Positions 1 to 64,000 of a DNA stretch of 64,000 nt are shown here, one piece after another. Location: the sequence record MN101225.1. One strand, 5' to 3'. How positions within the stretch are numbered: position 1 is the first letter of the stretch; every line of letters begins with the position of its first letter. Both the position numbers and the translations under genes were made by a program. The DNA is from Klebsiella phage KMI11. Under the pieces are notes generated by a model. It worked only from the letters and a program-made list of their open reading frames with translations. It was not told the origin of the DNA and searched no databases.

Positions 1-144
1 TATAATTGTCACCGTGCAGTTTTCTATAGTAGACGACCCTGATACGCTAGAACGTATACGCATACAGATGCGTAGTAATGCTAACTCTAGCAGTAGAGTA
101 TAATGGGACTAGTCCTTCCCAAGAAACAGTAGAGTGGAGATAGA

Positions 145-561
145 ATGAGATTAGAAGAATTACAAGATGAATTGGATAATGATTTGATTATCGACCAGAC
201 TAAACTACAGTATGAAGCGGCTAATAACCCCGTTCTGTATGGTAAATGGGTGCGTAAGCACTCGACTTGTCGAAAAGAGATGTTAAGATTAGATGCCCTC
301 AAAAAGCAAAATCTTAAAGCACGATTGGATTATTACACTGGCCGTGGCGAGGTTGGTGGTGAAGTATGCATGGATGTATATGAAAAATCAGAAATGAAAA
401 CTGTTTTAAGCGCTGATAAAGAAATCTTGGGTGTAGATACTAAATTGCAATATTGGGGAATTCTTTTGGAGTTCTGTAGTGATGCAATGGATGCTATCAA
501 GTCACGAGGTTTTAGCATTAAGCACATTATTGACCTTCGTCAGTTTGAAGCTGGCGCGTAA
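145..561 (+). CDS. uvsY: UvsY recombination mediator protein
   Basis: 138 aa; agrees with recalled T4 UvsY along its length (MRLE.LQ.EL...KLQYEAANN...LKARLDYY.GRG...YEKSEMKTVLSADK...QYWGILL.FCS...AIKSRGF.IKHI). Confidence 0.9.
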   Translation: MRLEELQDELDNDLIIDQTKLQYEAANNPVLYGKWVRKHSTCRKEMLRLDALKKQNLKARLDYYTGRGEVGGEVCMDVYEKSEMKTVLSADKEILGVDTKLQYWGILLEFCSDAMDAIKSRGFSIKHIIDLRQFEAGA

Positions 562-591
562 TAAATAAACTTGTAAACTAAGGAGACAATC

Positions 592-759
592 ATGTCGAAT
601 ACGGTATGTGTCGTCTGTAAAGGACCAATCGATGAAGCATTGGTTGTCCAAACAGACAAAGGCCCGGTTCATCCCGGAGCTTGCTATAATTATGCGATTG
701 AATTGCCTGTCACTGAAGACACAGAAGAGCAATTACAAGAAACGCAGCTTTTAATTTAG
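592..759 (+). CDS. small Cys-containing protein (uvsY.-1/-2-like position)
   Basis: 55-aa ORF with AAGGAGA RBS 6 nt upstream; CxxC...C..Y pattern; position matches small ORFs between uvsY and uvsW in T4. Confidence 0.4.
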   Translation: MSNTVCVVCKGPIDEALVVQTDKGPVHPGACYNYAIELPVTEDTEEQLQETQLLI

Positions 760-818
760 TCTAGTGTTGATGTAGCCAATTGGCTTTGCCCCTTCCTTTC
801 GGTTGGGGCTTTTTTATA

Positions 819-1061
819 TCAGAAGTCTTCGTCTTCGTCATCTTCAGAATCAGCTTCAAGAGCTTGTCTACGCCCCGCCAAAGCATCCCGCACAATGATA
901 TCGTCAGAATCAGCAAGAGTAGTTTCTTTAGAGCGCTTATCGTAATACTTCTCGAGTTCTTCCAGACCATCTAAGGTCTGGCAAGCATTAATTTTACTCA
1001 TGAAGTTATCGATAGTAGCCTCACGAATTGTGGCTTCGTAAATATCTTCAAATTTAATCAT
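819..1061 (-). CDS. uvsW.1: UvsW.1 small acidic protein
   Basis: 80 aa, acidic C-terminal tail, directly downstream of and start/stop-overlapping uvsW, as in T4. Confidence 0.7.
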   Translation of the reverse strand: MIKFEDIYEATIREATIDNFMSKINACQTLDGLEELEKYYDKRSKETTLADSDDIIVRDALAGRRQALEADSEDDEDEDF

Positions 1062-2590
1062 AGATTTACCGTTTTCATTACGTAGTTAAATTTTTCATCA
1101 GCATATCGTTGAATACGCTCTAATGCATGTTTTAAGCAATAATTCAAATGCGTGTATTTCTTTTTAGCATTGGCTGACTTCGGCTTTACACCCAGGTCGT
1201 CGCAAATATCCCAGACAGTAGCTAATGATTTATCTTTATGCTTACGAAGAACACGACCAATAGTTTGGAGTACGATAATCTTCGATTTAACTGGATGGGC
1301 TAAAATTACATGATGCAGGTTTTTAACAGAAATACCGGTAGAAAATACACCGTAACTTGCGACGATAATAATTCCCTTTCCGTTTTCTGCCATAGCCTTT
1401 AAAGCATTACGTGTTTCGGTATTAACTTCGCCTGACACATAATAGACATGCTCATGACCAGCAGCTTTAATCATCTCGAACAGCTCTTTACCATGAGCCA
1501 CATGTTTAAACATCACAAAGGCATTTTCGTCACGCGCTGCAAGTTTAGTAGCAAGATTAGCAATCCAACGATTTCTTTTCTTAACATTGGTGATGAATTT
1601 AATTTCTTCTTGATACGTTTTGCCTTTTAAAGCGTTTGCGGCTGCATCTGGATATCTTAAGAAGATTGTATTAATTTTAAGCTCAGTTACTTGTCCGTCT
1701 TCCATTAACTTAGAAGTTGATACTGGACGGAAGATTTCACCAAACATGCCAACATATTGCATGATATTAGCTTTGCCGTCTTTAAGAGAACCAGACAGTC
1801 CGTACTTAAACATGCAATTGGTGAGACCCGCAATGATTGTTGAAATTGACTTACCCGTTGCAAGATGGCATTCATCATTCATCATCATGCCGAATTGAGA
1901 AAACCATTCTTTAGGCTGCTTAACAGCGGTCTGCCAGGTAGATACATAAACTAATGCGTTGGAATCACGAGCAGTACCACCTCGAATACCCAACATAGCA
2001 TTGCGAGGAAATAAACGATAATCACAAAAATCATCAATCATCTGGTCAACTAACGCTGTAGTAGGAACGATGATAAGAACCTTGCCTTCGTAATTTTCTA
2101 CATAATAACGAGCAAGTAATGCCTGAATAAGAGACTTACCAGCAGATGTTGGAAGATTAAGAATTCTACGTCGATTAACTAGACCTTCATATACAGCATC
2201 TTTCTGATACCAGTGAGGTTCAATCTTAGTTAATCCTGAATAAATTTCTTTAGTTGATAACCAATTATCAAAATCCTCCCGCGAAAGAGTTTCTTGCTCG
2301 AATATAGCTGGATCGAAATAAACCTTATATCCGAATTGGTCAGCGAATTTTCTGATTTGGCCAACAAGACCAAACGGTAAGAGACGATTATAATCTAGCA
2401 GACGAATTCGTCCATCCCAATGTCCATAGCGATATTTCGGGTTGAATCTGTATCCATCGGCTTCGAAGCTAAAATAGTCTCTGAGTTCATAGAAAATCGA
2501 GTCATCACACTCAATATGAACATGACTAAAATCTTTAAATTTGACTTGGATGTCGTGCACTGTACTATCCTCAGTTATAAATACAATCAT
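1058..2590 (-). CDS. uvsW: UvsW SF2 DNA/RNA helicase
   Basis: 510 aa; strong full-length agreement with recalled T4 UvsW (FHELRD.FSFEADGYRFNP..RYG.WDGRIRLLDYNRLLPFGLVGQI, Walker A LNLPTSAGKS, MMMNDECHLATGKS, C-terminal FNYVMKTVNL). Confidence 0.93.
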   Translation of the reverse strand: MIVFITEDSTVHDIQVKFKDFSHVHIECDDSIFYELRDYFSFEADGYRFNPKYRYGHWDGRIRLLDYNRLLPFGLVGQIRKFADQFGYKVYFDPAIFEQETLSREDFDNWLSTKEIYSGLTKIEPHWYQKDAVYEGLVNRRRILNLPTSAGKSLIQALLARYYVENYEGKVLIIVPTTALVDQMIDDFCDYRLFPRNAMLGIRGGTARDSNALVYVSTWQTAVKQPKEWFSQFGMMMNDECHLATGKSISTIIAGLTNCMFKYGLSGSLKDGKANIMQYVGMFGEIFRPVSTSKLMEDGQVTELKINTIFLRYPDAAANALKGKTYQEEIKFITNVKKRNRWIANLATKLAARDENAFVMFKHVAHGKELFEMIKAAGHEHVYYVSGEVNTETRNALKAMAENGKGIIIVASYGVFSTGISVKNLHHVILAHPVKSKIIVLQTIGRVLRKHKDKSLATVWDICDDLGVKPKSANAKKKYTHLNYCLKHALERIQRYADEKFNYVMKTVNL

Positions 2591-2617
2591 ATTTATACAT
2601 CACACGAGGCACAACTA

Positions 2618-3412
2618 ATGCTAGATAAAGACTATATTAAAGAAATCCAGGCACTCGATAAAAAAGAAGCTAAAGACAAGCTCGACGAGTATGCCCAAAC
2701 TTTCGGTATTAAACTGAAAAAGACCCGTTCATTTGACAATATGGTTGCTGACTTAGAAAAAGAACTGGCTAAATTGGCTGATGAGCCTATGCCAGAAGAT
2801 AATGATGGGCTGTCAATTGCTGATTTAATCCAAGCAGATGATGAAATTGAGGGTAAAGCAGTATTTAAAGATGAAGCGTCTGATGAGGCAAAACTACTGT
2901 TTGACGCTCCAGTTAATGTTGGTATTAAAATTCATGATATTGACCCAGGTTTCTATAAAGAAACCCCTAAGGTAAATGACCCAGGGTTTGAAGTAAAAAC
3001 ACCTTCTATCAATGATAAAGGATTTTATGCTGAAGCTCCTATTGGAGACAGCGTTATTCATATAGATGATGAAGGACAAGTTACCAATATTCCGGTTAGT
3101 ATCACGGACCCCGAAGAATTTTTCAAAGCAATGGACAAAGTAGTTAAAATTGTTAAAACTGATGAAACCATTGAGCTTCCTAAAAACTTTAGTCCAAACA
3201 TGCAATTGCTAGGTAAGAACCCAGGATATATTACTCTTCCATGGTGGATTTACCAATGGATTAAAGATAACCCGGACTGGAAATCTCGGCCAACGTCGTT
3301 TGAACACCCATCAGCACACCAGACATTGTTTAGTTTAATCTATTACATCAAAAGAAACGGGTCTGTTATGATTCGTGAAACACGTAATTCTTCATTTGTA
3401 ACTTTAAAATAA
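2618..3412 (+). CDS. hoc-adjacent acidic protein, possibly Inh (prohead protease inhibitor) homolog
   Basis: ATG at 2618 after GAGG RBS (the track's 2420 start overlaps uvsW); acidic protein immediately upstream of hoc where T4 has inh; sequence identity to Inh not verifiable by eye. Confidence 0.4.
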   Translation: MLDKDYIKEIQALDKKEAKDKLDEYAQTFGIKLKKTRSFDNMVADLEKELAKLADEPMPEDNDGLSIADLIQADDEIEGKAVFKDEASDEAKLLFDAPVNVGIKIHDIDPGFYKETPKVNDPGFEVKTPSINDKGFYAEAPIGDSVIHIDDEGQVTNIPVSITDPEEFFKAMDKVVKIVKTDETIELPKNFSPNMQLLGKNPGYITLPWWIYQWIKDNPDWKSRPTSFEHPSAHQTLFSLIYYIKRNGSVMIRETRNSSFVTLK

Positions 3413-3421
3413 GGAACACCT

Positions 3422-4828
3422 ATGGCTTATAGCGTATCTATTGCTCCTTTGGCTGCTTCGGCAGTCATTGGAGCAACAACCAATTTTACTGCAACAACTT
3501 CTGGAGCCGCAGCTGAAGGCACAGAAACGTTTGTATGGACAGTAAATGGCGTAAAACAATCTTCTGTTACCGCAGCTATGAATTATGTTGCTGCAGGACC
3601 TGCCGGCAGTAAGACTGTTAAAGTAGTTGCTACTGTTACCCCAGCAGAGGGCGAGGCAGAAACTGCTGAGGCAGAAACCACTCTTACAGTTCAGAACAAA
3701 ACTATGCCTGCGATTACTTTAACTTTGAGCCCGACTTCTGTTTCTAAAGAAATTGGACAATCACAAGTAGTCACGGCTGATGTTACTGGCGCCCCGTCAG
3801 GAGCAAGCATTGCTTATGTTTGGAAACGCGGCTCTTCTGTTATTTCTGGCCAAACGGGTAAAACAATTACCATAACTGAACCTGCGGAAGCTAATTACAC
3901 ATTGAATTGTGAAGTCACAGTTTCTGCAGCAAATTACAACCCGGCTACTGCAACTAAAGGTATTGCTGTTGCTTTTACTAAAAAGACCATGAGCGGCGTT
4001 TCAGTTGCTCTGACACCTAGTTCAATTACCGCTGAAAAAGGAGCAGAAGCATCTTTTAAAGCCGATGTTACTGGAGCGCCGGCGGGAGCATCTGTAGCTT
4101 ACTCATGGACCAAAGACGGTTCTCCTGTAGAAGGCTCAACAAGCACTCTAGAAATTGATACATCCACTATCGGGTCTCAAGTAATTGAGGTTTCGGCTGT
4201 TGTTTCTGCTCCAGATTATAAACCTGTTACAGTTACTAAAACTGGTAATGTAACTATTACCAAAAAGACCATGAGCGGTGTTTCTGTTACTTTGACTCCT
4301 GAGTCTATTACGACCGAACAAGGGTCTGAAGCATCTTTTAAAGCCAACGTTATCGGTGCTCCAGAAGGTGCAACTGGGGTTTATTCTTGGACCAAAGACG
4401 GTTCTCCTGTAGAAGGCTCAACAAGCACGTTAGTGATTGACACGTCTGATATAGGGTCTCAAGTGATTGAGGTTTCTGTTGAGGTTTCCGCAGAAGATTA
4501 CACCCCGATTACAGTCACTAAAACTGGCGATGTAACCATTACTAAAAGGGTAGCCCCGGAGCCAGACGGAGAACTTCCGTATATTCATCCTCTACCGTTC
4601 CGTGGAACAGCCTATATCTGGTGTGGATGGTGGGTAATGGATGAAATCCAACGAATGACTGTTGAGGGCAAAGATTGGAAACTCGACGACCCTGATAGCG
4701 ATTATTACCTGCATCGGTATACTCTGGCTAAAATGCTAGATGATTATCCAGAAGTCGATGTACAAGAATCTAGAAATGGATACATTGTTCATCGTACTGC
4801 GCTGGAAGCAGGTATTATCTATCCTTAA
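3422..4828 (+). CDS. hoc: Hoc highly immunogenic outer capsid protein (Ig-like repeats)
   Basis: 468 aa; repeated Ig-like modules (VTGAP.GAS.AY.W.K.GS..V.G.T); C-terminal capsid-binding region close to T4 Hoc (PEP.GELPY.HPLP.R..AYIWCGWWVMDEIQ.MT.EGKDWK.DDPDS.YYLHRYTL.KM..DYPEVDVQESRNGYI.H.TALE.GIIY). Confidence 0.9.
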   Translation: MAYSVSIAPLAASAVIGATTNFTATTSGAAAEGTETFVWTVNGVKQSSVTAAMNYVAAGPAGSKTVKVVATVTPAEGEAETAEAETTLTVQNKTMPAITLTLSPTSVSKEIGQSQVVTADVTGAPSGASIAYVWKRGSSVISGQTGKTITITEPAEANYTLNCEVTVSAANYNPATATKGIAVAFTKKTMSGVSVALTPSSITAEKGAEASFKADVTGAPAGASVAYSWTKDGSPVEGSTSTLEIDTSTIGSQVIEVSAVVSAPDYKPVTVTKTGNVTITKKTMSGVSVTLTPESITTEQGSEASFKANVIGAPEGATGVYSWTKDGSPVEGSTSTLVIDTSDIGSQVIEVSVEVSAEDYTPITVTKTGDVTITKRVAPEPDGELPYIHPLPFRGTAYIWCGWWVMDEIQRMTVEGKDWKLDDPDSDYYLHRYTLAKMLDDYPEVDVQESRNGYIVHRTALEAGIIYP

Positions 4829-4833
4829 TATTC

Positions 4834-4856
4834 GGGAGCCTTCGGGCTCCCTTTTT
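4834..4856 (+). terminator. rho-independent terminator after hoc (GGGAGCC-UUCG-GGCUCCC-UUUUU)
   Basis: perfect 7-bp GC-rich stem, UUCG tetraloop, T5 run. Confidence 0.8.
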
Positions 4857-4906
4857 GCTATTCACGGATTGGTTTATTATGTCCTCGTCACATAGATGAG
4901 GTTATT

Positions 4907-5134
4907 ATGAAAGCATTACAAGCTCACTTGATGCATGAAAGCGGAAAAGATTTTCAAGAAATTGCAAGAGCGTTAGATATCACTCCAGCCGAAGCCGCTA
5001 AGCTGTGGGTCTCTGTTGAGAAAGCACATGAGCGGTTTAAACAAAAAGAGAAAGTTGTATATCGAAAACGCTTAACAAACGTTGATATAAAATCTCGTCA
5101 TAAGAAACTTGTTAAACACATGAGGACTTTATAA
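4907..5134 (+). CDS. small basic protein with HTH-like segment
   Basis: 75 aa; DFQEIARALDITPAEAAKLW resembles a helix-turn-helix; start overlaps next ORF (ATGA). Confidence 0.45.
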   Translation: MKALQAHLMHESGKDFQEIARALDITPAEAAKLWVSVEKAHERFKQKEKVVYRKRLTNVDIKSRHKKLVKHMRTL

Positions 5135-5460
5135 TGTCTAAAGTAGATAAAAAGGTAGAAGAGAAACTTGAGATGTTCCTAGAGCGCAAGTTTGCTCCTG
5201 CGGCGAGCAATATTAATGATTGGCGTTCTGCATCAAGATTTGTTGATAATATGATGGCTCGAATATTCGATAGCACTTATTATAAAAATGGCGCACGCAA
5301 AATCTCAGATTTGATTAAAGAACGGTATGGAAAAATTGATTGGATGCTAATGGATGTAAATGTTCCGTTAGTATTAGAAGTTGGACCTAAAAACCAGTTT
5401 GAAATCATGCGAAATAAACACGACCAATTAATGTATCGCTTTGTTCCAAGCGGATATTAA
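5134..5460 (+). CDS. hypothetical protein
   Basis: 108-aa ORF translationally coupled to the upstream ORF. Confidence 0.45.
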   Translation: MSKVDKKVEEKLEMFLERKFAPAASNINDWRSASRFVDNMMARIFDSTYYKNGARKISDLIKERYGKIDWMLMDVNVPLVLEVGPKNQFEIMRNKHDQLMYRFVPSGY

Positions 5461-5463
5461 TTG

Positions 5464-5494
5464 CTTTAAAAATCGATGTGGTATAATGGGCTCA
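5464..5494 (+). promoter_or_regulatory. MotA-box middle promoter candidate (TTGCTTTA ... TATAAT)
   Basis: aTTGCTTTA matches the T4 MotA box consensus (a/t)(a/t)TGCTT(t/c)A, followed about 13 nt later by TATAAT; upstream of ORF 5574. Confidence 0.5.
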
Positions 5495-5573
5495 GGGGAA
5501 ATCCTCTGATACCATTACCCTTGTCCAAAATAGATGGACTCCTGGTTTTATTTTATTTATTGAGAGAAAAATT

Positions 5574-5831
5574 ATGAACCTTGCCGATAGAATGGCTAAT
5601 ACAGCCATCAATATTGCTACAGAAGAATTGAGTGCAGCAAAAGAAGAAGTATTAACTCAGATTGAGAAAACCGCTTTAGCGGGTCAACGTGAGTTAATTA
5701 TGTATCCTAGCAGTTTAGTTAAAAAACACATCACAAACGTTCTTAATTATTTGCATGACGAAGGATTTGTTACAAATTATACCAGTGCCCAGCGTAATGG
5801 TGATACTGACTTTATGAAAATCACATTCTAA
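5574..5831 (+). CDS. hypothetical protein
   Basis: 85-aa ORF after the promoter-like region. Confidence 0.45.
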   Translation: MNLADRMANTAINIATEELSAAKEEVLTQIEKTALAGQRELIMYPSSLVKKHITNVLNYLHDEGFVTNYTSAQRNGDTDFMKITF

Positions 5832-5841
5832 GGAAATTATA

Positions 5842-6849
5842 ATGTTTGCAAAATATTCTAGTCTCGAGAACCACTACAACAATAAGTTCATCGAGAAGAT
5901 TCGTGGTGCTGGTTTTGATATGCACACTGTTGAGTGGGTAGCTCGTGAGAAGATTCATGGCACTAACTTTAGTGTGATTATTACTCCTACCGAAATCGTT
6001 CCGGCTAAGCGTACTGGACCTATTTTAGAAAGTGAAAGTTTCTTTGGTCATGATATTATCATGAAGAAGTATAAGGATTCTTTCGTTAAGATGCAGAACA
6101 TGCTGAACGCCATGGATTTAGTATCTGTTCAAATCTTCGGCGAATTTGCTGGCGGTGGTATTCAGAAAGGCGTAGATTATGGTGAGAAAGATTTCTACGT
6201 ATTTGATATCTTGTCGGATTCCGGTAACGAAAAAGTTTATTGGGACGATTATGTAGTAGAATCGTTTGCTACTGGTCTTGGTCTTAAATTGGCTCCACTG
6301 CTTGGTCGTGGTTCATTCGCTGAGCTATCTCAGTACGTAAATGACTTTAAATCTATTGTCAATTACTACAATGAACTTGTTGACACGACTGACCTTGAAC
6401 ATGCAAATAAACATGTGTTCGGTCCACAGGCTTCTTCTGAAACTGGCGTAGCTGAAGGCTATGTTCTTAAGCCGGTTCATCCTAAGTTCTTCAATAATGG
6501 TACTCGTGTTGCTATTAAGTGTAAGAACTCTAAGTTCAGTGAGAAGGCTAAATCCGATAAGCCTATTAAAGCGAAGGTTGAACTCACCGAGAATGATAAG
6601 CGTGTTCTGGAAATCTTTTCTGAATATGTAACCTGGAACCGTGTAAGTAACGTTCTGTCTCATATTGGTACTGTAACTGCTAAAGATTTCGGTCGTGTTA
6701 TGGGTCTGACTATGAAAGATATCATTAACGAAGCAGCACGTGAAGGTCATGACATGCTATTCGCTGATAATCCTTCTGCTGTTAAGAAAGAAATCACTAC
6801 TTTAATTCAAAACACTATTCGTAGTAAATGGCATGAGGTTTTAGAATAA
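5842..6849 (+). CDS. rnlB: RNA ligase 2 (Rnl2)
   Basis: 335 aa; near-colinear with recalled T4 Rnl2 (MF.KYSSLENHYN.KFIEK...EWVAREKIHGTNFS.I..., KRTGPIL, FGEFAG.GIQK.VDY..KDFYVFDI, VAIKCKNSKFSEK.KSDKPIKAKVEL). Confidence 0.9.
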   Translation: MFAKYSSLENHYNNKFIEKIRGAGFDMHTVEWVAREKIHGTNFSVIITPTEIVPAKRTGPILESESFFGHDIIMKKYKDSFVKMQNMLNAMDLVSVQIFGEFAGGGIQKGVDYGEKDFYVFDILSDSGNEKVYWDDYVVESFATGLGLKLAPLLGRGSFAELSQYVNDFKSIVNYYNELVDTTDLEHANKHVFGPQASSETGVAEGYVLKPVHPKFFNNGTRVAIKCKNSKFSEKAKSDKPIKAKVELTENDKRVLEIFSEYVTWNRVSNVLSHIGTVTAKDFGRVMGLTMKDIINEAAREGHDMLFADNPSAVKKEITTLIQNTIRSKWHEVLE

Positions 6850-7397
6850 TGAGATTGGCGCTTATTGGTTCACGAGAAGCGCCACGCAGAGTTCTGAGTC
6901 TAATGACTACAATAGGTCAACGCCTCTCGGAAGAGGGGCATTTTTCATATTCAGGTGGAGCTCCGGGTTCAGATGAAGCGTGGTTGGCGAAATACGATAG
7001 GTCAAATTCTTGTAGGATTATTCCTTATTCTGGCTTTTGTGGTCACTTTCCTGATACAGGTGTTGTTGTATGGTCTGAGTTATCAAACGAAGCCAAAATC
7101 AAAAGCATCATTAAGGCGAGAGAAGTTACGTCGTACTGGGATGAATGCTCGAAGATAGTGCAGACTTTATTCGCACGGAATTCTATGCAGGTATTGGGCC
7201 TAGAATGCACTGAGCCTGTAGATAAGGTATTATATTGGGCGCCTGAGAAAAGATGCGGGAGTGTATCTGGAGGGACGAGAGTAGCTGTTGATATAGCTCG
7301 CAGGCACGGGATAGAATGTGTTAATCTATATGATAAGAAAGTGTTTAAATCCCTCGAGGAGGAATACTCTCCGAAGTTTGACATATTTAGTTTATAG
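6849..7397 (+). CDS. SLOG/DprA(Smf)-like Rossmann-fold protein (T4 24.3 position)
   Basis: 182 aa; ALIGSRE...(20)...SGGAPGSDE matches the DprA/SLOG GSR...SGGA.G.D signature; translationally coupled to rnlB. Confidence 0.5.
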   Translation: MRLALIGSREAPRRVLSLMTTIGQRLSEEGHFSYSGGAPGSDEAWLAKYDRSNSCRIIPYSGFCGHFPDTGVVVWSELSNEAKIKSIIKAREVTSYWDECSKIVQTLFARNSMQVLGLECTEPVDKVLYWAPEKRCGSVSGGTRVAVDIARRHGIECVNLYDKKVFKSLEEEYSPKFDIFSL

Positions 7398-7403
7398 CAA
7401 AAA

Positions 7404-7421
7404 GGGAGCCCGAAGGCTCCC
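7404..7421. terminator. bidirectional intercistronic hairpin GGGAGCC-CGAA-GGCUCCC between convergent 24.3-like ORF and gene 24
   Basis: 7-bp GC stem; reads UUCG tetraloop on the minus (late mRNA) strand. Confidence 0.7.
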
Positions 7422-7426
7422 ATAAA

Positions 7427-8707
7427 TTAGTCCGCAATCAGCTTAGGTAACTTAACACCGAGCATAACAGACATCTGACTTCTTCCTGCCATCTTATCCA
7501 TATCCGCAGCATTAATCACACGAGCTTCGTCCTCGTCCAATCCTACAGTATATGGGTTAACCGACAGCGCGTAACGAACCAGTAAAGCTACAGAAGGCTG
7601 CAAGCTAGCTGGGTCAACAATAACTTTAAATGCACCAACATGCTCAGGGTCGTCTAAATCAAGACCTTCGGTATACGGCGCATAGAATAATGAACCTACA
7701 GTTTCCTTCCCACCAAATTCTGCCTTAACACCAACAATAACGTAATCAATCGGACTGTTAGTATCACAATACAGTGGAAGGCCGTTATTCAGAATGCCAT
7801 ATGCGTTTTCTGGAATAGTCCCATCGTTCTTCTGCATTAACCAACCAGAAGCTGCCAGCACCGCCGCGCAACGAGTAGATGCTACTGCATAAGTACCAGA
7901 ATAAGAAGTATTACGTTGAACTGCTGAATTCATTTCACAAATGAAACGATACAGAGTACGACCTTGTTCCGGAGCAGAATCCTGCTTAGTTAAATCTAAT
8001 ACACCTTTATCGGATACACCAGTTACTTTAAACCGAGAAGAAACTGTAATCAATGATTGCAGGATGTCTTTATTAATGTCTTCTGCCATTTCAGTAGCAA
8101 GTAAATCATCAATAAGCTCTGGAGCATCGAACCCGTTAGCTTCTAAGTCTTGAGCTAATTCTACAGTTAAATCCGTTTTAAGCTTACGCGATTTAACAGC
8201 TGTTTGCCATTTATCAATTTTAAAACTGGCTTCGGTGATTGGGTCTGAATCAGGTCCTTCGAATTTTTCAGTGACTGCAGCATCTGACATCATACGAATA
8301 TTATTAGCTGCTACTGCTTCAGATACAATTCCAAATTCGTCGGTTTCAGCTGTACCAGTAAACGGCCCGTCTTTAAGTACTTTAAAGACTACGTTCTGGT
8401 ACTTAAACATGTCATCTTTATTAAAAGAATCTTTATTCGCCATAGTGAGTTCTTCAATTGACTCACGTTCCGGGGCGCCGATTTGACCTGCATAGGTTGC
8501 ACCTGTATTAAACGTCAGGTCACCATTAGGGTTAAGATATTTAATACCATACAGTGCTGCTACAGGCTGTTTAGTACGCTGTGTAGCAACAAGATCGGTA
8601 TAGATTAATTTAGTGGTTGCGCGCGTTAATGCAACGAGATTAGGGCGACCAATTAAGTTGCTACTCGTTGTAGTTGACTCGCGCAGAAGTTCGTTGATTT
8701 TAGCCAT
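7427..8707 (-). CDS. 24: gp24 head vertex protein
   Basis: 426 aa; N-terminus MAKINELLRESTTT.SN.IGRPNLVALTRATTKLIY.D.VATQRT.QPVAA.YGIKYLNP matches recalled T4 gp24; C-terminus LLVRYALS.NPYTV. Confidence 0.93.
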   Translation of the reverse strand: MAKINELLRESTTTSSNLIGRPNLVALTRATTKLIYTDLVATQRTKQPVAALYGIKYLNPNGDLTFNTGATYAGQIGAPERESIEELTMANKDSFNKDDMFKYQNVVFKVLKDGPFTGTAETDEFGIVSEAVAANNIRMMSDAAVTEKFEGPDSDPITEASFKIDKWQTAVKSRKLKTDLTVELAQDLEANGFDAPELIDDLLATEMAEDINKDILQSLITVSSRFKVTGVSDKGVLDLTKQDSAPEQGRTLYRFICEMNSAVQRNTSYSGTYAVASTRCAAVLAASGWLMQKNDGTIPENAYGILNNGLPLYCDTNSPIDYVIVGVKAEFGGKETVGSLFYAPYTEGLDLDDPEHVGAFKVIVDPASLQPSVALLVRYALSVNPYTVGLDEDEARVINAADMDKMAGRSQMSVMLGVKLPKLIAD

Positions 8708-8735
8708 TGCGCTTTCCTCTGTGGATTTATAAGTT

Positions 8736-8743
8736 TATTTATA
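8736..8743 (-). promoter_or_regulatory. T4-type late promoter TATAAATA for gene 24
   Basis: TATTTATA on plus strand equals TATAAATA on the coding strand, 29 nt upstream of the gp24 start. Confidence 0.7.
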
Positions 8744-8761
8744 TCCATTAAAACAACTAAA

Positions 8762-8779
8762 GGGAGCCCGAAGGCTCCC
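8762..8779. terminator. intercistronic UUCG-tetraloop hairpin between 23 and 24
   Basis: GGGAGCC-CGAA-GGCUCCC, identical to the hairpin at 7404. Confidence 0.65.
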
Positions 8780-8788
8780 TTATTGGTA

Positions 8789-10348
8789 TTAGATACCTTT
8801 AACCCATACACGACGGAAGTAAGCATTCTTACCAACAGAGTTGACGATAGAAGGCATACCAGAGGTAATACGACCTTTCGGCTGTTGAGCAGCAGAATCG
8901 GCGAACGGGTTAATACCGATACCGTAACGGGTTTTGAACCCCATGACCGGTTGGAAGTTCTTCGGATCGGAACCACGCAGCGGGGTCAGTGCAACATACG
9001 GAGCATAGTAGATACCAGCATCCATTTCGTTAGCACCTTTATAACCGATGGTGAAGTAATCCTGACGAGCATACTGGTCGATGTATACACGGTAGCGACC
9101 ACCCAGAACACCAGCAAATACTGCTTTAGTGGTGTCGGTATTATAACCACGACCCAGACCCTGAGCTGCCGGAGATACGTTGGTATCAACAGCTGCCAGT
9201 ACGTTAACTACGTTACGGGAAGCGATAATGAAGTTACCTTCACCGCGACCGGTCTGACGAGCGATTTCAGCGGATTCTTTGTCAATCTGGAACAGCAGAG
9301 CTTTAAAGCTTTCACCTGCCCAACGAGCACCGCGGATATCAATCGGGTCTTGGAAGTCGAATACACCGGCTTTAGAACCAATAGTCTGGGTCATACCAGA
9401 TTTACCAACCTGAGCGGAGTAGTTAATCCAGTCAACAACTTCACGGTTGATTTCCAGCATAATTTCGGTAGCCAGGATTGAACTCAGTTCAGCATCAGCG
9501 TCCATGCCATGAACAGCACGGAGGTCCTGAGCCAGTTCGATGGAATACTGTGCTTTCAGCTGACGAGATTTCGCTTCGATAGTTTGTTTATCGATACGGA
9601 AGCCCATTTCATTCCATGGGTTATCTTTAGAACCGTTAAATGCTTCTTGCAGTTCAGCAACGGAAGTAGCCATACCTTCGGCGATTTCAACTACTTTACC
9701 AGCTTCCAGAGCAGCAGTAACTGCAGCGTCCAGTTTAGCAGCATCAGTAGCGCCAGCGTCTACAGTGAAATCTTCAACAACCTGCAGATGAGCACGACCG
9801 GTCTGTGCGAAATCGTGAACAACGATATCACCAACAGTCAGAGCATCACCAGCTTTAACTGCTTCGAACTTCTCAGTTGCACCCTGACCGGAGAACATTG
9901 CATCCGGAGCGTACATCGGATGGAAAGCTTCTTTAGCACCAGCAGCCAGAGGGTCTTTGCCGTAAACAGCGCGGAGAGCGAATACCTGACCGGTTGGGTT
10001 AGACATCGGCTGTACACCACAGATATCGAAAGCAATCAGGTTAGGGATAGCACGACGAACCATACCCATAACTGCCGGGCCAATCTGGGTTACAGCACCA
10101 GAGGTCTGACCAGCTGCGATGTTCTGTGCATCATAACCATGGTCACCGCCAATTTCTGCTTCAGACAGGAAAGAACCAAATGCTTCAGCGATTTTTTCAT
10201 CGCGGTATTCCGGAGCCTGATTAATATCAGCTTCCTGGTTTTCAAAAATCTTAGCGATCAGAGCTTTTTTGCTAGCGCCAACAATTTCCGGCAGAGCTTC
10301 GTTCTCAAGCAGCGGCTGCCATTTTTCGATAAGTTTATTCTTTTTCAT
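8789..10348 (-). CDS. 23: gp23 major capsid protein
   Basis: 519 aa; MKKNKLIEKWQPLLENEALPEI...AIPNLIAFDICGVQPMSNPTGQVFALRAVYGKDP is near-identical to the recalled T4 gp23 precursor. Confidence 0.95.
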   Translation of the reverse strand: MKKNKLIEKWQPLLENEALPEIVGASKKALIAKIFENQEADINQAPEYRDEKIAEAFGSFLSEAEIGGDHGYDAQNIAAGQTSGAVTQIGPAVMGMVRRAIPNLIAFDICGVQPMSNPTGQVFALRAVYGKDPLAAGAKEAFHPMYAPDAMFSGQGATEKFEAVKAGDALTVGDIVVHDFAQTGRAHLQVVEDFTVDAGATDAAKLDAAVTAALEAGKVVEIAEGMATSVAELQEAFNGSKDNPWNEMGFRIDKQTIEAKSRQLKAQYSIELAQDLRAVHGMDADAELSSILATEIMLEINREVVDWINYSAQVGKSGMTQTIGSKAGVFDFQDPIDIRGARWAGESFKALLFQIDKESAEIARQTGRGEGNFIIASRNVVNVLAAVDTNVSPAAQGLGRGYNTDTTKAVFAGVLGGRYRVYIDQYARQDYFTIGYKGANEMDAGIYYAPYVALTPLRGSDPKNFQPVMGFKTRYGIGINPFADSAAQQPKGRITSGMPSIVNSVGKNAYFRRVWVKGI

Positions 10349-10368
10349 GTGTTGTATAACCTTTTAAA

Positions 10369-11181
10369 TTAAGAAAGACGAGCCGCTTGGGCCACATAAG
10401 CATCCATAACGGATGGGGTTTTAGTCGCAGGAGTTTCTTCTACTGCTTCAGTTGTGAAGTTTAAACCGTCTGCTTCTTTGTCGATAGTATTTATATCGGC
10501 AGATTCCGTTACAGACTGCTCTACAGAACCCTGCACCATTTCAACAATAGCTTTCAGCTTAGTTGAAAATGCGTCAGAATAATCCATGCCCTCTGTCAGA
10601 GAAACTACTTTCTCTTTTTGGGTATCAGTCAGTTCACGGGTTGCTTCTTGAATAGCATACTCGCGTTGGGCGTAATTGATATAAGCATCACGCTTAGAAA
10701 CTTCTTCAAATAAACGAGCAGTTTCTTCTTTTTGCTCAGCAAGTTCTTCTTCCATTTCAGCGACCACGTCTACTGATTCTTCAGGAATTACAACATTGTG
10801 CTCAACAAACAGTTCTTTCATACCGCTAAACATGGATTCAAACAGGTCAGCTTTAATACCGCGGTCAACCGCCAGCTGGTTTTCTGCCATCCATTCTGCA
10901 GCGATATGGTCAAAGTATTTAGAAGCAGCTTCTTTCAGCTCTTCACGAGCTTCTTCTTTAGCTTTTTCTTTTTCTTCTTCTACTTTTTCTTCTGCTTTCT
11001 CAGCAATCTTTTCAATGTGAGATTCTGCCAGAGCTACGGCGTGTTTTTTGACTGTTGCTTCGAATACAGTGCTGAAGTTAGCTTTAGCTTCCGGAGAAAG
11101 CTGAACTGATTCGAAAATACTGTCAAGAGCGACGGAAGCATCGATAGTTTTAGCTTCGGTCATTAAAAGTTCTTTAAGCAT
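10369..11181 (-). CDS. 22: gp22 prohead core scaffold protein
   Basis: 270 aa, highly charged coiled-coil protein between 21 and 23 as in T4. Confidence 0.9.
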   Translation of the reverse strand: MLKELLMTEAKTIDASVALDSIFESVQLSPEAKANFSTVFEATVKKHAVALAESHIEKIAEKAEEKVEEEKEKAKEEAREELKEAASKYFDHIAAEWMAENQLAVDRGIKADLFESMFSGMKELFVEHNVVIPEESVDVVAEMEEELAEQKEETARLFEEVSKRDAYINYAQREYAIQEATRELTDTQKEKVVSLTEGMDYSDAFSTKLKAIVEMVQGSVEQSVTESADINTIDKEADGLNFTTEAVEETPATKTPSVMDAYVAQAARLS

Positions 11182-11210
11182 TTTTGATGTCCTGTGTTAA
11201 GTTACATAAT

Positions 11211-11218
11211 TATTTATA
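11211..11218 (-). promoter_or_regulatory. late promoter TATAAATA upstream of gene 22
   Basis: TATTTATA on plus strand, 30 nt upstream of the gp22 start. Confidence 0.65.
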
Positions 11219-11864
11219 ACGCTTTTAACTTCTCTGCGAGAGCCATAAAAGCATCATCAGCACTATTGGCAACTTGTGCCGAGGTATTTTCCGAAATTTG
11301 TTTCGGTTGTACCCATGCATCCGGAGCACTAGGACCCCAAACTGCGTCTACACCAACAGTCAGGCGAAAGCCTTCTTGTACGATGTTATATCCTTTTCCT
11401 GAGTCTTTTAAAGAACCGAGTCCACGGCTTGATACACCAGGAATCCAACCAGCACGGATGTTAGCGGCTAATTTATCACCTGGACCGTGGTCTCCTTCGA
11501 TGATTCTTGCACGCCCATAAACATCGTTGCCTTTCCACCACATATCTTCGATAATGATTGCGGCTTGCATCGGGTCAACATTTGCGCGAGGTGGATGGTT
11601 TAATTCTCCTAGAGCCTGACGAGTAGCAACCTGCTCCTTAATATAACGACTTACCGCAGTCTCAAGAATGCGTTTTGGATAAAGACGTTTATTACGGTTT
11701 ACTACTTCTGCCTGCATAAAAACACCTTCAATATACAGACCAGGTTTTAAGCCAGATTCATTTTCGCCTTCAACGATAATAGATTCTAGCATTGGTTTAC
11801 CATCAATTACATCGCCCGGTTGACCCCAATGCTCAATTAAAAGTTGTTCATTGAGGTTTTCCAT
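11214..11864 (-). CDS. 21: gp21 prohead core protease
   Basis: 216 aa; EVVNRNKRLYPKRILE, GELNHPPRANVDPMQAAIIIEDMWWKGNDVYGRAR.IEGDHGPGDKLAANIRAGWIPGVSSRGLGSL match recalled T4 gp21. Confidence 0.93.
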   Translation of the reverse strand: MENLNEQLLIEHWGQPGDVIDGKPMLESIIVEGENESGLKPGLYIEGVFMQAEVVNRNKRLYPKRILETAVSRYIKEQVATRQALGELNHPPRANVDPMQAAIIIEDMWWKGNDVYGRARIIEGDHGPGDKLAANIRAGWIPGVSSRGLGSLKDSGKGYNIVQEGFRLTVGVDAVWGPSAPDAWVQPKQISENTSAQVANSADDAFMALAEKLKAL

Positions 11865-12289
11865 TAACTTAGCCCCAGAGCCTGACGGCGTTTAAGTGCT
11901 TTCTTACGTTTACGTAATCCACGAGTTTGAGCCGATGGATTAGCACGTTTTGATTTTACTGCTTTACGCGCGATTTGACGGCGTTTAGCTTTAGAAAGTC
12001 CAGTTGTTTGGAACGCGTTACGCTCACGTGTTTTACGATCCTTAGTACGTGTAATAGTACCTTTAGAATCAACATGTTTAACGATAAATTCATTTAGTTG
12101 TAGAGATTCATTGATTGAACCTAAAGCAATTGCTAAATCAGGCTCAGAAACAACAAGATTCTCTACAATTTTATTTATATCATCTTTAGAGAGCGCTGCG
12201 GACAACTTATCAAAACGTGCCTGGGCTTCAGGAAGAAGAGCTTCGACAGTGTCGATAACTAATTCATGATTTTCAGGCAGTATAAGCAT
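11864..12289 (-). CDS. 68: gp68 prohead core protein
   Basis: 141 aa, basic C-terminal half, same size and position as T4 gp68. Confidence 0.8.
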
Positions 12290-12513
12290 TACTCGTCCTC
12301 TTCGTCGTCTTCGTCTTTATCAGACTTATCTTCGTCTTCGTCGTCTTCATCTTCGTCCTCATCGGGCTCTTCACCCTCAATCATGACAGACGCTGCGATA
12401 ATTTTTTTGCGCTCTTCAATTAAACCAGATGTCCGTTCAGCCATAATTGCACCAAAAGCTTTTTTGGCTGCTACGAGGTCTCTGGATTCAATTGCGGAAA
12501 TATAATTTTCCAT
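12289..12513 (-). CDS. 67: gp67 prohead core protein
   Basis: 74 aa with poly-acidic (D/E) C-terminus; T4 gp67 position. Confidence 0.8.
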
Positions 12514-14081
12514 TAGAAATCCTCTTCATTTTCTTGGTCTTGGAAGCGAGCCTCTTTAGACTCTAATTCAATTTGCTTGGCTTCTTGTTCAATTTCTTCA
12601 TCTGACATCTGAAGGAAATCTTTCATTGCTGTCTTATGAGAAATATACTTGCCGATAAACTGTTCAGCCATTGTGAGCATATTGATTCTACGCTCCATAA
12701 CTTCAGCATCTTTCAACTCGGTGAAATATGAATCTTTATGGAACACAATCTTAATATTATTTATTTCGTCTTCCCACTCATCTTTAGACAAAACTTTTTT
12801 AAGAATTAGATTAGTGCGAAGTGGATCAAGCATAATCTCTTCAAATTTATGCTGTAATCTACGAATAAATTTGGCAAAATCAAGTTCATCACGTGTGATT
12901 GATGTACCAGCATCAAACTGCACACCACCTTGATTATTTGCATCTGGCATGCGCGAAAGAGGAACTCGCAATGCCATGTATAACGCTGTTCTAAAGTAAC
13001 GGACGTCATCCATATCACTCATACCGGACATACCAGGAAGAGTATCTACTTCAGTAACTGCTTTACCATCTCTACGCTGCAACCAATAGTCTTCTGTCAT
13101 TGACATATTATGTTGCTGATTTTTAATCTTACCGGTTGATGCATCATATACAACGCGATTTTTCATCGTGTTCATAATATGTTGCATATGAGCTGCCGCT
13201 TTACGAGAAGGCATATTACCAGTGTCAATGTAAAACACACGACGGTCAGGAGCACGAGTAATACGATAAATTACCAACGCATCTTCTAATAGCTTTAACT
13301 GGTTGGCGGGTTTAACGGCTCGGTGTAAATAACCGATGATGTTTTGACCTGAACAATCAACTAGTCCAGAATGTGCATATACGATAGCATCGCGTGGAAT
13401 TTTAATTTTCGTTCCGGCGGAATATAATCTGCCATCTGCGTAATAACTTTCTTTGCCAGTATCGTAAATGAAATACTCTTTGTACCCCTTAACGATTTTA
13501 GTACCAGCGTCATCAGCGGTAACGATTTCACGGATGAATTGTAAGTTGCGCGGGTCAAGACGTCTCAGTTCCTGAATTCCGTCTTTCATTTTCTTTGTGT
13601 TGACGATTTTATGGAAGAATATTCTTGAGTCAACATACCAACGGCGGAAATGGTCGGCTCCTTTTCGCTCGAAATTAAGGCATGTTAAAACTATATTAAA
13701 TTCTTCAAGAATGCGGTCTTTAATTGCTTGACTGAAGTCGGTAGAATCTAAATCAAGAGAAACTACTGGATGACCGTCTTCGTATACAACTGCGTCAGAA
13801 ACTATTTCTTCAACAGCATTGTCAACTTCGTAGTTATTCATTAAACTACGATAAGTGTTGATTAAATCAGCAGTTGTTTTCATTCCAGGTTCATTGGAAC
13901 CAAACATCATTTGGTTGAATGAATTGTACTGGATTTCGTTTTCGTTTGATTCAACTTCACGAGCTCCATCATCAAATTTTGGAGCAGTGATTGACTCTAG
14001 GTCATTGTTGATTTGTTGCTTATATTCAGCTTCGTCGCGTTTTTCCCACGGAGCGAATAAGTCCAAAATATGAAAGGCCAT
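12513..14081 (-). CDS. 20: gp20 portal vertex protein
   Basis: 522 aa; long colinear agreement with recalled T4 gp20 ([57 protein letters not shown]-terminal EARFQD...EDF). Confidence 0.93.
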
Positions 14082-14107
14082 TGGAGTCTCCGAAATTATC
14101 TATAAGT

Positions 14108-14115
14108 ATATTTAT
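14108..14115 (-). promoter_or_regulatory. late promoter TATAAATA upstream of gene 20
   Basis: TATTTATA on plus strand, 27 nt upstream of the gp20 start. Confidence 0.65.
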
Positions 14116-14185
14116 ATCGAAGTTTTGTCAGATATTTAAGCAAATAACTCACAGAACTTCGATACGGGGCCGAAGCCCCATAGCA

Positions 14186-14677
14186 TTATTCCCACCAGTC
14201 GATGGCAAAGGTAGTTTCGAACGTTTCTACCTCATTATTACTGTCCCAGTCCATCTGTACTTCACCAACGTTAGTTGGCCACAGACCGGTAATGGTGTGT
14301 TCATTTGTGATAGTTTTGCCATCACGACTAAACTGGCGTACCGTAGCAACCTTTTTGTAATCGGCTGGAGTCATACCAGAGATATCATTGCCTTGAGCGT
14401 GGGCCTGAGCCTGCCAAGCAATAATTGCCTTACGTACTTCATGTTTATCATCGTTATAGATGGTAACAGTCCAGTCGTCATAAGTACGGTCACCGGCGAC
14501 GTTAATCTTACGGTTCATATACCCGACTGGAACTTTTTCTACGATACCTGCCGGCATCGGTGCTGCTTTACATTTGAAACTGAAGTTACGACCCAGATAA
14601 GGAATTTCTACCTCAAACAGGTTAGGACGCGCAAAGTCACCAGATTCAAACGCACGAGTGATGTCTGTTAATTCCAT
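14186..14677 (-). CDS. 19: gp19 tail tube protein
   Basis: 163 aa; TRAFESGDFARPNLF.VEI.YLG.NF.F.CKA...PAGIVEK.PVG.MNRKINVAGDRT.DDWTVT matches recalled T4 gp19. Confidence 0.93.
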   Translation of the reverse strand: MELTDITRAFESGDFARPNLFEVEIPYLGRNFSFKCKAAPMPAGIVEKVPVGYMNRKINVAGDRTYDDWTVTIYNDDKHEVRKAIIAWQAQAHAQGNDISGMTPADYKKVATVRQFSRDGKTITNEHTITGLWPTNVGEVQMDWDSNNEVETFETTFAIDWWE

Positions 14678-14693
14678 CGTTGTTTCCTATAGA

Positions 14694-14701
14694 TATTTAT
14701 A
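14694..14701 (-). promoter_or_regulatory. late promoter TATAAATA upstream of gene 19
   Basis: TATTTATA on plus strand, 17 nt upstream of the gp19 start. Confidence 0.6.
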
Positions 14702-14803
14702 TAGCCTCTCGATTGACTACATCATCGTAGAGGCTATTAAAGTGTGCGGTAATATAATTTATCATCTAAAGGTTAGATGACCCAGAATGTCCTGGGGTTC
14801 ATA

Positions 14804-16777
14804 TTACTGTGGTCCGATTAACTCATCGAAATCTGCACCAGTTGCCGTAGCAACGAAGTTCAGAGTGATATAGTTAATTGAACGTGCCGGCTTGATGTAG
14901 AAGCTCGCTACAAACTCGTTGCGGTCGATAACTGCTGGAGTGTTGTTCGTGGTATCACATACAACTCGGAAGTCATATACACCACCCAGAGCTTTAATAC
15001 CTGCGAGGTATTGGCTGGTTTCCATACGGAAAGAACTACGGGTAAAGTTATCGTTTAATTCAAACAGCTGCCACTTAGAAGAATCACCGATGTTGTTCTT
15101 CAGCATGTTAAACAAGCGACGAACGTTAATTCGGTCAAACGGAGTTGGAACAGTGGTTGCAGTCTTATCACCAAACAGAATGAAACCTTCACCTGTACCT
15201 TGACCAGTCACTGGGTTAATACCTGCTTGGTACATGCGGTCACGATGTGCCTGACGCGGTTCAATTGCCAATTTGATGCAATTTAAAATCTGACCACGAC
15301 GATATCCAGCCGGTGACATCCAAGGCTGAGCAATATCATCAGTACGAGCACACAGGCCTGCAATATCAGCAGCTAACGGAACCCAACGGTTTACGTCGTT
15401 ATATTTATCATACTGATATTTATAGTTACCATCAATTGCCGCGTACGTGGTATTAATGTTCATATTGGCAGAATCATAAGTTCCATCGCCTTGACGCCAG
15501 TCGATTAAATTATCAACAGCACGAGTCAGAGGAATATTTACAATCGTTGACCTTGGAGGCGAAATGAGTGCTAAACAGTCTTGACGCTCATCTGCAATAG
15601 ACGAAACGTGTTTTTGTACTGTGCTTGCGATTTCATCTGTTTCACCGGCACAAGCACCAGCAATCAGAAGGTTTACACGCAATGCTTCACGGTCACCAAA
15701 TAAATCCCAACCTTGAATTAAATCGCCAGCAGTAACTGATTCATTAGCTGAAACCCCACCACCCAGACGAATAACACCGGAAAATCCTTCAGGCCATCCT
15801 TGCGCAGTAGCAAATATATAACGTGAAGAACCTTTGGAGAAATAATCGTCCATAAAGATGTTATTTCCGTAGATGTCTTTATCTTGACGGTTTGTTGATA
15901 ACACCGTTGATTCAACTACCGCGCCATCTCTACGAACAATGATAGCGTACTGAGTATCGGACTGAGGACCATATCCAAATACGGCTTTTGCGGTTGATGC
16001 ACGCTGTCCACCACTCGGATAAATCGTCAGTTGTTCGCCTTTATCAAAAGCGGCTTTTGATACAATTTCAATTTCCAGTTGGTTTCCGAGCTCGCCCGGA
16101 TACGCAGCTACAATTCCAGGCATTTTATATTGCGCAAGCGCAGTCTGGAATTCGGTTTTTGTCATTTCTTCATGGGCAGTTTCATGCTCAGTCAGTAAAA
16201 CTGTAGACTCAGAAATAATTTTACCTAAAGTAATGACAGCGGAAACACCAGAACTCTGTGAAGTAATGGTAGTTGTCCACGAAGACCCTAAATCTGGGTA
16301 CTGATTAATGCTTTTTGCATATGCAATAATCTTCGATGTCGGAATGAACACCGACTTAATTTTTCCGTCACTATCTACTTCAGTAACTGAACCGGTGTCA
16401 TCTACAGTTTGGTCTGCATATTTAACCGTAATTTTATCACCAACTTCATAGTTACTACCAGCAGTAGTGATAGTCCATTCAATATTATCAACCAGCGGAG
16501 ATGCGTTTTTAGCAGCTTCACGGTTAACTACACGGACGGTGCGTAGATCATTACCATATTGCAGAAAGTTCATTGCTGACATAAAGTAATCAGCAGTTTG
16601 GTTATTAGGGCCGCCAAACATATCAACCAGTTCAACTTCATTAGTGATTTGAGTAACTTGATATGCAGGACCCCATTGGAACTTCCCGACAATTGCGGCA
16701 CGACCTGTAGCGTTAAGTACTACCGTGCTCTGTACGCTCGTTTCTTTGAGCTCAATTCCAGGAGAGACTAAAGGCAT
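14804..16777 (-). CDS. 18: gp18 contractile tail sheath protein
   Basis: 657 aa, between 17 and 19; size and position of T4 gp18 (659 aa). Confidence 0.9.
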   Translation of the reverse strand: MPLVSPGIELKETSVQSTVVLNATGRAAIVGKFQWGPAYQVTQITNEVELVDMFGGPNNQTADYFMSAMNFLQYGNDLRTVRVVNREAAKNASPLVDNIEWTITTAGSNYEVGDKITVKYADQTVDDTGSVTEVDSDGKIKSVFIPTSKIIAYAKSINQYPDLGSSWTTTITSQSSGVSAVITLGKIISESTVLLTEHETAHEEMTKTEFQTALAQYKMPGIVAAYPGELGNQLEIEIVSKAAFDKGEQLTIYPSGGQRASTAKAVFGYGPQSDTQYAIIVRRDGAVVESTVLSTNRQDKDIYGNNIFMDDYFSKGSSRYIFATAQGWPEGFSGVIRLGGGVSANESVTAGDLIQGWDLFGDREALRVNLLIAGACAGETDEIASTVQKHVSSIADERQDCLALISPPRSTIVNIPLTRAVDNLIDWRQGDGTYDSANMNINTTYAAIDGNYKYQYDKYNDVNRWVPLAADIAGLCARTDDIAQPWMSPAGYRRGQILNCIKLAIEPRQAHRDRMYQAGINPVTGQGTGEGFILFGDKTATTVPTPFDRINVRRLFNMLKNNIGDSSKWQLFELNDNFTRSSFRMETSQYLAGIKALGGVYDFRVVCDTTNNTPAVIDRNEFVASFYIKPARSINYITLNFVATATGADFDELIGPQ

Positions 16778-16807
16778 GATATATCCTCAATGTTGTTTGC
16801 TTTTTAT

Positions 16808-19132
<2,325 letters not shown>

Positions 19133-19136
<4 letters not shown>

Positions 19137-19957
19137 TTTTCACCTCTCGGTCCAGGAGCCTCCGGATTTACCGGAATAGGAATATCGTGAGAATAAGTTT
19201 GTTTACTAGAACCGTCCCAATTTTCGTGTTGAACATCTCGTGGAGTAACTTCGCTATCCACAGATTCAAAGTTTCCTTCTGGTGTTAATTCTTTACTATT
19301 AGCGAAGAAATCCAAATAAATGGTTCTAATTTCGCCGTCAACCTCGGCAACAGGAGGATATAGCCATCCGTTGACTTCAAACATCAATGACCATTCTAAT
19401 CTACGACGAGTAATATTATCTCCGTCAACAGCTTCATCCTGAGAAAATGATTGTAATACAATTCTAACATCACGGTTAAAGCTCGTGTCTTTGTCGTAAA
19501 GTTCAGTTATAGTCGTGTTAAAATGCGGCTGAAAATAAGGAACGATTTGCTCGATGATTTGATACATATCATCTTGGTTCCGTGTATAAATCCCCAACTC
19601 AAAAATCATCTTAATCGGAGTAGGATTATACTGAGATGTAATTTTTGAAGGGGTTTTATATGATTTGGTTCTGTTTAATTGTGATGTTTTATACATCGCG
19701 TTGTATTGCATATCAACCAAGTGCAAATTCATTCTTGGCAAAACAGTTTCTATTTTTGCTTTATTCTCGGTAGACTGAATAGCAGTCCATTTTCCGAGTT
19801 GAGAAAGGAACTTTTCCTTTGAAGCGTAAGTGATAGGTACTTTAATATATTTTAGTCCAGTGTCTTCACGCCAGCGTGCGATTTGTATATGAGAAAACAA
19901 GTCTCCCATCAGCACGATGTATCGGCGTAAGGACGAATTATACCAATGTCCAAACAT
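19133..19957 (-). CDS. 15: gp15 tail sheath stabilizer/terminator
   Basis: start reassigned to MFGHWYNSS (matches T4 gp15 MFGYFYNSSFRRY..LMGDLFS.IQI); the track's extra N-terminal MGPLGPLGEI is just the upstream GGGACCC-AAAG-GGUCCC hairpin translated. Confidence 0.88.
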
Positions 19958-19998
19958 GATTTCTCCTAAGGGACCCAAAGGTCCCATCTTTATTTTAT

Positions 19999-20775
19999 TT
20001 ATTCGAAGAACCCGTCATCAAACGAATCTGCTTTAGGAGGAGACTCAAGTCCTCTTCCGTTATTAACATAATACGGATGAACATATTCAGCGGCTTCTTT
20101 ATTGATTGCGTCGCTTTCTGCGTATTGCACGTCAGAAATATCAGCAAGAGAATCAATGTTTTTGATTGGTTCTAAATCAAGCTCAGAAAATTCAGGAATA
20201 TTAATGCCTTCATTACGTTGCAATTCTGGCTGAAGCTGCTCACCAGAATAAATGTATTTCTGCGCAGTAATCTTGCGCTGAACATTTTGACCTAACTGAT
20301 AAAATGGATCGTATGGCTGAACCCAGTTAATTTCGAATAATGAGTTATCCATAGGAAAATAAATTAGGTCACCGGCTTTTGGTTCAGAATTATTAGTTTG
20401 ATGCTTGAATAAATTAGGATTAATAGTCAGATTGACTTCATCATTAACCATCATACCAAACTTACTAAAGAATGTATTATCACCAGAATAACCGTCAAAG
20501 GAATCTAAGTAAGCTGCAAATTTCCAAGCCTTGGTGAATTTACTTGATGGGTCTTCTCCAAAAAGCAAATCTGGGTTGTTGTATTCACGAGGAAGGAAAT
20601 AAAACTCAATTCCTCTCATTTGAATAGCCTCAGCTGATAAAACATCTGCCAGGGTTTGGCTATTTCTGTGATTATAAAAATTCACATAAGGATTGAGAAT
20701 TTCGGTTTCATTAGTTTTATTGTATCCTCGATAATCTTCGAGTTTAGCGAAGAGCCTAGAATCAAATGTAGTCAT
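19999..20775 (-). CDS. 14: gp14 neck protein
   Basis: 258 aa; [79 protein letters not shown] match recalled T4 gp14. Confidence 0.93.
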
Positions 20776-20778
20776 CTT

Positions 20779-21720
20779 TTACCCCAACAGAATAGGACAA
20801 CCCGGGTCAAGTAAATCAAGTTCCTCTCGGAGCTTCTCGATTTCTTCTTGGGCCTCTACTTTAAGTGTTTGACCATCAACTGTAACGCCGCCGGCTAATT
20901 GTAGCCCTTGGTGTTTAAACAGAATTTCACCCCACAATTTTTTAGTCAGTGCTGTAGCATAATCTTTTACCCAACGATTATTATAAGCACCTTCTCTATT
21001 TGTATTACCTTCACCTGCATATTGGCCGTTATTGCGAAGGTTAGGATTCTGATACCTATCTCCTAAGCCCCAATGGTCGGAAGTTTGTTCACCAGCGAAG
21101 CCGTAACCTGCCGTATTGCCTACCATCACATCTGTATTCATAAATGATTTGGTCCAGCATTCACAGACAATGATGTCTCCCTTCATGAAGTTGCCCATTA
21201 CTTTAAGCATTTCATTATCAGAGTTATACCAATAGTCTGGAAGTGGGGCAAGCAAATCCTGCATCATTGACCAATAAGTCATTAATTGAGTAAAATAGCC
21301 CAGGTCAGCACCGAAAGCGTTTGGTCCATAACTCTTATTACAGCTTGACCCCATTCCGCCATTAATTCCGGCCATTCCCATTAAAAAGTCAGTAAACCAC
21401 GGATAGGTAGCATTACCATCCATTGAAGTTAATGAACCTACATTTGTTCTAACGATTTGAGTGACAGCAAATACATTACGACCACGCAAATCAAACACAC
21501 CATTTAAAAATCTTGCGTTGTCAGCTTCATCTTTTCCAATATAAAAAACTTGATAGCCTTTATTCAATCCGTTAAAGTGGTATTCACCATACAACTCTAA
21601 TGCTCGTTGAATACAATCATAAATTTGGTCTTCAGTTACTTCGACATTAATTACCGGCGCTCCTAGACGTCGAAGTATAGCGTCTTTAAGCGTTTTTGGG
21701 TTGTATGTGTTGTATGACAT
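20779..21720 (-). CDS. 13: gp13 neck protein
   Basis: 313 aa; [80 protein letters not shown] match recalled T4 gp13. Confidence 0.93.
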
Positions 21721-21740
21721 ATAAGCTCCTCTTTATATTC

Positions 21741-21748
21741 TATTTATA
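21741..21748 (-). promoter_or_regulatory. late promoter TATAAATA upstream of gene 13
   Basis: TATTTATA on plus strand, 21 nt upstream of the gp13 start. Confidence 0.6.
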
Positions 21749-21755
21749 CGAAAAA

Positions 21756-21771
21756 GGGACCCGAAGGTCCC
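21756..21771. terminator. UUCG-tetraloop hairpin between wac and 13 (GGGACC-CGAA-GGUCCC)
   Basis: 6-bp GC stem flanked by A/T runs. Confidence 0.6.
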
Positions 21772-21776
21772 TTTCA

Positions 21777-23543
21777 TTATACTGCTGGATGAATAGTAAT
21801 ATCCAATGATTTAATACTAACAGGAACTTTTGATTCTTCTGAAGCAGCTCTATACACAATTTTGATTGCATCGCCAGACGAAAACTTAATAAGTTTCTTG
21901 GTTTTCAACAGTTTCTCGCCGGTTACTGCTTTAACACCTAGGCTATAAGTAAACACCTCAATGTTATTGACGAGAATAACAATTTGGACGGCTTTATCTG
22001 AATCAGAAGCTTCGATAACTGTATCAGTTTCTACACAAAATACGCCATCGTCATCAACAATAATATCATCAACAATACGAATGCCAGCATTAAATGAAGC
22101 AGCGACCAATGAGTTAGGATTTACCAATGCATCAGAACTTAAATCAACAGTGAAATCTTCTTTACTGAATTCACCTATTGATGAAGGCTTCTTAAACCAT
22201 TCGCCCCGTTTACGGAGGTATGCTCCATCTTGTTCTACGTCAGTAACTGCAGTAACAAATTTATCCTGTAATTCTACTACAGTGGCATACACACCATCCC
22301 GCTGAACCGGATTTTCTGATGAAAAATCACCGTTCATTTGAGTCTGCAATGTAAATACAGAACCCTTTAGGCCTTCACTGTTATTACCAAGTTCTACTTG
22401 AATGTCCTGGATAGCAGACTGCTGAGAGTTTTGCATCCCTTCAACATTGGTCATTCTCGCTAAAATTGACCCCGGAGGAATCGGCTGTCCGCCAGGAACA
22501 ATACCAACTTGCTGATTTATCCATGCTACTTGACCCTGAAGCCCTGATGAAGTATCACGTCCTACAACATCAGAAATGTATCCTTGGTCAGTTGAAAGAG
22601 AACTAATTTTTCCTTCAATAGTATCAGGCTTATCAGAAGACCCCAAACGAGCATCAATATTATTGACACGAGGAACTAACCCGGTTTGTGCAGAGTTAAG
22701 TGTTGCGTCAACTATACGATAATCGTTTTCTAATTTAGTAGTACGAGCTCCAATTTTTACCGGATTGGTAAAATCAATGGCCTGGTTAATAGCAAAGATT
22801 TCATTATTAGCTGCGGAAATAGCATCAGCGTTATTCACAAGCCTTGCATAAATTGAAGCTGACGTAGCTCCGGATTTAGGACCAACTTCTTTACGCAGGT
22901 CATTTACTTCAATAGTCAGAGAACCTACGTCTGAATCATTATATGCATCCTCTAGCGCTTGAATACGCTCGTCATGTTTTACTATAGCTGACGCGTTATT
23001 AATGATTCGGTATTTCATACCAGAACCTGGAGCGTCTTGCTTAGGCTGTCCGTTAACATCTTGCCCAGGATATGCCCCAATTTCCCGTTTAACCCAAACT
23101 ATATTATCACGAACTGTTCTGTAATAGTCATCTTTACTAGAATCATAAACACCTACATCCTCTTCGAGAAAATCAAGGTCAGTTCGAAGTTTTTCGGTGT
23201 CTTCTTCTAATTTAAGAATTTGTCCATCATGCTTTTCAATATTCTTTTTATTGATATAAACCTGCTCAATGGCGTCAGAAGAACCTGTAATTTCTAACGA
23301 TTTTTTGATTTGGTCTACATCTACTTGAATATTTTCTACAGCAGTTCCAACGTTGTTCAAATCGTTATGTACCTGAACCACATTTTTCTGAATCTGCACA
23401 GAAGCTCTATTCAGTTCTCCATCATTTCCATAGCGGGTTGAAGCCCCATTAAGAGGCTCTGTATTTTTTATCCAGTTAATTCTCTGTTGAAAATCGTCTG
23501 GAATTCCGTCTACAAACGGAAGCGAATCTACTAGTTTGGTCAT
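21777..23543 (-). CDS. wac: fibritin (whisker antigen control) with extended coiled coil
   Basis: 588 aa; N-terminal MT.LVD.LPFVDGIPDDFQQRINWIKN is fibritin-like; heptad-rich middle; sits between 13 and 12; about 100 aa longer than T4 fibritin (487 aa). Confidence 0.85.
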   Translation of the reverse strand: MTKLVDSLPFVDGIPDDFQQRINWIKNTEPLNGASTRYGNDGELNRASVQIQKNVVQVHNDLNNVGTAVENIQVDVDQIKKSLEITGSSDAIEQVYINKKNIEKHDGQILKLEEDTEKLRTDLDFLEEDVGVYDSSKDDYYRTVRDNIVWVKREIGAYPGQDVNGQPKQDAPGSGMKYRIINNASAIVKHDERIQALEDAYNDSDVGSLTIEVNDLRKEVGPKSGATSASIYARLVNNADAISAANNEIFAINQAIDFTNPVKIGARTTKLENDYRIVDATLNSAQTGLVPRVNNIDARLGSSDKPDTIEGKISSLSTDQGYISDVVGRDTSSGLQGQVAWINQQVGIVPGGQPIPPGSILARMTNVEGMQNSQQSAIQDIQVELGNNSEGLKGSVFTLQTQMNGDFSSENPVQRDGVYATVVELQDKFVTAVTDVEQDGAYLRKRGEWFKKPSSIGEFSKEDFTVDLSSDALVNPNSLVAASFNAGIRIVDDIIVDDDGVFCVETDTVIEASDSDKAVQIVILVNNIEVFTYSLGVKAVTGEKLLKTKKLIKFSSGDAIKIVYRAASEESKVPVSIKSLDITIHPAV

Positions 23544-23551
23544 ATTATTCC

Positions 23552-24898
23552 TTACGGTCTATTTGTACAGAATGTAAGCATGCAGTCATAAAATATAATA
23601 CGACTGTCTTCTGTTGGTCTTATTTGAACAGTGGCATTTGGAGGAATGTTATTGAAGAAAAAGTTGCTAGATGCGTAAGCTTCAAATCTCCATGAATGAC
23701 CATTTCGTCCGCCTTTAGTATTTTCGATGTTAAGAGTAAGTTCACCGCCCCATTGGGAACCGTTAACTATTAAAACAAATTTGAAAATACGATTGTCATA
23801 TCCGTCGTTGTTACGCTCAAATTTTACATTAACATTTAGAGCTAATCTACTAGAAGCTTCCCATGGTGCATTACATGTAAACGTTGCACCTCGACTAATC
23901 CAAGATTGTCCTTCAACCCAAGTAACATTACCTACTCTGGTTCCAGCTGGCATGTAACGCCCGTCAGATTCTTGTCTTGTATAACAATTAATATCATTAT
24001 TAGTAATTGTTATGTCATTGTCAAGAGTTTTTCCGTTTATTCTACGGGTTTTAAAAACAGCATCTGTTGCCGCAGCTGCCAGTGAAGCATCAGTAGTTGG
24101 AGAACCTGATAATCTGGTTAATCCATATTTATCCTTGGTGGATTTTAGCGCTTGAAGACTTTTTGGAGTAACAGCCAAATTGTTAGAAGTAGCTGAAGCC
24201 ACATCTGAGTCTTTAGCAAATTTTACTATACCAAATACACTGTCAGACGCTTTTGATGCCATGAAGGTTTTTGGAGTTACTGCGTATCCATCGTGAACAG
24301 CACCTGCTGCTACCTGGGCTTGGGTTGCGACACGAACTAATCCCAAGTTGCTTTCTGTCGCAGAGGTATAACTAGGAGGACTGACACTGAACTTTCCAAT
24401 CATTTCTACAACACGCTTAGGAGTTACTGCGGTAGTTTCGTCAGTTCCTGCTTGTGCTTGAGCCGCAGTAGTTAACCTAACAGTTCCATCTACGTTTTCT
24501 TGGGCTTTCACAGTTTTAAACACATGACCGAGAGCCGCCGCGGTAATAGTTCTATTTCCTGCAGTTAATGCTGCGGCTTCAGTATTAGTAGCATACCGTG
24601 TTAAGCCAAGAATTGCTGTAGTTGCTTCAGGACGGGTAACTGTGGATTTTAATGTAGCAGGAGTTACCGCAGCATTACCAATAGTTCCAGCATCAACTTC
24701 AGCCTGTGTTGCTGTGCGAATTACACCGGCTACTGTAGGAGATGCTACAGGTAATCCAGTATCAGTTCTTGCCCAGCTTCCAATCAGCGCTAGCGCTGAT
24801 TGGACGTCTTTTGTAGCAACTGGCCATTGTGTATTTGTTGGGTCAAATATCGTATATTTGGCCAAATCACTGTAGTGATTATAGTTATTCTGGGCCAT
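23552..24898 (-). CDS. 12: gp12 short tail fiber
   Basis: 448 aa; N-terminal MAQNNYNHYSDLAKYTIFDPTNTQWPVAT and A/T/G-rich repeat body; position between wac and 11. Confidence 0.85.
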   Translation of the reverse strand: MAQNNYNHYSDLAKYTIFDPTNTQWPVATKDVQSALALIGSWARTDTGLPVASPTVAGVIRTATQAEVDAGTIGNAAVTPATLKSTVTRPEATTAILGLTRYATNTEAAALTAGNRTITAAALGHVFKTVKAQENVDGTVRLTTAAQAQAGTDETTAVTPKRVVEMIGKFSVSPPSYTSATESNLGLVRVATQAQVAAGAVHDGYAVTPKTFMASKASDSVFGIVKFAKDSDVASATSNNLAVTPKSLQALKSTKDKYGLTRLSGSPTTDASLAAAATDAVFKTRRINGKTLDNDITITNNDINCYTRQESDGRYMPAGTRVGNVTWVEGQSWISRGATFTCNAPWEASSRLALNVNVKFERNNDGYDNRIFKFVLIVNGSQWGGELTLNIENTKGGRNGHSWRFEAYASSNFFFNNIPPNATVQIRPTEDSRIIFYDCMLTFCTNRP

Positions 24899-25569
24899 TA
24901 TCCCATCCTTCTAAAATAGTGGAATGTAAATGTGTTTGCACCGAAGGTTTTAGTTTCGTTACCAATAGCGTCCCATTGTCCATAACCCGCTTTAGCAGGT
25001 GAAGTAACAGTAAACTCAACAGTTAAACCATATTTTTTATATGTTTCAAAATTATGGTTCTGATAATCCAGATGAATAATATCAACATACTGAGGAGTTG
25101 CAGGTGATTGAGTAACCTGTTGAACCACCTTTCCAACAGCTTCTAATTCTTTTACCTTATCATACCACCTGGTAGCTACAGCTGCGAAGTCATCACCATT
25201 CGCAATTCTAATCGGCAATCCGAGAATATGAATTATTACTGGGTCACCATCAGAACCGTCTTCTTTAGGTTCTAACGAAACTACGCCTGAAAAAGTAGCA
25301 CGCGTAATTTGCTGTGCTGGTTGTGGAGATATTCCGGTGTCATTACAAATAATAGTTCCAATTTCTGCTGACTGTAATGACATTAAATCATTAATAGCAG
25401 CTTCTGCGTTTGGATACCAAACACCTAAATCCATTTGTTCAAAGGTTAGGCTCCCTATAGGAGCCTTATTTCCCACAGCGATATTCTGCGGGTCTACACG
25501 ATATTCTGAAAAAGCAGTTAATCTTGAATTAACTTTAGCTCCTTCACGAGTTTTAGTTTCAATAGTCAT
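24898..25569 (-). CDS. 11: gp11 baseplate wedge / short-fiber attachment protein
   Basis: 223 aa, size and position of T4 gp11 (219 aa), start/stop coupled to 10 and 12. Confidence 0.85.
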   Translation of the reverse strand: MTIETKTREGAKVNSRLTAFSEYRVDPQNIAVGNKAPIGSLTFEQMDLGVWYPNAEAAINDLMSLQSAEIGTIICNDTGISPQPAQQITRATFSGVVSLEPKEDGSDGDPVIIHILGLPIRIANGDDFAAVATRWYDKVKELEAVGKVVQQVTQSPATPQYVDIIHLDYQNHNFETYKKYGLTVEFTVTSPAKAGYGQWDAIGNETKTFGANTFTFHYFRRMG

Positions 25570-25570
25570 T

Positions 25571-27394
25571 TTAACCTACCCTAATCCAACGATAAACGGT
25601 GATTGTTGGCTGAATTTTAGTGATGTCATTTGGAACTACACCATTGTTTACTGCAACAGTGTCTTCACGGTATTTAGAATAACCTGGACCTTGTGCATCT
25701 GGGTCTAATTGACATCCGCCAATAACTACGCTGCCATGTTCAGGGTCTGAAATTAGAACTTTGTCCCTTGACATTAACTCAGGAATGTGTTCTTTTCCTA
25801 ATGTAAATGTCAAATCACCAACTGTTCCACCTGCTGTTAACGATGGTTGCCCGTTTTCGTTTAGGTTATTATTGTTACGCGCAAAATAAGGGTCAGATGA
25901 ATCATTATTCCAACCCGCAGTAACACGACCCTGAGAGTAAAGCTTCCATACACCAAATCCCATGTAATCGGCAGGGTTTGCATGGTTATGAGCGTTTTCA
26001 TAAATCGTACCAATCGGATAAATTACGTCAAAGAATGCTGCAATGTTATTGACTTTAATCATAACATCATCAGCGACAGGACGCATATTTTTCTGATTTG
26101 GTTCATCATAGTTAGTGTATTCAATGCGATTTTTTAGAGTTACTAATTGCTCAGCATTCATATACACTTGGTCGGTTTCTGCCATGATATCATCGATGTT
26201 CATAGTAGTACCGATGTTGTTGTTGAACCAACGAACAGTAAGAAGGTCTTTATCCTCGAACGCTTCGCCAAAAATAATAGCTTCTACGTTAATACCAGTC
26301 GAGTCAAATTCCAGTCTGTAATCTTGGTTAGAATTTACCCATTGACCACCGTTGTTTATACAGTCTTCTGCATATCCGCCTTCCGCGCCTTCACAATAAA
26401 ATAAAGGAAGACCTGCAGTTCCAGCTTCGAGTAATTCCTTTCCGTTCAATGAAATTTCAAGCGAGTTAGGATTTACCCCTACGCCTGGAAGTACACCCAT
26501 GTCATCCAGAGTGATTCTGCGGAGAGTAGCAAGGTTATCTACTATCATTGACCCAGGAATCGTCTGGGATGCAGTCTGGGCTGAATCTCGTATCTGGATA
26601 GCTAACTTGTTGTATGAAGAACGATATACACCAATTCCATCTAAGAAGGTTTCAAATGTTATCACTTCCCCTTCAACACATGGAACTTTTAAACGAATGT
26701 CTTTACCGTTTAATTCTACCAATTGACCCGCTACCGTTCCAGGAGAACCGTAATCAGCATTGGCTTTATCCATAACGCTGGTTTCACCGTAATATAAAAT
26801 ATTACCACGACGATATACATTAAGCGAGTCTTCGTTATATTCTACGCCATCAAAAATGTTAAGAAAGTCAGTCTGACCCGCAGTAGCAATAATTGATTTT
26901 TTCGCTACAGTACTTAAGTTACCATTAGTTAGCTTATCTACAGTTTTATTTTCAATATATTCCCAGCGGCCAGGGGCGCAATAAACCAATTCCAAATCTT
27001 GGAAGTTAGTATTGAAAATTTTAGGAGAAGCTGAACCTTTTAATGTATCGCCTTGAGCAGGAATAACTGTGATTGGGCTTAATCGCCAGGTTGACCAAAC
27101 ATCACGAAGTTTAATAACTTTGTTATAGTCGTTGGCTGTACCCTTTGGAAGCTGAACGTTAACTCTTGCTGCCTGGGTATTAATAGCAAAGGCCTGACCA
27201 AACTTAGCATTTAAAGTAGTTCCAGTAGGGCTAGCTTTAAAAGTTTTCCATGCACCTGCTGCGAATGGAACTGAACCATCACCTAACTCTGAATATAAAT
27301 CATCAAAGTTGTTATTAATTTTAAGACCACCTTTACGGAGGTAATCACCAGACCCATCATCTACTGATTGGCCTACTATCAAATTTTGTTTCAT
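25571..27394 (-). CDS. 10: gp10 baseplate wedge protein
   Basis: 607 aa versus T4 gp10 602 aa; position. Confidence 0.85.
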   Translation of the reverse strand: MKQNLIVGQSVDDGSGDYLRKGGLKINNNFDDLYSELGDGSVPFAAGAWKTFKASPTGTTLNAKFGQAFAINTQAARVNVQLPKGTANDYNKVIKLRDVWSTWRLSPITVIPAQGDTLKGSASPKIFNTNFQDLELVYCAPGRWEYIENKTVDKLTNGNLSTVAKKSIIATAGQTDFLNIFDGVEYNEDSLNVYRRGNILYYGETSVMDKANADYGSPGTVAGQLVELNGKDIRLKVPCVEGEVITFETFLDGIGVYRSSYNKLAIQIRDSAQTASQTIPGSMIVDNLATLRRITLDDMGVLPGVGVNPNSLEISLNGKELLEAGTAGLPLFYCEGAEGGYAEDCINNGGQWVNSNQDYRLEFDSTGINVEAIIFGEAFEDKDLLTVRWFNNNIGTTMNIDDIMAETDQVYMNAEQLVTLKNRIEYTNYDEPNQKNMRPVADDVMIKVNNIAAFFDVIYPIGTIYENAHNHANPADYMGFGVWKLYSQGRVTAGWNNDSSDPYFARNNNNLNENGQPSLTAGGTVGDLTFTLGKEHIPELMSRDKVLISDPEHGSVVIGGCQLDPDAQGPGYSKYREDTVAVNNGVVPNDITKIQPTITVYRWIRVG

Positions 27395-28305
27395 TATTGA
27401 GATACCCCTACGGTCTGTGTAGCAATAACTTTAACTGCCAAACGTGCGTTTCCATAAGATGTTGAAGCTGTGCATATTAAATCTTTCTGCGCGTTAATAG
27501 AGTATGAAATAGAATACATCTTTTCATTTTCAGATGATTCACCGCTTCTTAACACTGCATATTCAGTGTCAAATACTCTTCCGTTTGGCGCTGATGAAGT
27601 AATAGTCGGATCAATCATAAGCATAACTTCAGATGATTGCCTTTTGATGGTTTGACCACCCGGATTTGCACTGAAGCTTAATAACAATTTAACGGTGGAG
27701 TAATCATCATTATATCCAATGCGGATATTAATAGGAGAACTTGTTAAATTATATGTAGCTTCTAATGGCGAATATGTGCTGCCAAACATACTTGAAATTG
27801 AATAATCCCAAACAGCAGCACCGTTAGCTTTTACCTCAACACACCATAGCTCAATTCTGCATCTTGGGGTATTAATAACTAACTCTCGCGATCCATCTTT
27901 AAATGCATCTGCTACGCCTTCACCATTTGTTGTTATTTTTATGGGTCTAGCTTTTGACGCTGATCCATTACTATTTACAATGAATACAGCTTCTCCCGCT
28001 TTACCCTTTGAAAGACGTATTTGAACTGCACCTTCTGAACAATCTGCGTCTAAACATGCTCCCATTGGAACTGTTCCTGCAGAGTTAGCATCACCAAATT
28101 TTACCTTTTGATAATAGCTTGTTGCATGAATTTTTTGACTTCCTTTTCCAGACCCTGCAGCAAATAACCTTTGATCTCCAAATGCGTTATAAATGGCGTC
28201 ATAGTTTTGATTTATTTTGACGCCGCCAGCATATAAAATGTCGCCCGTAGAAGCATTACCTACTTCACCGACGTCAATAACCTTTTTACCTTCATCTACA
28301 TACAT
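27394..28305 (-). CDS. 9: gp9 baseplate socket (long tail fiber attachment)
   Basis: 303 aa versus T4 gp9 288 aa; position. Confidence 0.8.
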   Translation of the reverse strand: MYVDEGKKVIDVGEVGNASTGDILYAGGVKINQNYDAIYNAFGDQRLFAAGSGKGSQKIHATSYYQKVKFGDANSAGTVPMGACLDADCSEGAVQIRLSKGKAGEAVFIVNSNGSASKARPIKITTNGEGVADAFKDGSRELVINTPRCRIELWCVEVKANGAAVWDYSISSMFGSTYSPLEATYNLTSSPINIRIGYNDDYSTVKLLLSFSANPGGQTIKRQSSEVMLMIDPTITSSAPNGRVFDTEYAVLRSGESSENEKMYSISYSINAQKDLICTASTSYGNARLAVKVIATQTVGVSQ

Positions 28306-28334
28306 AGTAGTAACCTCTTATCAAAGTATAGTCC

Positions 28335-28342
28335 TATTTATA
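28335..28342 (-). promoter_or_regulatory. late promoter TATAAATA upstream of gene 9
   Basis: TATTTATA on plus strand, 30 nt upstream of the gp9 start. Confidence 0.6.
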
Positions 28343-28349
28343 TAAAAAT

Positions 28350-28368
28350 GGGGAGCCGAAGGCTCCCC
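28350..28368. terminator. UUCG-tetraloop hairpin between 8 and 9 (GGGGAGCC-GAAG/UUCG-GGCUCCCC)
   Basis: 8-bp GC stem. Confidence 0.6.
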
Positions 28369-28372
28369 ATAA

Positions 28373-29401
28373 TTAAAACTCGAAAATTAAGTTTAATTCT
28401 TCCGTTTGGTCCATTGAACGAATAATAGGTTGCCGATTTTCCATGTAAATCATTTCACCTGACTGTCTTTCAAGACCAGAAGCACTATACCAGCCTTTTT
28501 CAGCCTTAACGTTAGGAGAATTTGGCATTGGCTTAACTTCAAGCGGATTAGTTATAATTGATAGCTGTCTAAATCCGGTATTTCCTGGAAGACTGAACTC
28601 CGGAAAATAAACCGCATCAAGATACGCTTTAAATCTAATCGTATTACACTTCATACGATAGATTAGGTTAAAGTCGTTTTGTTGCCAAGTTAAGTTGTTT
28701 TGAAATCCCCATCGAGCTGGAGATTCTTGAATCTCTTCTGGCCAAGGAACTACAATATATTCATTTGTGCATCTATTGATTGATACATCAGCTGGGATTT
28801 CATATAGATATTCCCAAAGATATCCATCACCTAAATCGACAGTACCATTTGCATCACCACGACCACGAGGAGCTGAACCTGAAATAGCTGATGGTGTCCA
28901 TTTACCCCCAAGCTTAATACATTCGTCTTTGCTTGTAAGATTTCCAATTGAACACATTCCGTCTTTTGGAACATCAATACATCTATATACCATCCATCCA
29001 AATCCAGCGTCAGTTCTGTTATATGGCGCAGAGTTAGCAACAACAATGTCGCCAATCAAAAATGTACGCGGGTTAGGATATCTAGTATCACCCCAGTCTC
29101 TTCTTGGAACAACACAATCAAGCATTGATGATTCAATTTTGACCGCGCCCATCATATTTGTCCAAACATCAACCACACCGTCTTCATTATCGGCCGGGTA
29201 TGGAGGTGCAAATCCGGGTTCAGATTCGTTATCTGACCACGGAGTGCTTTTACCAAATGAAACATACAACGTGTTTTGGTCCGTTCCCGGACCAATTGAT
29301 TTATAAAATGTGTACATCTTTTCAGTTCTAAACTTAGATGTAATGATAGCACGATAAATCGTGCTACGCGTTGAACTTGCTCTTGTTGAATTACTCATCA
29401 A
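28373..29401 (-). CDS. 8: gp8 baseplate wedge protein
   Basis: 342 aa versus T4 gp8 334 aa; position. Confidence 0.85.
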   Translation of the reverse strand: MMSNSTRASSTRSTIYRAIITSKFRTEKMYTFYKSIGPGTDQNTLYVSFGKSTPWSDNESEPGFAPPYPADNEDGVVDVWTNMMGAVKIESSMLDCVVPRRDWGDTRYPNPRTFLIGDIVVANSAPYNRTDAGFGWMVYRCIDVPKDGMCSIGNLTSKDECIKLGGKWTPSAISGSAPRGRGDANGTVDLGDGYLWEYLYEIPADVSINRCTNEYIVVPWPEEIQESPARWGFQNNLTWQQNDFNLIYRMKCNTIRFKAYLDAVYFPEFSLPGNTGFRQLSIITNPLEVKPMPNSPNVKAEKGWYSASGLERQSGEMIYMENRQPIIRSMDQTEELNLIFEF

Positions 29402-32400
29402 TTTTTACCTGTGTCGGATTTTCAGGATCGCGAGGATTACCTGCATCGTCTTTAAGACGTTGGTTAACTAAATCGCGATAATTAGCAAACGTTACTGCTG
29501 ATTGGTCAAACGTAGGACTTAACGGTTTACGTCGTTGTCCAGGGTTTTGTCCAGCGATAACACTATTGTTATTTTCTTGATTATAGTTAGCAGGTAACGG
29601 GAAAGGTTCACCAGCTTGAGTCCGTGAAGAATACCTAGGCTCATTGGTTATTGGGTCTCTTTCTATTGTATCATCTGAAGCGATAATAGCAACTCTATCA
29701 GGATAAACTGATGGCAGTCCTGCATCCCATTTATAGTTCTTGAGTTTATTTATGATAGTCTCAACATGCTTCATATTTAAGCCACTATTGATAAACATTG
29801 TCAGCAATGTTATACCAATGAAACCGAAACCTACCGGATGAACAAACCTTAATACATCGTCGCGGAAACGAGAAGTAGGAAGCTGAGACTTAATTTTCAT
29901 AACATAGTAAGAACGGCTGCGGTTTATATAATCAATGTTATTACTCAACATATCCTTTCCGCGGACACCTTGAACTATAATACCCTCAAAGTCCGTACGC
30001 TCTGATTTAATTTCCTGGCCTTCAATGAACCGTCCTGATAAGTTATGAATAGTAATACGCCATAACAGACGACCATCCCAGTATTCTCTCTCGATATAAG
30101 TCACATTGCTACGACCGGAAGCAGTATAAATCGTACGACCAACTAAATCGTCAGAAATATTTGTGCTTTCAACAATAATGTCATATTCGGTAGTGTTCTT
30201 TGACTCAATATCGATTTCAACATCTTCGTTATAAAGAAGCTTAAACAGGAACTTATATGAGTCTTCAATTCCTTTAGTAGCATAGAAATCATTCTTGCGT
30301 GCTTCAAAGAAACGGACGACAGCGTCACGAGCGTCTTTACTCAGATAAATGTTGCGTTTATAAACTTCTGACCACAGATATTCCCATGCATTTTCTTCGC
30401 GAGGATATTTGTTCTTAACAAGATTAACGAGACTGTTGTAATGTGTTCCATTTCCATCTGAAAGGAATTGGAGATAGTACTTACAAAAGTGTTCAAAATT
30501 ACTATCTTGTAGCAAGTAACTATCCGGCATCATTTTAGTAAGATACGGACGTAAATCTGGGTCACGTAAGCCTGGAGTATGTTCAGGTGTCCAGTCTTCT
30601 TCCCGTGTTTGGTTCTGTAGAAATGCCTTAAACATTACATCAGTTGGTTTCCAGTTAAGCGTTACCTGGTCACGAACACGGTAGTCAAATGCGTAATAGC
30701 CTATCAGTTTTCCGTCTGGTTCGTGAAACATGATGCCAGAAGCATACTGCAAAAATCCATTAAATGAAACTGGAGGGCAATAAAACGTTGCGTCACCTTT
30801 ATCCCACACTTCCGATAGAATACGCTCGGTAGTTCCCTGCGCCGCTGCATCTACTCTTTTTTGATAAAGAATATCATTATAAATGACAACTGCATGGTCA
30901 GCTGTACTTATCCAGCATCTGTTGCCTTCACGAGCCATCCAGACAAACCAAGGTTCAGCATAAAACCTCATAGGTCCAGGAACAAATGTTTCCCATCTTG
31001 AAAATTCATCTGCTCTGAAACTCATCATGTGATAATGCTTATCAGAGTGATACTGAATTGGGTTAACATTTTTAACTGCGGTAGAAATTAGTTCTGGATA
31101 TTTCGTCTCAAGCTCAATATCCTGAGCGTACTCTGTTGTCTTAAAATTAGCTGATGAAAAGAATATTTCCTTTCCGTCAGTTGACATAGAAGTCCATAAA
31201 TGCTCTATACGACGTTTTTCTTCATCTGTATTACCGAATACACGTTTCCATTTATTTGTGTCTTCCTGGTAAACATAGACGCCTTTAGTTGCAGAATCCA
31301 CAACGTTCCTTGGGTCTGTTGGGTCTAATCCTAAGGTTTTAACTTCCCCGGTAATAAGGGCAAAGATTTTGCCTCCAACGGAATCCATTTTAAAGCATAC
31401 AGATTTAGGATTGCCTGTTATATGAGATACTTCCTTTTCAAACACCTTTTCACCAAATGTAGGACTTAAAGGGTCAGTATCTATTGGAGCATCTTTTAAT
31501 TTAACTTTACGGACAGTGTCTTTTGCAACAACGTACAAATAGTCATCATTACATGTAAACGCTTCAGCATATTTGGTAACGTCAGCGGGCAATGATGCAT
31601 ACGTTCCGAATAACTCTACTTCAAAGCCAAGCTTTAACTGGTCTCCCAATTTAGCAAATGTAACTTCGTTATCGCTAAACTTAACCTCGTTTGATGACCA
31701 GCGTACGTCAGATGATTTCCTTCCGTAAAAGATTTTATCATATCCTAAAACATAAGAAGTAGTTTTAGATTGATAAATGACTACTCGTGAAACCGGATTT
31801 CCGACGCGGTCATTAAATAACTGAACGTATTGCCAATTCTGTCCTTTGTCATTTGATACTTTAACCATATGTTGGAATCTTTCAAACAGATACAAAATTC
31901 CGTCTATTTCTCCCAGCATAGTTCTATTTTTATCAACACACACTGCTTCAATAGGTCCCTGAATTTCATGATATCCAGATTCACCTACAACGAAGTTTTC
32001 GATAGCTGATAAATGAGAATATTCAGGACTAAACTGAAAAGACTCAGTCATCAAAGACGCCATCATGGCAGATGTGTTGAAGTTAACATACGACATGTTG
32101 TTTAAAGAAAACTTCTGTTTAATGAATTCTTTCACTAAACTGAATTCTTGCATATGCTCAAATGTGTATGCGTTTTCTTCAAAAGTTTGGAACTCTTCTG
32201 TTTCAACCCATTCAGACGGTTCAAATCCTGCTGACGTAGTTTGAACACGCATTTTATAATAAGTAAGCGGTTCAATACGATTTTGTTCGAACCAATCATT
32301 ATCCGCGGTATAACCCAGTGAAGACCAACTCAAGTTATCAGCGGGGATAATTTCCCCCGCTCTGTTTCGAGTTTCGGCCAGTTCTACAAAATAGTAGAAG

Positions 32401-32489
32401 TTTGCACCAACGTCATCCCAACGAATATTGACCTGATTCGCAGATAGCTTATGAATTCGTAAGCTGGTGACGAACGGTGCAATTGTCAT
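29391..32489 (-). CDS. 7: gp7 baseplate wedge initiator
   Basis: 1032 aa, the same length as T4 gp7; position. Confidence 0.88.
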   Translation of the reverse strand: MTIAPFVTSLRIHKLSANQVNIRWDDVGANFYYFVELAETRNRAGEIIPADNLSWSSLGYTADNDWFEQNRIEPLTYYKMRVQTTSAGFEPSEWVETEEFQTFEENAYTFEHMQEFSLVKEFIKQKFSLNNMSYVNFNTSAMMASLMTESFQFSPEYSHLSAIENFVVGESGYHEIQGPIEAVCVDKNRTMLGEIDGILYLFERFQHMVKVSNDKGQNWQYVQLFNDRVGNPVSRVVIYQSKTTSYVLGYDKIFYGRKSSDVRWSSNEVKFSDNEVTFAKLGDQLKLGFEVELFGTYASLPADVTKYAEAFTCNDDYLYVVAKDTVRKVKLKDAPIDTDPLSPTFGEKVFEKEVSHITGNPKSVCFKMDSVGGKIFALITGEVKTLGLDPTDPRNVVDSATKGVYVYQEDTNKWKRVFGNTDEEKRRIEHLWTSMSTDGKEIFFSSANFKTTEYAQDIELETKYPELISTAVKNVNPIQYHSDKHYHMMSFRADEFSRWETFVPGPMRFYAEPWFVWMAREGNRCWISTADHAVVIYNDILYQKRVDAAAQGTTERILSEVWDKGDATFYCPPVSFNGFLQYASGIMFHEPDGKLIGYYAFDYRVRDQVTLNWKPTDVMFKAFLQNQTREEDWTPEHTPGLRDPDLRPYLTKMMPDSYLLQDSNFEHFCKYYLQFLSDGNGTHYNSLVNLVKNKYPREENAWEYLWSEVYKRNIYLSKDARDAVVRFFEARKNDFYATKGIEDSYKFLFKLLYNEDVEIDIESKNTTEYDIIVESTNISDDLVGRTIYTASGRSNVTYIEREYWDGRLLWRITIHNLSGRFIEGQEIKSERTDFEGIIVQGVRGKDMLSNNIDYINRSRSYYVMKIKSQLPTSRFRDDVLRFVHPVGFGFIGITLLTMFINSGLNMKHVETIINKLKNYKWDAGLPSVYPDRVAIIASDDTIERDPITNEPRYSSRTQAGEPFPLPANYNQENNNSVIAGQNPGQRRKPLSPTFDQSAVTFANYRDLVNQRLKDDAGNPRDPENPTQVKIDE

Positions 32490-34444
32490 TGAGTAATAGG
32501 CTCCAATTTAATAGTTGTGTATTGAGGACGAAGGTCATTCTCAAATACGATAAGTGTTCCATCGCGGGCGAATATGATATCCTGAGTAGGAGTAGAGTAA
32601 AGCTCAATACTCTGGTCTTCAAATTGAAGAGGATCGGCTCCAATAGCTCCAAGGCTCCAGTAAATATTATCACCATAATAATCTACTTCACCGATTTTGT
32701 ACCAACGAGTTCTTTCGCCGACGGTATTTCTATCAAAATCGTTTTCAGTATATGGCTGGATATGAGTATTCTCTTTAATGTCACCTGGCTTAAATGGTCC
32801 AATGACCATATTTCCTTTACCATTTTTATCTGGGTCAGTTCCAACGATATTAACTGAATACGGTTCAGCAGTTGGGGTAACAGTAAAGACCAAATCACCA
32901 GAACGTAACGTCCGCGGAGTAATAGTATTATAGTATTTAATACCTGCGCTAGGAAGAGTGAAATAGTTGACAATTTCACGAACCATCTGAATATCCACAG
33001 AAGAACCGATGATTGAGTGGTCAGTGTCATCAATGTAAGTCAACAACTTAGATTTACTGAAATTTTTGTTGAACATTTCAACTTCATCAACGTAATATCT
33101 ATTAATCGAGTCTATAATTTTTGACTGTAACCACTGCTCTGATTCTTGCAACTTATTCAATGCATAAGAAGCTTTAATATTATGACGAATGAATAAGTAA
33201 TCTGGGCTCATTACCGAAGGAGTAATCGGAGCAAGACAGAAAGGTTTTAGATAATCCTGAATGTCTTCTCTTTGAACAGCGGTTAACTGCAACCCAGATT
33301 TTGGTTTAATTGCGATAAATGCATATCCGGGTTTGTCCTGATCAGTAAAGCATTGTACTGCTTGTACGATAGAACCAAAGCGTGAACTAACGAATGATTC
33401 ATAGTCAGTTTTAGACACGCAACGCATTTGAGATTCGCGCTTAATCTGGGCTAGCTCACGAATACGCTCTATGTCTTCAGGTTCACCACCGCCATCAGCG
33501 CCAACATAATCAGGAGAATCTGACCAGTTTTCAATGATTCTATTTACTACGATATATTGCAGAGTATCCGCATAACTAAATTCAGTCGCGCCGTTAGCAG
33601 CTTCACCGTCAGTACGAATATATTCAATAACGACTTGCGCGCCTTTAGTGGGTTTTAATCCACCAATGAAGTTGCTTTCAAGAACTCCTCCTGCCACAGA
33701 TGCTTCTGCCACACCTTCACCAAAGAAGAATTCTGTATTTCCATCGACGGTTTCACGCATATAATAAATTGTTGAAATAGACGAAGCATGAACCATTGAT
33801 CGGTCTGTCCAGTTAGTCCATTCAGCGCCATCCACCCACAGCTTAACCTGCTTGCGGTCAATTGACTGATCGCGAATAACAATAGGTTTCTTCGGGTCAT
33901 ATGACAATTGAGTACGAATAATACGTCCTTGTGCCAAATTAACAATGGGCCAATATTTCTGGTCGTTATCACGAATAGCCACAACGTTTTCAGTAACAAC
34001 GAAGTTATATGGGTTGGCTTTATCGGATTTTGAGTATGCTAAAAATTTAGTTCCTCGTGGAATTACAACTCTCAGCGTGCTGCTCGGGTTCATGTGAGTT
34101 ACCTCAAGCATAATAGATGCAGTAGCCGCTGATTTGGAACTTGGCAAATACCCGTTTTGTTGAGCTGCTTGAACAACGGAACTTCTCAAGTTAGCTGTTC
34201 CAATAAAGCTTTCGTATAAAGCAGTATTACTAAATTGCTGTATGTAAAGCGTGTTATATGCTAATAAGTCTAATAGCACGTTTAAACGCGAACCAGCAAA
34301 ATCAAAGTCCTGAAACTCTTTTTGACCGCTAAGCCAGTTAATAAGCTGATTTTTAATTTCATCGAATGTTGCTCCAGTAAATGCGTCTGGGATAGCGTTT
34401 GCAGTACGCGTTAACTGATAATTTAAAGGTTCTTTAATAGCCAT
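32486..34444 (-). CDS. 6: gp6 baseplate wedge protein
   Basis: start reassigned to [22 protein letters not shown] (T4 gp6 begins MANTPVNYQLTRTANAIPEIF); 652 aa; overlaps the 5.4 stop as TAATG. Confidence 0.88.
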   Translation of the reverse strand: MAIKEPLNYQLTRTANAIPDAFTGATFDEIKNQLINWLSGQKEFQDFDFAGSRLNVLLDLLAYNTLYIQQFSNTALYESFIGTANLRSSVVQAAQQNGYLPSSKSAATASIMLEVTHMNPSSTLRVVIPRGTKFLAYSKSDKANPYNFVVTENVVAIRDNDQKYWPIVNLAQGRIIRTQLSYDPKKPIVIRDQSIDRKQVKLWVDGAEWTNWTDRSMVHASSISTIYYMRETVDGNTEFFFGEGVAEASVAGGVLESNFIGGLKPTKGAQVVIEYIRTDGEAANGATEFSYADTLQYIVVNRIIENWSDSPDYVGADGGGEPEDIERIRELAQIKRESQMRCVSKTDYESFVSSRFGSIVQAVQCFTDQDKPGYAFIAIKPKSGLQLTAVQREDIQDYLKPFCLAPITPSVMSPDYLFIRHNIKASYALNKLQESEQWLQSKIIDSINRYYVDEVEMFNKNFSKSKLLTYIDDTDHSIIGSSVDIQMVREIVNYFTLPSAGIKYYNTITPRTLRSGDLVFTVTPTAEPYSVNIVGTDPDKNGKGNMVIGPFKPGDIKENTHIQPYTENDFDRNTVGERTRWYKIGEVDYYGDNIYWSLGAIGADPLQFEDQSIELYSTPTQDIIFARDGTLIVFENDLRPQYTTIKLEPITQ

Positions 34445-34737
34445 TAGTGTATGAATACCTTTGAGCTTGATTGCGCGACAGTGTCGCCACAAGAAATTGG
34501 ATCGGCCATTTGAACAGCTTTTTTGCCTGTTACAAATACCTTGGATGTGCGAGGTTGAACAACTCCTCCATGCGTATCATGAGGGTCAACCGTCTTGGTG
34601 TGTGGGGTAATTGAGTCGCCATCAACTAATACCGCTATTCCACCAGTGAATACTTTACTTTGTGTAGCATTTACTTCTGTCGGAGGATACGCACTATGCC
34701 CGGCAGTTAAGCATTTATTAAATGATAGTCCAGCCAT
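34444..34737 (-). CDS. 5.4: gp5.4 PAAR-repeat spike-tip protein
   Basis: 97 aa, the same as T4 gp5.4; three SKVF/KVF PAAR-like repeats with His/Cys ([16 protein letters not shown]). Confidence 0.85.
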
Positions 34738-35241
34738 TTAGTTCCCCGCATATACATAAGCACGAAGTTGGTCGCCCCATCTGCTCCAGTTACCTTTAAC
34801 GGTTTGAGAGTAAACCTTTTGCTTTTTATATTCTGTTACGATTGGAGCGCTAGAACCTCCGGATGAACCTCCAGACGATTCTTCTGTCACTGTATATATT
34901 ATCTCAACTGTATAGGTAAATGTCTTCTCTAGTGTTCTGGGGGCTTTCCACAGATATAAATCAGCAGTTTTGGGATTAGGTAAATCCTCCCACGCTGAAG
35001 CGGACTTCAGCTCATCGCCTTCACGGTATTTAAGCACATCGTTTCCAAAAGTAAAAACTGAGTTATAATTACCTTTATAATAGGTTTCAGACACAGAGAT
35101 ATCAGATACTGGTTGATAGTCGATAATATTTATTGATTTTAATGTTTCGTTGGTAGATAATTGAGCAGTAAAGTACTGCTCAACATATTCACCTTCTATT
35201 ACTTCACGTAACGTAGTATTGATTGGGAGTATATCAGCCAT
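34738..35241 (-). CDS. 5.1: gp5.1-like protein
   Basis: 167 aa between 5 and 5.4, as T4 5.1. Confidence 0.6.
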   Translation of the reverse strand: MADILPINTTLREVIEGEYVEQYFTAQLSTNETLKSINIIDYQPVSDISVSETYYKGNYNSVFTFGNDVLKYREGDELKSASAWEDLPNPKTADLYLWKAPRTLEKTFTYTVEIIYTVTEESSGGSSGGSSAPIVTEYKKQKVYSQTVKGNWSRWGDQLRAYVYAGN

Positions 35242-35243
35242 GA

Positions 35244-36974
35244 TTAACCTACATCAATTCGTGAACCATCAACAGTGTATTGACCTTGGGCGATTGAGCT
35301 CATAGAAGCCATTGTTTCAGTCCAAGCACCACCAACATTCCAATTCACAGTACCTGCTACCTGCCAAGTTAAATTACCACCGACGGTCACGTCGTGGTTG
35401 CCATCTACTTTAGTAGTGGCATCACCATTGACTTGGATATCAGCATTTCCTTCAACGACTATCTTAATGTTACCCTTGACAAAAATAGTACCATTGCCTT
35501 CAATCGTTTTAGTTTCATTTCCACGTACGTAAAGCGTGTTATCGCCATCAATTTGCTGTCGACGATTATACATGTTATAATAGGTCTCGTTCCCTCCAAC
35601 GTTAACCTTCTTATCCCCAGAGATTAAAATATTTCCATCACCCTGAGTCATGTCATATAAATCAGCTACAGTTTTTCTGGTACGACGTCCATCAGGAGCA
35701 ACTTCTTCATATGAACCTGTTGGATGAACAATACGATAGCGTTCATAGCCAGGTGTATCATCAAATTCTTGGATATGGCCTGATTCTGTTTCCATCGTAT
35801 GAACATACGGATATTGACCGTTATATGAAGATTCGGGTTCTTTGAAAAGAATTCTTGAATCCTCTGGGGTCCACGGGTCTTCAGGATTACCACCAGACTT
35901 CGGTTCTACGTAAGCCGCAGACAGTGTTTTTCCTTCAGGCTTTGGAGCAGGAACTCCATATGATTCCATGTTACCCGTTAGAATAATCATAGAAACACGA
36001 GAAGCACGACCTTTTGTTTGATTAAACCACACGGAGTTTCTTGCTTCAGTATAGGCGGTTTTCCAATCACCAATGAGCATGGCATCAAGCATTTTACCAA
36101 ATTTTGCTAATCCACCTACACCCATTTGAAAACTCATATTTTCTAAAGCCATCTGCCTTGACTTGTTGACTTTAGCATATACAGGTCCTACCCGTGAATT
36201 TGTTTTAATGTCAGAAAGCATTTTATCACGATCTTTCTTAAATAGTGCAACTGCTTCGTCCATTGTAATGATACCGGGATTTCCTGTAACAGTACGACCA
36301 ACCTGATTAGATAAAGTTTTATTAATGACAGACATATCACGTACTTTTTGTGCCATGATAAGGTGTCCAATACCGACTGTAGGATATCCTTCTGTATCCC
36401 AATAGACTTTCAATCTAAGACCTTCATCCCTATTAAGCATATCTGTTATTGTAATTGCAGGATTTGGGTCTTCAGGAATATCGCTTAGGTCAGCATCGTC
36501 AGGATTAATGCCAATATCCAAGTTTCTATCTTGGATGATGTTTGGTATAGCACTATACCCAGTTTCATCGCCTTGAACTAGTGGGTTGGTATCTGACCCA
36601 ACCTGTCTAGGATATTGACCTGTGGGGTCAGAAAAACCTTCCGTGTAGTTTGGCTTAGTTTTTCTGTGCGCAGAATATGTTCCTATTACTAATCCTGCTG
36701 TTTTGAATTCATCAAGCCATAAGCCAAATACAGATGTTCCTTCAACCATTCCGGTTATAGATGAGCCAACTCCGGAAATTCCAGCTGAGTTTGTAGGCTG
36801 AATCACTGACATCCAAGGAAGGTCTTCGGTAGGAAGACCAGTTATAGCTCCTTGCACCTTTTCAAACGGATGAAGCCCGTAAACGCGTACTCGCACTCTT
36901 CCTTGTTTCAACGGGTCTTGTCTGTCTTCAACAACACCGGTAAACCATTTCAACGAATCATTCATTTCAATCAT
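35244..36974 (-). CDS. 5: gp5 baseplate hub / cell-puncturing device with lysozyme domain
   Basis: 576 aa (T4 575); N-terminal OB domain; central T4-lysozyme-like domain (GYPTVGIGHL...FQMG.GG...W.....N); C-terminal beta-helix VxGxxxxx repeats. Confidence 0.93.
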   Translation of the reverse strand: MIEMNDSLKWFTGVVEDRQDPLKQGRVRVRVYGLHPFEKVQGAITGLPTEDLPWMSVIQPTNSAGISGVGSSITGMVEGTSVFGLWLDEFKTAGLVIGTYSAHRKTKPNYTEGFSDPTGQYPRQVGSDTNPLVQGDETGYSAIPNIIQDRNLDIGINPDDADLSDIPEDPNPAITITDMLNRDEGLRLKVYWDTEGYPTVGIGHLIMAQKVRDMSVINKTLSNQVGRTVTGNPGIITMDEAVALFKKDRDKMLSDIKTNSRVGPVYAKVNKSRQMALENMSFQMGVGGLAKFGKMLDAMLIGDWKTAYTEARNSVWFNQTKGRASRVSMIILTGNMESYGVPAPKPEGKTLSAAYVEPKSGGNPEDPWTPEDSRILFKEPESSYNGQYPYVHTMETESGHIQEFDDTPGYERYRIVHPTGSYEEVAPDGRRTRKTVADLYDMTQGDGNILISGDKKVNVGGNETYYNMYNRRQQIDGDNTLYVRGNETKTIEGNGTIFVKGNIKIVVEGNADIQVNGDATTKVDGNHDVTVGGNLTWQVAGTVNWNVGGAWTETMASMSSIAQGQYTVDGSRIDVG

Positions 36975-37609
36975 AAAACTTCTCCGATGGTAGTCTGGGA
37001 TTTGTACCGGCCTGATTCGTATTCGCTGTCAGGTGCTTTTTCCATTTCTCGTATAATATCAGAAAGAAATGCCTCAATATCGCTAGGATTGATAATGTTT
37101 ATTTGGCGCAGTTTTTCATTTTCTATGATAGAGTCTTCATAAATGTCAACACCCGCCAAAGCACCAGTATATTGAGGATACTGATGATTAAAGTCCCCTT
37201 TATCATACCAAACACCTGAATTTTCAGGATATTGCTCGAGATTGTAATAGCGATTGCCGTACGCATCCACGTGATAGAGTATTTGGTCTCCACCTACATC
37301 TGCATATTTTTGCTGCGCAAATTGATAACATGCGTCTTGTGTTTTAATCCAATCTCTGAATGGGTCATATACATTATTACACATTAAAAGAATCCAGTAC
37401 AGCTGACTATTTCCATAAAGAATATACGCTAATTCTTCTGGTCTAGGAGCTCCACTTATGTAATATGTTTGTAAAAGATAGTTTTCTGCTACAGTGTCGA
37501 AGTATTTGCGGTAGTTGCGAAATATATCAGCGGTTGGGATAGCTTTTGCCTTAGCACCTTTTACGGTCTTTGCAGAATAATCTATCGGACTAAAAAATGA
37601 GAAGAGCAT
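36971..37609 (-). CDS. 53: gp53 baseplate wedge protein
   Basis: 212 aa; N-terminal MLFSFFSPIDY resembles T4 gp53; position between 5 and 4. Confidence 0.8.
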   Translation of the reverse strand: MLFSFFSPIDYSAKTVKGAKAKAIPTADIFRNYRKYFDTVAENYLLQTYYISGAPRPEELAYILYGNSQLYWILLMCNNVYDPFRDWIKTQDACYQFAQQKYADVGGDQILYHVDAYGNRYYNLEQYPENSGVWYDKGDFNHQYPQYTGALAGVDIYEDSIIENEKLRQINIINPSDIEAFLSDIIREMEKAPDSEYESGRYKSQTTIGEVL

Positions 37610-37620
37610 AGTTTATCCTC

Positions 37621-37646
37621 TTATAAATATTAATAACAGTATTTAT
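37621..37646. promoter_or_regulatory. divergent late promoters: TATAAATA (plus, for gene 4) and TATTTATA (minus-strand TATAAATA, for gene 53)
   Basis: TATAAATA at 37621-37628 is 31 nt upstream of the gp4 ATG; TATTTATA at 37639-37646 is 30 nt upstream of the gp53 start on the other strand. Confidence 0.65.
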
Positions 37647-37658
37647 AAGGAGGCCACT

Positions 37659-38108
37659 ATGGCATATTCCGGCAAATTCATGCCGCAGAATCTCCACAAA
37701 TATAAAGGCGACTTCAGAAAGATTACTTATCGTTCTACGTGGGAACAGTACATGATGAGATGGTTAGATAACCATCCTGATGTAGTTCAATGGAATTCGG
37801 AGGAGGTCGTAATACCTTACTTCAGCAATGCTGATGGAAAGAAACGCAGATATTTCATGGATTTCTGGGCTAAGTTTTCTAATGGTCAACAGTTCTTTTT
37901 TGAAGTTAAGCCGAAGAAAGAAACTAGACCTCCGGTCAAACCCACAAAGTTGACGACATCAGCGAAGAAACGGTACATTGATGAAATTTACACTTGGTCT
38001 GTAAACGTTGATAAGTGGAAAGCAGCTCAAGCTACCGCCAACAAAATGGGTATAGAATTTAGGTTAATTACTGAAGATTCACTTAAAAAATTAGGATGGA
38101 AAGGCTGA
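37659..38108 (+). CDS. 4: gp4 head completion protein
   Basis: 149 aa; MAYSGK..P.N..KY.GD..KITYRS.WE.Y...WLD..P....[45 protein letters not shown]...[15 protein letters not shown] closely matches recalled T4 gp4. Confidence 0.92.
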
Positions 38109-38935
38109 TGGCTATATTTGAATTTATCACTGAAGCTGCAGAATCGCCTAAAGCTAAATCCCGTAGTGAAAATCAATGGGTAGCATTAGGAGTTGAATAC
38201 TCTGCTGCTCGTAAAAAAGGCATGACATCAAAATCATTTGCTGAAAGTAAAGGAATAAATCCTGCTACGTTTAGTAAAGCAATGGCTCGTCATGCGTCAA
38301 GAATTAAAACGGCAATTAAAGTAGCAGAAATTGAGAAAAAACCTGCTAATAAAATGACCAAGAAAGAGCGCGCTCTTGTGATGGTAAATTCATTTCGTAG
38401 TTCTATCAAAGATAAAATTCGTAATGAAGGCGCAGCAGTAAACAATAAATCTGCAAAATGGTTTGCTGAAACCATGAAGAAAAACATCAGAGGTCATTCT
38501 GTAACCAAGCCTCAACCTGGAAAGCTATATGCTTACATGTATGATGCTAAACATAAAGACACTCTTCCATTCTGGGATAAATTTCCTTTGATAGTTTATC
38601 TCGGTCTAGGAAAGCAAGGTACAACCACACTGATGTATGGGTTAAACCTTCACTACATTCCGCCAAAGGCTCGTCAGCAGTTTTTAGAAGAACTTCTGAA
38701 ACAGTATGCTAATACTCCAGTGATATCTAATAAGACCAGGTTAAAGATAAACTGGAGCCAAGTTAAAGGATTCGCTGGTGCTGATAAAATGATTAAAGCG
38801 TATATTCCTGGTAATATAAAGGGTGCTTTAATCGAGATAAAACCAGCTGATTGGGCAAATGTAGTCATGCTACCAACTCAGCAGTTTATGTCGAAAGGCA
38901 AACGTTATTCTGCTACTTCTGTATGGAAATCATAA
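38096..38935 (+). CDS. 2: gp2 DNA end-protector protein
   Basis: 279 aa (T4 gp2 274 aa), basic; position between 4 and 3, translationally coupled. Confidence 0.8.
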
Positions 38936-39537
38936 TGTCTACTGGACTGTTTAATCAAACTAACACAACTAACTTTATACTAGAGGTCCCCGATGGGGGC
39001 CTCACTCAGGCCTTTAAGGCTAATCTTCAAACGGCGGTAGTTCCTGGAATTCATATTCCTGCTACTGATACTGTGGGTTCTCCACAAGGCATGCACCGTG
39101 CTAAATTGCCTGGGTCTACTTTTGAGTTTGACGCTGTTCCTGTTAGATTTTTAGTAGATGAAAATCTTGATTCATGGGTACAAATGTACAAATGGATGTT
39201 AAGCTGTCAAAACTACATTGACCGAGACAAGTCTGGATGGAATAACGGCGGTGAAGGATTTCCTGGTGCAGTTTTAATGCATGTTCTTGATAACGATAAA
39301 CATGATATAGTATTAACTGTCCGCTACATCGGGGGTTGGGTGAGTGATTTGTCAGAAATTGAGTATTCTTTAACTGAAGAATCTGACCCTGCCATGGTAT
39401 GTGTAGCAACTTTGCAGTACAAATACATTGAAGTTGAAAAAGATGGTATAATAATTACTGGTAGACCTTCTGTCAATGATACTCGTGAATCTCAGTATCA
39501 GCAAAAGGTCATGGGAATGCATCCTTCTATGAGGTAA
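38935..39537 (+). CDS. 3: gp3 tail tube terminator / sheath stabilizer
   Basis: start taken at the ATG overlapping the gp2 stop (ATAATG); about 200 aa; position before gene 1 as in T4. Confidence 0.75.
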   Translation: MSTGLFNQTNTTNFILEVPDGGLTQAFKANLQTAVVPGIHIPATDTVGSPQGMHRAKLPGSTFEFDAVPVRFLVDENLDSWVQMYKWMLSCQNYIDRDKSGWNNGGEGFPGAVLMHVLDNDKHDIVLTVRYIGGWVSDLSEIEYSLTEESDPAMVCVATLQYKYIEVEKDGIIITGRPSVNDTRESQYQQKVMGMHPSMR

Positions 39538-39541
39538 TAAT

Positions 39542-40275
39542 TTGAAGCTTTTATTTTTGATTGGTAAAAAACGCAGTGGCAAAGACACTACTGCTGATTA
39601 CATTATGGATAACTACAATGCAACAAAGCATCAGTTAGCGGGTCCAATTAAAGATGCGTTGGCTGATGCAATGCTTACTGAGTGGTATCGCGATACGTCT
39701 CGTGAGTTTCCGCGCATTACTCGGTCAATGATTGAAGGTATTGATTACGATCGTGAGCAGGATTTAAATCTGTCTACTAAAGACGTGATTCGTATTATGG
39801 CGAATGCTATTGAATATGTCCATCATGATTTGCCTTTACCTGGGGTGGTTTATGATAGCAAGCGTAAAATTCTTGACGGCGATACGATGGAAGTCATCCG
39901 TCAAGTTGTAATAAATAAACCTGTTGAGCCATGGTCAATTCGTCGTCTCATGCAGACCCTTGGGACTGACATTGTCTGTGATAAGCTCGATCGCATGTAT
40001 TGGGTAAAACGATTTACTTTGGTTATGGCTGATACTTTTGGTGATTATGATTATTTCATTGTCCCAGATACTCGTCAAGACCATGAACTTGATGTAGCCA
40101 GGGCGATGGGTGCTACAGTTATTCATGTAGTTCGTCCTGAGCAAGAAGGTTCTAAAAAAGATACTCACGTCACAGAGCGTGGACTTCCGATTCGCGAAGG
40201 CGATATCGTAATAACTAACGACGGTTCTCTAGAAGAACTTTATTCAAAAATCAACACTATATTAGGAATTCAAAA

Positions 40276-40279
<4 letters not shown>
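39542..40279 (+). CDS. 1: gp1 deoxynucleoside monophosphate kinase
   Basis: 245 aa, TTG start after AGGTAA RBS; P-loop IGKKRSGKDT; T4 gene 1 position and size (241 aa). Confidence 0.85.
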
Positions 40280-40967
<688 letters not shown>

Positions 40968-40980
40968 GAATTTATTTCAC

Positions 40981-41030
40981 AAAGTTGTTTACAACGGGTT
41001 GTAGTAGTGATACTATAACCCTATCAACTT
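40981..41030 (+). promoter_or_regulatory. early promoter with stem-loop over the -10 (PeSL-like): AAAGTTGTTTAC-N18-TACTAT
   Basis: GTTTAC at 40987-92, TACTAT at 41011-16; GGGTT...AACCC stem brackets the -10; one of five copies of the same cassette in the window. Confidence 0.6.
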
Positions 41031-41042
41031 GAGGAGAATAAA

Positions 41043-41222
41043 ATGAAACGTTGTGAATTAATTAGAAATGTTGCATCAACTATCTGCATGGGAGCGTTAG
41101 GTTTTGGCATTATAGGTGCAGCCTTTATGTCTCTTCCTGAAACAGTATCAGTGTTAAGTGTTGCATTTCTAATGGGTATCATTTCTTTCATAATGGATAA
41201 AATAGCACATGAAAAAGATTAA
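41043..41222 (+). CDS. small membrane protein (1 TM)
   Basis: 59 aa with hydrophobic core ICMGALGFGIIGAAFM; follows the early promoter. Confidence 0.45.
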   Translation: MKRCELIRNVASTICMGALGFGIIGAAFMSLPETVSVLSVAFLMGIISFIMDKIAHEKD

Positions 41223-41388
41223 GCAGTGGTTCATCAAAAACTATGATTTAAACCGTGAAGAAGTAACTAAGTATGATTATGTTACTTTGGGTGTAGGACT
41301 AGGTGCACTACTGGCAGCATTGCATTCATCACTACTTGCCATTGCAGTGCTTCTTATTTTGGCTCACTACAGCTGGAAACGTAAGTAA
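41209..41388 (+). CDS. small membrane protein (1 TM)
   Basis: 59 aa; TLGVGLGALLAALHSSLLAIAVLLILA hydrophobic helix; stop overlaps the next start (TAATG). Confidence 0.45.
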   Translation: MKKIKQWFIKNYDLNREEVTKYDYVTLGVGLGALLAALHSSLLAIAVLLILAHYSWKRK

Positions 41389-41573
41389 TGTACGCACTTT
41401 TAACTTGGTCTAATTATTATCCTGCTCCTGGCTCTGACCAAATCAGAGGTGTATACTCTACGGTAGAAGAATGCTATGAAGCACTCCAGGGAACGTATCA
41501 AGACTATTTTGAGATACTGAATTCTCGGTTTGAGACCGTTGCTAAAGGTTCAACTGAAGCATACAAAGATTAA
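41388..41573 (+). CDS. hypothetical protein
   Basis: 61-aa ORF, coupled. Confidence 0.4.
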   Translation: MYALLTWSNYYPAPGSDQIRGVYSTVEECYEALQGTYQDYFEILNSRFETVAKGSTEAYKD

Positions 41574-41589
41574 TTGTGAGGAAATTGTG

Positions 41590-41940
41590 ATGAATATCAG
41601 AGCTGCGTTTAATACTTTCTATCAAGAGAATTATAAGCTTCTTGCCCATGAATACCATGATGCACAAGGCGTTCCAATTCCTAATGATTTAGTTACGCCT
41701 AAGCATGTCAAAACCGATTCTCTTGACAATGAAATCCAGCCTGGTGATTTGGTATCATACTATTGCGGCGGGTCACTTTCTGCAGCAAGCGTTGGTATTT
41801 TGCTAGGATTTACTCCTAAAGGTTATCGTGTGGTTCCTTTCCATACAAGTCCAATTCCTGAGCACCGGGTATTGCTCTCTCATATGGATTCACCACATAG
41901 GGTATTCCTGGTTAAATCAAAGAGCTCACCGATTGTGTAA
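41590..41940 (+). CDS. hypothetical protein
   Basis: ATG at 41590 after GAGG; 116 aa. Confidence 0.45.
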   Translation: MNIRAAFNTFYQENYKLLAHEYHDAQGVPIPNDLVTPKHVKTDSLDNEIQPGDLVSYYCGGSLSAASVGILLGFTPKGYRVVPFHTSPIPEHRVLLSHMDSPHRVFLVKSKSSPIV

Positions 41941-42002
41941 TATGCTTTAGGTTTTCTTTGTTATTATTAATCTATCAACTGCTCTGATTAATTTCAGGGC
42001 AG

Positions 42003-42010
42003 TATAAATA
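42003..42010 (+). promoter_or_regulatory. late promoter TATAAATA immediately upstream of the first tRNA
   Basis: exact TATAAATA 13 nt before tRNA-Tyr. Confidence 0.6.
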
Positions 42011-42022
42011 AAATTACCCATT

Positions 42023-42109
42023 GGGGAGTTAGACCGTAGGGGTAGCGGGACAGACTGTAAATCTGTTGCTCAAAAGGCTCGAGTGGTTCGACTCCATTAC
42101 TCCCCACCA
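42023..42109 (+). tRNA. tRNA-Tyr(GUA), class II (long variable arm)
   Basis: acceptor GGGGAGU/ACUCCCC, anticodon stem ACAGA/UCUGU loop cuGUAaa, T-arm GGTTCGACT, A73, encoded CCA. Confidence 0.85.
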
Positions 42110-42115
42110 AATTTA

Positions 42116-42192
42116 GGGATACTAGCTCAGTTGGTTAGAGCACCGGACTTTTAATCCGGGTGTCCGAAGTTCGAGTCTTCGGTGTCCCACCA
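42116..42192 (+). tRNA. tRNA-Lys(UUU)
   Basis: acceptor GGGAUAC/GUGUCCC, anticodon stem CCGGA/UCCGG loop cuUUUaa, T-arm CGAAG-TTCGAGT-CTTCG, CCA. Confidence 0.85.
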
Positions 42193-42197
42193 AATTC

Positions 42198-42282
42198 GGG
42201 TCGTTGGCTGAGAGGGTAAGCGACGGACTGTTAATCCGTGTCAGAAATGACTAGGCAGGTTCGATACCTGCACGGCCCGCCA
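42198..42282 (+). tRNA. tRNA-Asn(GUU) with unusual 15-nt variable arm and 3-bp D stem
   Basis: anticodon arm ACGGA-cuGUUaa-UCCGU is identical to the E. coli tRNA-Asn anticodon arm; acceptor GGGUCGU/ACGGCCC, G73, CCA; extra GUCA-GAAA-UGAC hairpin in the variable region. Confidence 0.7.
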
Positions 42283-42536
42283 AATGAAGAAGTCAGAAGA
42301 CGTTCTGATAAAATCGTCGGCACAGAAATCCCTGGCATGGCGTTTGTATTAAGGAGTATGATTTCATCCTGCTTAATGCTTGTTCATGTTATAATTTCTT
42401 ACGGCGTTGAAAGTTCGCTTTCAGGGATACATCTTAGAGCAGAGTGTTAAACAAGATTCATCTGGTACCAAGGTGATGAGAGCCCTGTTCCCCTTTGCTT
42501 CGGCATCGTGCCAGAGTATCTCTGAAAGCGAATTAT

Positions 42537-42613
42537 GGACCTATAGTTTAGTTGGTTAAAATACTCCCCTGTCACGGGAGAGAGCACGGGTTCGATCCCC
42601 GTTAGGTCCGCCA
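42537..42613 (+). tRNA. tRNA-Asp(GUC)
   Basis: acceptor GGACCUA/UAGGUCC, anticodon stem CUCCC/GGGAG loop cuGUCac, G73, CCA. Confidence 0.85.
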
Positions 42614-42774
42614 AATAAGAACGTGGCAGTTCTTGAAGATGAGTTTGAGTCCTATAAGATAATGCCGAGGACGAAGCTGTTTGTTCCCACGGAATAAGCT
42701 CTATATTCGTAAGATTATATCTTTAGCGTGTTCTACATCAAGCTACTTGTTAGTACTTCAAGAACCCGGATAAA

Positions 42775-42851
42775 TGCGGAGTAACTTCAGTTGGTAGAAT
42801 GTTGGGCTCATATCCCGACACGCGCAGGTTCGAGTCCTGCCTCCGCCTCCA
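42775..42851 (+). tRNA. tRNA(CAU), initiator-like (fMet-type features)
   Basis: anticodon loop cuCAUau on a stem with three consecutive G:C pairs (GGG/CCC) next to the loop, as in initiator tRNA; 1:72 is a U.C mismatch; T-arm GCAGG-TTCGAGT-CCTGC; CCA. Confidence 0.65.
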
Positions 42852-42856
42852 ACAAT

Positions 42857-42931
42857 TGGACTATAGACAAGCGGTTAAGTCACCGGCCTTTGACTCCGGT
42901 ATCTCTGGTTCGAATCCAGATAGTCCAGCCA
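42857..42931 (+). tRNA. tRNA-Gln(UUG)
   Basis: U1-A72, CAAGCGGUAAG D-loop and CACCGG as in E. coli tRNA-Gln; anticodon loop cuUUGac; G73, CCA. Confidence 0.85.
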
Positions 42932-43026
42932 AATTAATATTCATTCAACGCGTCTACAGGGGTTGAACTGATCATTCTTCTCTTAATTTCGTATGAAGTC
43001 CTCATGATGGATGGAGTGAATATTGA

Positions 43027-43103
43027 TGTGGCCGTAGTTCAGTTGGTAGAACTCAGCATTGTGATTGCTGTCGTCGACGGTTCAAATCCGTCCGGTCACC
43101 CCA
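43027..43103 (+). tRNA. tRNA-His(GUG)
   Basis: anticodon stem CAGCA/UGCUG loop uuGUGau; acceptor GUGGCCG/CGGUCAC, C73, CCA; no encoded G-1. Confidence 0.8.
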
Positions 43104-43199
43104 ACAATGAAGGAATGGTGGAAAAATACACGGCCCGCAAAACGCTGTGGCTGTCGCTAAGCGAATTGTGTCTATATGACACTTCCTTCACCAAATACT

Positions 43200-43284
43200 G
43201 GAGAGTAGCGCTAGTGGTAGCAAACCGGACTTGAAATCCGGGCCATCGGAAACGGTGAGGGTTCAACTCCTTTACTCTCCGCCA
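43200..43284 (+). tRNA. tRNA-Ser(UGA), class II
   Basis: acceptor GGAGAGU/ACUCUCC, anticodon stem CCGGA/UCCGG loop cuUGAaa, long variable arm, G73, CCA. Confidence 0.85.
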
Positions 43285-43350
43285 AATTTATGAAAGTTAA
43301 ACGCTGCCCATAGCAGTGGTACATCAACAATTAGATGATTAGCTTTCCAT

Positions 43351-43426
43351 GGGAGTATAGCTCATTTGGTAGAGCTCTCGACCGATAATCGAGCGGTGAC
43401 TGGTTCGAGTCCAGTTACTCCCACCA
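43351..43426 (+). tRNA. tRNA-Ile(GAU)
   Basis: acceptor GGGAGUA/UACUCCC, anticodon stem CUCGA/UCGAG loop ccGAUaa (C33), A73, CCA. Confidence 0.8.
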
Positions 43427-43432
43427 AATAAC

Positions 43433-43507
43433 AGGTTCTTAGTATAACGGCTATTATGCTGGGCTCCAAACCCAGTGATGAGGGTTCGATTCCTTCAGGG
43501 CCTGCCA
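43433..43507 (+). tRNA. tRNA-Trp(CCA)
   Basis: acceptor AGGUUCU/AGGGCCU, anticodon stem CUGGG/CCCAG loop cuCCAaa, G73, CCA. Confidence 0.8.
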
Positions 43508-43512
43508 AATTT

Positions 43513-43587
43513 GCATCCATCGTATAACGGCTATTATAGGTGACTTCCACTCACTTGATAAGGGTTCGATTCCCTTTGGATGCTCCA
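43513..43587 (+). tRNA. tRNA-Gly(UCC)
   Basis: acceptor GCAUCCA/UGGAUGC, anticodon loop cuUCCac, T-arm AAGGG-TTCGATT-CCCTT, U73, CCA. Confidence 0.85.
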
Positions 43588-43592
43588 AATTA

Positions 43593-43669
43593 CTCCGTAT
43601 AGCTCAGTCTGGTAGAGCGTTCCATTTGGGATGGAAAGGTCGAATGTTCGAGTCATTCTATGGAGACCA
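43593..43669 (+). tRNA. tRNA-Pro(UGG)
   Basis: anticodon stem UUCCA/UGGAA loop uuUGGga; T-arm GAATG-TTCGAGT-CATTC; A73, CCA. Confidence 0.85.
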
Positions 43670-43675
43670 AATTAA

Positions 43676-43819
43676 CGGTATGACACAATACAAGATGGCG
43701 TAAGCTGAGTAGCGGGATTGCAGTCTCGTTCAGATATGCTATCGAGTATGGGTGATATATTAAACACATGGATTCTGCAAAGTCCATGTGACTCGGTTCG
43801 AGGCCGGGCATACCGTCCA
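43676..43819 (+). ncRNA. tRNA-like stable RNA candidate (about 144 nt; perfect acceptor stem, T-arm and CCA but oversized core)
   Basis: 5' CGGUAUG pairs 7/7 with 3' CAUACCG, followed by U73 and CCA; T-arm CUCGG-TTCGAGG-CCGGG; 7-bp hairpin ACATGGA/TCCATGT immediately 5' of the T stem; starts 6 nt after tRNA-Pro, matching the cluster spacing. Confidence 0.5.
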
Positions 43820-43844
43820 ATCACTTGCCATTGAGAAATATATT

Positions 43845-43997
43845 ATGAAATATTACGGCTTCAAAACATCCCATTTCGGGAAAGCATATCGTACAGAAAA
43901 CATTGATAGACGTCGAGCATATTACGAATCACTGCATAAAGCAGGACGTTCTCGTGCACGACAAGAAGGCCAAAAACAAGCGAAGGAAATAGAATGA
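43845..43997 (+). CDS. small basic protein
   Basis: ATG at 43845 (MKYYGFK...) chosen because the track ORF's earlier portion overlaps the tRNA-like element; basic C-terminus. Confidence 0.35.
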   Translation: MKYYGFKTSHFGKAYRTENIDRRRAYYESLHKAGRSRARQEGQKQAKEIE

Positions 43998-44359
43998 ATA
44001 TTTTTATTGGTGTTGCAAATAACGTAAATGCTATTACGGTGAAATTACAATGGAATCGTCCAACTAATTTTGCTTTAGGATTATGTAAATCTGAACGTGA
44101 TTTAATGCTTCATGCTGATTTTGCATACACTTTTGATGAACGCAAAGGTATGTGGGTCTGGATTAAATGCAGATACGAAGCATTAATCAAATATGAGTAC
44201 TTCAGTGAGCGTGATATTCAAGAAGTTATTGCTTATCATTCTGGCTGTAAAGTAAGTAAACTGCGTCAAGTTATTCCGTTTACTAATGCTTCAAATGTAG
44301 AAGAGCTAATTACTGATTTTAAACGAATTTATCAGGCGAAATATGATGAAAGATTCTAA
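43994..44359 (+). CDS. hypothetical protein
   Basis: 121-aa ORF, ATGA coupling. Confidence 0.45.
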   Translation: MNIFIGVANNVNAITVKLQWNRPTNFALGLCKSERDLMLHADFAYTFDERKGMWVWIKCRYEALIKYEYFSERDIQEVIAYHSGCKVSKLRQVIPFTNASNVEELITDFKRIYQAKYDERF

Positions 44360-44576
44360 AGGTCGAGACGTACAAGTTGGTGATATCGTTTTCTACGGAG
44401 AACGTACATATAATAAAGGTGGTCGTGGTTCTATGCGCTGCGGTCGTATTACAGATATTGCTTCAGGATTGGCTAAAGTAGATAACGACTACGTTGCAAT
44501 GCGAAGCAAATCATTCGTTAAGGTTTCTCCTATGTTCGCAACAATGTGGGAAAACGGAACGATTTTCGAGATTTAA
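44343..44576 (+). CDS. hypothetical protein
   Basis: 77-aa ORF. Confidence 0.4.
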   Translation: MMKDSKGRDVQVGDIVFYGERTYNKGGRGSMRCGRITDIASGLAKVDNDYVAMRSKSFVKVSPMFATMWENGTIFEI

Positions 44577-44630
44577 TGCTACAAGAATAACCTGTTATTA
44601 TTACTACATCAAAACAAACAAGGAAAAAGA

Positions 44631-44855
44631 ATGAAACGTATCGCACTGATTGTTGACCAAGAAGCTATGTTCGCTGCTACCGGTAAATTTCATCCGGTGA
44701 GTAAATTTGTTGCTCGCAGCGAGAAAATCGTTGGTCTGGTAGAAACTGTCGCAGGTGATGTAATTGTTTCTATTAAAACGTCTGAAATTTCTCCAGTAGT
44801 TAAAGTAGCAGTTGAAAATGACTTCTGGGAAGTAGCTGATTTTATGTGTGAGTAA
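44631..44855 (+). CDS. hypothetical protein
   Basis: 74-aa ORF with AAGGAAAAAGA RBS; followed by a terminator. Confidence 0.45.
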   Translation: MKRIALIVDQEAMFAATGKFHPVSKFVARSEKIVGLVETVAGDVIVSIKTSEISPVVKVAVENDFWEVADFMCE

Positions 44856-44888
44856 TTCTGCCTAGCAGGTGGATAAGCCCGACAAGGC

Positions 44889-44908
44889 GCCCTCTTCGGA
44901 GGGCTTTT
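44889..44908 (+). terminator. rho-independent terminator GCCCUC-UUCG-GAGGGC-UUUU
   Basis: 6-bp GC stem, UUCG loop, T4 run. Confidence 0.75.
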
Positions 44909-44933
44909 ATAAAAGTCATAAGATTTCTATAAA

Positions 44934-45010
44934 GGCCCTGTAGCTCAATTGGTAGAGCGTTCCCCTCATAAGGGATTGGTTGCATGTTCGAGTCTTTGCC
45001 AGGGTCACCA
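44934..45010 (+). tRNA. tRNA(CAU), elongator Met or Ile2(k2C)-type
   Basis: acceptor GGCCCUG/CAGGGUC fully paired (G1-C72), anticodon stem UUCCC/GGGAU loop cuCAUaa, TTCGAGTC T-loop (8-nt loop or imperfect stem), A73, CCA. Confidence 0.65.
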
Positions 45011-45029
45011 AATTAATGAGGAAAATATT

Positions 45030-45230
45030 ATGATGCGATTAGTTAAAGTAGTTGTAGAAGAATCTGAATACATGGGCGATAGCCGAATGATTGAAGAATT
45101 CGTTACTGTTGAGGCAGATTCTGAATCTGAAATCGCTGATAAAGTTTATCGTCATTTTGATAATATGTCTGATTCGTATGGCACAATGTATAACATTTAT
45201 CGTTTAGATGTAATAGTACATATCAACTGA
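45030..45230 (+). CDS. hypothetical acidic protein
   Basis: ATG at 45030 after GAGG; the track's upstream extension overlaps the tRNA. Confidence 0.45.
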   Translation: MMRLVKVVVEESEYMGDSRMIEEFVTVEADSESEIADKVYRHFDNMSDSYGTMYNIYRLDVIVHIN

Positions 45231-45240
45231 GGAAATTGAA

Positions 45241-45798
45241 ATGCATATTAAATTTGGACAAGTTATTCCTAAAGGCTTAGCAATGGCAATTACCACTTGG
45301 GAAAACGATGCTGATCGGTATTCTACCCAAATGGTTTATGGCTTAGAAAAAGAAGAGATTAATCAAGTAATTCACGTTCTTGAATGGTTCTCTTCTAATG
45401 GTCGGCGTGGTGAATACCTTGGAAATAATGATTACAACCATGAAGCAATTCTTGAAAAGCTTCATACTGAACAGAAGTATGTAACTCCTGAATTTTCCAA
45501 GAAATTCTTTGGCGTTGATGTTCCTGCATATGATTGTTCAGACGAAGAGTTTGATGCTTATTTAGATAACCACTATTCTTGTTCAAATGAAGTTATGTAT
45601 GCTATTCAGGCTTGGTTGGGTAATCCAATTGAATATGATTATGATTTCATGCGAGTATTTGAGAAAGTTGAAATCTTTGATATTAAAGAAGAAATTCGTA
45701 TTCCTGATGCTCCGGTTGCATTCCATATTGGAATTACGTATAAGCAGAAAGAAAGCCCATTAAAAGTTGATTGGTTGAAATACGTGAAGGAAAAGTAA
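45241..45798 (+). CDS. hypothetical protein
   Basis: 185-aa ORF. Confidence 0.5.
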   Translation: MHIKFGQVIPKGLAMAITTWENDADRYSTQMVYGLEKEEINQVIHVLEWFSSNGRRGEYLGNNDYNHEAILEKLHTEQKYVTPEFSKKFFGVDVPAYDCSDEEFDAYLDNHYSCSNEVMYAIQAWLGNPIEYDYDFMRVFEKVEIFDIKEEIRIPDAPVAFHIGITYKQKESPLKVDWLKYVKEK

Positions 45799-46248
45799 AT
45801 GGATATTGGTTCAGGTAGTTCATATCCATCATGTGCTTTGAGCAACTTTGCTCCTCATAAATTTATCTATGATGGCGTAGAATGTGCATCAATGGAGGGA
45901 TTCTTGCAGTCCCTCAAATTTTCTTCGCCTGAAATGCAAGCACATGTATGTACATTAGTTGGTAAATCGGCTAAGTTCAAAGGTAAAAAGAAACGGTGGT
46001 GGCCAACTCAAACACTTTATTGGAAAGGCGTGCCAATCCATCGTGCTTCAGAAGCGTATCAGAATTTACTGACAGGAGCATACGATGCACTTAGTAAAAA
46101 TGAAGGATTCAGAAAAGCTTTGGCTGCTACCCGGAATGCTACGCTCACTCACAGTATGGGCAAAAACAAAATTTCTGAAACGATTTTGACTGAACGCGAA
46201 TTCTGTAATCAACTTTATCGTTTGAGAAATGCTATAAATAATCAGTAA
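45799..46248 (+). CDS. NADAR/YbiA-like (DUF1768) domain protein, putative ADP-ribose N-glycosidase
   Basis: 149 aa; N-terminal block LSNFAPHKFIYDGVECASMEGFLQSLKF matches the NADAR core (LSNF..PF....F.S.EH.FQA.KF); translationally coupled to the upstream ORF. Confidence 0.5.
   Translation: MDIGSGSSYPSCALSNFAPHKFIYDGVECASMEGFLQSLKFSSPEMQAHVCTLVGKSAKFKGKKKRWWPTQTLYWKGVPIHRASEAYQNLLTGAYDALSKNEGFRKALAATRNATLTHSMGKNKISETILTEREFCNQLYRLRNAINNQ
46233..46240 (+). promoter_or_regulatory. late promoter TATAAATA upstream of the second tRNA subcluster
   Basis: exact TATAAATA 20 nt before the tRNA-like element at 46260. Confidence 0.55.
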
Positions 46249-46259
46249 TATAATTATCT

Positions 46260-46387
46260 TGTTCAGTGTTGAAATCGGTAGACATGGTGACGGACACCTT
46301 TTGAGCTCGCATATTGCATCATATGCTGGCGACGGTGGTAAATCGCTGACGGAATCAGTCGTGCAGGTTCGAGTCCTGCCTGAACAA
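46260..46387 (+). ncRNA. tRNA-like stable RNA candidate (about 128 nt) fused 3 nt upstream of tRNA-Arg
   Basis: 5' UGUUCAG pairs 7/7 with 3' CUGAACA; canonical T-arm GCAGG-TTCGAGT-CCTGC; D-loop-like AAUCGGUAGAC; about 55 nt of extra core including a GCATAT-TGCATC-ATATGC hairpin; no clean anticodon arm found. Confidence 0.5.
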
Positions 46388-46390
46388 TCT

Positions 46391-46467
46391 CGGGGCATAG
46401 CTCAGTTGGATAGAGCAGCGGACTTCTAATCCGCAGGTCGAAGGTTCGAATCCTTCTGCCTCGACCA
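46391..46467 (+). tRNA. tRNA-Arg(UCU)
   Basis: acceptor CGGGGCA/UGCCUCG, anticodon stem GCGGA/UCCGC loop cuUCUaa, T-arm GAAGG-TTCGAAT-CCTTC, A73, CCA. Confidence 0.85.
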
Positions 46468-46471
46468 TTTC

Positions 46472-46556
46472 GCATCGATGGTGGAACTGGTATACACAGG
46501 AGACTTAAAATCTCCCGCCGCAAGGATTGAGGGTTCGAATCCCTCTCGGTGCACCA
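46472..46556 (+). tRNA. tRNA-Leu(UAA), class II
   Basis: acceptor GCAUCGA/UCGGUGC, anticodon stem GGAGA/UCUCC loop cuUAAaa, long variable arm, A73, CCA. Confidence 0.85.
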
Positions 46557-46566
46557 AATTAAGACC

Positions 46567-46652
46567 CCGGGAATAGTTGCTTAAACTTAGTGAGGAATTC
46601 AACGGCAGATACGTCTGTGCAACTACATAAGGTTCGAATCCTTATTTCCGTC
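46567..46652 (+). ncRNA. tRNA-like element (86 nt; T-arm and 6/7 acceptor pairs, noncanonical core) abutting tRNA-Thr
   Basis: T-arm TAAGG-TTCGAAT-CCTTA; 5' CCGGGAA versus 3' UUUCCGU (C1.U72 mismatch); internal long-range AGTTGC...GCAACT helix and GCAGA-TACG-TCTGT hairpin; no CCA. Confidence 0.4.
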
Positions 46653-46656
46653 TTAA

Positions 46657-46732
46657 GCCGATTTAGCTCAGCTGGTAGAGCGCTTCACTTGTAATGAAGA
46701 TGTCGCGGGTTCGACTCCTGCAATCGGCACCA
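46657..46732 (+). tRNA. tRNA-Thr(UGU)
   Basis: acceptor GCCGAUU/AAUCGGC, anticodon stem CUUCA/UGAAG loop cuUGUaa, T-arm GCGGG-TTCGACT-CCTGC, A73, CCA. Confidence 0.85.
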
Positions 46733-46934
46733 AATTCGAAGGGAAACTTGCGTATGCCCTCGTTGAGTCGTCAGATAGAAGAGAATGGTTCGTCCATTGC
46801 CGCTAGTCGGTTGTTCCCTGTCGCAAGCATAACCTCCTGACGCTATACTCCTTTGGATGAGACTGATGCCTCCGAGTTCAAAGGAATGAATTTAGCAGGT
46901 CATCTGCCAGTAGGTGATGCTGTCGATTCTCAGA

Positions 46935-46959
46935 GCCCTGTCTTCGGACGGGGCTTTTT
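46935..46959 (+). terminator. rho-independent terminator GCCCUGUC-UUCG-GACGGGGC-UUUUU closing the tRNA transcription unit
   Basis: 8-bp stem, UUCG loop, T5 run. Confidence 0.8.
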
Positions 46960-47100
46960 AGTATACAATAATACCGCAATTATAGCCCAGATACCTTCTA
47001 GAGGTCGTCTGGGCATTTCTATATCCCCAGCTGTATAAATCCATTCTACTCTCTAGAAAGTCCTTCCAGATTCCCTAAAATTATTTGAAAATTTGTGCAC

Positions 47101-47150
47101 AAAGTTGTTTACATCAGTAGTCAACTAGGTTACTATAGCTACATCGAAAC
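47101..47150 (+). promoter_or_regulatory. early promoter cassette AAAGTTGTTTAC-N18-TACTAT (second copy)
   Basis: 13-nt block CAAAGTTGTTTAC is identical to the copy at 40981; -10 TACTAT at 47131. Confidence 0.6.
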
Positions 47151-47173
47151 AAAACAGAGTAACGGAGAATAAA

Positions 47174-47464
47174 ATGTCTAAATTCAACTTTATCCAAATT
47201 GAACGTGGTTATAATCAATATGGTACTCCTGATCGTTATCGTGCAGTTTGGATTAAAGGTGAACACGAGAATGCAGTATTCAACGTAGCAGAAACCCGTG
47301 AACTGAAAGATTTGATTAAGCATGTTCGCAAAGATTGGCCTGCTGTTGAAGAGTACTACGTTCGAGTTTACCATGAAGAAGCTGCTACGGTTCAAATGGC
47401 TATCAAGTTTGCTAAAACCGTTCCTGCTTTGGTTAAACGAATTGAAGCGGTAATTAACTGCTAA
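47174..47464 (+). CDS. hypothetical protein
   Basis: 96-aa ORF, GGAGAATAAAATG RBS. Confidence 0.5.
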   Translation: MSKFNFIQIERGYNQYGTPDRYRAVWIKGEHENAVFNVAETRELKDLIKHVRKDWPAVEEYYVRVYHEEAATVQMAIKFAKTVPALVKRIEAVINC

Positions 47465-47482
47465 TAATTTTGGGGAGTTATA

Positions 47483-47746
47483 ATGAACTCCCCGCCTACT
47501 GAGGAAATTGATATGTATCAGGATAAGTTGAGATTAGTAGCGCAAACTTATTTTAAATCTTTTGCTAGGCTGTTTGGTGAAACTCCAAATTTTCCATCCG
47601 GTGAAGAACGAATGGCTGCTCTGAAAACTATTGAGAACCTGGTGATTTCAACTTACAATGAGTTTGCCGATGACCCGGCGGTTAATCGTCTTGTTGATAT
47701 CGCAGTTTTGGACAAAATGGAGGAACTCATTAATGCATACAAATGA
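47483..47746 (+). CDS. hypothetical protein
   Basis: 87-aa ORF, GGGGAG RBS. Confidence 0.45.
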   Translation: MNSPPTEEIDMYQDKLRLVAQTYFKSFARLFGETPNFPSGEERMAALKTIENLVISTYNEFADDPAVNRLVDIAVLDKMEELINAYK

Positions 47747-47960
47747 AGTTCCAAAAACCCTTGCTGATATTCGTCTTGAAGCTAAAATAGCCATCGAGCG
47801 TTTAATTAAAGCAACAGTAGAAGAAGGCAAAGAGTCTGTACTTATTCTCGGATTAGAATCATATGTTACTGATTACATCGAGATATTCGAGCGCAGCAAA
47901 AATGAACAGGGTCTAATCATTAAACCATATGTTTATGATTGGATTAATCCGTACGAATAA
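47733..47960 (+). CDS. hypothetical protein
   Basis: ATG at 47733 after GGAGGAA; 75 aa; overlaps the upstream stop. Confidence 0.4.
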   Translation: MHTNEVPKTLADIRLEAKIAIERLIKATVEEGKESVLILGLESYVTDYIEIFERSKNEQGLIIKPYVYDWINPYE

Positions 47961-47990
47961 AACCACCCATAACTATTGAAAGGAAATAAA

Positions 47991-48584
47991 ATGTCTATTC
48001 TGAAAAAACTTGTTGAATTCATCCGTTCTAAATTCGGTACCTTCGTTGCACAGAACACTTCTGTTGAAGACCAGTACACCACTGCAGCAAATCGTATTAT
48101 TGATGAAATCACTAAACTGCGTACCACGCATGTTAAATCAGTAAATGAAGAAAAGCGTCTGCTGAAACTTGCTGACGAAAAAGACCAGGCAGGTGCTTCC
48201 AAAGAGCGTGAAATTCGTCGCTTGATGGCAGAAGGTATGAATGTAGAAACCCATGCTAAACTGGGTCTTCTGTATCGTCGTACTGCTAAGGCTTTACGTG
48301 ATAAAGCTGCCGAATATAAAGAAATGCGGGCCCAAATTGAAGAAACTGTAGTTAAGCTTGATGACCAGCGTCTTGATTTGGCAGTGAAACTCGAATACAT
48401 CCGTGAGACCCGTAATGCTTCTGCTCTGGGTATTACCTCTGCTGATGACGTGATTGAAATCGCGGAACTCGCTAAAGTAGATGTACAAGACATCATGATG
48501 AAAGTTGAAACCTTCAGCGGTACTCAGCCTGGTATTGAAACCACCACTGCTGATGTCCATGAATATCTGGAAAGTCTGAAGTAA
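47991..48584 (+). CDS. PspA/IM30(Vipp1)-like coiled-coil protein
   Basis: 197 aa all-helical; MSILKKL...EDQ...[12 protein letters not shown]...[15 protein letters not shown] follows the PspA N-terminal pattern (MGIFSR...EDP...LMIQEMEDTLVEVRST...AEKKQLTRRIEQ); AAAGGAAAT RBS. Confidence 0.4.
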
Positions 48585-48591
48585 TTTTACC

Positions 48592-48607
48592 GGGGCCTTC
48601 GGGCCCC
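48592..48607 (+). terminator. UUCG-tetraloop hairpin GGGGCC-UUCG-GGCCCC (no T-tract)
   Basis: perfect 6-bp GC stem immediately after the stop codon. Confidence 0.45.
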
Positions 48608-48623
48608 TAACTTGGATAATAAA

Positions 48624-49214
48624 ATGTTATATGAATGCGCTGGAGATATTCCAATGGCAACACCTCAAATTAAAGAATTAATTGCAGCAGGATTCCCAAC
48701 AGAAATCACTGATGTTCTCGAAAAATTTGCTTATCCTGATACTCGGCCTGAAAATTGGAAAACTCGCTATAACGGGTATAACACCACAGTTTTGCCGCGG
48801 GCTATCGTTCTTAAAGACTATTCCAAGCTGAAAAACTTAATTTCTAATATTTCGTCTATTTCCGACGGAGTTAAGCTTGTAGATATCTTTGCACTTCGGT
48901 ACGGAATTTATTCTTTCAACGATTCTCCGTCAAATCTAACATCAGCTCGTGCTAATGCCGATGGATATTTTACCTCTAGCTCCACAACATATACAGTAGT
49001 TATCGAGATTATCTATAATAAAACTAGTTATCGTCTCGGTATTAACCTGGTTAAATACGTGACATCTCAGGATGATTATAGCAATTATTTAAATTACTGC
49101 GTCAATGAATTGCCCCAAAAAGTCATGGGTATGTTTGACTCTAACAACATGGTAGGCAAACAATTAATCATTGATGAATTTATCAAATATTGCCGTAAGA
49201 GGGTGCAGAAATGA
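48624..49214 (+). CDS. hypothetical protein
   Basis: about 196-aa ORF; start ambiguous (TTG 48612 or ATG 48624). Confidence 0.45.
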   Translation: MLYECAGDIPMATPQIKELIAAGFPTEITDVLEKFAYPDTRPENWKTRYNGYNTTVLPRAIVLKDYSKLKNLISNISSISDGVKLVDIFALRYGIYSFNDSPSNLTSARANADGYFTSSSTTYTVVIEIIYNKTSYRLGINLVKYVTSQDDYSNYLNYCVNELPQKVMGMFDSNNMVGKQLIIDEFIKYCRKRVQK

Positions 49215-49570
49215 GTAATTTATATCTGCCAAGTGAACCTCCCGTTTATAATTATGTCTATAAATTTGACCAAATTGATTATGCCCTTGTTCCTGGTATT
49301 GGTGCAACTGTCGGCGCAATGTGTACCTTTACCGCGATTGGTATCATGCAGTTAACTGATATTACACCGGCAGTGTTATTCGGAATTCTGCTTGCATGGT
49401 GGGGAACTAGTTTGCTCATCATGGGATTAATTGAATGTTCCCGATGGGTTAAATGGTCTCGCAATAATTATAAGCGTAAAGCTGAATGGAAAGAACAGTG
49501 CAAGAATTTAACTCTTGAATGGAATCGCAAAAAGTCGTTTGAGTTTATTAAAGAGGTGAGAAGAAAATGA
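49211..49570 (+). CDS. small membrane protein (2 predicted TM helices)
   Basis: 119 aa; hydrophobic stretches VPGIGATVGAMCTFTAIGIM and AVLFGILLAWWGTSLLIMGLI; ATGA coupled. Confidence 0.5.
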   Translation: MSNLYLPSEPPVYNYVYKFDQIDYALVPGIGATVGAMCTFTAIGIMQLTDITPAVLFGILLAWWGTSLLIMGLIECSRWVKWSRNNYKRKAEWKEQCKNLTLEWNRKKSFEFIKEVRRK

Positions 49571-49863
49571 ATGAATATAAACCCGACGGATTTTGGAATC
49601 AAGATGGGCTCGCGCCAGGTTTTGGAATTGTGACATGGATTTTATATTGTGCTTTTGTAATTGTTGGAGGGACATTCTTTGGATTGAACGTCTCAGAGTT
49701 TATGATTATGCTTTTATTTTTAGGTGTTTTCGCATTCAGCCTCATGTGGATGCTAATTATCGCGTTGATTAATTGCTGCACATTTTTAGCTTACCGTATG
49801 AAATACAAGAAGTGGAAAGAAAAAGAAGATTTCAACACCTGGATTAGGAGCTGCAGAAAATGA
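49567..49863 (+). CDS. small membrane protein (2 predicted TM helices)
   Basis: 98 aa; VTWILYCAFVIVGGTFFGL and MIMLLFLGVFAFSLMWMLIIALI; ATGA coupled. Confidence 0.5.
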   Translation: MNEYKPDGFWNQDGLAPGFGIVTWILYCAFVIVGGTFFGLNVSEFMIMLLFLGVFAFSLMWMLIIALINCCTFLAYRMKYKKWKEKEDFNTWIRSCRK

Positions 49864-50186
49864 TTAAAACTTGTTATCGTGGAATGATTAAAGACGATGA
49901 GCCTGGGTATTTTTTCCTATTTCTGCTTATCTGGTTTTCATTTTCAGCTTTTGTTGGATTTGGGACTTTTTGGGGTTTTTACTTCTTTTCACCAATCTTT
50001 GGAGATACTTTGTTCTATTTAGGTTGGATGTCAGGTGTTGGAACTTGGTTTGCAATGCTTGCTCGTTGGTTGCAATTCGTTTCCCAGCGACAGCGGGGTG
50101 TATTTGATAAGCCCAAAGTAAAGAAAGAAAAATCTAAAGATGATTCTCGTAATGAAACTTTATCCTGGATTAAGGAGATGAAATAA
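49860..50186 (+). CDS. small membrane protein (2 predicted TM helices)
   Basis: 108 aa; FFLFLLIWFSFSAFVGFGTFWGFYFF and LGWMSGVGTWFAML; basic C-terminal tail. Confidence 0.5.
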   Translation: MIKTCYRGMIKDDEPGYFFLFLLIWFSFSAFVGFGTFWGFYFFSPIFGDTLFYLGWMSGVGTWFAMLARWLQFVSQRQRGVFDKPKVKKEKSKDDSRNETLSWIKEMK

Positions 50187-50422
50187 TGGCTGTTGCAGTG
50201 CATGTAAAATTTGAAAACGGTGATACTCGCCTTCTGTGTTACAGTGATAACGAATCACTGAGCGGTATCGAGATTTCACTTAAAGAAGAACTGCTTGGTA
50301 TTAATGGACCTATCTGTGATTTCTCAGTAGAGGGTTCATATAATTGTGATGGTGTACTAGAGTCTATGGTCTATACTGCCATGGAAGATATTCTTGAAGA
50401 AAGTTGGAATGAATGCCAATGA
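50186..50422 (+). CDS. hypothetical protein
   Basis: 78-aa acidic ORF, ATAATG coupling. Confidence 0.4.
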   Translation: MAVAVHVKFENGDTRLLCYSDNESLSGIEISLKEELLGINGPICDFSVEGSYNCDGVLESMVYTAMEDILEESWNECQ

Positions 50423-50865
50423 AAGAGCTCAGTGCAGGAATCTTATTCTTTACCGATGACAAACGGCTTTTCATGGGTCGTATGACAAATACATATGTCA
50501 AGGGCAGAGGCTCTAGATGGGATATTCCGAAAGGTCATGTTGAGCCTGGTGAAACACCGAAAGAAGCTGCTATTCGTGAATGCCAGGAAGAAACAGGGTT
50601 TACTGGGTTTGACCAGGACTTCTTATATGACCTCGGACGACACGATTATGACAGCAATAAGGATATTCATTTGTTTGGATATATGCTCCCTGTGAACCCA
50701 GAAGTGTTTAAGAATTGCTGTTGCACAGCTTACCATAAAGATGAAAATGGAATTTCTTTCCCGGAAACCGACGCATTTGCTTTAATTAAACCTTCTCAAT
50801 GGAAATATGTGATGGGACCAAGTTTGTATAAAATCATGACACAAATGTATAGCACAGCTCAGTGA
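50413..50865 (+). CDS. nudE: Nudix hydrolase
   Basis: Nudix box GHVEPGETPKEAAIRECQEETGF (G.5E.7REUxEExGU); adjacent to e as T4 nudE (e.1). Confidence 0.8.
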   Translation: MPMKELSAGILFFTDDKRLFMGRMTNTYVKGRGSRWDIPKGHVEPGETPKEAAIRECQEETGFTGFDQDFLYDLGRHDYDSNKDIHLFGYMLPVNPEVFKNCCCTAYHKDENGISFPETDAFALIKPSQWKYVMGPSLYKIMTQMYSTAQ

Positions 50866-50872
50866 GGTTATT

Positions 50873-51181
50873 ATGGAAGAAGCCATTGAATTAGGCATTC
50901 CACACATTTATAAGCATGAGCTACGATTTATTCACGATGGAAAATGGGTTAGCATATTTCATCCTAGAGATAAAATGTCGCGTATACTAATGAAATCACG
51001 ATACGTCTTCGGTGACGGCGAGTATACAAAATCAGCATATTACATAGCAGAACAGCTATATCCGGGATTTAGTGAATTGCCCGAGGACGATAAAAGAGAT
51101 TATGTATGGTGGAAAGATAAATGGACGCCGTATGAAAATTGCAGCATTGACATGTTTATAGCCAAGTGTAGGGCCAAATAA
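50873..51181 (+). CDS. hypothetical protein
   Basis: 102-aa ORF between nudE and e. Confidence 0.45.
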   Translation: MEEAIELGIPHIYKHELRFIHDGKWVSIFHPRDKMSRILMKSRYVFGDGEYTKSAYYIAEQLYPGFSELPEDDKRDYVWWKDKWTPYENCSIDMFIAKCRAK

Positions 51182-51210
51182 ATACTCCTATAATTTAATA
51201 GGAGGTCCTT

Positions 51211-51705
51211 ATGGATATTTTTGGCATGCTGCGTATTGATGAAGGATACGATAGCAAAATTTATAAAGATACCGAAGGGTATTGGACCATTGGTATTGGC
51301 CACTTACTGACTAAAGACCCGTCAAAATCTTTGGCTATTTCTAACCTGGACAAGCTAGTAGGTCGTTCTACAGGTGGACAAATTACTCAGGCTGAGGCAG
51401 AAGTAATTTTTGCCAAAGATGTTGAGAAGGCAATTAAAGGTATTGTTGCTAATGCTACATTAAACCCGGTATATAATGTATTAGATGATGTTCGTAGAGC
51501 TGCTCTGGTTAACATGGTATTCCAAATGGGTGTGTCTGGTGTAGCCGGGTTCCCAGCTTCAATGAAGTTATTACTCGCTAAAAAGTGGGAAGCTGCTGCC
51601 AAGGAACTTGCAAATTCACGTTGGTATCGTCAGACGCCAAATCGTGCTCGTCGTGTAATTGAAACAATGCGGACCGGAACTTGGTCTGCTTATCAAGGAA
51701 AATAA
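51211..51705 (+). CDS. e: endolysin (T4 lysozyme, muramidase)
   Basis: 164 aa; M.IF.MLRIDEG...[21 protein letters not shown]...NMVFQMG..GVAGF...W..A...LA.SRWY.QTPNRA.RVI.T.RTGTW.AY closely matches recalled T4 e. Confidence 0.95.
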
Positions 51706-52185
51706 ATGAAAACTTATCAAGAATTTTTAAATGAATCCCGTTTAGCAACAGTTGGCGTAATGACTGAGTCTGTTGGAAGTAATCTTCTGAAATTTAAAAA
51801 AGGTCAGAAGATGACCGCCACGTTAGAAGATGGTACAGAAATTGAAATGGACGTTGTTGGATATAACTACGTAGTAGACGGCAAGTTATATAATAAGAGC
51901 CATGCCAAGTTTGATTCATTTGATGATTTCACCTCTTCTATTGAAGATGAGTCTTCTCGCAAAGCAGTAGCATCTGGCGATGCACGCTCCTTAATGGCAC
52001 TTGGTCATGAGCGTATTAAGTCTAAGCAGAACAAACCTGGCGAAGATAACTTTGCATTAGTAGGTTATCAGTCTGGCAAAACTTCTAACGGTTACCAACG
52101 TACTGTCACTATGTACATGCGTAATGGTAAAATTGCATTCGTAAACGATCGCGGCGCTATTCGTTACGCTAAATCAATTAAGTAG
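51706..52185 (+). CDS. internal protein with capsid-targeting sequence (novel IP)
   Basis: N-terminus MKTYQEFLNE matches the T4 IP CTS consensus MKTYQEFIAE with an L-x-E gp21 cleavage site; 159 aa, Lys-rich; starts on the e stop codon. Confidence 0.75.
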   Translation: MKTYQEFLNESRLATVGVMTESVGSNLLKFKKGQKMTATLEDGTEIEMDVVGYNYVVDGKLYNKSHAKFDSFDDFTSSIEDESSRKAVASGDARSLMALGHERIKSKQNKPGEDNFALVGYQSGKTSNGYQRTVTMYMRNGKIAFVNDRGAIRYAKSIK

Positions 52186-52240
52186 TTTACATTGAGACGG
52201 TAATGTGGTATAGTAGCCTTATTAAATGAAGGCTACTATG
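52185..52240 (+). promoter_or_regulatory. early promoter cassette GTTTAC-N18-TATAGT with GTAGCC...GGCTAC stem-loop over the -10
   Basis: GTTTAC 52185-90, TATAGT 52209-14; 6-bp stem flanking TTATTAAATGAA loop. Confidence 0.55.
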
Positions 52241-52266
52241 ACACGCATTAACTTAAAGGATATAAA

Positions 52267-52839
52267 ATGAAAACCTATAAAGAATTTATCACCGAAGCTT
52301 CTGTAGGAAAGGTCCAAGGCATTAATAAAGATGAGTGGACCTACCGAGGAAACGGTTTTGACCCTAAAACAGCTCCTATTGAGCGGTATTTAGCTACAAA
52401 GGCTTCCGACTTTAAAGCCTTCGCCTGGGAAGGACTTCGCTGGCGTAACGATCTAAATATTGAAGCCGATGGGCTTAAATTTGGTCATATTCAAGATGTT
52501 GTTGCTAGTAACTTAGACGCAGCTTTTGTTAAAGCCGATGCAGACCTTCGCCGTTGGAATTTAAAACTATTCTCTAAACAGAAAGGCCCGGTATTTGTAC
52601 CTAAAGCAGGTAAATGGGTTATTGATAATAAATTGGCTAAGGCTGTCAACTTTGCAGGCCTCGAATTCGCCAAGCATAAGGCAGCCTGGAAAAATCTTGA
52701 CGCCATGGCTTTCCGTAAAGAATTCGCCGAGGTTATGGCTAAAGGCGGATTTAAGGCAGATTTAGATACCACTAAAGGTACGTTTAAAGACGCTAATGTT
52801 CAATACGCTTACGCCGTTGCTAATGCAGCCCGTAATTAA
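52267..52839 (+). CDS. ipIII: internal protein III-like (CTS-bearing)
   Basis: 190 aa; MKTYKEFITEA CTS; LRWRNDLN, RRWNLKLFSKQKGP.FVPKAGKWVIDNKLAKAVNFAGLEFAKHK and C-terminal YAYAVANAAR match what I recall of T4 IPIII. Confidence 0.75.
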   Translation: MKTYKEFITEASVGKVQGINKDEWTYRGNGFDPKTAPIERYLATKASDFKAFAWEGLRWRNDLNIEADGLKFGHIQDVVASNLDAAFVKADADLRRWNLKLFSKQKGPVFVPKAGKWVIDNKLAKAVNFAGLEFAKHKAAWKNLDAMAFRKEFAEVMAKGGFKADLDTTKGTFKDANVQYAYAVANAARN

Positions 52840-52980
52840 AACTAATTCCTAATAAAGCTAAACACGACCTCTCCTCATGAACGTCGAGTCCTCTGAGTGA
52901 AGTAGCTTTCCCTACCTGTAATAAGGTCGAGCGCAAGTGCGGTAAGGGGTTTACATAGTGTGTCGATGGATTAAACATGT

Positions 52981-52996
52981 GCCAAGGAATGGCCCC
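52981..52996 (+). repeat. 16-nt direct repeat GCCAAGGAATGGCCCC, copy 1 (upstream of the third IP gene)
   Basis: exact 16-mer repeated at 53383-53398; the two copies bracket the IP gene 53032-53337. Confidence 0.8.
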
Positions 52997-53031
52997 ATTT
53001 AATTTAAAACTTTACCATTCTAGGATATAAA

Positions 53032-53337
53032 ATGAAAACTTATAAAGAATTTATCACCGAAGCAAAAGCACCAAAAGTATTCCAGATCTGTACCCAAGGA
53101 AATTTGGATAAAGAATTCGTCGATGCTATTGTGTCAAATCTTCGTAAGGAAGGCGTGCAAGTAGATTCAGTTGAATGGACCAAAGGCAGTGATAATTTTA
53201 TTATTACTGTATCTAAAGGTTCTTTGGCTAAAATTAAAAAGTCTTGGGGTGTAATGCGTGCTTATGATTTAAGCCATGACGGCGATCAAGCCAAAGTACG
53301 AATGAATACCCTTAAGGGAGGCCGGGAATACGTTTAG
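53032..53337 (+). CDS. internal protein with CTS (novel small IP)
   Basis: 101 aa; MKTYKEFITEA, the same first 11 residues (about 33 nt near-identical DNA) as the IP at 52267. Confidence 0.75.
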   Translation: MKTYKEFITEAKAPKVFQICTQGNLDKEFVDAIVSNLRKEGVQVDSVEWTKGSDNFIITVSKGSLAKIKKSWGVMRAYDLSHDGDQAKVRMNTLKGGREYV

Positions 53338-53382
53338 ACTTATTGCCTATACTTATCAAAATATTACACGGACTAAGCACGC

Positions 53383-53398
53383 GCCAAGGAATGGCCCC
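53383..53398 (+). repeat. 16-nt direct repeat GCCAAGGAATGGCCCC, copy 2
   Basis: exact match to 52981-52996. Confidence 0.8.
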
Positions 53399-53415
53399 TT
53401 TAACTGGAATCTAAA

Positions 53416-53949
53416 ATGAAACACTTAACTCCCATTTATTTGACCCTGATGCATGCTTTCAGAGACGCTGCAGACAGACGATTGAATAATCCCAACTACA
53501 GTTTTTATGAACCGTCTTGCCTTATGCGAGAGTACGGTACCCTTCGTCTAGACGGTGGAAGACAAACCGGAAAGACTGCAGCCTTATGTCAATTCGCTAC
53601 CGATTGGTTGCTTGAAGATGGTTCGGTTATAATCTTATCTACTCGATACACACAATCATCTGAATTGATGGAAGGTATTCTACGAGAATATAATTCATCG
53701 CATTTAATTAATAAATTACCGGCTAACGAGATAGCTAAATCAATTGTTCCGATGACAATCAGGGAATTTCTATCCAATGATTCCTCTTACAAGTTTAGGG
53801 GAAGAAAGTTTGGAAGAGCATTAATTATCATTGAAGAACCAATGAAAGTTCCCGATATGATGAAGTTCTATGATATGTACCAGGAAGCTATCAGATGGTC
53901 TATGCCTAATGATACCTTACCTTTATTTTTCGTGATAGGAATGCAATGA
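53416..53949 (+). CDS. P-loop NTPase (Walker A/B) protein
   Basis: 177 aa; Walker A DGGRQTGKTAA; Walker B-like ALIIIEEP. Confidence 0.5.
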   Translation: MKHLTPIYLTLMHAFRDAADRRLNNPNYSFYEPSCLMREYGTLRLDGGRQTGKTAALCQFATDWLLEDGSVIILSTRYTQSSELMEGILREYNSSHLINKLPANEIAKSIVPMTIREFLSNDSSYKFRGRKFGRALIIIEEPMKVPDMMKFYDMYQEAIRWSMPNDTLPLFFVIGMQ

Positions 53950-54257
53950 TGACACAGACAGAAATTGTTGATATGATTACAGTAATGGAAAATACAGGAT
54001 TTGCCGATATGAAGCAATTAATAACAATGGTTACGGCTGGCAACCTGCTTGAGTACAAGCGCTACAAGTTTCTGTCTGGTCCGTTTAAAGGTGCAGAATT
54101 CATTTCTAACGCTCCTAACACGAAGTGGATGAATCGCTATCCTAATTTTAGAATTGAGTTTATATCCGGTAAGCTCAAAGGCGTGATTAGTTCAAGCTTA
54201 ATCACATATGACCAACGCATTCAAGAGAAAACAATGCAATGGCTGAAATTGTTATAA
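53946..54257 (+). CDS. hypothetical protein
   Basis: 103 aa, ATGA coupled to the P-loop protein. Confidence 0.45.
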   Translation: MMTQTEIVDMITVMENTGFADMKQLITMVTAGNLLEYKRYKFLSGPFKGAEFISNAPNTKWMNRYPNFRIEFISGKLKGVISSSLITYDQRIQEKTMQWLKLL

Positions 54258-54730
54258 AGTGTCCTCCACATTTAGTTGAAAGCTTCTGCGATTGGTTCAG
54301 TAATTCTGGCGAGCAAGATTTCTATGAAGCCCATCAGAATGGAACTTGGAATGAAACCACAAAACAGTGGGAAGAAGCTACAACGTATATAGGCACTCGC
54401 GGATATGGAGTTGACGAGCCTATTGAAATTGTAGAGTACGATAAAGAAACTGATGAAGAAATACTTTATGCTAATGATACCAGAGAACGTTTATGGCGAG
54501 AATCTGAATTAGAAGCAGAAGTTATTCGTCTTAAAGAAGAATTAAAAGGACCAACGGGTTTTGCTACGTGGAAAGACGCTGCTATTTCTGAACGTTTAGC
54601 ACGGGTAAAATTGATGCCAGAGGGTAAAATCTCGTACTTACAAGCTGCATCCAAGTTCCATTCTACTGAGTGGAATACTATGGACGTAATTACCGCATAC
54701 ATGCATGGTTGGAATAAAGAATCTAATTAA
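54239..54730 (+). CDS. hypothetical protein
   Basis: 163-aa ORF. Confidence 0.45.
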
Positions 54731-54738
54731 GAGGAAAT

Positions 54739-55101
54739 ATGAAAGCATATCAAATTCTTGAAGGTGAACTTAAAGGCACCATTTACATCGAAGATGGTGA
54801 TGACGCACGAGTAATCGTTTCAAAAGTTCTTAAAGAAGATACTATTACGGATGCTGAAACTTTTTATGGCTACAAGGCTCGTGAAGTAGAAATTGAATAC
54901 CAGCCAACGGTAAAAATTGAAGGCGGTCAGCACCTGAACGTTAACGTGCTGCGTCGCGAAACCCTGCTGGACGCGGTTGAGCATCCGGAAAAATATCCGC
55001 AGCTGACCATTCGTGTTTCTGGCTACGCGGTACGCTTCAACTCCCTGACGTCGGAACAGCAGCGCGACGTTATCGCTCGTACTTTCACAGAGGCACTATA
55101 A
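54739..55101 (+). CDS. grcA: GrcA/YfiD-like autonomous glycyl-radical cofactor protein (chimeric composition)
   Basis: C-terminal 60 aa ([58 protein letters not shown]) nearly identical to E. coli GrcA with the glycyl-radical RVSGYAV motif; DNA composition switches from AT-rich to GC-rich host-like codons around 54905. Confidence 0.8.
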
Positions 55102-55376
55102 TGTCAATTGAAGATATTAAAGGATATAAGCCACATACCGATGAAAAGATTGGTAAAGTGAATGCTATCAAAGACGCAGAAGTCCGTCTTGGTCTTATCT
55201 TTACTGCTCTTGAAGAAGAGGCATTAATTAATTACCAAGTGTCAGTCAATGAACCTAAGCAGGTACTCGATGAAGCATACGAACGTATTGCCCAGATTCG
55301 TACAGCAAAACAGAAACTGAAGGAAGCTTCTATGTGGGCTTGCCGTGCAGTGTTCTGTCCAGAAGAAAAATATTAA
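55101..55376 (+). CDS. hypothetical protein
   Basis: 91 aa, ATAATG coupling. Confidence 0.45.
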   Translation: MSIEDIKGYKPHTDEKIGKVNAIKDAEVRLGLIFTALEEEALINYQVSVNEPKQVLDEAYERIAQIRTAKQKLKEASMWACRAVFCPEEKY

Positions 55377-55380
55377 AAAG

Positions 55381-55425
55381 TAGTTTACTTTCCTTACGGG
55401 CCATGATACTATGGCCCTACAAATA
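55381..55425 (+). promoter_or_regulatory. early promoter cassette AGTTTAC-N17-TACTAT with GGGCCAT...ATGGCCC stem-loop
   Basis: GTTTAC 55384-89; TACTAT 55407-12 sits in the loop of a 7-bp perfect inverted repeat GGGCCAT/ATGGCCC. Confidence 0.6.
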
Positions 55426-55439
55426 AAGGAGAATGAACT

Positions 55440-55898
55440 ATGTCAACTAACCCAGAAGTATTCATTCGCAGAACTAAACTGCGTCGTAAGTTTGAGGAAG
55501 CTTTTCGCTCTTTGAATTTATCAGTTCGTGCCCGAGCTAAGGCTGAGGGCAAAGAGCCTTTCTTCACTAAGTACTCTGATCATTTGTTGGACCGTGCTAT
55601 CCAACGTGAAATTGATGAAGAGTATGTATTCTCTGTTCTTTCCAAAATTCCTAATCATCTTAAAGAAATTAATGAATTTTTAGCAATGCCTTGGCTTCCA
55701 ATTGACCCAAAAGACATTGATGAAAATATCGAGTATAAGCCAATGCGGTTAGAAATTACGGATGGAAATCTGTGGCTAGGATTTACCATGGATATTCCAA
55801 GACCAGGAAAAGGACCTAGTATAAAGTGTCGTATGGCATTCGTTAATGATAAACGTTTGAAAGGTAAAATCAGCACAAAAGTTATACACATTAATTGA
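55440..55898 (+). CDS. hypothetical protein
   Basis: 152-aa ORF after the promoter cassette, GGAGAATGAAC RBS. Confidence 0.5.
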   Translation: MSTNPEVFIRRTKLRRKFEEAFRSLNLSVRARAKAEGKEPFFTKYSDHLLDRAIQREIDEEYVFSVLSKIPNHLKEINEFLAMPWLPIDPKDIDENIEYKPMRLEITDGNLWLGFTMDIPRPGKGPSIKCRMAFVNDKRLKGKISTKVIHIN

Positions 55899-55905
55899 GG
55901 TAAAC

Positions 55906-56451
55906 ATGAAAAAAGCGCTTATCGGTCTAATGGCCTTGTGTTCAACGGCCTTTGGGTCTGAGCCAACTTTCAGTAATGTTCAACTTGACAACTTACATTA
56001 CGCATATAATTTTGGTGAACAATATCAAAAATCCGGAAAGGAAAAATCTCCGCATAACCGATACGATAATAACGGCTTAGGATATATAATGGCTGCTATA
56101 TCATGGAAAGAATCTTCGGCAGGAGCCAATTTAAAAGCAGGAAAGGGGCATCATTCTTATGGGGTTTTTCAAAATTACTTACCCACCGTTAAGGCCAGAG
56201 CTAAACTGGAAGGTAAAAACCTTAGTGATTCTGAAATAAGAAAAATGCTTAAATCCAGACGTAATTCTGCGGAGTGGGCATATATTGAGCTTTCATATTG
56301 GTTAAATATACATAACGGCAATATGCGAAAAGCTCTTGCTAGTTATAACGCAGGATGGAATGTCAAAAGAGGAAACTCTTATGCGTCAGATGTCCTAGAG
56401 AAAGCTCATTTCTTAAAGAAACATAAAATGCTACATATAAAGGTGGAATAA
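55906..56451 (+). CDS. secreted lytic transglycosylase (SLT-domain)-like protein
   Basis: 181 aa; signal peptide MKKALIGLMALCSTAFG; SLT motifs in order: E-S (AISWKESSAG), GVFQ (GLMQ-like), SYNAGWN (AYNAG-like). Confidence 0.5.
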   Translation: MKKALIGLMALCSTAFGSEPTFSNVQLDNLHYAYNFGEQYQKSGKEKSPHNRYDNNGLGYIMAAISWKESSAGANLKAGKGHHSYGVFQNYLPTVKARAKLEGKNLSDSEIRKMLKSRRNSAEWAYIELSYWLNIHNGNMRKALASYNAGWNVKRGNSYASDVLEKAHFLKKHKMLHIKVE

Positions 56452-56771
56452 TGATAAAGTACGCCGCGCTTCTTGGATTAGTATTGGCATTCTCTGTTAA
56501 TGCTGAAAATTCAATGTCGGATTCACTTCGTATTGCTAAAACATTTTGTAATACGAATTCTGAATGTGTTGATATATTAGCGCTTGAATTAGATTCGGCA
56601 TTCAGCGATGGAGTAAAAGATTCACGTAGCCCGGCTCAGTGGACAACACTAATAAATCGTAAGGCTAAGAGCATGAAAGATTTATGTGTCAATGCTCCTA
56701 ACGAAAATATATGTTTAATGTATCGTGACCAATTAATGGCTCGTTATATGTCAGGACTATCGTCAAAATGA
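56451..56771 (+). CDS. secreted/periplasmic small protein
   Basis: 106 aa; signal peptide MIKYAALLGLVLAFSVNA; 4 Cys; ATGA coupled. Confidence 0.45.
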   Translation: MIKYAALLGLVLAFSVNAENSMSDSLRIAKTFCNTNSECVDILALELDSAFSDGVKDSRSPAQWTTLINRKAKSMKDLCVNAPNENICLMYRDQLMARYMSGLSSK

Positions 56772-57160
56772 AAAAAGCAGCTATTTTATTATGCTGTGCA
56801 TTTTCAGTTAATGCCTGGGAAAAGCTCCCAGGCTATCCTGAACCTGTACTAGCGGCGCAGGGGACTAAAATAGAAAGCAACGGTCCATTCAAGAACAATA
56901 TTGAAATAGCATTTGTGCCTAGTAGTAGAAAACTGCTAATGTCATTTTATAATTATCAAGATAAAGATGACCAGGTGATAGTTCCACATGTTGAGTATAA
57001 TGCTCGCGGATGTGGAATGCAGAGTGACGGTGTTTCTGTTGATGGAGTAATGCATCCTAAAGAACAAGGAGTGCTGAACCCTATCCTTAATTGTAACAAT
57101 GCTATATTTTTAAGAGTATACAATAATCTTAATGAATATGCAACATATAAAATTCCATAG
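56768..57160 (+). CDS. secreted/periplasmic small protein
   Basis: 130 aa; signal peptide MKKAAILLCCAFSVNA; ATGA coupled. Confidence 0.45.
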   Translation: MKKAAILLCCAFSVNAWEKLPGYPEPVLAAQGTKIESNGPFKNNIEIAFVPSSRKLLMSFYNYQDKDDQVIVPHVEYNARGCGMQSDGVSVDGVMHPKEQGVLNPILNCNNAIFLRVYNNLNEYATYKIP

Positions 57161-57168
57161 GTGAATAA

Positions 57169-57636
57169 ATGATTACTGGATATATTAAGGGTAATATTGT
57201 AGAATTATTCATGAAGCATGAATGCGATATCGCTCATGGGTGTAATTGCTTTACTACAATGGGTGCTGGTGTAGCAGGACAACTTGCTAAAGCATATCCT
57301 CCAATTCTCGATATTGACATCGATGAAGACCGTTATTATGACAACAATTTAGCTAAGCTTGGAACTCATACTCGAGCCATTCACAAAAAAGGCACTGCAT
57401 ATTGCTATAATTTGTATACTCAGTATGCTCCAGGTCCAAATGTTGATTACGGCGCAATTTTTAATGCATTCCATGAACTAAATTCTGGTCGTATTGTTTA
57501 TAATCGTCCTCTATACATTCCAAAAATTGGAGCTGGTATTGCTGGCGGTGATTGGGAACTAATTGAGAAATTAATCAATTTAGCAACACCTGATATTGAC
57601 ATTATGGTGGTAGAATATGAAGAAGCTAAAAGCTAA
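57169..57636 (+). CDS. macro domain (ADP-ribose binding/processing) protein
   Basis: 155 aa; HGCNCFTTMGAGVAGQL and KIGAGIAGGDW resemble macro-domain Gly-rich ADP-ribose-binding loops. Confidence 0.5.
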   Translation: MITGYIKGNIVELFMKHECDIAHGCNCFTTMGAGVAGQLAKAYPPILDIDIDEDRYYDNNLAKLGTHTRAIHKKGTAYCYNLYTQYAPGPNVDYGAIFNAFHELNSGRIVYNRPLYIPKIGAGIAGGDWELIEKLINLATPDIDIMVVEYEEAKS

Positions 57637-57660
57637 ATCCGTCTTGTTAGAGGTAAATAG

Positions 57661-57828
57661 ATGATTACTGAAGAGCAAAAAACTAAACTGTGGCAGTTGA
57701 TTGACGATTATGCAGGTGCCGAGCAAGTAGTAGCTATTAGTGCCATTTACGGAAATGGTCTACCTGAAGAATACGATGAACTCATTCGTTCTAAGAATGC
57801 TATTTCTGATTTTATGGAGACACTTTAA
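57661..57828 (+). CDS. small acidic protein
   Basis: 55 aa, AGAGGTAAATAG RBS, stop overlaps the tk start (TAATG). Confidence 0.4.
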   Translation: MITEEQKTKLWQLIDDYAGAEQVVAISAIYGNGLPEEYDELIRSKNAISDFMETL

Positions 57829-58427
57829 TGGCACAGCTTTATTTCAACTACGCGAGCATGAATGCAGGCAAATCGGCTAATCTTCTTACCGCGGCGCATA
57901 ATTACAAAGAACGAGGAATGGGAACTCTCATTCTTAAACCTGCTATTGATACTCGTGATTCTGCCACCGAGGTAACATCACGTATTGGTCTTCGTCATGA
58001 AGCTAATACAGTAGACGAATCTATTGATATCCTTGAGTTTTTCAAGTGGGCACAAACACAACGTGATATTCATTGTGTGTTCGTTGATGAAGCCCAATTT
58101 TTAACTACTGAGCATGTTGTTCAGCTGTGTAAGATTGTTGACCTGTATGATGTTCCGGTAATGGCATATGGTCTTCGCACTGATTTTCGCGGAGAGTTAT
58201 TCGAAGGTTCTAAAGCACTGTTGGCTGTTGCTGATAAACTGGTCGAGCTTAAGGGGGTTTGCCATTGCGGCCGTAAAGCTACTATGGTTGCTCGTATTGA
58301 TGAAAACGGAAATGCTATTACCGATGGTGAAGTAGTAGAACTTGGTGGTGAAGATAAGTATGTTTCTCTTTGCCGTAAGCATTGGTTTGAACTAATTGGT
58401 GTTTATAATGAAGCCAAGAACGTATAA
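57828..58427 (+). CDS. tk: thymidine kinase
   Basis: 199 aa; Walker A MNAGKS, VFVDEAQF, zinc ribbon CHCGRKAT...LCRKHW; matches recalled T4 Tk. Confidence 0.93.
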   Translation: MAQLYFNYASMNAGKSANLLTAAHNYKERGMGTLILKPAIDTRDSATEVTSRIGLRHEANTVDESIDILEFFKWAQTQRDIHCVFVDEAQFLTTEHVVQLCKIVDLYDVPVMAYGLRTDFRGELFEGSKALLAVADKLVELKGVCHCGRKATMVARIDENGNAITDGEVVELGGEDKYVSLCRKHWFELIGVYNEAKNV

Positions 58428-58602
58428 CACTATCCTGATGCTAATCGTAGGTATGCTATTCATTTGGATTGCTGCAGCAGCGTCTGTACAAAGCGACAGA
58501 CGAGAAGAAGCACAAAATCGTCTTGATTCTAGCTGTAAAGTATTAGCACAAGGTAAAGACTTTATTGCTAATATGAATGGGTGTTATATTAAACATGAGT
58601 AG
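58408..58602 (+). CDS. small membrane protein
   Basis: 64 aa; ILMLIVGMLFIWIAAAA TM helix; overlaps the tk 3' end. Confidence 0.35.
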   Translation: MKPRTYNTILMLIVGMLFIWIAAAASVQSDRREEAQNRLDSSCKVLAQGKDFIANMNGCYIKHE

Positions 58603-58688
58603 CTTATTTGCCATAGCAAGTGGTATAGTACTAGTACTCATAATTGGATTCTTGCTGTACGTAATATTGCTTTCGTTGATGGTTTAAT

Positions 58689-58823
58689 ATGAAAAAATAT
58701 GTGATGTGCTACCGTTGTCTTCATGTATATGATTACAACACTGCTCCAAAGACAGCTACCAAGCGTCTTAAGAATAAAGAACCTGAATGCCCCAAATGTA
58801 AATGTAAGGTAATCTATTCATGA
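58689..58823 (+). CDS. small zinc-ribbon protein
   Basis: 44 aa; CYRC...CPKCKC (CxxC-x26-CxxC). Confidence 0.35.
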   Translation: MKKYVMCYRCLHVYDYNTAPKTATKRLKNKEPECPKCKCKVIYS

Positions 58824-58886
58824 ATATTAAATTTTTTAAATCAGGATTTTACTATCGTTGAGGTACTTTAACTTAGCGAGGTAATA

Positions 58887-59270
58887 ATGTCTAGAACAAT
58901 TCGCCGTAAAGGCTGGCATGTAGTAAAATCTTCCAAATGGAACGATCAGAATAATAACGAATTTGCTTATATTAAAAGCTATAACGAATACGTTAAAACT
59001 CAGAAAGATAAAGAAACCCAACAGAAATATGTTGAACTGCGTATTTCTGAAAATCGGGAAAGACCGCTAGAGGCCAAGAAACTGATTGCTAAATCAAAGC
59101 GCGATGGATTCTGGAAAACTCTACGTTGGACCCGTTATGCTATGCCGATCCCACGTCTATTTCATAAAGCCGAAATTAAACGCGCATTGAAGTATGACGA
59201 AGAATATAACTGGGACGAAGCTGGTGCTAGAACTATTGAGCAAGGCATCTGCGAATGGCTTTGGGATTAA
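58887..59270 (+). CDS. hypothetical basic protein
   Basis: 127-aa ORF, GCGAGGTAATAATG RBS. Confidence 0.5.
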   Translation: MSRTIRRKGWHVVKSSKWNDQNNNEFAYIKSYNEYVKTQKDKETQQKYVELRISENRERPLEAKKLIAKSKRDGFWKTLRWTRYAMPIPRLFHKAEIKRALKYDEEYNWDEAGARTIEQGICEWLWD

Positions 59271-59284
59271 GTAACACATACTTA

Positions 59285-59292
59285 TATAAATA
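59285..59292 (+). promoter_or_regulatory. late promoter TATAAATA
   Basis: exact TATAAATA 19 nt upstream of ORF 59311. Confidence 0.5.
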
Positions 59293-59310
59293 CTATTACT
59301 AACTGATGAG

Positions 59311-59529
59311 GTGTATATGCAGCATTTAAGTGAAAAGCAACTTCGTAATCTTACTGTAGAACAACTGGACGAACTTCGTCGTGAGATTGGGCATGGTATT
59401 TCGCACCTTCAGGAAGAAATTCGTCAGCACAGTTCAAAAGCAGATTATACCCGTAAACGTAAGCTGGAAAAATACCTCAAAGAAGTTAAGGCTGTACTTC
59501 AGCACAAACGTAATACTGGACAAAAATAA
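59311..59529 (+). CDS. hypothetical protein
   Basis: 72-aa helical basic ORF. Confidence 0.45.
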
Positions 59530-59540
59530 TAGGAGGCCGT

Positions 59541-59828
59541 ATGGCCTTTAAACCAATTTGCTTAGCCCTAGTGTTGGGCTGCGGGATTTCATTCCCAGCT
59601 GCATCACACGACGACATTTCGGATTATAACTCGTATGTTGAGGGAGCTCTACAAGTTTATGCTAAATTTAAGGAGCCTAGTAAGCAAGAGTCTGAACAGT
59701 TCTATTCTTTCATACAAAGTAAATGGAAGAGTGAGTCTTGTTCTAAAGATTGTGATTCTTTAGGACGTTCAGCAGGTGAAGAATATGCTAACCGCATGAG
59801 GATACAACTCGATAATGAAGTTCAATGA
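59541..59828 (+). CDS. secreted small protein
   Basis: 95 aa; signal peptide MAFKPICLALVLGCGISFPAAS; AGGAGG RBS. Confidence 0.5.
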   Translation: MAFKPICLALVLGCGISFPAASHDDISDYNSYVEGALQVYAKFKEPSKQESEQFYSFIQSKWKSESCSKDCDSLGRSAGEEYANRMRIQLDNEVQ

Positions 59829-60201
59829 TTTTGTAAAGGACGGTAAACTTACTCCACAAGATGAATTCATCGGTTTACTTATGGCGTCTCAGGCGTATTT
59901 TCATTCAGCGCATTTTGATACCAAATCGTATGCCAGACATAAAGCGTATGAAGTTTTCTTTAACGAGATTCCAGATTTGATAGATGCTTTTGGTGAGCAG
60001 TGGTTAGGATTCTCAGGTAAGAGTTATACACCGGCTTTACCATCACAGAAAGAGCTGCCAAAGGACACCATTGAAATGCTAGACCTCATTCTGGCTAAGG
60101 CCGATGGTATCTACAAGTCAGTTCCTGCCGCCCTCCAAAGTGTTCTGGATGACATTACAGGTCTATGCTACAAGACTAAGTATTTGTTATCATTGCAGTA
60201 A
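59815..60201 (+). CDS. hypothetical protein
   Basis: 128-aa ORF. Confidence 0.45.
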   Translation: MKFNDFVKDGKLTPQDEFIGLLMASQAYFHSAHFDTKSYARHKAYEVFFNEIPDLIDAFGEQWLGFSGKSYTPALPSQKELPKDTIEMLDLILAKADGIYKSVPAALQSVLDDITGLCYKTKYLLSLQ

Positions 60202-60209
60202 TACCCTCC

Positions 60210-60235
60210 GCCTCCTTCGGGAGGCATTTTCTTTT
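60210..60235 (+). terminator. rho-independent terminator GCCUCC-UUCG-GGAGGC-AUUUUCUUUU
   Basis: 6-bp stem, UUCG loop, T-rich tail; directly followed by an early-promoter cassette. Confidence 0.7.
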
Positions 60236-60240
60236 CAAAA

Positions 60241-60280
60241 AGTTGTTTACTTCCCTTCATTACATGATACTATAGACATA
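60241..60280 (+). promoter_or_regulatory. early promoter cassette AAAGTTGTTTAC-N17-TACTAT (third exact AAAGTTGTTTAC copy)
   Basis: GTTTAC 60245-50, TACTAT 60268-73. Confidence 0.6.
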
Positions 60281-60305
60281 TCAACAACCAAACGAGAAAA
60301 ACATT

Positions 60306-60794
60306 ATGATTAAGTTAACTACCGAGCTTCAACCTGGAAAAATCTTTTATCACGTGTGTGGTGTTAATCGCACAGAAACTAAAAGCGGCGAAATAACGCG
60401 TTACATTGTTGCATCAGGCACGTATGATGTTGAACTTGGTCTTCGTGGTGTGTATTCGCGAAAATCTCCTTTCTTCCAGGTGATTTGCGAATATGAAAAC
60501 TATGCTGGCCAAACTGAAAGCTATTCAACTGAGCGTTCTGCACATGATATGGGCGTATTCAAGCCAGGTGAAAAACGTTCGGTTCATAATCTTAATCGTG
60601 GGTTTTGGACACGTGAAGAAGCTGAACAGTTCATTAAAGAATTGCAAGAAGATAAGTTCAGCGATCCAGATGATCAAGCATATGCAGACAGACTGACCCC
60701 TTCTGAAGATTTCCGCCGTCAACAAGAATTTATGGATTCTTATCTTGACAGTTGTGATTATGATTACTACGACTTTGATGATGGCGAAGAATGA
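60306..60794 (+). CDS. hypothetical protein with acidic C-terminus
   Basis: 162-aa ORF after the promoter; DYDYYDFDDGEE tail. Confidence 0.5.
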   Translation: MIKLTTELQPGKIFYHVCGVNRTETKSGEITRYIVASGTYDVELGLRGVYSRKSPFFQVICEYENYAGQTESYSTERSAHDMGVFKPGEKRSVHNLNRGFWTREEAEQFIKELQEDKFSDPDDQAYADRLTPSEDFRRQQEFMDSYLDSCDYDYYDFDDGEE

Positions 60795-60885
60795 GAAACG
60801 TTTTACTTATCATCTATATTGTGGTACAATACCAGCATCCGATGTTTACATATAATTTGGTGCAAATGATTCTGGAGAGTTTGAA

Positions 60886-61152
60886 ATGAATGGATGGGGT
60901 CCATCAGATGACGGATTTGCAACTCGTGAAGCTACAATAGCTGACGGGATTGAATGGGCCCGTCTTCAGAAACAACTCCAAGAACAGCGGGAATCCGAAG
61001 AGTTCTGTGTTGATTGTGATGAGGAAATCCCAGTAGCTCGTCGTCTGTTGGTTAAAGGCTGTCAACGGTGTGTAGAATGTCAAGGAAAGTGGGATACAGT
61101 AATGACTTCTGCCTATAATCGTCGCGGTTCAAAAGATTCACAATTGAGGTAA
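60886..61152 (+). CDS. DksA/TraR-family C4 zinc-finger protein
   Basis: 88 aa; CVDC-x17-CQRC...C pattern typical of DksA/TraR C4 fingers; acidic N-terminal half. Confidence 0.5.
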   Translation: MNGWGPSDDGFATREATIADGIEWARLQKQLQEQRESEEFCVDCDEEIPVARRLLVKGCQRCVECQGKWDTVMTSAYNRRGSKDSQLR

Positions 61153-61154
61153 TT

Positions 61155-61346
61155 ATGGAAAGTATTCTTGATAGTACCAATTTAGATAATCCGTACAGCG
61201 ATGTGCATGTAAAGGTTGTGAATTCGTATTTCACTAAAAAGTTGAGTCGTATCGTGCTAAAACAAGGCAATGATATAATTCATCTTGACACTAAACAAAT
61301 TGATTCATTAATTCAATTCTTGATAGAGGCAAAAGATGGCGAGTAA
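61155..61346 (+). CDS. hypothetical protein
   Basis: 63-aa ORF coupled to the upstream gene. Confidence 0.4.
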   Translation: MESILDSTNLDNPYSDVHVKVVNSYFTKKLSRIVLKQGNDIIHLDTKQIDSLIQFLIEAKDGE

Positions 61347-61560
61347 ATTAGTATGGGACGGAAAATCCCGTAAAGGCGATGCAGTAATTGAAGATGAAAG
61401 CCCGCATGTTATTGATTTGTATCTTACGGTATTCCACACGTATGAACATAATACTATCATCGAAATTGAACGTGGCGCAGCTTGTGTAGCTATTGATAAA
61501 AGCGACGCTATTGAACTGGTCAAATATCTTACCGCAATGATTCCAACTATGAAGGACTGA
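61336..61560 (+). CDS. hypothetical protein
   Basis: 74-aa ORF. Confidence 0.4.
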   Translation: MASKLVWDGKSRKGDAVIEDESPHVIDLYLTVFHTYEHNTIIEIERGAACVAIDKSDAIELVKYLTAMIPTMKD

Positions 61561-61562
61561 TA

Positions 61563-62063
61563 ATGAATATTAATAAAAACTCTTGGCATTTCAAAATGAA
61601 CCTGTGGTTTAAATCTGACAACATGTGGAAAATGCCAAAAACTCTATGTGGATACTTCTGGACAACAGTACTTCATGTTCTATTCTCTTCAGCGATTATC
61701 ACATTCATCGGTTCTGTTGCATGGATGTTCGGTTGGCCGATTGTGGCAGAGACAGGAATTCTCGCTTGGATAGGTATTAGTTTATCCGCGTTTTGGTTAA
61801 ACGTTGTGGCAGTACCAGTTGGCGCAGTGGTTATAGCAGCATTTGTGCTTTTATTTGCAGCTATAGCGTTTGGATTTATTTTTGGTTTAGAAAAATTTAA
61901 ACACTACCGCAATCAGAAACAGTATACCAAAAAACTGGCTCGAGTAAAAGCGGGTCTTCCGGCAGAAGCCGAACCATCGGTATTTGTCCAGTATTTAAAA
62001 GCCCGTAAGCGGAAAGTCTGCCCAATGATTGATTATGTAGAAGGTAAAACTAGTGAAGAATGA
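61563..62063 (+). CDS. membrane protein (3-4 TM helices)
   Basis: 166 aa; hydrophobic helices (VLHVLFSSAIITFIGSVAWMFGW, ILAWIGISLSAFWLNVVAVPVGAVVIAAFVLLFAAIAFGFIFGL). Confidence 0.5.
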   Translation: MNINKNSWHFKMNLWFKSDNMWKMPKTLCGYFWTTVLHVLFSSAIITFIGSVAWMFGWPIVAETGILAWIGISLSAFWLNVVAVPVGAVVIAAFVLLFAAIAFGFIFGLEKFKHYRNQKQYTKKLARVKAGLPAEAEPSVFVQYLKARKRKVCPMIDYVEGKTSEE

Positions 62064-62274
62064 TCAAGTTTATATCGTGAACGGCCTTCGGGCCGTATTT
62101 CGTGCTAAAACCGAACGTGGTATAATTTCTACATACCCTATTGCCGAATTTACTTTTGATGACGGCGAAAAGGTTACAGTTAAATTTATTCCTTTGACTG
62201 GCAAGTACAGCGGCAAAGATAACATTGATTTAGACATATATTATGAGGGCGGGTCATGGAAATTGAACTCGTAA
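62053..62274 (+). CDS. hypothetical protein
   Basis: 73-aa ORF. Confidence 0.4.
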   Translation: MKNDQVYIVNGLRAVFRAKTERGIISTYPIAEFTFDDGEKVTVKFIPLTGKYSGKDNIDLDIYYEGGSWKLNS

Positions 62275-62678
62275 CTACTAAGAAAAAACTTAGTATGAGC
62301 ATTGTGAAACAGATGCCATTAGCTTCAGCCGAAAACATTAAATTCGCAATGATGGACCCGGAATCACGGGTACTAGGATATATCAATGCATTTCGCTGGA
62401 ACAGACTTGACATTCAGGTGGCAATCATTAGCACAGGAATTGATTGGGCATTAGTTCCTATGTATGAAACAACATTACGCGAAGAAACCTGTCGTGAGCA
62501 GCATCCTGATGGACAAGAGTATCATACTCATGAGGTAGTGTATTATTACACCAGTCAAAAAATTGGTAATGTTTATCGTACATCAAAAAGAACTACAGAT
62601 AAAACTCGAGCAGAAGAAGCCGCCAAGCGTTCTAATGCATTAGTTAAATTCGCTAAAGGGAATCATATTTACTTATGA
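62256..62678 (+). CDS. hypothetical protein
   Basis: 140-aa ORF. Confidence 0.45.
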   Translation: MEIELVTTKKKLSMSIVKQMPLASAENIKFAMMDPESRVLGYINAFRWNRLDIQVAIISTGIDWALVPMYETTLREETCREQHPDGQEYHTHEVVYYYTSQKIGNVYRTSKRTTDKTRAEEAAKRSNALVKFAKGNHIYL

Positions 62679-63685
62679 AAACAATCGTAAAATCTTATTT
62701 TGGTTCACATCTGTATGGTACTTCAACTCCCGAGTCAGATGTGGATTTTAAAGAAATCTTTGTACCTCATCCGCGTGATATTCTGTTGTGTCAAGCGATG
62801 AATCATACTAATCGTAATACTAATAACAGCGCAACCAAAAATACGAAAGACGACGTCGACCATGAGCTGTTCAGCTTAAAGTATTTCTTCAAGCTCGCTG
62901 CTGACGGTGAAACTGTCGCGTTGGATATGCTGCATACTCCACCGGAATTGGTAGTTGCATCTGACCTTCCTGAAGTATGGAAATTCATTCAAGACAACCG
63001 AGCTCGTTTCTATACTACTGACATGAAGGCTTATCTTGGATATGTCCGTAAGCAAGCAGGTAAGTATGGCGTTAAGGGTTCTCGTTTAGCCGATTTACAT
63101 AAAGTCCTGGATGTTATCAGAGATGTTCCTGAATGGAAATATGACGATCGTCCTCAGCAGAAGGGTATCAATGAGCGTTGGAAAGTACAGGATATCGCAG
63201 AGAAACTTCCTCTCGGTGAATTCCTCGAATGGACCACCTTCGTTGACCACAAATCAGGCGAGCAGAAGTTTTATAACGTTCTGGGTCGTAAATTCCAGAC
63301 GACTATCACTATCAAAGAGATGAAGTATTCTCTTGAGAAACTTGATGCTGAATATGGTGAACGTGCTCGTAAGGCAGAAGCTAACGAAGGCGTTGACTGG
63401 AAAGCACTGAGTCATGCTCTTCGTGCAGGTCTGCAGCTTCAGGAAATCTATATGACTGGTGACCTTCAATTCCCTCTGACCCATGCTAAAATGGTCAAGA
63501 TGGTCAAAGCAGGTGAGTTACCGTTCAAAGAAGTACAGGAGCTTCTCGAGTCTGTAGTAGATGAAGTAGAAATTCTAGCTCATACTGCTGAAAAGAACGG
63601 AATGCCTAAGAAAGTAGACATGAAGTTCTGGGACGATTTCGTCGAGAAGGTTTATCTTGAAAACCACAATTCTTACTACAAATGA
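62675..63685 (+). CDS. minimal nucleotidyltransferase (Pol-beta-like NTase fold) protein
   Basis: 336 aa; N-terminal GSHLYGTSTPESDVDF = GS-x9-DxD NTase signature, later acidic DDVDHE; long helical C-terminal domain. Confidence 0.5.
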   Translation: MKTIVKSYFGSHLYGTSTPESDVDFKEIFVPHPRDILLCQAMNHTNRNTNNSATKNTKDDVDHELFSLKYFFKLAADGETVALDMLHTPPELVVASDLPEVWKFIQDNRARFYTTDMKAYLGYVRKQAGKYGVKGSRLADLHKVLDVIRDVPEWKYDDRPQQKGINERWKVQDIAEKLPLGEFLEWTTFVDHKSGEQKFYNVLGRKFQTTITIKEMKYSLEKLDAEYGERARKAEANEGVDWKALSHALRAGLQLQEIYMTGDLQFPLTHAKMVKMVKAGELPFKEVQELLESVVDEVEILAHTAEKNGMPKKVDMKFWDDFVEKVYLENHNSYYK

Positions 63686-63878
63686 TACAATGAAGGTCTT
63701 CTTGAATTACGGAAGACCTCATAAAGGTAGACGATGGTATTTGGAAGCAGTTTGTAGAGAGACTGGTCGTAGAGAGAATGCTAAGTTCTCTGCTCGACCT
63801 ACTCGAAAACAAGTACATCGTTTTATGTCATGGGCCGGAGAAACTCTTCGGTTCTCACTTTACTGGGCTGAAATATGA
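63657..63878 (+). CDS. hypothetical basic protein
   Basis: 73-aa ORF overlapping the NTase 3' end. Confidence 0.35.
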   Translation: MKTTILTTNDTMKVFLNYGRPHKGRRWYLEAVCRETGRRENAKFSARPTRKQVHRFMSWAGETLRFSLYWAEI

Positions 63879-64000
63879 TTTTACTTTGGAGCATAGTAGT
63901 GCCAATCGTTGTTGCAATAATTTACTTTATCGTAGGTTGGTCTGTCTGCAAACATCTAATCAAAAACGGAACTATTGAGAAGGTAGGAGAGTATTGGTTC
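63866..64000 (+). CDS. membrane protein, 5' fragment (runs off the window)
   Basis: MILLWSIVVPIVVAIIYFIVGWSVC hydrophobic N-terminus; no stop before the window end. Confidence 0.35.

Follow-up and report, generated by a model that had tools for sequence, protein, structure and literature searches.

Genes and predicted promoters

The window, by which is meant the whole 64,000-nucleotide stretch of Klebsiella phage KMI11 (MN101225.1) analysed here, comes from a JD18-like Klebsiella phage (Jiaodavirus, T4 subfamily), JD18 itself being 97.7% identical. Five short cassettes, numbered in Table 1, lie without exception in the variable region running from 57B to nrdC.11. Cassette 1 heads a homologue of T4 trna.4 (43% identical), small ORFs and a cluster of 16 tRNAs, and a terminator-like hairpin marks the end of this tRNA unit ∼150 nt upstream of cassette 2. 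Cassette 3, whose -35 is overlapped by the stop codon of the gene upstream, precedes an ipIII homologue (87.5% to T4 ipIII) and cassette 4 precedes a regB homologue (57% to T4). The initial annotation had each copy followed by ORFs without T4 core counterparts, whereas three of the five are followed by genes with T4 homologues (trna.4, ipIII and regB). T4 itself carries the motif at five matching syntenic positions, namely before trna.4 (T4 73572), e.8, ipIII/denV and regB and after rI.-1. The motif precedes regB in 16 of 16 related loci as well as in T4.

Table 1. Positions of the predicted promoters, hairpins and associated features in the window.
Feature	Position	Strand	Bits	-35	-10	Predicted +1	ATG	Remarks
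Cassette 1, predicted early promoter	40981..41042	+	51.7	40987-40992 (GTTTAC)	41011-41016 (TACTAT)	41023 (A)	41043	AAAGTT block; TGn; SD GAGGAG 41031-41036
Cassette 1, stretch of 47 nt duplicated in relatives	40981..41027	+						single copy in window
Cassette 1, hairpin	40996..41021	+						11-bp stem, one G.U, GUGA loop
Terminator-like hairpin and T run	46932..46959	+						sequence and fold read, no shuffle score
Cassette 2, predicted early promoter	47101..47173	+	45.2	47107-47112	47131-47136	47143	47174	no TGn
Cassette 3, predicted early promoter	52179..52266	+	26.8	52185-52190	52209-52214 (TATAGT)	52221	52267	ATG of ipIII homologue
Cassette 3, hairpin	52213-52236	+						GTAGCCTT/AAGGCTAC, 8 bp
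Relic denV start	52238-52252	+						ATGACACGCATTAAC; 3' of cassette 3 hairpin
Cassette 4, predicted regB early promoter	55377..55439	+	47.5	55383-55388	55407-55412	55419	55440
Cassette 4, outer helix	55388-55395 with 55426-55433	+						CUUUCCUU with AAGGAGAA (regB SD)
Cassette 4, hairpin	55398-55417	+						GGGCCAUG/UAUGGCCC (GGGCCAT/ATGGCCC), loop GATACT
Predicted intrinsic terminator after rI.-1 homologue	60210..60235	+						GCCTCC-TTCG-GGAGGC and T run
Cassette 5, predicted early promoter	60239..60305	+	52.7	60245-60250	60268-60273	60280	60306	17-nt gap after GTTTAC

The five sites originally reported are real, but the positions given for three of them (52185, 55381 and 60241) were off by 2-6 nt because the blocks start at 52179, 55377 and 60239. 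As had been claimed for a block of 12-13 nt, AAAGTTGTTTAC is identical in three copies (40981, 47101 and 60239); one mismatch is found at 55377 and two at 52179. A GTTTAC -35, a TAnnnT -10, an AT-rich tract upstream of the -35 and an A at +7 after the -10, the predicted start, are present in every cassette, while TGn is present in all except cassette 2. The spacing from TTTACN to the -10 is 16-17 nt and an SD and ATG follow 26-52 nt downstream.

The composite GTTTAC-N17/18-TAYWAT occurs four times in the window, or five times if TATAGT is counted (-35 at 52185), and the copies are on the + strand and intergenic without exception. Dinucleotide shuffles predicted 0.13 such motifs, with a maximum of 2 in 300 shuffles. 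The training set of a two-block matrix was limited to 20 JD18 sites lying beyond the region equivalent to the window, and this matrix scored the five cassettes at 26.8-52.7 bits. The next independent site scored -2.9 bits and shuffled windows reached no more than 2.8 bits with the same matrix; given this gap between the cassettes and the next site, the count of five is exact. Neither the loose 12-mer by itself (15 versus 11.1) nor a generic sigma-70 scan (44 versus 55.8) showed enrichment in the window. The JD18 genome has ∼25 such early promoters, 25 of 25 being on the early-gene strand and none on the opposite one, and each is followed by an SD and ATG. Conserved early genes elsewhere in JD18 are also preceded by them and a search of the 38-kb late structural module for the promoter motif found none. 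The sites are likewise absent from coding interiors.

T4 early promoters belong to the sigma-70 UP/-35/TGn/-10 class (Hinton 2010, PMC2988021; Nolan et al. 2006, PMC1524935). The cassettes share with them GTTTAC at -36 to -31, an A-rich UP-like tract, a GT-rich/TGn element and a TAnnnT -10, together with placement 5' of early genes, novel ORFs and a tRNA cluster. They differ in that the -10 is nearly always TACTAT in this phage, where promoter activity and start sites are predicted. A search of the literature for mapped 5' ends or other transcript data came up empty for both this phage and the genus Jiaodavirus. We take the five sites to be ordinary promoters of early genes in this T4-like phage, with use, +1 positions and timing inferred from sequence. 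They are the local share of the ∼25 early promoters and not a special five-copy family, and they fall into classes already described, T4 early promoters and the promoter-early stem-loop (PeSL) cassettes considered below.

Hairpins at the promoters

Significant hairpins were found in three of the five cassettes (1, 3 and 4, with z of -3.1, -5.4 and -5.8 respectively). In cassette 1 the -10 forms the 3' arm of the stem, which ends 2 nt before the predicted +1; the fold has -16 kcal/mol and an equally good one was found in 0.1% of control windows. The repeat in cassette 3 shares just its first 2 nt with the end of the -10, the remainder being downstream of it, and its 5' arm lies upstream of the predicted +1. 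At the same place phage pKp20 has an intact denV whose GGAGG SD is inside the 3' arm. The cassette 4 structure (55388..55433) combines an 8-bp stem with the outer helix and has -21.5 kcal/mol. Its stem is 100% paired in 7 distinct sequences, with CG-to-UA compensation at two pairs and a UA-to-UG change at one, and in five lineages a stem is kept at the regB promoter while the sequences differ. Cassette 2 has no significant hairpin (z +0.2) and cassette 5 none of its own (z +0.1); their inverted matches of only 4-5 bp are at the level of chance (permutation mean 4.4-4.6 bp). These geometries contradict the initial annotation, in which the -10 of four copies lay in the loop of a perfect 5-7-bp repeat: in cassette 1 the -10 is in the stem, in cassette 3 the repeat is mostly downstream of it, and in cassettes 2 and 5 the matches do not exceed chance. 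The GGGCCAT/ATGGCCC repeat described for cassette 4 is indeed present, but with GATACT as the loop, the AT having been counted twice.

The rho-independent terminator thought to precede one copy immediately was confirmed upstream of cassette 5 (-12.3 kcal/mol, z -2.6), and T4 has a terminator-like hairpin at the equivalent place, before its promoter at 58780. A GC-rich hairpin directly followed by a U run, the mark of an intrinsic terminator, is found both there and at 46932-46959. Reading the sequence directly, no U run follows the stem of the promoter-internal hairpins, so intrinsic termination by them is doubtful.

Promoter hairpins are also frequent elsewhere. In JD18, 10 of the 25 promoters (40%) fold at ≤-10 kcal/mol, as do 4.1% of 2000 windows picked at random (Mann-Whitney p = 1.8e-4). 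A non-redundant set of 57 sites, drawn from a range of T4-like loci, had a mean of 5.47 bp for the longest stem across the -10, versus 4.37 ± 0.13 bp in permutations that retain the shared promoter sequence, and stems of at least 7 bp numbered 13 versus 2.1. Masking of the ribosome-binding site by the spacer was not general across early promoters (3.96 versus 3.89 bp permuted). Sense and antisense folds showed no overall difference in stability (28 versus 28), so that action at the level of RNA rather than DNA is not established.

Recombination at the cassettes

In pKp20 and Hyena_ER38 two copies of the 47-nt stretch of cassette 1 flank an ipI-like internal-protein gene, with a crossover interval of 40981-40995, in the -35 block and outside the hairpin. 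The ipI-like module is polymorphic among ∼140 Klebsiella-phage records, being present in 38, while the 296-nt unit is absent from ∼100. The two-promoter layout around ipI is also seen in T4. Among close relatives cassette 1 is the repeat on either side of a gene that some have and others lack, and such a pattern is the proposed hallmark of PeSLs. Two further indels adjoin cassette 3: in a KPV15-like contig exactly cassette 3 and the ipIII gene are missing, the left break being the G of GTTTAC, and the denV deletion junction shows ATYAACYTAA microhomology.

The cassettes of JD18 are mosaics, the one at JD18 38870, for instance, matching the regB cassette in its 5' half and cassette 2 in its 3' half. 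Positions 47131-47178, at cassette 2, share 96% identity with the 3' half of another JD18 cassette, a sixth one just past the end of the window. Since 45-75 nt of each cassette is common to other cassettes, they act as homology patches.

Insertion points were compared among close relatives. Cassette 1 bounds the ipI-like indel; overall, indels hit 2 of 6 junctions with a cassette versus 7 of 43 without, which is no significant enrichment (Fisher p = 0.30). No cassette-bounded indels were seen among these relatives at cassettes 2, 4 and 5. Most indels lie away from cassettes; within the same 26 kb they use a 16-bp non-promoter repeat (52981/53383), microhomologies of 10-21 bp or homing endonucleases. 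Synteny with T4 and other genera is broken at most junctions whether or not a cassette is present. Genes with the IP leader (MKTY.EFI.EA) are gained and lost between conserved flanks in three places, namely at cassette 1 (ipI-like), at cassette 3 (the ipIII homologue) and at 53032-53337 (a third IP gene), and one of these three events uses the 16-bp repeat GCCAAGGAATGGCCCC. Such coming and going resembles the polymorphic IP locus of T-even phages (Repoila et al. 1994, as cited in PMC4122927), the use of a non-promoter repeat in one event being the difference. A role of the cassettes in recombination is evident for cassette 1 and from the mosaic cassettes. That they are a preferred route of gene shuffling is likely but unproven.

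Comparison with PeSL cassettes and translation gates

PeSL cassettes have been described in RB49/phi1, T4/PST and KVP40/nt-1, with a stem-loop in or beside the promoter at one of five allowed positions between the AT-rich region and just before +1; the early-promoter part in T4/PST is TTTACW-N17-TAYWAT (Arbiol et al. 2010, PMC2839356; Comeau et al. 2014, PMC4122927). In published tests phi1 PeSLs had promoter and terminator activity, and the literature reports termination or attenuation of upstream transcription and mini-circles for phi1/RB49 only. Shared features are the AT-rich tract, early promoter, SD and ATG, in three cassettes a stem-loop overlapping or adjoining the -10, chimeric cassettes and, for the 47-nt repeat of cassette 1, an indel that has a cassette at either end in close relatives. 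The five also lie in a hyperplastic region, although in JD18 such promoters precede conserved early genes elsewhere too. The layout also agrees, with an upstream stop codon 5', an SD and start codon 3' and ∼100 nt of conserved motifs. In contrast, only cassettes 1, 3 and 4 have a fitting stem-loop, cassette 5 qualifying solely through its upstream terminator and cassette 2 lacking one. The RB49/phi1 stems are Gn-loop-Cn and those drawn for PST lie upstream of the promoter, neither of which applies here, and the indel association was not significant in our sample. The match to PeSLs proposed initially stands for the promoter motif, three hairpins and the cassette 1 indel but not for the two cassettes without a stem-loop or for indel enrichment.

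In the T4 translation gates at e, soc, 49 and I-TevI an RNA hairpin contains the promoter within its 5' arm (Uzan & Miller 2010, PMC3014915). Cassettes 3 and 4, like denV and regB of T4, share with these a 5' arm upstream of the predicted start and a 3' arm or outer helix covering the SD, and masking would likewise affect only read-through RNA. The known cases are late promoters silencing early read-through, whereas here the internal promoter is early and the effect putative.

Interpretation

The best explanation, with a probability of about 0.78, is that the cassettes are five T4-type sigma-70 early promoters, that three hairpins may insulate against read-through and that the cassettes double as homology patches. 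Host RNA polymerase would use the promoters immediately after infection for rightward early and accessory genes, through the UP-like A/T tract, GTTTAC -35, TGn and TACTAT -10, and would start at the A 7 nt downstream. The units transcribed would be trna.4 with the tRNA cluster, the ORFan block, ipIII, regB-vs and the block after rI.-1. Since the 5' arm is upstream of the predicted start in the three hairpin cassettes, their own transcripts would lack the hairpin, which would fold only in RNA reading through from an upstream promoter. [quoted passage not shown]

A broader and rather tentative suggestion is that hairpins over the -10 are selected RNA-level insulators in ∼40% of T4-type early promoters. 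As the hairpin ends 1-2 nt before the start, it would be present only in transcripts from upstream and may end or stabilise that message, for example by capping its 3' end once RegB or RNase E has cut at the next GGAG. In some cassettes (regB, denV) it may also make the ribosome-binding site that follows inaccessible, so that each early gene block would depend on its own promoter. If true, this would extend the late-promoter gate of T4 e, soc, 49 and I-TevI to early promoters of the subfamily.

It is unlikely that the sites are early promoters and nothing else, their hairpins by-products of the constraints on a strong promoter and the cassette 1 indel generic short-homology recombination. Two of the five cassettes are unstructured, the non-significant indel enrichment agrees with this, and neighbouring indels in the 26 kb exploit non-promoter repeats, microhomologies and homing endonucleases. 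However, the excess of stems persists against permutations that keep the shared promoter sequence, the regB stem has compensatory changes and takes different forms in five lineages, and mosaic cassettes exist. That the repeats act as DNA, cruciforms or single-strand hairpins stimulating recombination (e.g. as endonuclease VII targets) or aiding -10 melting, appears distinctly improbable. They do span the -10, a region melted in open complexes, and the two strands fold with similar stability. However, the G.U pairs (in cassette 1, the closing pair of cassette 4 and the regB UA-to-UG change) are A/C mismatches on the opposite strand, and the cassette 1 crossover is not in the hairpin.

It is scarcely credible that the sites are MotA/AsiA-dependent middle or gp55 late promoters. 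JD18 does encode MotA- and AsiA-like proteins, and a MotA-box-like site and TATAAATA motifs occur elsewhere in the region (41941, 42003, 59285). However, no cassette has TGCTTnA near -30 or TATAAATA, TGCTT is absent from all five spacers, where the MotA box, (a/t)(a/t)(a/t)TGCTTtA centred at -30 and 11-13 nt before the -10, would place it, and each of the five carries GTTTAC at the -35, the hallmark of T4 early promoters. Equally remote is a small autonomous, transposing MITE-like element. Its dispersed copies would account for the shared blocks of 12-48 nt, but the copies have no common terminal inverted repeats or target-site duplications, and they occur in a single orientation and only at gene starts. 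The identity between copies is ∼60% and limited to promoter elements, and their positions are conserved with T4.

Putative early promoters in the variable region

JD18 and its relatives (Jiaodavirus, Tevenvirinae) matched positions 40000-61000 of the window with 97.7% identity over 99% of the query. By the JD18 annotation, 38-64 kb is a rightward block from genes 4-2-3-1-57A-57B to nrdC.11, in which 57B is followed by the tRNA cluster, nudE, e, internal-protein genes, regB, vs, tk, rI and nrdC.11. The late structural module (genes 53 to 24) occupies 1-38 kb and is encoded by the opposite strand. The T4 equivalent of the rightward block is the well-known variable region from gene 57 to nrdC.

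The composite motif GTTTAC-N17/18-TAYWAT was found four times in the window, with a fifth copy reading TATAGT, on the + strand only, where 0.13 occurrences were expected from dinucleotide shuffles. The genome-wide search proposed in the initial annotation was run on JD18, reassembled from five fetched stretches. It gave 25 sites of the form GTTTAC-N16-18-TAnn[AG]T, all on the early-gene strand and all followed by a Shine-Dalgarno (SD) sequence and ATG. The 20 JD18 sites beyond the window-equivalent region served to train a two-block matrix, which scored the five cassettes at 26.8-52.7 bits, the next independent position at -2.9 and shuffled windows at 2.8 or less. The matrix, shuffle and JD18 results together indicate that the five sites are real and that the window holds exactly five, the number first claimed. 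They make up the local portion of a set spread through the genome and are no private repeat family. A sixth candidate, TTTTAC-N18-TACAAT at 60801, is conserved in relatives but scored -5.3 with the independent matrix, has no structure and was not counted. A generic sigma-70 scan of the window was uninformative (44 sites versus 55.8 expected, no enrichment), the enrichment being restricted to the T4-specific motif.

All five cassettes are intergenic with a start codon 26-52 nt downstream. Each has an AT-rich tract upstream and an A 7 bases past the -10, and TGn precedes the -10 in four. Their motif is the same as the consensus of T4 early promoters, in which GTTTAC spans -36 to -31, A-rich sequence covers -40 to -44 and the -10 is preceded by GT-rich sequence. 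Such promoters are 'UP/-35/TGn/-10' sites used by the unmodified host polymerase right after infection. T4 has the motif at five places syntenic with cassettes 1-5. MotA boxes and late TATAAATA boxes were absent from all five cassettes; both motif types are present elsewhere in the region (41941, 42003, 59285). By all sequence criteria applied the cassettes fall within the T4 early-promoter class, and because of this sequence and synteny evidence we conclude that they are putative early promoters.

Features of the cassettes and neighbouring regions
Feature	Position in window	T4 counterpart	Description
Cassette 1	40981 (+)	73572, before trna.4	exact AAAGTTGTTTAC
Cassette 1 hairpin	40996-41021		11-bp stem, one G.U, GUGA loop, -10 as 3' arm; -16 kcal/mol, z -3.1
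Cassette 2	47101 (+)	70696, past tRNA and stable-RNA region, before e.8	exact AAAGTTGTTTAC
Cassette 3	52179 (+)	66498 and 65413, before ipIII and denV	AAAGTTGTTTAC with 2 mismatches
Cassette 3 hairpin	52213-52236		8 bp, starting in last two -10 bases; z -5.4
Cassette 4	55377 (+)	62797, before regB	AAAGTTGTTTAC with 1 mismatch
Cassette 4 hairpin	55398-55417		GGGCCAUG/UAUGGCCC plus outer helix; -21.5 kcal/mol, z -5.8
Cassette 4 outer helix	55388-55395, 55426-55433		spacer paired with regB ribosome-binding site
Cassette 5	60239 (+)	58780, past rI.-1, behind terminator	exact AAAGTTGTTTAC
regB stems, five lineages			GGGCCAT/ATGGCCC; GGGCTAT/ATAGCCC; GTGTAGGAGTA/TACTTCTACAC; CTCCTGTAG/CTACAGGAG; T4 CCTCTTGACTG/CAGTTAAGAGG
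Direct repeats GCCAAGGAATGGCCCC	52981-52996, 53383-53398		flank third internal-protein gene, 53032-53337
42-nt repeat	52257-52298, 53022-53063		SD and N-terminal capsid-targeting leader MKTYKEFITEA of two internal-protein genes
Long spacers of tRNA cluster	42283-42536, 42614-42774, 43670-43844, 46249-46390, 46733-46930		

A literature search found no promoter description or transcript data for Jiaodavirus and no genome-wide 5'-end map for T4. The T4 sites were reportedly mapped by experiment, by Liebig and Rueger in 1989 and by Broida and Abelson in 1985, and this was not used as evidence here. What has been correctly recognised is known biology, in a genus where the search found no description of it. 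The current view of T4-type phages is unchanged by these findings; they provide a usable predicted early-promoter map for a genus whose phages are widely isolated for use in Klebsiella therapy and have no promoters annotated in their records.

The cassettes had also been likened to promoter-early stem-loop (PeSL) modules, each followed by ORFs without T4 core counterparts. The published T4/PST PeSL consensus is TTTACW-N17-TAYWAT. The permissive published definition fits three or four of the five cassettes, and one PeSL-type indel was found. If taken to mean no T4 counterparts at all, the description of the ORFs was wrong for three cassettes, which precede trna.4, ipIII and regB; these three belong to the accessory genes and not to the core. 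Cassette 1 additionally heads a cluster of 16 tRNAs. Together with about the first 30 nt of the trna.4 homologue (2783-2876 of pKp20 locus L002, window 40981-41074), cassette 1 occurs at 90-94% identity in >450 records from Escherichia, Shigella and Yersinia T4-like phages, the flanking genes lying under the megablast threshold.

Hairpins in the promoter class

Stem-loops had been assigned to four copies, with the -10 inside the loop. Significant folding was obtained for cassettes 1, 3 and 4, but cassettes 2 and 5 gave no structure (z about 0). That description is only partly right: in cassette 1 the -10 forms the 3' arm, and in cassette 3 the hairpin starts at the end of the -10. The terminator noted ahead of cassette 5 is sound (z -2.6). 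Random 38-nt windows folded as well as the internal hairpin of cassette 1 in 0.1% of cases and as well as that of cassette 4 in 0.5%.

Such hairpins are a trait of this class of promoters. Folding energies of -10 kcal/mol or lower were found for 10 of 25 JD18 promoters versus 4.1% of random windows (p = 1.8e-4). Stems were also compared across 57 non-redundant sites, drawn from the window, JD18, pKp20, T4 and 16 metagenomic T4-like loci, with spacers and downstream parts exchanged between promoters as the permutation. The longest stem spanning the -10 had a mean of 5.47 bp versus 4.37 +/- 0.13 on permutation, and 13 stems of at least 7 bp were observed versus 2.1 expected. The regB promoter hairpin is kept in five lineages though the sequences differ. 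In an ungapped alignment of seven distinct sequences its 7-bp stem was 100% paired; two pairs had changed in compensation from CG to UA and one from UA to UG, and equally good covariation appeared in 2 of 500 shuffles. This covariation is evidence of selection on stem-loops in these cassettes. In one T4-like lineage (loci L014-L019, position about 9932) the pre-regB cassette, GTTTACATCTCCTGTAG...CTACAGGAG, is nearly identical to the T4 pre-denV cassette (T4 65413), thus the same module of promoter, hairpin and SD serves different genes in different phages.

Taking the conserved A as the predicted start, the hairpins of cassettes 1 and 4 stop 2 nt short of +1 and the whole 5' arm of the cassette 3 hairpin lies upstream of it. 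The structure would thus be missing from the promoter's own transcript and may be formed only by read-through RNA arriving from upstream. Attenuation of upstream transcription by stem-loops was proposed by Arbiol et al. (PMC2839356) and demonstrated for one phi1 element. In the T4 gates at e, soc, 49 and I-TevI (PMC3014915) the promoter lies in the 5' arm and the ribosome-binding site is free in the short transcript only; the geometry of cassettes 3 and 4, and of T4 denV and regB, fits this picture. Pairing between promoter spacer and SD was at permutation level in 48 promoters; SD masking was therefore rejected as a general property and is considered for cassettes 3 and 4 only. No U run follows the promoter hairpins, and sense versus antisense fold stability did not separate RNA-level from DNA-level action. 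The selected hairpin spanning the -10 is the part that might repay work.

Recombination at and away from the cassettes

The window was aligned with six close relatives for a comparison of indels. In pKp20 and Hyena_ER38 a 74-codon gene whose product carries the internal-protein leader MKTYQEFITEA, annotated in the Hyena_ER38 record as an internal virion protein, is flanked by two copies of cassette 1, both of which align with window 40981-41027. The single cassette 1 of the window combines the left flank of copy A with the spacer of copy B, which places the exchange in the shared AAAGTTGTTTACAAC. In T4, ipI is surrounded by the same two-cassette arrangement. The ipI-like module is present in 38 phage-collection records and the 296-nt unit is absent from about 100 Klebsiella-phage records. 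This is an independent sequence-level case in which a regulatory cassette is the point where recombination has added or removed an internal-protein gene. Internal-protein genes are often anti-defence factors.

Cassette 3 and the ipIII homologue (52185-52845) are absent from a KPV15-like contig, the left break falling exactly at the G of GTTTAC. In pKp20, denV lies immediately past cassette 3. [quoted passage not shown] In the window the denV SD within the hairpin has become GAAGG in place of GGAGG. Cassettes of JD18 are mosaics: that at 38870, just beyond the window end, joins 29 nt found in the regB cassette (5' half) to 48 nt found in cassette 2 (3' half), and the halves of that at 133851 are common to JD18 25897 and 6163.

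For the proposed PeSL-mediated shuffling, the insertion points give an indel at cassette 1, two that border cassette 3, and none at cassettes 2, 4 and 5 among close relatives. Indel events were found at 2 of 6 cassette junctions versus 7 of 43 others, which is no significant enrichment (p = 0.30) and counts against a special role of the cassettes in recombination. Synteny with T4 and three other lineages is broken at almost all junctions, so deep comparisons are unable to test the cassette hypothesis.

The remaining indels involve a 16-bp non-promoter repeat (52981/53383), a 21-bp junction microhomology (62025-62045) and homing endonucleases (42850, 57840), and one more is an internal ORF length change at 54460-54625. 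Hyena_ER38 has a single copy of GCCAAGGAATGGCCCC, which is not a promoter motif, and lacks the third internal-protein gene. At 62025-62045, JD18 and three other relatives carry a 548-nt gene (JD18 gp086) that the window, pKp20 and Hyena_ER38 do not have; the junction shows an imperfect 21-nt repeat where the gene ends are translationally coupled. The pKp20 homing-endonuclease genes are inserted between tRNA-Met and tRNA-Gln (42850) and before tk (57840); the insertion at 42850 has its own GTTTAC promoter with the -10 within a perfect 16-nt palindrome, GTGATATAATTATCAC.

The tRNA cluster

Neither tRNA callers nor Rfam called a tRNA or Rfam family in the long spacers of the cluster, and tRNA was the sole Rfam family found in 41.9-47.2 kb. 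The 254-nt spacer from tRNA-Asn to tRNA-Asp folds at -84.3 kcal/mol (z -5.5, 0 of 200 shuffles), and 46249-46390 ends in a T-arm-like GGTTCGAGTCC. The long spacers may be stable small RNAs or tRNA relics, placed where T4 has rnaC/rnaD. Sequence comparison of the region with T4 rnaC/rnaD gave no similarity. After tRNA-Met there is a 213-nt segment (45014-45228), replaced by an unrelated 179 nt (JD18 gp127) in JD18, OU509536 and Hyena_ER38 and absent in pKp20.

Just before the first tRNA (41941-42010) a MotA-box-like TATGCTTTA is followed by a TATTAT -10, together with a late TATAAATA box. With early, MotA-like and late motifs ahead of the tRNAs, the cluster may draw on promoters of all three classes, early, middle and late. 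A second TATAAATA lies at 59285-59292, before the rI.1 homologue.

Follow-up and report, generated by a model that had tools for sequence, protein, structure and literature searches.

An initiator-type tRNA(CAU) gene with phage-specific deviations in the tRNA cluster of a T4-like Klebsiella phage

The tRNA gene with anticodon CAU at 42775-42851, on the plus strand of the 64,000-nucleotide stretch of Klebsiella phage KMI11 DNA analyzed here (MN101225.1; hereafter the window), is to all appearances a divergent, phage-specific variant of the phage-encoded initiator tRNA, a class that is already known. The function that we favor for it, and that we hold to be reasonably probable, is that of an active initiator-class tRNA, which would add to or replace the tRNAfMet of the host. 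The initiator tRNA is a bottleneck of translation and a target of bacterial toxins such as VapC and AtaT.

The gene is part of a cluster of 16 phage tRNA genes. According to ARAGORN, two of them carry the anticodon CAU, the one at 42775-42851 and a second one at 44934-45010 (CAU2 in what follows). Between 41900 and 46800 the window is 97.9% identical, across the full length, to Klebsiella phage KPV15, classified in Straboviridae, Tevenvirinae, Jiaodavirus; the window phage is of Jiaodavirus type and T4-like. A promoter and terminator scan of the tRNA cluster gave counts that were not above those of shuffled sequence, and defined no transcription unit. ARAGORN calls a tRNA-Met(CAU) at exactly 42775-42851, and the general tRNA model of Rfam (RF00005) matches the gene with 42.3 bits, for a gathering score of 29, this being the third lowest general-model score in the cluster. 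Divided into its parts, the RNA reads UGCGGAG-UA-A(C)UUC-AGUUGGUA-GAAU-G-UUGGG-CUCAUAU-CCCGA-CACGC-GCAGG-UUCGAGU-CCUGC-CUCCGC-C-U-CCA, and the features referred to below are the following:

42023-46732, plus strand: cluster of 16 phage tRNA genes (ARAGORN; the Rfam tRNA model matches 16 of 16)
42775-42851, plus strand: initiator-type tRNA(CAU) gene, 77 nt with the encoded CCA and one extra, bulged D-stem nucleotide (ARAGORN, Rfam, initiator model R1)
42775-42775, plus strand: U1, opposite C72 (42847), no standard pair possible (encoded CCA, covariation)
42776-42781, plus strand: acceptor 5' strand G2-G7 (GCGGAG), paired with 42841-42846 (CUCCGC) and including G2:C71, C3:G70 and G4:C69
42784-42800, plus strand: D arm with A10:U25, bulged C (42785), U11:A24, U12:A23, C13:G22 and the loop AGUUGGUA
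42802-42818, plus strand: anticodon arm UUGGG-CUCAUAU-CCCGA, with G:C pairs 42804-42806/42814-42816, CAU at 42809-42811 and U38 at 42813
42824-42840, plus strand: T arm GCAGG-UUCGAGU-CCUGC (pairs 50:64 and 51:63 covary)
42847-42851, plus strand: C72, discriminator U73 (42848) and encoded CCA (42849-42851)
44934-45010, plus strand: CAU2, of the tRNA-Ile2 (lysidine) type (match to T4 tRNA-Ile)

A preliminary description of this DNA had reported an unpaired U.C at position 1:72, a claim that would fall if a realignment paired the two positions. Such a realignment does arise with Rfam, whose alignment takes G42776 as position 1, deletes position 66 and makes C42847 the discriminator, because ten bases, and not nine, precede the D-stem core. 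Nevertheless, the register in which position 1 is paired with C72 is ruled out by three lines of evidence. The first one is the encoded 3' end: CCA directly follows the discriminator in 16 of the 16 tRNAs of the cluster, and therefore CCA occupies 42849-42851, U73 is 42848, C72 is 42847 and position 1 is U42775. The second one is covariation. When 12 relatives are aligned, the four stems are 100% paired in the ARAGORN register and contain six compensatory pairs, and shifting the register by one to three columns lowers the pairing to 52% or less. In particular, the compensatory changes found among 12 family members at 6:67 (G:C, G:U, A:U) and 7:66 (U:A, G:C) indicate that the seventh acceptor pair exists, thus fixing the register of seven positions. 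Finally, the initiator model R1, described below, aligns the phage tRNA end to end, from 42775 to 42848. With the register so fixed, 1:72 is U.C in all 12 relatives and is never paired, as had been claimed. Within the cluster, an unpaired 1:72 occurs in this tRNA only (1/16).

The second hallmark that had been pointed out, namely three consecutive G:C pairs closing the anticodon stem, is also borne out: G29:C41, G30:C40 and G31:C39 are invariant in the 12 relatives. In the cluster, GGG/CCC at this place is shared only with tRNA-Trp, and the combination with an unpaired 1:72 is exclusive to the tRNA at 42775-42851. The anticodon at 42809-42811 is CAU, as in initiators. Furthermore, the near identity of the anticodon stem-loop with that of E. 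coli tRNAfMet was verified on the metZ, metW and metV genes (GGGCUCAUAUCCC in the phage, GGGCUCAUAACCC in metZ). A single loop base differs, U38 in the place of A38, and no other departure from the host anticodon stem-loop is invariant across the phage family.

The D arm and the discriminator tell a different story, in that neither carries the initiator state. The placement with a bulged base in the D stem does not displace U8, A14, G18-G19 or A21. Moreover, in the Kanagawavirus phages 10:25 is C:G instead of A:U, and the bulge is A instead of C, a compensatory event that, being only one, lends modest support to the bulge. Another folding of the arm, with a connector of three nucleotides and a C10.U25 apposition, was set aside on account of this same covariation, a single evolutionary event. 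Position 11:24 is not A:U under either placement. Therefore the A11:U24 pair, whose presence the preliminary description had proposed to check, is missing, and U11:A24 is found instead, adjoining the bulged base. A73 is also absent: the discriminator is U73, which all the aligned relatives but phage Moon retain (11/12). Counted by positions, the D arm shares 14 of 20 with CAU2 and 6 to 10 of 20 with initiators; such an elongator-like D arm leaves room for convergence or for a chimeric origin of the phage tRNA.

Which class the molecule as a whole resembles was addressed by identity and by covariance models. The identity of the phage tRNA reaches 63.6% with E. coli fMet, 70.5% with MT837313 (a canonical initiator from a phage scaffold of faecal origin), 53.2% with E. 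coli Ile2 (ileY) and 51.9% with E. coli elongator Met (metU), the lowest value of the three classes. When it was compared by BLAST with 5,426 E. coli genomes, the only matches fell in the metZWV locus, and they were weak (E = 7). The model R1 was built from 40 canonical initiators, that is 38 from viral contigs, E. coli metZ and MT837313, and the class test consists in subtracting the general Rfam score from the R1 score, a comparison made between these two models. Absolute R1 scores do not discriminate (the tRNA-Arg of the window attains 69.4), and the difference from the general model alone is informative. For the phage tRNA, R1 gives 61.9 bits against 42.3 with Rfam, a gain of 19.6 bits, part of which restates the three G:C pairs because the training sequences of R1 had been picked by their initiator anticodon arm. 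The same difference amounts to +37.8 for E. coli fMet, lies between +13 and +31 for the initiator-type tRNAs of other phages, and is +14.7 and +17.0 for two relatives of the phage tRNA. It is negative for E. coli Met (-15.5), E. coli Ile2 (-12.9) and CAU2 (-10.0), and indeed for each of the other 15 tRNAs of the window, where it goes from -4.1 (Arg, the best one) to below -30. The tRNA at 42775-42851 is thus the only one in the window that scores higher with R1 than with the general tRNA model.

The likeness has a precise location. In the acceptor stem, the phage tRNA shares 10 to 14 of 15 positions with initiators and 5 to 7 with Met and Ile2; in the anticodon arm, 14 to 15 of 17 with initiators and 6 to 8 with Met and Ile2. 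In addition, G2:C71, C3:G70 and G4:C69 are invariant in every relative that has letters at these positions. Since only the acceptor stem and the anticodon arm are initiator-like, the molecule can be described as an elongator-type body carrying two initiator modules. The initial proposal of an initiator-like tRNA is therefore to be retained in part: both hallmark modules, the pairs 2:71 to 4:69 and the R1 gain speak for it, and against it stand the absence of A11:U24 and A73 and the elongator-like D arm.

Relatives of the gene are numerous. Besides 16 IMG/VR contigs, the family comprises 226 GenBank phage records, in the genera Jiaodavirus, Marfavirus, Moonvirus, Winklervirus and Kanagawavirus, with Klebsiella, Enterobacter, Citrobacter, Serratia and a few Salmonella as hosts; no Escherichia-named phage is present among the family matches listed. 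In the records examined, the gene is labeled tRNA-Met, once tRNA-OTHER (pKp20), or is left unannotated, and a Jiaodavirus genome paper gives "tRNA-Met-CAT" twice without comment (PMC9117343). Some members carry changes that look damaging: a deletion of one nucleotide in the acceptor strand in Roth04, the loss of CCA to a homing-endonuclease insertion in pKp20, and the loss of TCC in Moon. Judging by these variants, the gene may be dispensable.

Beyond this family, a search of phages with E. coli metZ retrieved initiator-type tRNAs in at least 358 records, among them mycobacteriophages (cluster C1), Caulobacter, Aeromonas and Lak phages and S-PM2, so that phage initiator tRNAs are a known kind. 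The family of 42775-42851 is absent from the phage matches of this metZ search, being too diverged. How rare each of its peculiarities is can be seen from 90 initiator-type tRNAs sampled from viral contigs, whose ends were parsed by anchoring on the pairing. Positions 37-38 are AA in 79 of them, AU in 9, UA in 1 and UG in 1, which makes U38 the commonest loop variant; position 73 is A in 83, U in 4 and C in 3; 1:72 is U.C in 1 of 90; and 11:24 is A:U in 68 and something else in 22. The window tRNA unites the four minority states, U38, U73, U.C and the lack of A11:U24. Of these, U73 and U38 are seen again in myophages that infect Aeromonas and enterobacteria. A scan of a genome collection with GGGCTCATATCCCG gave, among the matches listed, 6 tRNAs in 120 loci, the rest being chance 14-mers, and yields no usable baseline for U38 in cellular initiators. 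Taken together with the bulged D stem, these four states would mark a phage-specific sublineage.

How could such a molecule work? Elongator tRNAs need only receive a mismatched 1:72 and the three G:C pairs in order to initiate in E. coli, and formylation is aided by G2:C71, C3:G70 and A11:U24 (R11:Y24) (PMC7949028). The unpaired 1:72 is the major determinant for the formyltransferase, A73 and 2:71 to 4:69 being minor ones, and recognition by MetRS relies mainly on the anticodon (PMC9976931). Furthermore, initiation in vivo is still supported by derivatives of E. coli tRNAfMet that carry U73, and by those that carry U1-A72 (PMC11822699). In the mechanism that we envisage, the tRNA would be transcribed with its cluster and excised by the RNase P and the 3' processing of the host, with CCA already encoded, and would then be charged with methionine by the host MetRS through its CAU anticodon. 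[quoted passage not shown] During infection, the phage tRNA would in this way supplement or substitute the host tRNAfMet. The departures described above would probably lower the recognition by some host partners without abolishing the initiator function. The idea that such a tRNA gives the phage some independence from host initiation capacity is, in turn, overstated: MetRS, formyltransferase and initiation factors of the host would still be needed, and at most the phage gene would supply or replace the tRNA itself.

The other CAU tRNA of the cluster bears on what else this gene could be. As had been noted, CAU2 has a paired G1:C72. The preliminary description had also suggested looking in it for determinants of TilS, which in E. 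coli are C4:G69 and C5:G68 (as cited in PMC1635315); both pairs are present, together with A73, and CAU2 also carries U12:A23, C29:G41, A37 and A38. With E. coli ileY its identity is 72.7%, and with fMet 53.8%. CAU2 also matches the Ile(CAU) tRNAs of T4, RB69 and 44RR, that of T4 being annotated as tRNA-Ile in one T4 record. In every T4-like phage that bears tRNAs, a CAU tRNA with IleRS signatures, presumed to contain lysidine, has been described (Nolan 2006, PMC1524935). CAU2 is accordingly a T4-type tRNA-Ile2, and the earlier sorting of the two CAU tRNAs was correct. The Met/Ile set of the phage would then consist of Ile(GAU), Ile2(CAU) and one Met-type tRNA, of the initiator type.

This set invites a second reading, according to which the gene encodes an elongator or dual-purpose Met tRNA whose initiator-like parts are inherited remnants, with U11:A24 and U73 weakening formylation and internal AUG codons being served. 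With CAU2 being an Ile2, the phage has no other tRNA that decodes Met; the elongator-like D arm and the missing A11:U24 point in the same direction, as does the weak U1:A72 pair of relatives in Aeromonas phages and in GAP32, a state that, by what is reported from the RajBhandary laboratory, permits both initiation and elongation. Nevertheless, in the present family 1:72 is a true U.C mismatch in 12 of 12 members, and a mismatch at this position excludes initiators from EF-Tu, for which a Watson-Crick 1:72 is needed. Elongation, moreover, does not need three invariant G:C pairs, and it is precisely to the elongator Met of the host that identity is lowest among the three classes (52%). We consequently regard this reading as rather unlikely, and the initiator function as the better account of the gene.

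A further proposal refines the purpose of the initiator explanation and does not replace it: the tRNA could be a nuclease-resistant spare initiator, whose U38 and altered acceptor end (U.C, U73) would escape VapC or AtaT triggered by infection. The VapC toxins of Shigella and Salmonella cleave tRNAfMet between A38 and C39 (PMC4105405), and U38, invariant across the family, sits at this very site. VapC recognition depends on both sequence and structure, and AtaT acts on Met-tRNAfMet, at the charged end (PMC7180214). U38, besides being the commonest loop variant among the 90 viral tRNAs, recurs in T4-like Aeromonas phages and in E. coli phage muut, and it has been hypothesized that phage tRNAs bear mutations in the anticodon loop that evade anticodon nucleases (PMC10264068). 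VapC homologues are found on at least 2248 Klebsiella plasmid records (among the best 5000), mostly at about 41-45% identity to Shigella VapC. The VapC of one Klebsiella virulence plasmid (WP_023345587), about 43% identical to the Shigella protein, weakens the argument: its best NCBIfam match is to the tRNA(fMet)-specific VapC models, but with 122 bits it stays below their curated cut-offs (140). Altogether, we see in the resistant spare initiator a tentative idea with a low chance of being right. The same low standing is given to its wider form, in which myophages of enterobacteria and Aeromonas (the Jiaodavirus, Moonvirus and Kanagawavirus phages, the 44RR group and Justusliebigvirus) would share an initiator lineage with U38 and U73, selected for escape from toxins that disable tRNAfMet. 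If this were true, the tRNA would be a counter-defense device rather than a simple boost of supply. It has been stated that phages with enteric hosts as a rule avoid carrying a tRNA-fMet gene (PMC10264068); this family is an exception, and the statement would in that case need correcting.

Could the gene simply be decaying or non-functional, retained in the phage through linkage to its cluster? Its low general-model score, its irregular bulged D stem and the members that have suffered a deletion, lost CCA or taken up a homing-endonuclease insertion might be understood in this sense. That each of the four stems shows compensatory changes across genera, with 100% pairing, is difficult to reconcile with decay, as are the invariance or near invariance of the anticodon loop, GGG/CCC, U1, C72 and U73, and the conservation of the gene in 226 records; we thus find this explanation quite improbable. 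As for the gene being itself a tRNA-Ile2, with C34 modified to lysidine and reading AUA, the CAU anticodon and the known occurrence of tRNA-Ile2 in T4-like phages (PMC1524935) are outweighed by G4:C69 and G5:C68 in the place of the TilS determinants C4:G69 and C5:G68, by U73 instead of A73, by the T4-type Ile2 already encoded at 44934-45010 and by an identity to ileY of 53%, and we give it hardly any credit.

If the gene does encode an initiator, a large group of phages of Klebsiella, Enterobacter and Citrobacter, used therapeutically, brings along its own start tRNA, which databases and genome papers have so far given as a second "tRNA-Met". The natural combination of U.C, U73, U38 and an elongator-type D arm constitutes a test of which initiator features are needed in vivo, and an invariant U38 beside the VapC cut site offers a concrete handle on the escape of phages from tRNA-cleaving defenses. 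If supply were its only role, the gene would be nothing out of the ordinary among phage tRNAs. The class of phage initiator tRNAs is known; what is unusual is the natural combination of deviations, and the coincidence of U38 with the VapC site.

Several known systems help to place this tRNA. The tRNA-Ile of T4, with anticodon CAU and of the lysidine type, is the model for CAU2 and is unrelated to the tRNA at 42775-42851. The canonical initiator-type tRNAs of other phages are likewise phage-borne tRNA(CAU) molecules with initiator features, but they keep the loop CUCAUAA, A73 and A11:U24, which the window family does not.

Closer in its details is the tRNA-Met of Aeromonas phages 44RR2.8t, 25, 31 and phiAS4 (ST44RRtRNA003), a group reached through the scan of viral contigs; Nolan 2006 (PMC1524935) gives this tRNA simply as Met CAU. 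It shares with the window tRNA U1, U73, the CCA, the loop CUCAUAU and the three G:C pairs, and differs in having a weak U1:A72 pair and a canonical A11:U24 D stem without a bulge, the overall identity being about 60%. The two genes have, in addition, a comparable setting. In 44RR2.8t, the Met tRNA comes after tRNA-Asp and lies upstream of Ile2(CAU)-vs.6-30.3-tRNA-Arg(UCU). In the window, the order is Asp and the gene at 42775-42851, then CAU2-ORF185-gp30.3-Arg(UCU), with a gp30.3 that is 71% identical to that of 44RR2.8t. From the shared order and gp30.3, the two Met tRNAs occupy corresponding slots. Partial combinations of the same states exist elsewhere: E. coli phage muut (Justusliebigvirus) combines C1.C72 with U73, A11:U24 and the loop UUCAUAU, the three G:C pairs being absent. 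In the jumbo phage GAP32, the sequence UGCGGAG...CUCCGCA-U-CCA gives U1:A72 together with U73.

With E. coli tRNAfMet (metZ/W/V, metY), the phage tRNA has in common the CAU anticodon, an unpaired 1:72, G2:C71, C3:G70, G4:C69 and the three G:C pairs. The anticodon arms are identical at 15 of 17 positions, and the acceptor stems are GCGGAG/CUCCGC in the phage and GCGGGG/CCCCGC in E. coli. The bacterial molecule, however, has C.A, A73, A38 and A11:U24 where that of the phage has U.C, U73, U38 and U11:A24 with the bulge, and the variable loops are unlike. The tRNAfMet with U73 (tRNAj) has this discriminator in common with the phage tRNA, but on an initiator body. The engineered initiators, made by giving elongators a mismatched 1:72 and three G:C pairs, present a similar elongator-like body with two initiator modules; they are laboratory constructs that do initiate in E. 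coli, whereas the phage tRNA is a natural molecule, known from its sequence.

Every unique variant in the family of the initiator-type tRNA(CAU) of the phage (window 42775-42851) for which the 5′ flank was read has a purine (A or G) at position -1, immediately before the tRNA; in the outgroup tRNAs this position is mixed. Spanning the U.C mismatch of this tRNA, the purine at -1 could form a pair with U73 (42774 with 42848 in the window). This candidate -1:73 pair, which resembles the G-1:C73 of tRNA-His, might influence the position at which RNase P cuts.

Natural variants of the family present disruptions and alterations of the same gene. In Klebsiella phage pKp20 (stretch L003, 1148-1880), a homing-endonuclease gene lies directly 3′ of the U73-C of the initiator-type tRNA, where it takes the place of the encoded CCA and parts this tRNA from tRNA-Gln; the record annotates the tRNA as “tRNA-OTHER”. 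The same insertion exists in Raoultella phage M12a, and the window has none. [quoted passage not shown] The changes in Roth04 and Moon look damaging, and they may be either sequencing errors or the sign of a dispensable gene.

Within the cluster (window 42023-46732), the CCA end is encoded in all 16 tRNA genes. In 12 of them AAT follows directly (CCAaat); this recurrent AAT has the look of a motif that these genes share for 3′ processing or as a spacer. Three G:C pairs also close the anticodon stem of tRNA-Trp(CCA) (window 43433-43507; CUGGG/CCCAG), which, despite this, has a paired A1:U72. The second CAU tRNA, of Ile2 type (window 44934-45010), bears a U27.U43 mismatch, and the 3′ strand of its T stem is longer by one nucleotide (CUUUGC opposite GCAUG), placed as an insertion in the Rfam alignment. 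Two features were located in its surroundings:

Window 44889-44904: terminator-like element, a G+C-rich hairpin followed by a T run (GCCCTCTTCGGAGGGC-TTTTAT), located 30 nt before the Ile2-type tRNA
Window 45799-46248: ORF of 149 aa, gp30.3 homologue (Pfam PF08010, 188.9 bits)

The latter, 71% identical to 30.3 of Aeromonas phage 44RR2.8t, is located between the Ile2-type tRNA and tRNA-Arg, an arrangement common to both phages; the adjoining 185-aa ORF (window 45241-45798) had no match in the Pfam search. Just 3′ of the Ile2 tRNA of 44RR2.8t (L278, 1872-1947) there is a marginal Rfam tRNA-like match, right at the gathering score (29.5 bits) and absent from the record annotation.

Among the matches listed in a genome-collection scan, bacterial assemblies also contain initiator-like tRNAs, with U1:A72, A11:U24 and the loop CUCAUAU, one of them within a phage-like cluster of 8 tRNAs:

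L132, a 5.4-kb contig, 1814-5299: initiator-like tRNA match
L071, Pseudomonas mucoides, 1817-1892: initiator-like tRNA match

Regarding other phages, U73 is present in the four initiator-type tRNAs of 44RR2.8t (L278), E. coli phage muut (L279), GAP32 (L155) and Aeromonas phage ZPAH1 (L156), accompanied by U38 in 44RR and muut and by U37 in ZPAH1. These unrelated myophages have unusual initiator-tRNA states in common, which may reflect a phage-specific lineage or repeated selection.

Follow-up and report, generated by a model that had tools for sequence, protein, structure and literature searches.

The closest described systems to the RNAs analysed here are encoded in the tRNA cluster of bacteriophage T4, which specifies two stable RNAs, species 1 (rnaC) and species 2 (rnaD). 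T4 mutants from which both rnaC and rnaD are deleted show normal growth on laboratory strains, and whatever function these RNAs have may therefore be conditional. On northern blots, RNAC and RNAD of T4 appear as discrete late RNAs (PMC9697503). More distant parallels are provided by the bacterial Y RNA-like YrlA, the viral tRNA-like RNAs of MHV68, the mascRNA of MALAT1 and the engineered 'tRNA scaffold' used to express RNAs, all of which use a tRNA-shaped module to gain stability and to be processed by tRNA enzymes, the function being carried by another part of the RNA. The families and hosts of these RNAs differ from those described below; in YrlA the tRNA-like part is internal and the Ro-binding stem is at the ends, and the eukaryotic examples belong to RNase Z and Pol III contexts.

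Here we report the analysis of three tRNA-like elements, E1, E2 and E3, in a 64-kb stretch of DNA (the window) from a T4-like Klebsiella phage that belongs to the genus Jiaodavirus (99.3% to Klebsiella phage KPV15). We lean towards the explanation that the three are distinct genes, each for a stable, non-decoding tRNA-like RNA with a putative host-factor role, and propose for them the division of labour of the RNAs above.

Three tRNA-like elements in the tRNA cluster

The window contains 16 canonical tRNA genes (ARAGORN; Rfam). The original prediction had described three non-cloverleaf tRNA-like genes within this cluster, at 43676-43819, 46260-46387 and 46567-46652, and all three were found there; only the start of the last probably has to be moved. 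The elements and their neighbours are as follows.

42286..42410, plus strand: rnaD-like sequence directly after tRNA-Asn, ends approximate (profile match and fold)
43676..43819, plus strand: E1, almost certainly the ortholog of T4 species 1 RNA (rnaC) (model R1 match and fold)
46260..46387, plus strand: E2, tRNA-Leu-like RNA with core type A (model R3 match and pair counts)
46391..46556, plus strand: canonical tRNA-Arg(UCU) and tRNA-Leu(UAA), between E2 and E3 (ARAGORN, Rfam)
46563..46652, plus strand: E3, minimal tRNA-like RNA, acceptor from 46567 (model R2 match and covariation)
46657..46732, plus strand: tRNA-Thr(UGU), 4 nt past E3 (ARAGORN, Rfam)

Neither ARAGORN nor Rfam, at the gathering score and also at E<=10, called a tRNA at E1, E2 or E3. 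The predicted spacing of 3-6 nt was confirmed, with 6 nt between tRNA-Pro and E1, 3 nt between E2 and tRNA-Arg, and 4 nt between E3 and tRNA-Thr. The acceptors are paired at 7/7 positions in E1 (CGGTATG/CATACCG) and E2 (TGTTCAG/CTGAACA) and at 6/7 in E3 (CCGGGAA/TTTCCGT), and the T arms are canonical (CTCGG-TTCGAGG-CCGGG, GCAGG-TTCGAGT-CCTGC and TAAGG-TTCGAAT-CCTTA, respectively). The CCA end attributed to all three is encoded in E1; E2 and E3 have none. Chance complementarity, which had been judged unlikely, was assessed by scanning the 64 kb on both strands for 5/5 T stems that have the loop TTCRANN and an acceptor strand directly after it. Acceptors of 7/7 were returned for real tRNAs, E1 and E2 only. 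Acceptors of at least 6/7 occur by chance about four times per window, so the E3 acceptor alone is not significant and the case for E3 is carried by cross-phage covariation.

Among the z-scores of the minimum free energy (MFE), only that of E1 is strong (-5.2); those of E2 (-0.4) and E3 (-0.6) are not significant. The 3.5-kb region is 95.5% identical between phage JD18 and the window, and the elements are 98.8% (E1), 99.3% (E2) and 100% (E3) identical; by this comparison, they are more conserved than the ORFs around them. Their single-stranded stretches were complementary to other parts of the window no more than expected by chance.

With the tRNA-like domain of tmRNA the elements share an acceptor and T arm, the absence of an anticodon arm, and a single long helix that departs from the junction. 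Unlike tmRNA, they have no G3.U70 alanine identity pair and no coding or pseudoknot domain, and Rfam gave no tmRNA match in the window at E<=10. The E3 motif GGAAUUCGACGG resembles GGAUUCGACGG, which we take to be the 5' sequence of E. coli tmRNA, but the motif occupies different fold positions in the two RNAs. Rfam matches to YrlA in the window were sub-threshold and covered a T arm plus the next tRNA.

Counterparts of the T4 species 1 and species 2 RNAs

Covariance model R1, built from eight rnaC sequences from outside Jiaodavirus, in which 12 of 46 pairs show compensatory change, gave a single match in the 64-kb window, at 43675-43819 (83.1 bits, E=2.6e-19). E1 consists of a 7-bp acceptor, a long branched arm 1, a 10-bp arm 2, the T arm, a discriminator U (T in the DNA) and the encoded CCA, and its MFE structure (-57.6 kcal/mol) has the architecture of T4 rnaC. 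The T4 gene (NC_000866 70908-71046; X03016 4741-4877) shares with E1 this four-arm architecture, the conserved motifs GUAAGCYGAGUAGCG and CGUUCRGAUAUG, the discriminator U and a position directly 3' of a tRNA; the ends of E1, from acceptor start to discriminator, coincide with those in the T4 record of Broida & Abelson. The two differ in that the T4 gene ends at the discriminator whereas E1 encodes CCA, and in that two U.U mismatches of the T4 acceptor correspond to Watson-Crick pairs in E1. The arm sequences have diverged, R1 giving E1 83 bits versus about 150 bits for the copies of the Karamvirus phages PG7 and EcS1, and the T4-type downstream hairpin and terminator are parted from E1 by a 1-kb ORF block in the window. 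The proposal that the 144-nt element is the species 1 counterpart is thus borne out.

The further proposal, that the 128-nt E2 corresponds to species 2 and that the 86-nt E3 represents an additional copy of this sort, fared differently. E2 is close to rnaD in size (128 versus 120 nt), and T4 rnaD is likewise a stable kind of RNA in a tRNA cluster, adjoining tRNA-Arg. However, the sequences of E2 and rnaD are not similar (z=-0.4), and T4 rnaD, with its 5' hairpin and no T arm, folds differently and is unrelated in sequence and structure to E2 and E3. An nhmmer profile built from the rnaD homologs of T4, CF1, CIP9, L010 and L028, with Jiaodavirus left out, matched the window once, at 42277-42444 (E=1.2e-7), and thus neither at E2 nor at E3. 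The matched stretch folds with the T4 rnaD architecture (MFE -36.4, z=-3.2), comprising a 5' hairpin and, closed by the terminal helix UCGUCG/CGGCG, a long arm. In CF1, E3 and an rnaD homolog are present side by side, which also argues against E3 being of the rnaD kind, and we find the assignment of E2 and E3 to rnaD scarcely credible.

Two further families of tRNA-like RNAs

E2 shares with class II tRNA-Leu the U8, the 7-bp acceptor, the canonical T arm, a 3-bp D stem with a purine.A mismatch and the D-loop AAUYGGUAGAC with G18 and G19, its class-II-type D arm being GAAAUCGGUAGAC. Unlike tRNA-Leu, it is 124-128 nt long and lacks both a 5-bp anticodon stem with its 7-nt loop and a consistent anticodon. 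In place of the anticodon arm stands a long arm composed of a GUGA/UCGC outer helix, a CACC/GGUG helix and the hairpin GCAUAU-UGCAUC-AUAUGC. Covariance model R3, built from core types B and C only with type A left out, matched the type A element of the window over its full length (82.1 bits, E=6.8e-18), followed by phage tRNA-Leu genes at 39-45 bits and other tRNAs at no more than 29. In all ten sequences of types A, B and C the top half is 96% paired, with covariation in the T stem; for types B and C only, the full structure including the long arm is 98.8% paired, 11 of 29 pairs being changed on both sides, with seven such pairs in the long-arm helices. At least three core types exist, and types A and B exchange at one locus within Jiaodavirus between flanks that are 98% identical. 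The discriminator, A in the window, is A, C or U among copies and CCA is not encoded, which makes aminoacylation unlikely; E. coli LeuRS requires A73. On sequence grounds, E2 is a separate, previously undescribed RNA family, derived from a class-II tRNA-Leu-like tRNA in which a long three-helix arm with interchangeable core types took the place of the anticodon arm.

GenBank and ARAGORN label the elements variously as Thr, Ser, Val, Ala or OTHER, as if they were functional tRNAs with a removable intron or insert. With introns allowed, ARAGORN forces E2 into a tRNA-Ala(ggc) that would contain an intron of 33 nt, the UUGGUAC hairpin loop of type B resembles a Thr anticodon loop, and T4-like phages encode an RNA ligase and a kinase/phosphatase. 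This reading is very improbable, since the anticodon shifts with record and core type (Ala here; Thr, Ser, Val, NNN or OTHER elsewhere), the loops of types A and C have 6 and 9 nt, no 7-nt anticodon loop remains once the insert is taken out, and the Rfam tRNA model matches none of the elements. To our knowledge, bacteria and their phages have no splicing system for tRNA inserts of 30-50 nt.

In E3 the acceptor, UA, a stem GTTG(C)/(G)CAAC, UACA and the T arm follow one another, with both the invariant loop CUUAAACUUAGUGAGGAAUUCAACGG and a UACG hairpin lying within the stem. Its start is probably G46563 rather than 46567: this adds a GAC...GTC pairing with a CCC bulge and leaves the spacer AATTAA, as at other cluster junctions. 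Covariance model R2, built from the CF1 copy and four jumbo-phage copies only, matched the window at 46567-46652 (70.4 bits, E=4.4e-15), with real tRNAs at 25 bits or below. The 12 copies together have 96.4% paired cells, and both sides have changed in 10 of the 21 pairs; the covariation score of 0.513 compares with 0.199 in shuffles, none of 500 reaching it. Copies were also found in S16, CF1 and the jumbo phages Moabite, N1M2 and SXP01, so that phages of Enterobacterales and of Shewanella that are unrelated to each other have E3 in common; a search of 185,579 bacterial species genomes gave no real copy, for which a T arm downstream of the motif was required. The purine-rich, ribosome-binding-site-like loop of 25 nt does not vary between unrelated phage families, and the acceptor differs in sequence in each lineage while its pairing is kept. 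That pairing reaches no more than 5-6/7 in Jiaodavirus, where the G-run/C-run varies in length, and only 4/7 in S16. Rather than an extra copy, E3 is, as far as its sequence tells, a previously undescribed family of its own, an acceptor/T-arm minihelix with one loop-presenting stem. Some Jiaodavirus genomes have E3 in the Leu/Thr slot; phage 15882-1 has another RNA at this place, 112 nt long and ending in CCA.

Decay of former tRNA genes, broken by insertions and left functionless, would fit the clear resemblance of E2 to tRNA-Leu in its acceptor, D arm and T arm, the degenerate E3 acceptor of Jiaodavirus and S16, and the decayed E2-like copy in CF1 (L075 3607-3730). It would not account for the conserved and covarying non-tRNA cores, such as the long arm of E2, for the invariant loop of E3, for conservation above that of the surrounding ORFs, or for the accumulation in T4 of the E1 homolog, and we consider it improbable. 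Compensatory conservation and inconsistent anticodons disfavour both the pseudo-tRNA and the intron alternatives of the original prediction. E2 and E3 are probably functional tRNA-like RNAs. The compensatory pairs in the rnaC, E2 and E3 alignments bear equally on the 'hypothetical protein' annotations in many Jiaodavirus records. Short ORFs do overlap the elements, and several records place a CDS on E1, on E2 and on the stretch past tRNA-Thr. Nevertheless, substitutions are compensatory for base-pairing, not codon-wise, the ORFs are not conserved between genera, and T4 records list the E1 homolog as a stable RNA, which northern blots also show; the probability that these regions encode small proteins is negligible.

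Transcription, processing and possible role

Candidate transcription signals lie near both tRNA sub-clusters.

42003..42010, plus strand: TATAAATA (late-promoter consensus) heading the first sub-cluster, the one that ends with E1; tRNA-Tyr follows after 13 nt
44889..44910, plus strand: intrinsic terminator GCCCTC-TTCG-GAGGGC then TTTTAT, past the ORF block after E1 (terminator scan)
46233..46240, plus strand: TATAAATA, T4 late-promoter consensus, 20 nt upstream of E2 (motif search)
46925..46949, plus strand: intrinsic terminator at the end of the second sub-cluster, GCCCTGTC-TTCG-GACGGGGC then TTTTT (read from sequence)

Only five plus-strand TATAAATA sites occur in the 64 kb, and two of them lie just before the two sub-clusters (42003 and 46233). 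Knowledge of T4 suggests a promoter function for these sites, and the putative promoter at 46233 probably starts an E2-Arg-Leu-E3-Thr transcript. A partial fold was obtained for the terminator at 46925..46949, which the terminator scan did not list.

By the T4 precedent, the elements would be co-transcribed with the phage tRNAs. Each retains the coaxial acceptor/T-arm helix with a canonical T-loop, the part seen by RNase P, 3' trimming nucleases and the CCA-adding enzyme; because each keeps this top half, it would be excised from a polycistronic precursor in the manner of tRNAs, as is T4 species 1 RNA, with cleavage by RNase P suggested by shape and by T4. The tRNA-like ends would then protect the RNA from decay.

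Such tRNA-shaped signals might also serve in cis only, directing RNase P cuts that part or stabilise the neighbours and leaving the excised RNA without a role. Punctuation of this kind is well established for mitochondria and MALAT1/mascRNA; E1 stands at the boundary between the tRNA block and the ORF block, and E2 lies between an ORF and tRNA-Arg, right after the late-promoter consensus. We consider a purely cis-acting role unlikely, since an acceptor/T-arm helix would suffice as a processing signal, E3 is flanked by two tRNAs that already have their own signals, and the invariant E3 loop, the covarying E2 long arm and the conserved 60-nt rnaC arm would be left unexplained.

Under the favoured explanation of stable, non-decoding RNAs, the tRNA top half would be a scaffold for processing and stability. 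As none of the three has a consistent 7-nt anticodon loop, they cannot decode, and the 'lower half', variable or invariant, would be the working part, binding or titrating a host tRNA-, ribosome- or defence-related protein. A decoy or sponge function in host takeover or counter-defence is a tentative suggestion. A host-directed role would be in line with the spread of E3 over unrelated phages and its absence from the 185,579 bacterial species genomes searched, with the swaps between E2 types A and B, and with the variation between E3 and the 112-nt RNA in the Leu/Thr slot. The phage almost certainly carries a counterpart of T4's 50-year-old mystery, the species 1 RNA, together with two undescribed families, one of which it shares with giant phages unrelated to it.

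The tRNA cluster and three tRNA-like RNA genes

The window carries 16 canonical tRNA genes on the + strand, arranged in two sub-clusters and called concordantly by ARAGORN and Rfam, and three tRNA-like RNA genes, named E1, E2 and E3, lie within the same cluster.

Features of the tRNA cluster
42023-43669, + strand: tRNA sub-cluster 1 (ARAGORN, Rfam)
43676-43819, + strand: E1, tRNA-like RNA gene
44889-44904: terminator (terminator scan)
44934, + strand: lone tRNA-Met, grouped with sub-cluster 2 (ARAGORN, Rfam)
46260-46387, + strand: E2, tRNA-like RNA gene
46391-46732, + strand: tRNA sub-cluster 2 (ARAGORN, Rfam)
46567-46652, + strand: E3, tRNA-like RNA gene
46925-46949: strong UUCG-loop terminator with a T5 tail (by eye; absent from the terminator-scan list)

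The Klebsiella phage KPV15 (Straboviridae, Tevenvirinae, Jiaodavirus) is 99.3% identical to the 3.5 kb around E1-E3, and most other Jiaodavirus members are 95-96% identical. Within this genus, E1-E3 are conserved above the surrounding sequence: between JD18 and the window, identity is 95.5% over the region, 98.8% in E1, 99.3% in E2 and 100% in E3. The ORFs separating E1 from E2 belong to PHROG families of unknown function; the last of them before E2 matches Pfam Phage_30_3 and is labelled anti-CBASS Acb1 in some records. The T4 late-promoter consensus TATAAATA occurs at five sites on the + strand of the window, two of which are located 13 nt upstream of tRNA-Tyr and 20 nt upstream of E2. In T4, the stable RNAs RNAC and RNAD are late RNAs visible on northern blot (PMC9697503), and the layout of late promoters and terminators in the window agrees with that class.

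The helices originally predicted for the three elements are present in the sequence. E1, which begins 6 nt after tRNA-Pro, has a fully paired acceptor (CGGTATG/CATACCG, 7/7), the T arm CTCGG-TTCGAGG-CCGGG, discriminator T and an encoded CCA. The acceptor of E2 is likewise complete (TGTTCAG/CTGAACA, 7/7), with the T arm GCAGG-TTCGAGT-CCTGC, and the element ends 3 nt before tRNA-Arg; E3 pairs at 6/7 acceptor positions, has the T arm TAAGG-TTCGAAT-CCTTA and ends 4 nt before tRNA-Thr. In RNase P substrates of the tRNA-like minihelix kind, acceptor and T stem stack into ~12 bp beneath a canonical T loop; this helix and loop are present in all three elements, which are thus candidate substrates. When both strands of the 64 kb were scanned for a perfect T arm directly followed by an acceptor strand, acceptors paired at 7/7 were found only in the true tRNAs, E1 and E2, and about four acceptors of at least 6/7 are expected per window by chance. 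The acceptor of E3 is therefore not significant by itself, and this element needs other support, which covariation across phages provides. Folding energy is significant only for E1 (z=-5.2; E2, -0.4; E3, -0.6).

As predicted, no canonical cloverleaf was found in any of the three: they are not called by ARAGORN or by Rfam at gathering score, and a search of 41900-47100 against Rfam at E<=10 gave no match for them. A canonical tRNA, with its 5-bp anticodon stem and 7-nt loop, was rejected since E1-E3 fail both RF00005 and ARAGORN. Intron-bearing tRNAs are the less likely reading: allowing introns and lowered thresholds in ARAGORN yielded only forced tRNA models, whose anticodons are mutually inconsistent. 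Matches to YrlA (RF02553) reached 22-25 bits against a gathering score of 69 and span a T arm plus the next tRNA; these and the plastid-UTR matches in Rfam are by-products of tRNA arms. The tRNA-like domain of tmRNA was also rejected, with no Rfam tmRNA match at E<=10 in 41900-47100 and no G3.U70; tmRNA carries this acceptor pair, whereas the third pair is G-C or C-G in the E3 copies and U-A in E2. E1-E3 are separate RNA genes, each conserved and structured, in which a tRNA top half is joined to a lower half unlike that of a tRNA.

E1 and the stable RNAs of phage T4

The original prediction was that the 144-nt element, E1, may be the counterpart of the T4 species 1 RNA (rnaC), and the comparison bears this out. 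We built a covariance model, R1, from eight rnaC copies from outside Jiaodavirus (consensus of 46 pairs, 12 with compensatory changes), the homologs coming from Tequatrovirus, Karamvirus and IMG/VR contigs retrieved via the motif GTAAGCYGAGTAGCG. R1 has a single match in the window, at 43675-43819, which covers the full model with 83.1 bits and E=2.6e-19, and in minimum-free-energy folding E1 and T4 rnaC adopt the same arrangement of four arms. The rnaC features found in E1 are a 7-bp acceptor, a T arm, discriminator U, a 3' CCA and tRNA-like spacing downstream of a tRNA, and this agreement in sequence and predicted structure indicates that E1 is an rnaC ortholog.

In T4, where RNAC was confirmed by northern blot (PMC9697503), both stable RNAs are located after tRNA-Arg. 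The original T4 record gives species 1 RNA as CGATTCG...CGTTTCGT, from the start of the acceptor to the discriminator with CCA not encoded, and species 2 RNA as ATGAGAAACC...GGCGCACCA. E1 differs from the T4 gene in encoding CCA and in having Watson-Crick pairs where the T4 acceptor has two U.U mismatches. T4 rnaC is followed by CACTTGCC|TTGGCAGGTGGAACCCCGACAAGG, also given as CACTTGCC|TTGGCAGGTGG...CGACAAGG, and then by a terminator; this trailing sequence is split in the window into a first half at 43822-43829 and a second half at 44862-44910, with four small ORFs in the intervening ~1 kb (43845-44855). The arrangement looks like an ORF cassette inserted between rnaC and the terminator (43820-44910).

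R1 also matches PG7, EcS1, Marfa and two related contigs, and detected no rnaC in the examined loci of S16, CF1 and the jumbo phages. The ortholog in Enterobacter phage PG7 (KJ101592) scores 157.7 bits at positions 585-725 of its locus, L005 (L-numbers denote loci of other phages and contigs, followed by coordinates within them). The GenBank record of PG7 annotates a 95-nt 'tRNA-Met' (L005 630-724) inside this gene. A Marfa-like variant of rnaC (Marfa, L009 9225-9366; L010 12187-12328, minus strand) has CCA encoded and retains the acceptor, the T arm and arm 2; a substituted arm 1 is without GTAAGCYGAGTAGCG, and R1 still gives 75-80 bits.

The 128-nt element, E2, had been proposed as the counterpart of species 2 RNA (rnaD), and this did not hold. 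Local alignment of E2 with T4 rnaD revealed no similarity (z=-0.4), and their folds are unlike: T4 rnaD lacks a T arm and folds into a hairpin at the 5' end and a long arm enclosed by the terminal helix GUCGUCG/CGGCG, while E2 has an acceptor, a D arm, a long arm and a T arm. An rnaD profile made from the homologs of T4, CF1, CIP9 and two contigs, with no Jiaodavirus sequence, has its sole window match at 42277-42444 (E=1.2e-7), directly after tRNA-Asn. The approximate core of this stretch, 42286-42410, has an rnaD-like fold (z=-3.2) with a 5' hairpin and the terminal helix UCGUCG/CGGCG, and is unannotated in KPV15. Profile match and fold together imply that the window phage has an rnaD-like RNA, located here and not at E2. 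An assignment of rnaD to E2 or E3 was accordingly rejected; the short motif CUKAGURAGGAAUU common to E3 and T4 rnaD is not significant (z=1.4), and CF1 carries both RNAs.

The E2 and E3 families and further candidates

E2 was found by blastn in ~178 phage records, from Jiaodavirus and Karamvirus (PG7, 82%), with partial matches in Serratia CHI14/X20 and EcS1; there is no copy in the T4 tRNA region. The element has constant ends and at least three core types.

Core types of E2 and their carriers
Type A: window, KPV15, PG7
Type B: KLB2, TNG87, Marfa-like phages, Enterobacter ZX14, Edwardsiella PEi26, Kosakonia 305
Type C: CHI14, EcS1

Type B is full length in 54 records. Within Jiaodavirus both type A and type B are found, set in flanks with 98% identity. 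Every type has U8, a D stem of 3 bp that includes a purine.A mismatch, AAUYGGUAGAC as its D loop and a T arm of canonical form. In place of the anticodon arm stand an outer helix, a helix of 4 bp and a hairpin, whose loop is by type UGCAUC/UGAAUC, UUGGUAC or UUUAAGCAC. The discriminator is A, C or U, and CCA is not encoded. On types B and C the structure is 98.8% paired, 11 of 29 pairs are changed on both sides, and the covariation score is 0.409 against 0.205 for shuffled alignments and at most 0.131 for slid controls. The covariance model R3, built from these two types only, matches the type A copy of the window at full length (46260-46387, 82.1 bits, E=6.8e-18) and aligns every helix; its next-best matches are phage tRNA-Leu genes at 39-45 bits, other tRNAs reaching at most 29 bits. 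The recovery of type A, with tRNA-Leu genes next best, indicates that E2 is derived from tRNA-Leu. Public records label it tRNA-Thr, tRNA-Ser, tRNA-Val or tRNA-OTHER or overlay a hypothetical protein, and ARAGORN with introns makes the window copy a tRNA-Ala; such contradictory anticodon labels argue against a real decoder. Loop-E/sarcin-ricin and K-turn readings of the internal loop (NUUUGAR / AGUA) were rejected, the strand registers being off consensus. CF1 has a degenerate E2-like element just upstream of tRNA-Gly (L075 3607-3730, 35 bits with R3), with the D arm intact and the acceptor and T arm decayed, which is likely a pseudo-copy.

The 86-nt element, E3, had been suggested as an extra copy of the T4 stable RNAs; it proved to be a separate family. 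By blastn E3 occurs in ~85 records, and among Klebsiella-phage records in ~58 versus 130 for E1. It is found in T4-like phages (Jiaodavirus, Marfa-like phages, Salmonella S16/STML-198, Citrobacter CF1) as well as in unrelated jumbo phages (Serratia Moabite and 2050HW, Klebsiella N1M2, Pectobacterium vB_ParM-25, Shewanella SXP01). From the 5' end, its layout is the acceptor, UA, a 4-5-bp stem, the invariant 25-nt stretch YUUAAACYUAGUGARGGAAUUCRAMGG, a hairpin, the 3' strand of the stem, 3-4 nt and the T arm. The acceptor has a different sequence in each lineage. All positions (7/7) pair in CF1, Moabite and SXP01; pairing drops to 5-6/7 in Jiaodavirus, where the lengths of the G-run and C-run co-vary, and to 4/7 in S16. 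The model R2, built only from CF1 and four jumbo-phage copies (Moabite, 2050HW, N1M2, SXP01) and no Jiaodavirus, matches the window at 46567-46652 with 70.4 bits and E=4.4e-15, real tRNAs scoring at most 25 bits; it detected no E3 in the examined loci of T4, PG7, CHI14, EcS1 and 15882-1.

Across 12 copies of E3, in an alignment that was fitted to the model and shows the same pairing pattern as a hand table, 96.4% of cells are paired, 10 of 21 pairs are changed on both sides, and the covariation score is 0.513 against 0.199 shuffled (0/500) and at most 0.149 in slid controls. The MAFFT alignment was not structure-consistent, and the hand table and the model-based alignment were used instead. 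That E1-E3 are pseudo-tRNAs or small ORFs is in each case less likely than that they are genes for structured RNAs; in both E2 and E3, paired positions change together.

A search for the E3 loop motif in 185,579 bacterial and archaeal species (one genome each) returned chance matches only, and a metagenome scan for it gave nothing real beyond Jiaodavirus-like contigs; judged by this motif, E3 is phage-only. In S16, E3 lies directly after tRNA-Arg, the slot of rnaD in T4, and in CF1 a true rnaD homolog comes after E3. A 12-nt resemblance of E3 to tmRNA has no model support, and mimicry of the tmRNA domain was rejected. Readings of the loop as a CsrA site or as a Shine-Dalgarno/epsilon-like element are likewise resemblances only, with no conserved start codon.

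The tRNA-Leu/tRNA-Thr slot is polymorphic: it holds E3 in the window and a different RNA in the Klebsiella phage 15882-1 (Jiaodavirus, PQ537369). This 112-nt RNA (L142 ~805-694, minus strand) has an 8-bp terminal helix, an encoded CCA and four hairpins. After tRNA-Thr the same phage has a 78-nt tRNA-like gene (L142 ~603-525, minus strand) with canonical D and T arms, a 12-nt 'anticodon' loop and no ARAGORN call.

Several further observations were made in and around the cluster. Beside E3, N1M2 (L076 ~2364-2466) and SXP01 (L140 ~1620-1700) have a second element in common, GTGATGGTGGATGATTAGTTTCTACCACTGG ... GTCAGGTTARAsTCCTGA with a T-arm-like hairpin, possibly a further tRNA-like RNA family. 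Karamvirus, Moonvirus, Erwinia and Serratia phages conserve the non-coding stretch from tRNA-Thr to the terminator (46733-46925). This stretch contains a long-range helix that covaries (CGUCAG/CUGACG in the window, GUCGUG/CACGAC in PG7, L005 4683-4920) together with a weak motif resembling rnaD (z=3.2), and is probably a further stable RNA or a structured 3' trailer. CF1 (L075 ~2780-2956) and a Marfa-like contig (L010 ~12640-12471, minus strand) retain the 160-nt spacer that precedes tRNA-Met (42614-42774), in each case immediately before a tRNA-Met gene; the spacer may be an additional non-coding RNA or leader. The spacer before tRNA-His (42932-43027) ends in GAAGTCCTCATGATGGATGGAG, and a similar sequence precedes tRNA-Met in the same contig (L010 ~13200-13165, minus strand). 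In many Jiaodavirus records, CDS annotated as 'hypothetical protein' cover E1, E2 and the sequence downstream of tRNA-Thr.

Possible function and significance

From T4 and from what RNase P and the CCA-adding enzyme are known to accept as substrates, E1-E3 would be co-transcribed with the tRNAs, excised at their tRNA-like ends and stabilized by these termini. The lower halves would be the working parts, acting on a host component; this is suggested by the exchange of E3 between unrelated phages of related hosts, its absence from bacterial genomes, the swapping of E2 cores between near-identical flanks and the alternative RNAs in one slot. Pure processing signals, for which the tRNA-like ends might suffice, are less likely than RNAs with active lower halves. 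As a best guess, the RNAs would serve as a decoy or sponge for a protein related to tRNAs, ribosomes or defence. As for base-pairing targets, exact complementarity between the single-stranded parts and the remainder of the window extends over 10-11 nt at most, as expected by chance. In a T4-like phage adapting to semi-permissive E. coli, a convergent SNP arose in the rnaD region (PMC12685909), which is compatible with a host-dependent role and is no proof of one.

The original interpretation thus stands for E1, a new member of a known RNA, and not for E2 and E3, which are new among tRNA-cluster stable RNAs, have no matching Rfam family and are not described in the literature that our searches covered. 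This kind of stable RNA is broader than thought, with at least four families in one cluster, and the two families without an Rfam match appear in public records unannotated, as odd tRNAs or as hypothetical proteins. Models of the R1-R3 type would mend this recurrent mis-annotation in hundreds of therapeutic Klebsiella phage genomes. The species 1 and 2 RNAs of T4 have had no function assigned since the 1970s, as publications of 2010, 2022 and 2025 agree, and rnaC and rnaD are listed as of unknown function (PMC3014915, PMC9697503). The function of E1-E3 is now approachable through comparative handles: an E3 loop invariant across unrelated phage families, E2 cores that swap within a genus, and one cluster slot with alternative RNAs by isolate.

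A broader proposal, which we consider unlikely as it stands, is that T4-like and several Enterobacterales jumbo phages have a common repertoire of horizontally exchanged, host-matured, tRNA-shaped effector RNAs that serve as decoys against tRNA- or ribosome-directed immunity or translation factors. It would comprise rnaC, rnaD, E2 and its exchangeable cores, E3, whose invariant loop resembles an RBS, and the further slot variants. If this were true, the E2 core types would be arms-race alleles, and the 50-year puzzle of the species 1 and 2 RNAs would become an instance of RNA-based counter-defence.
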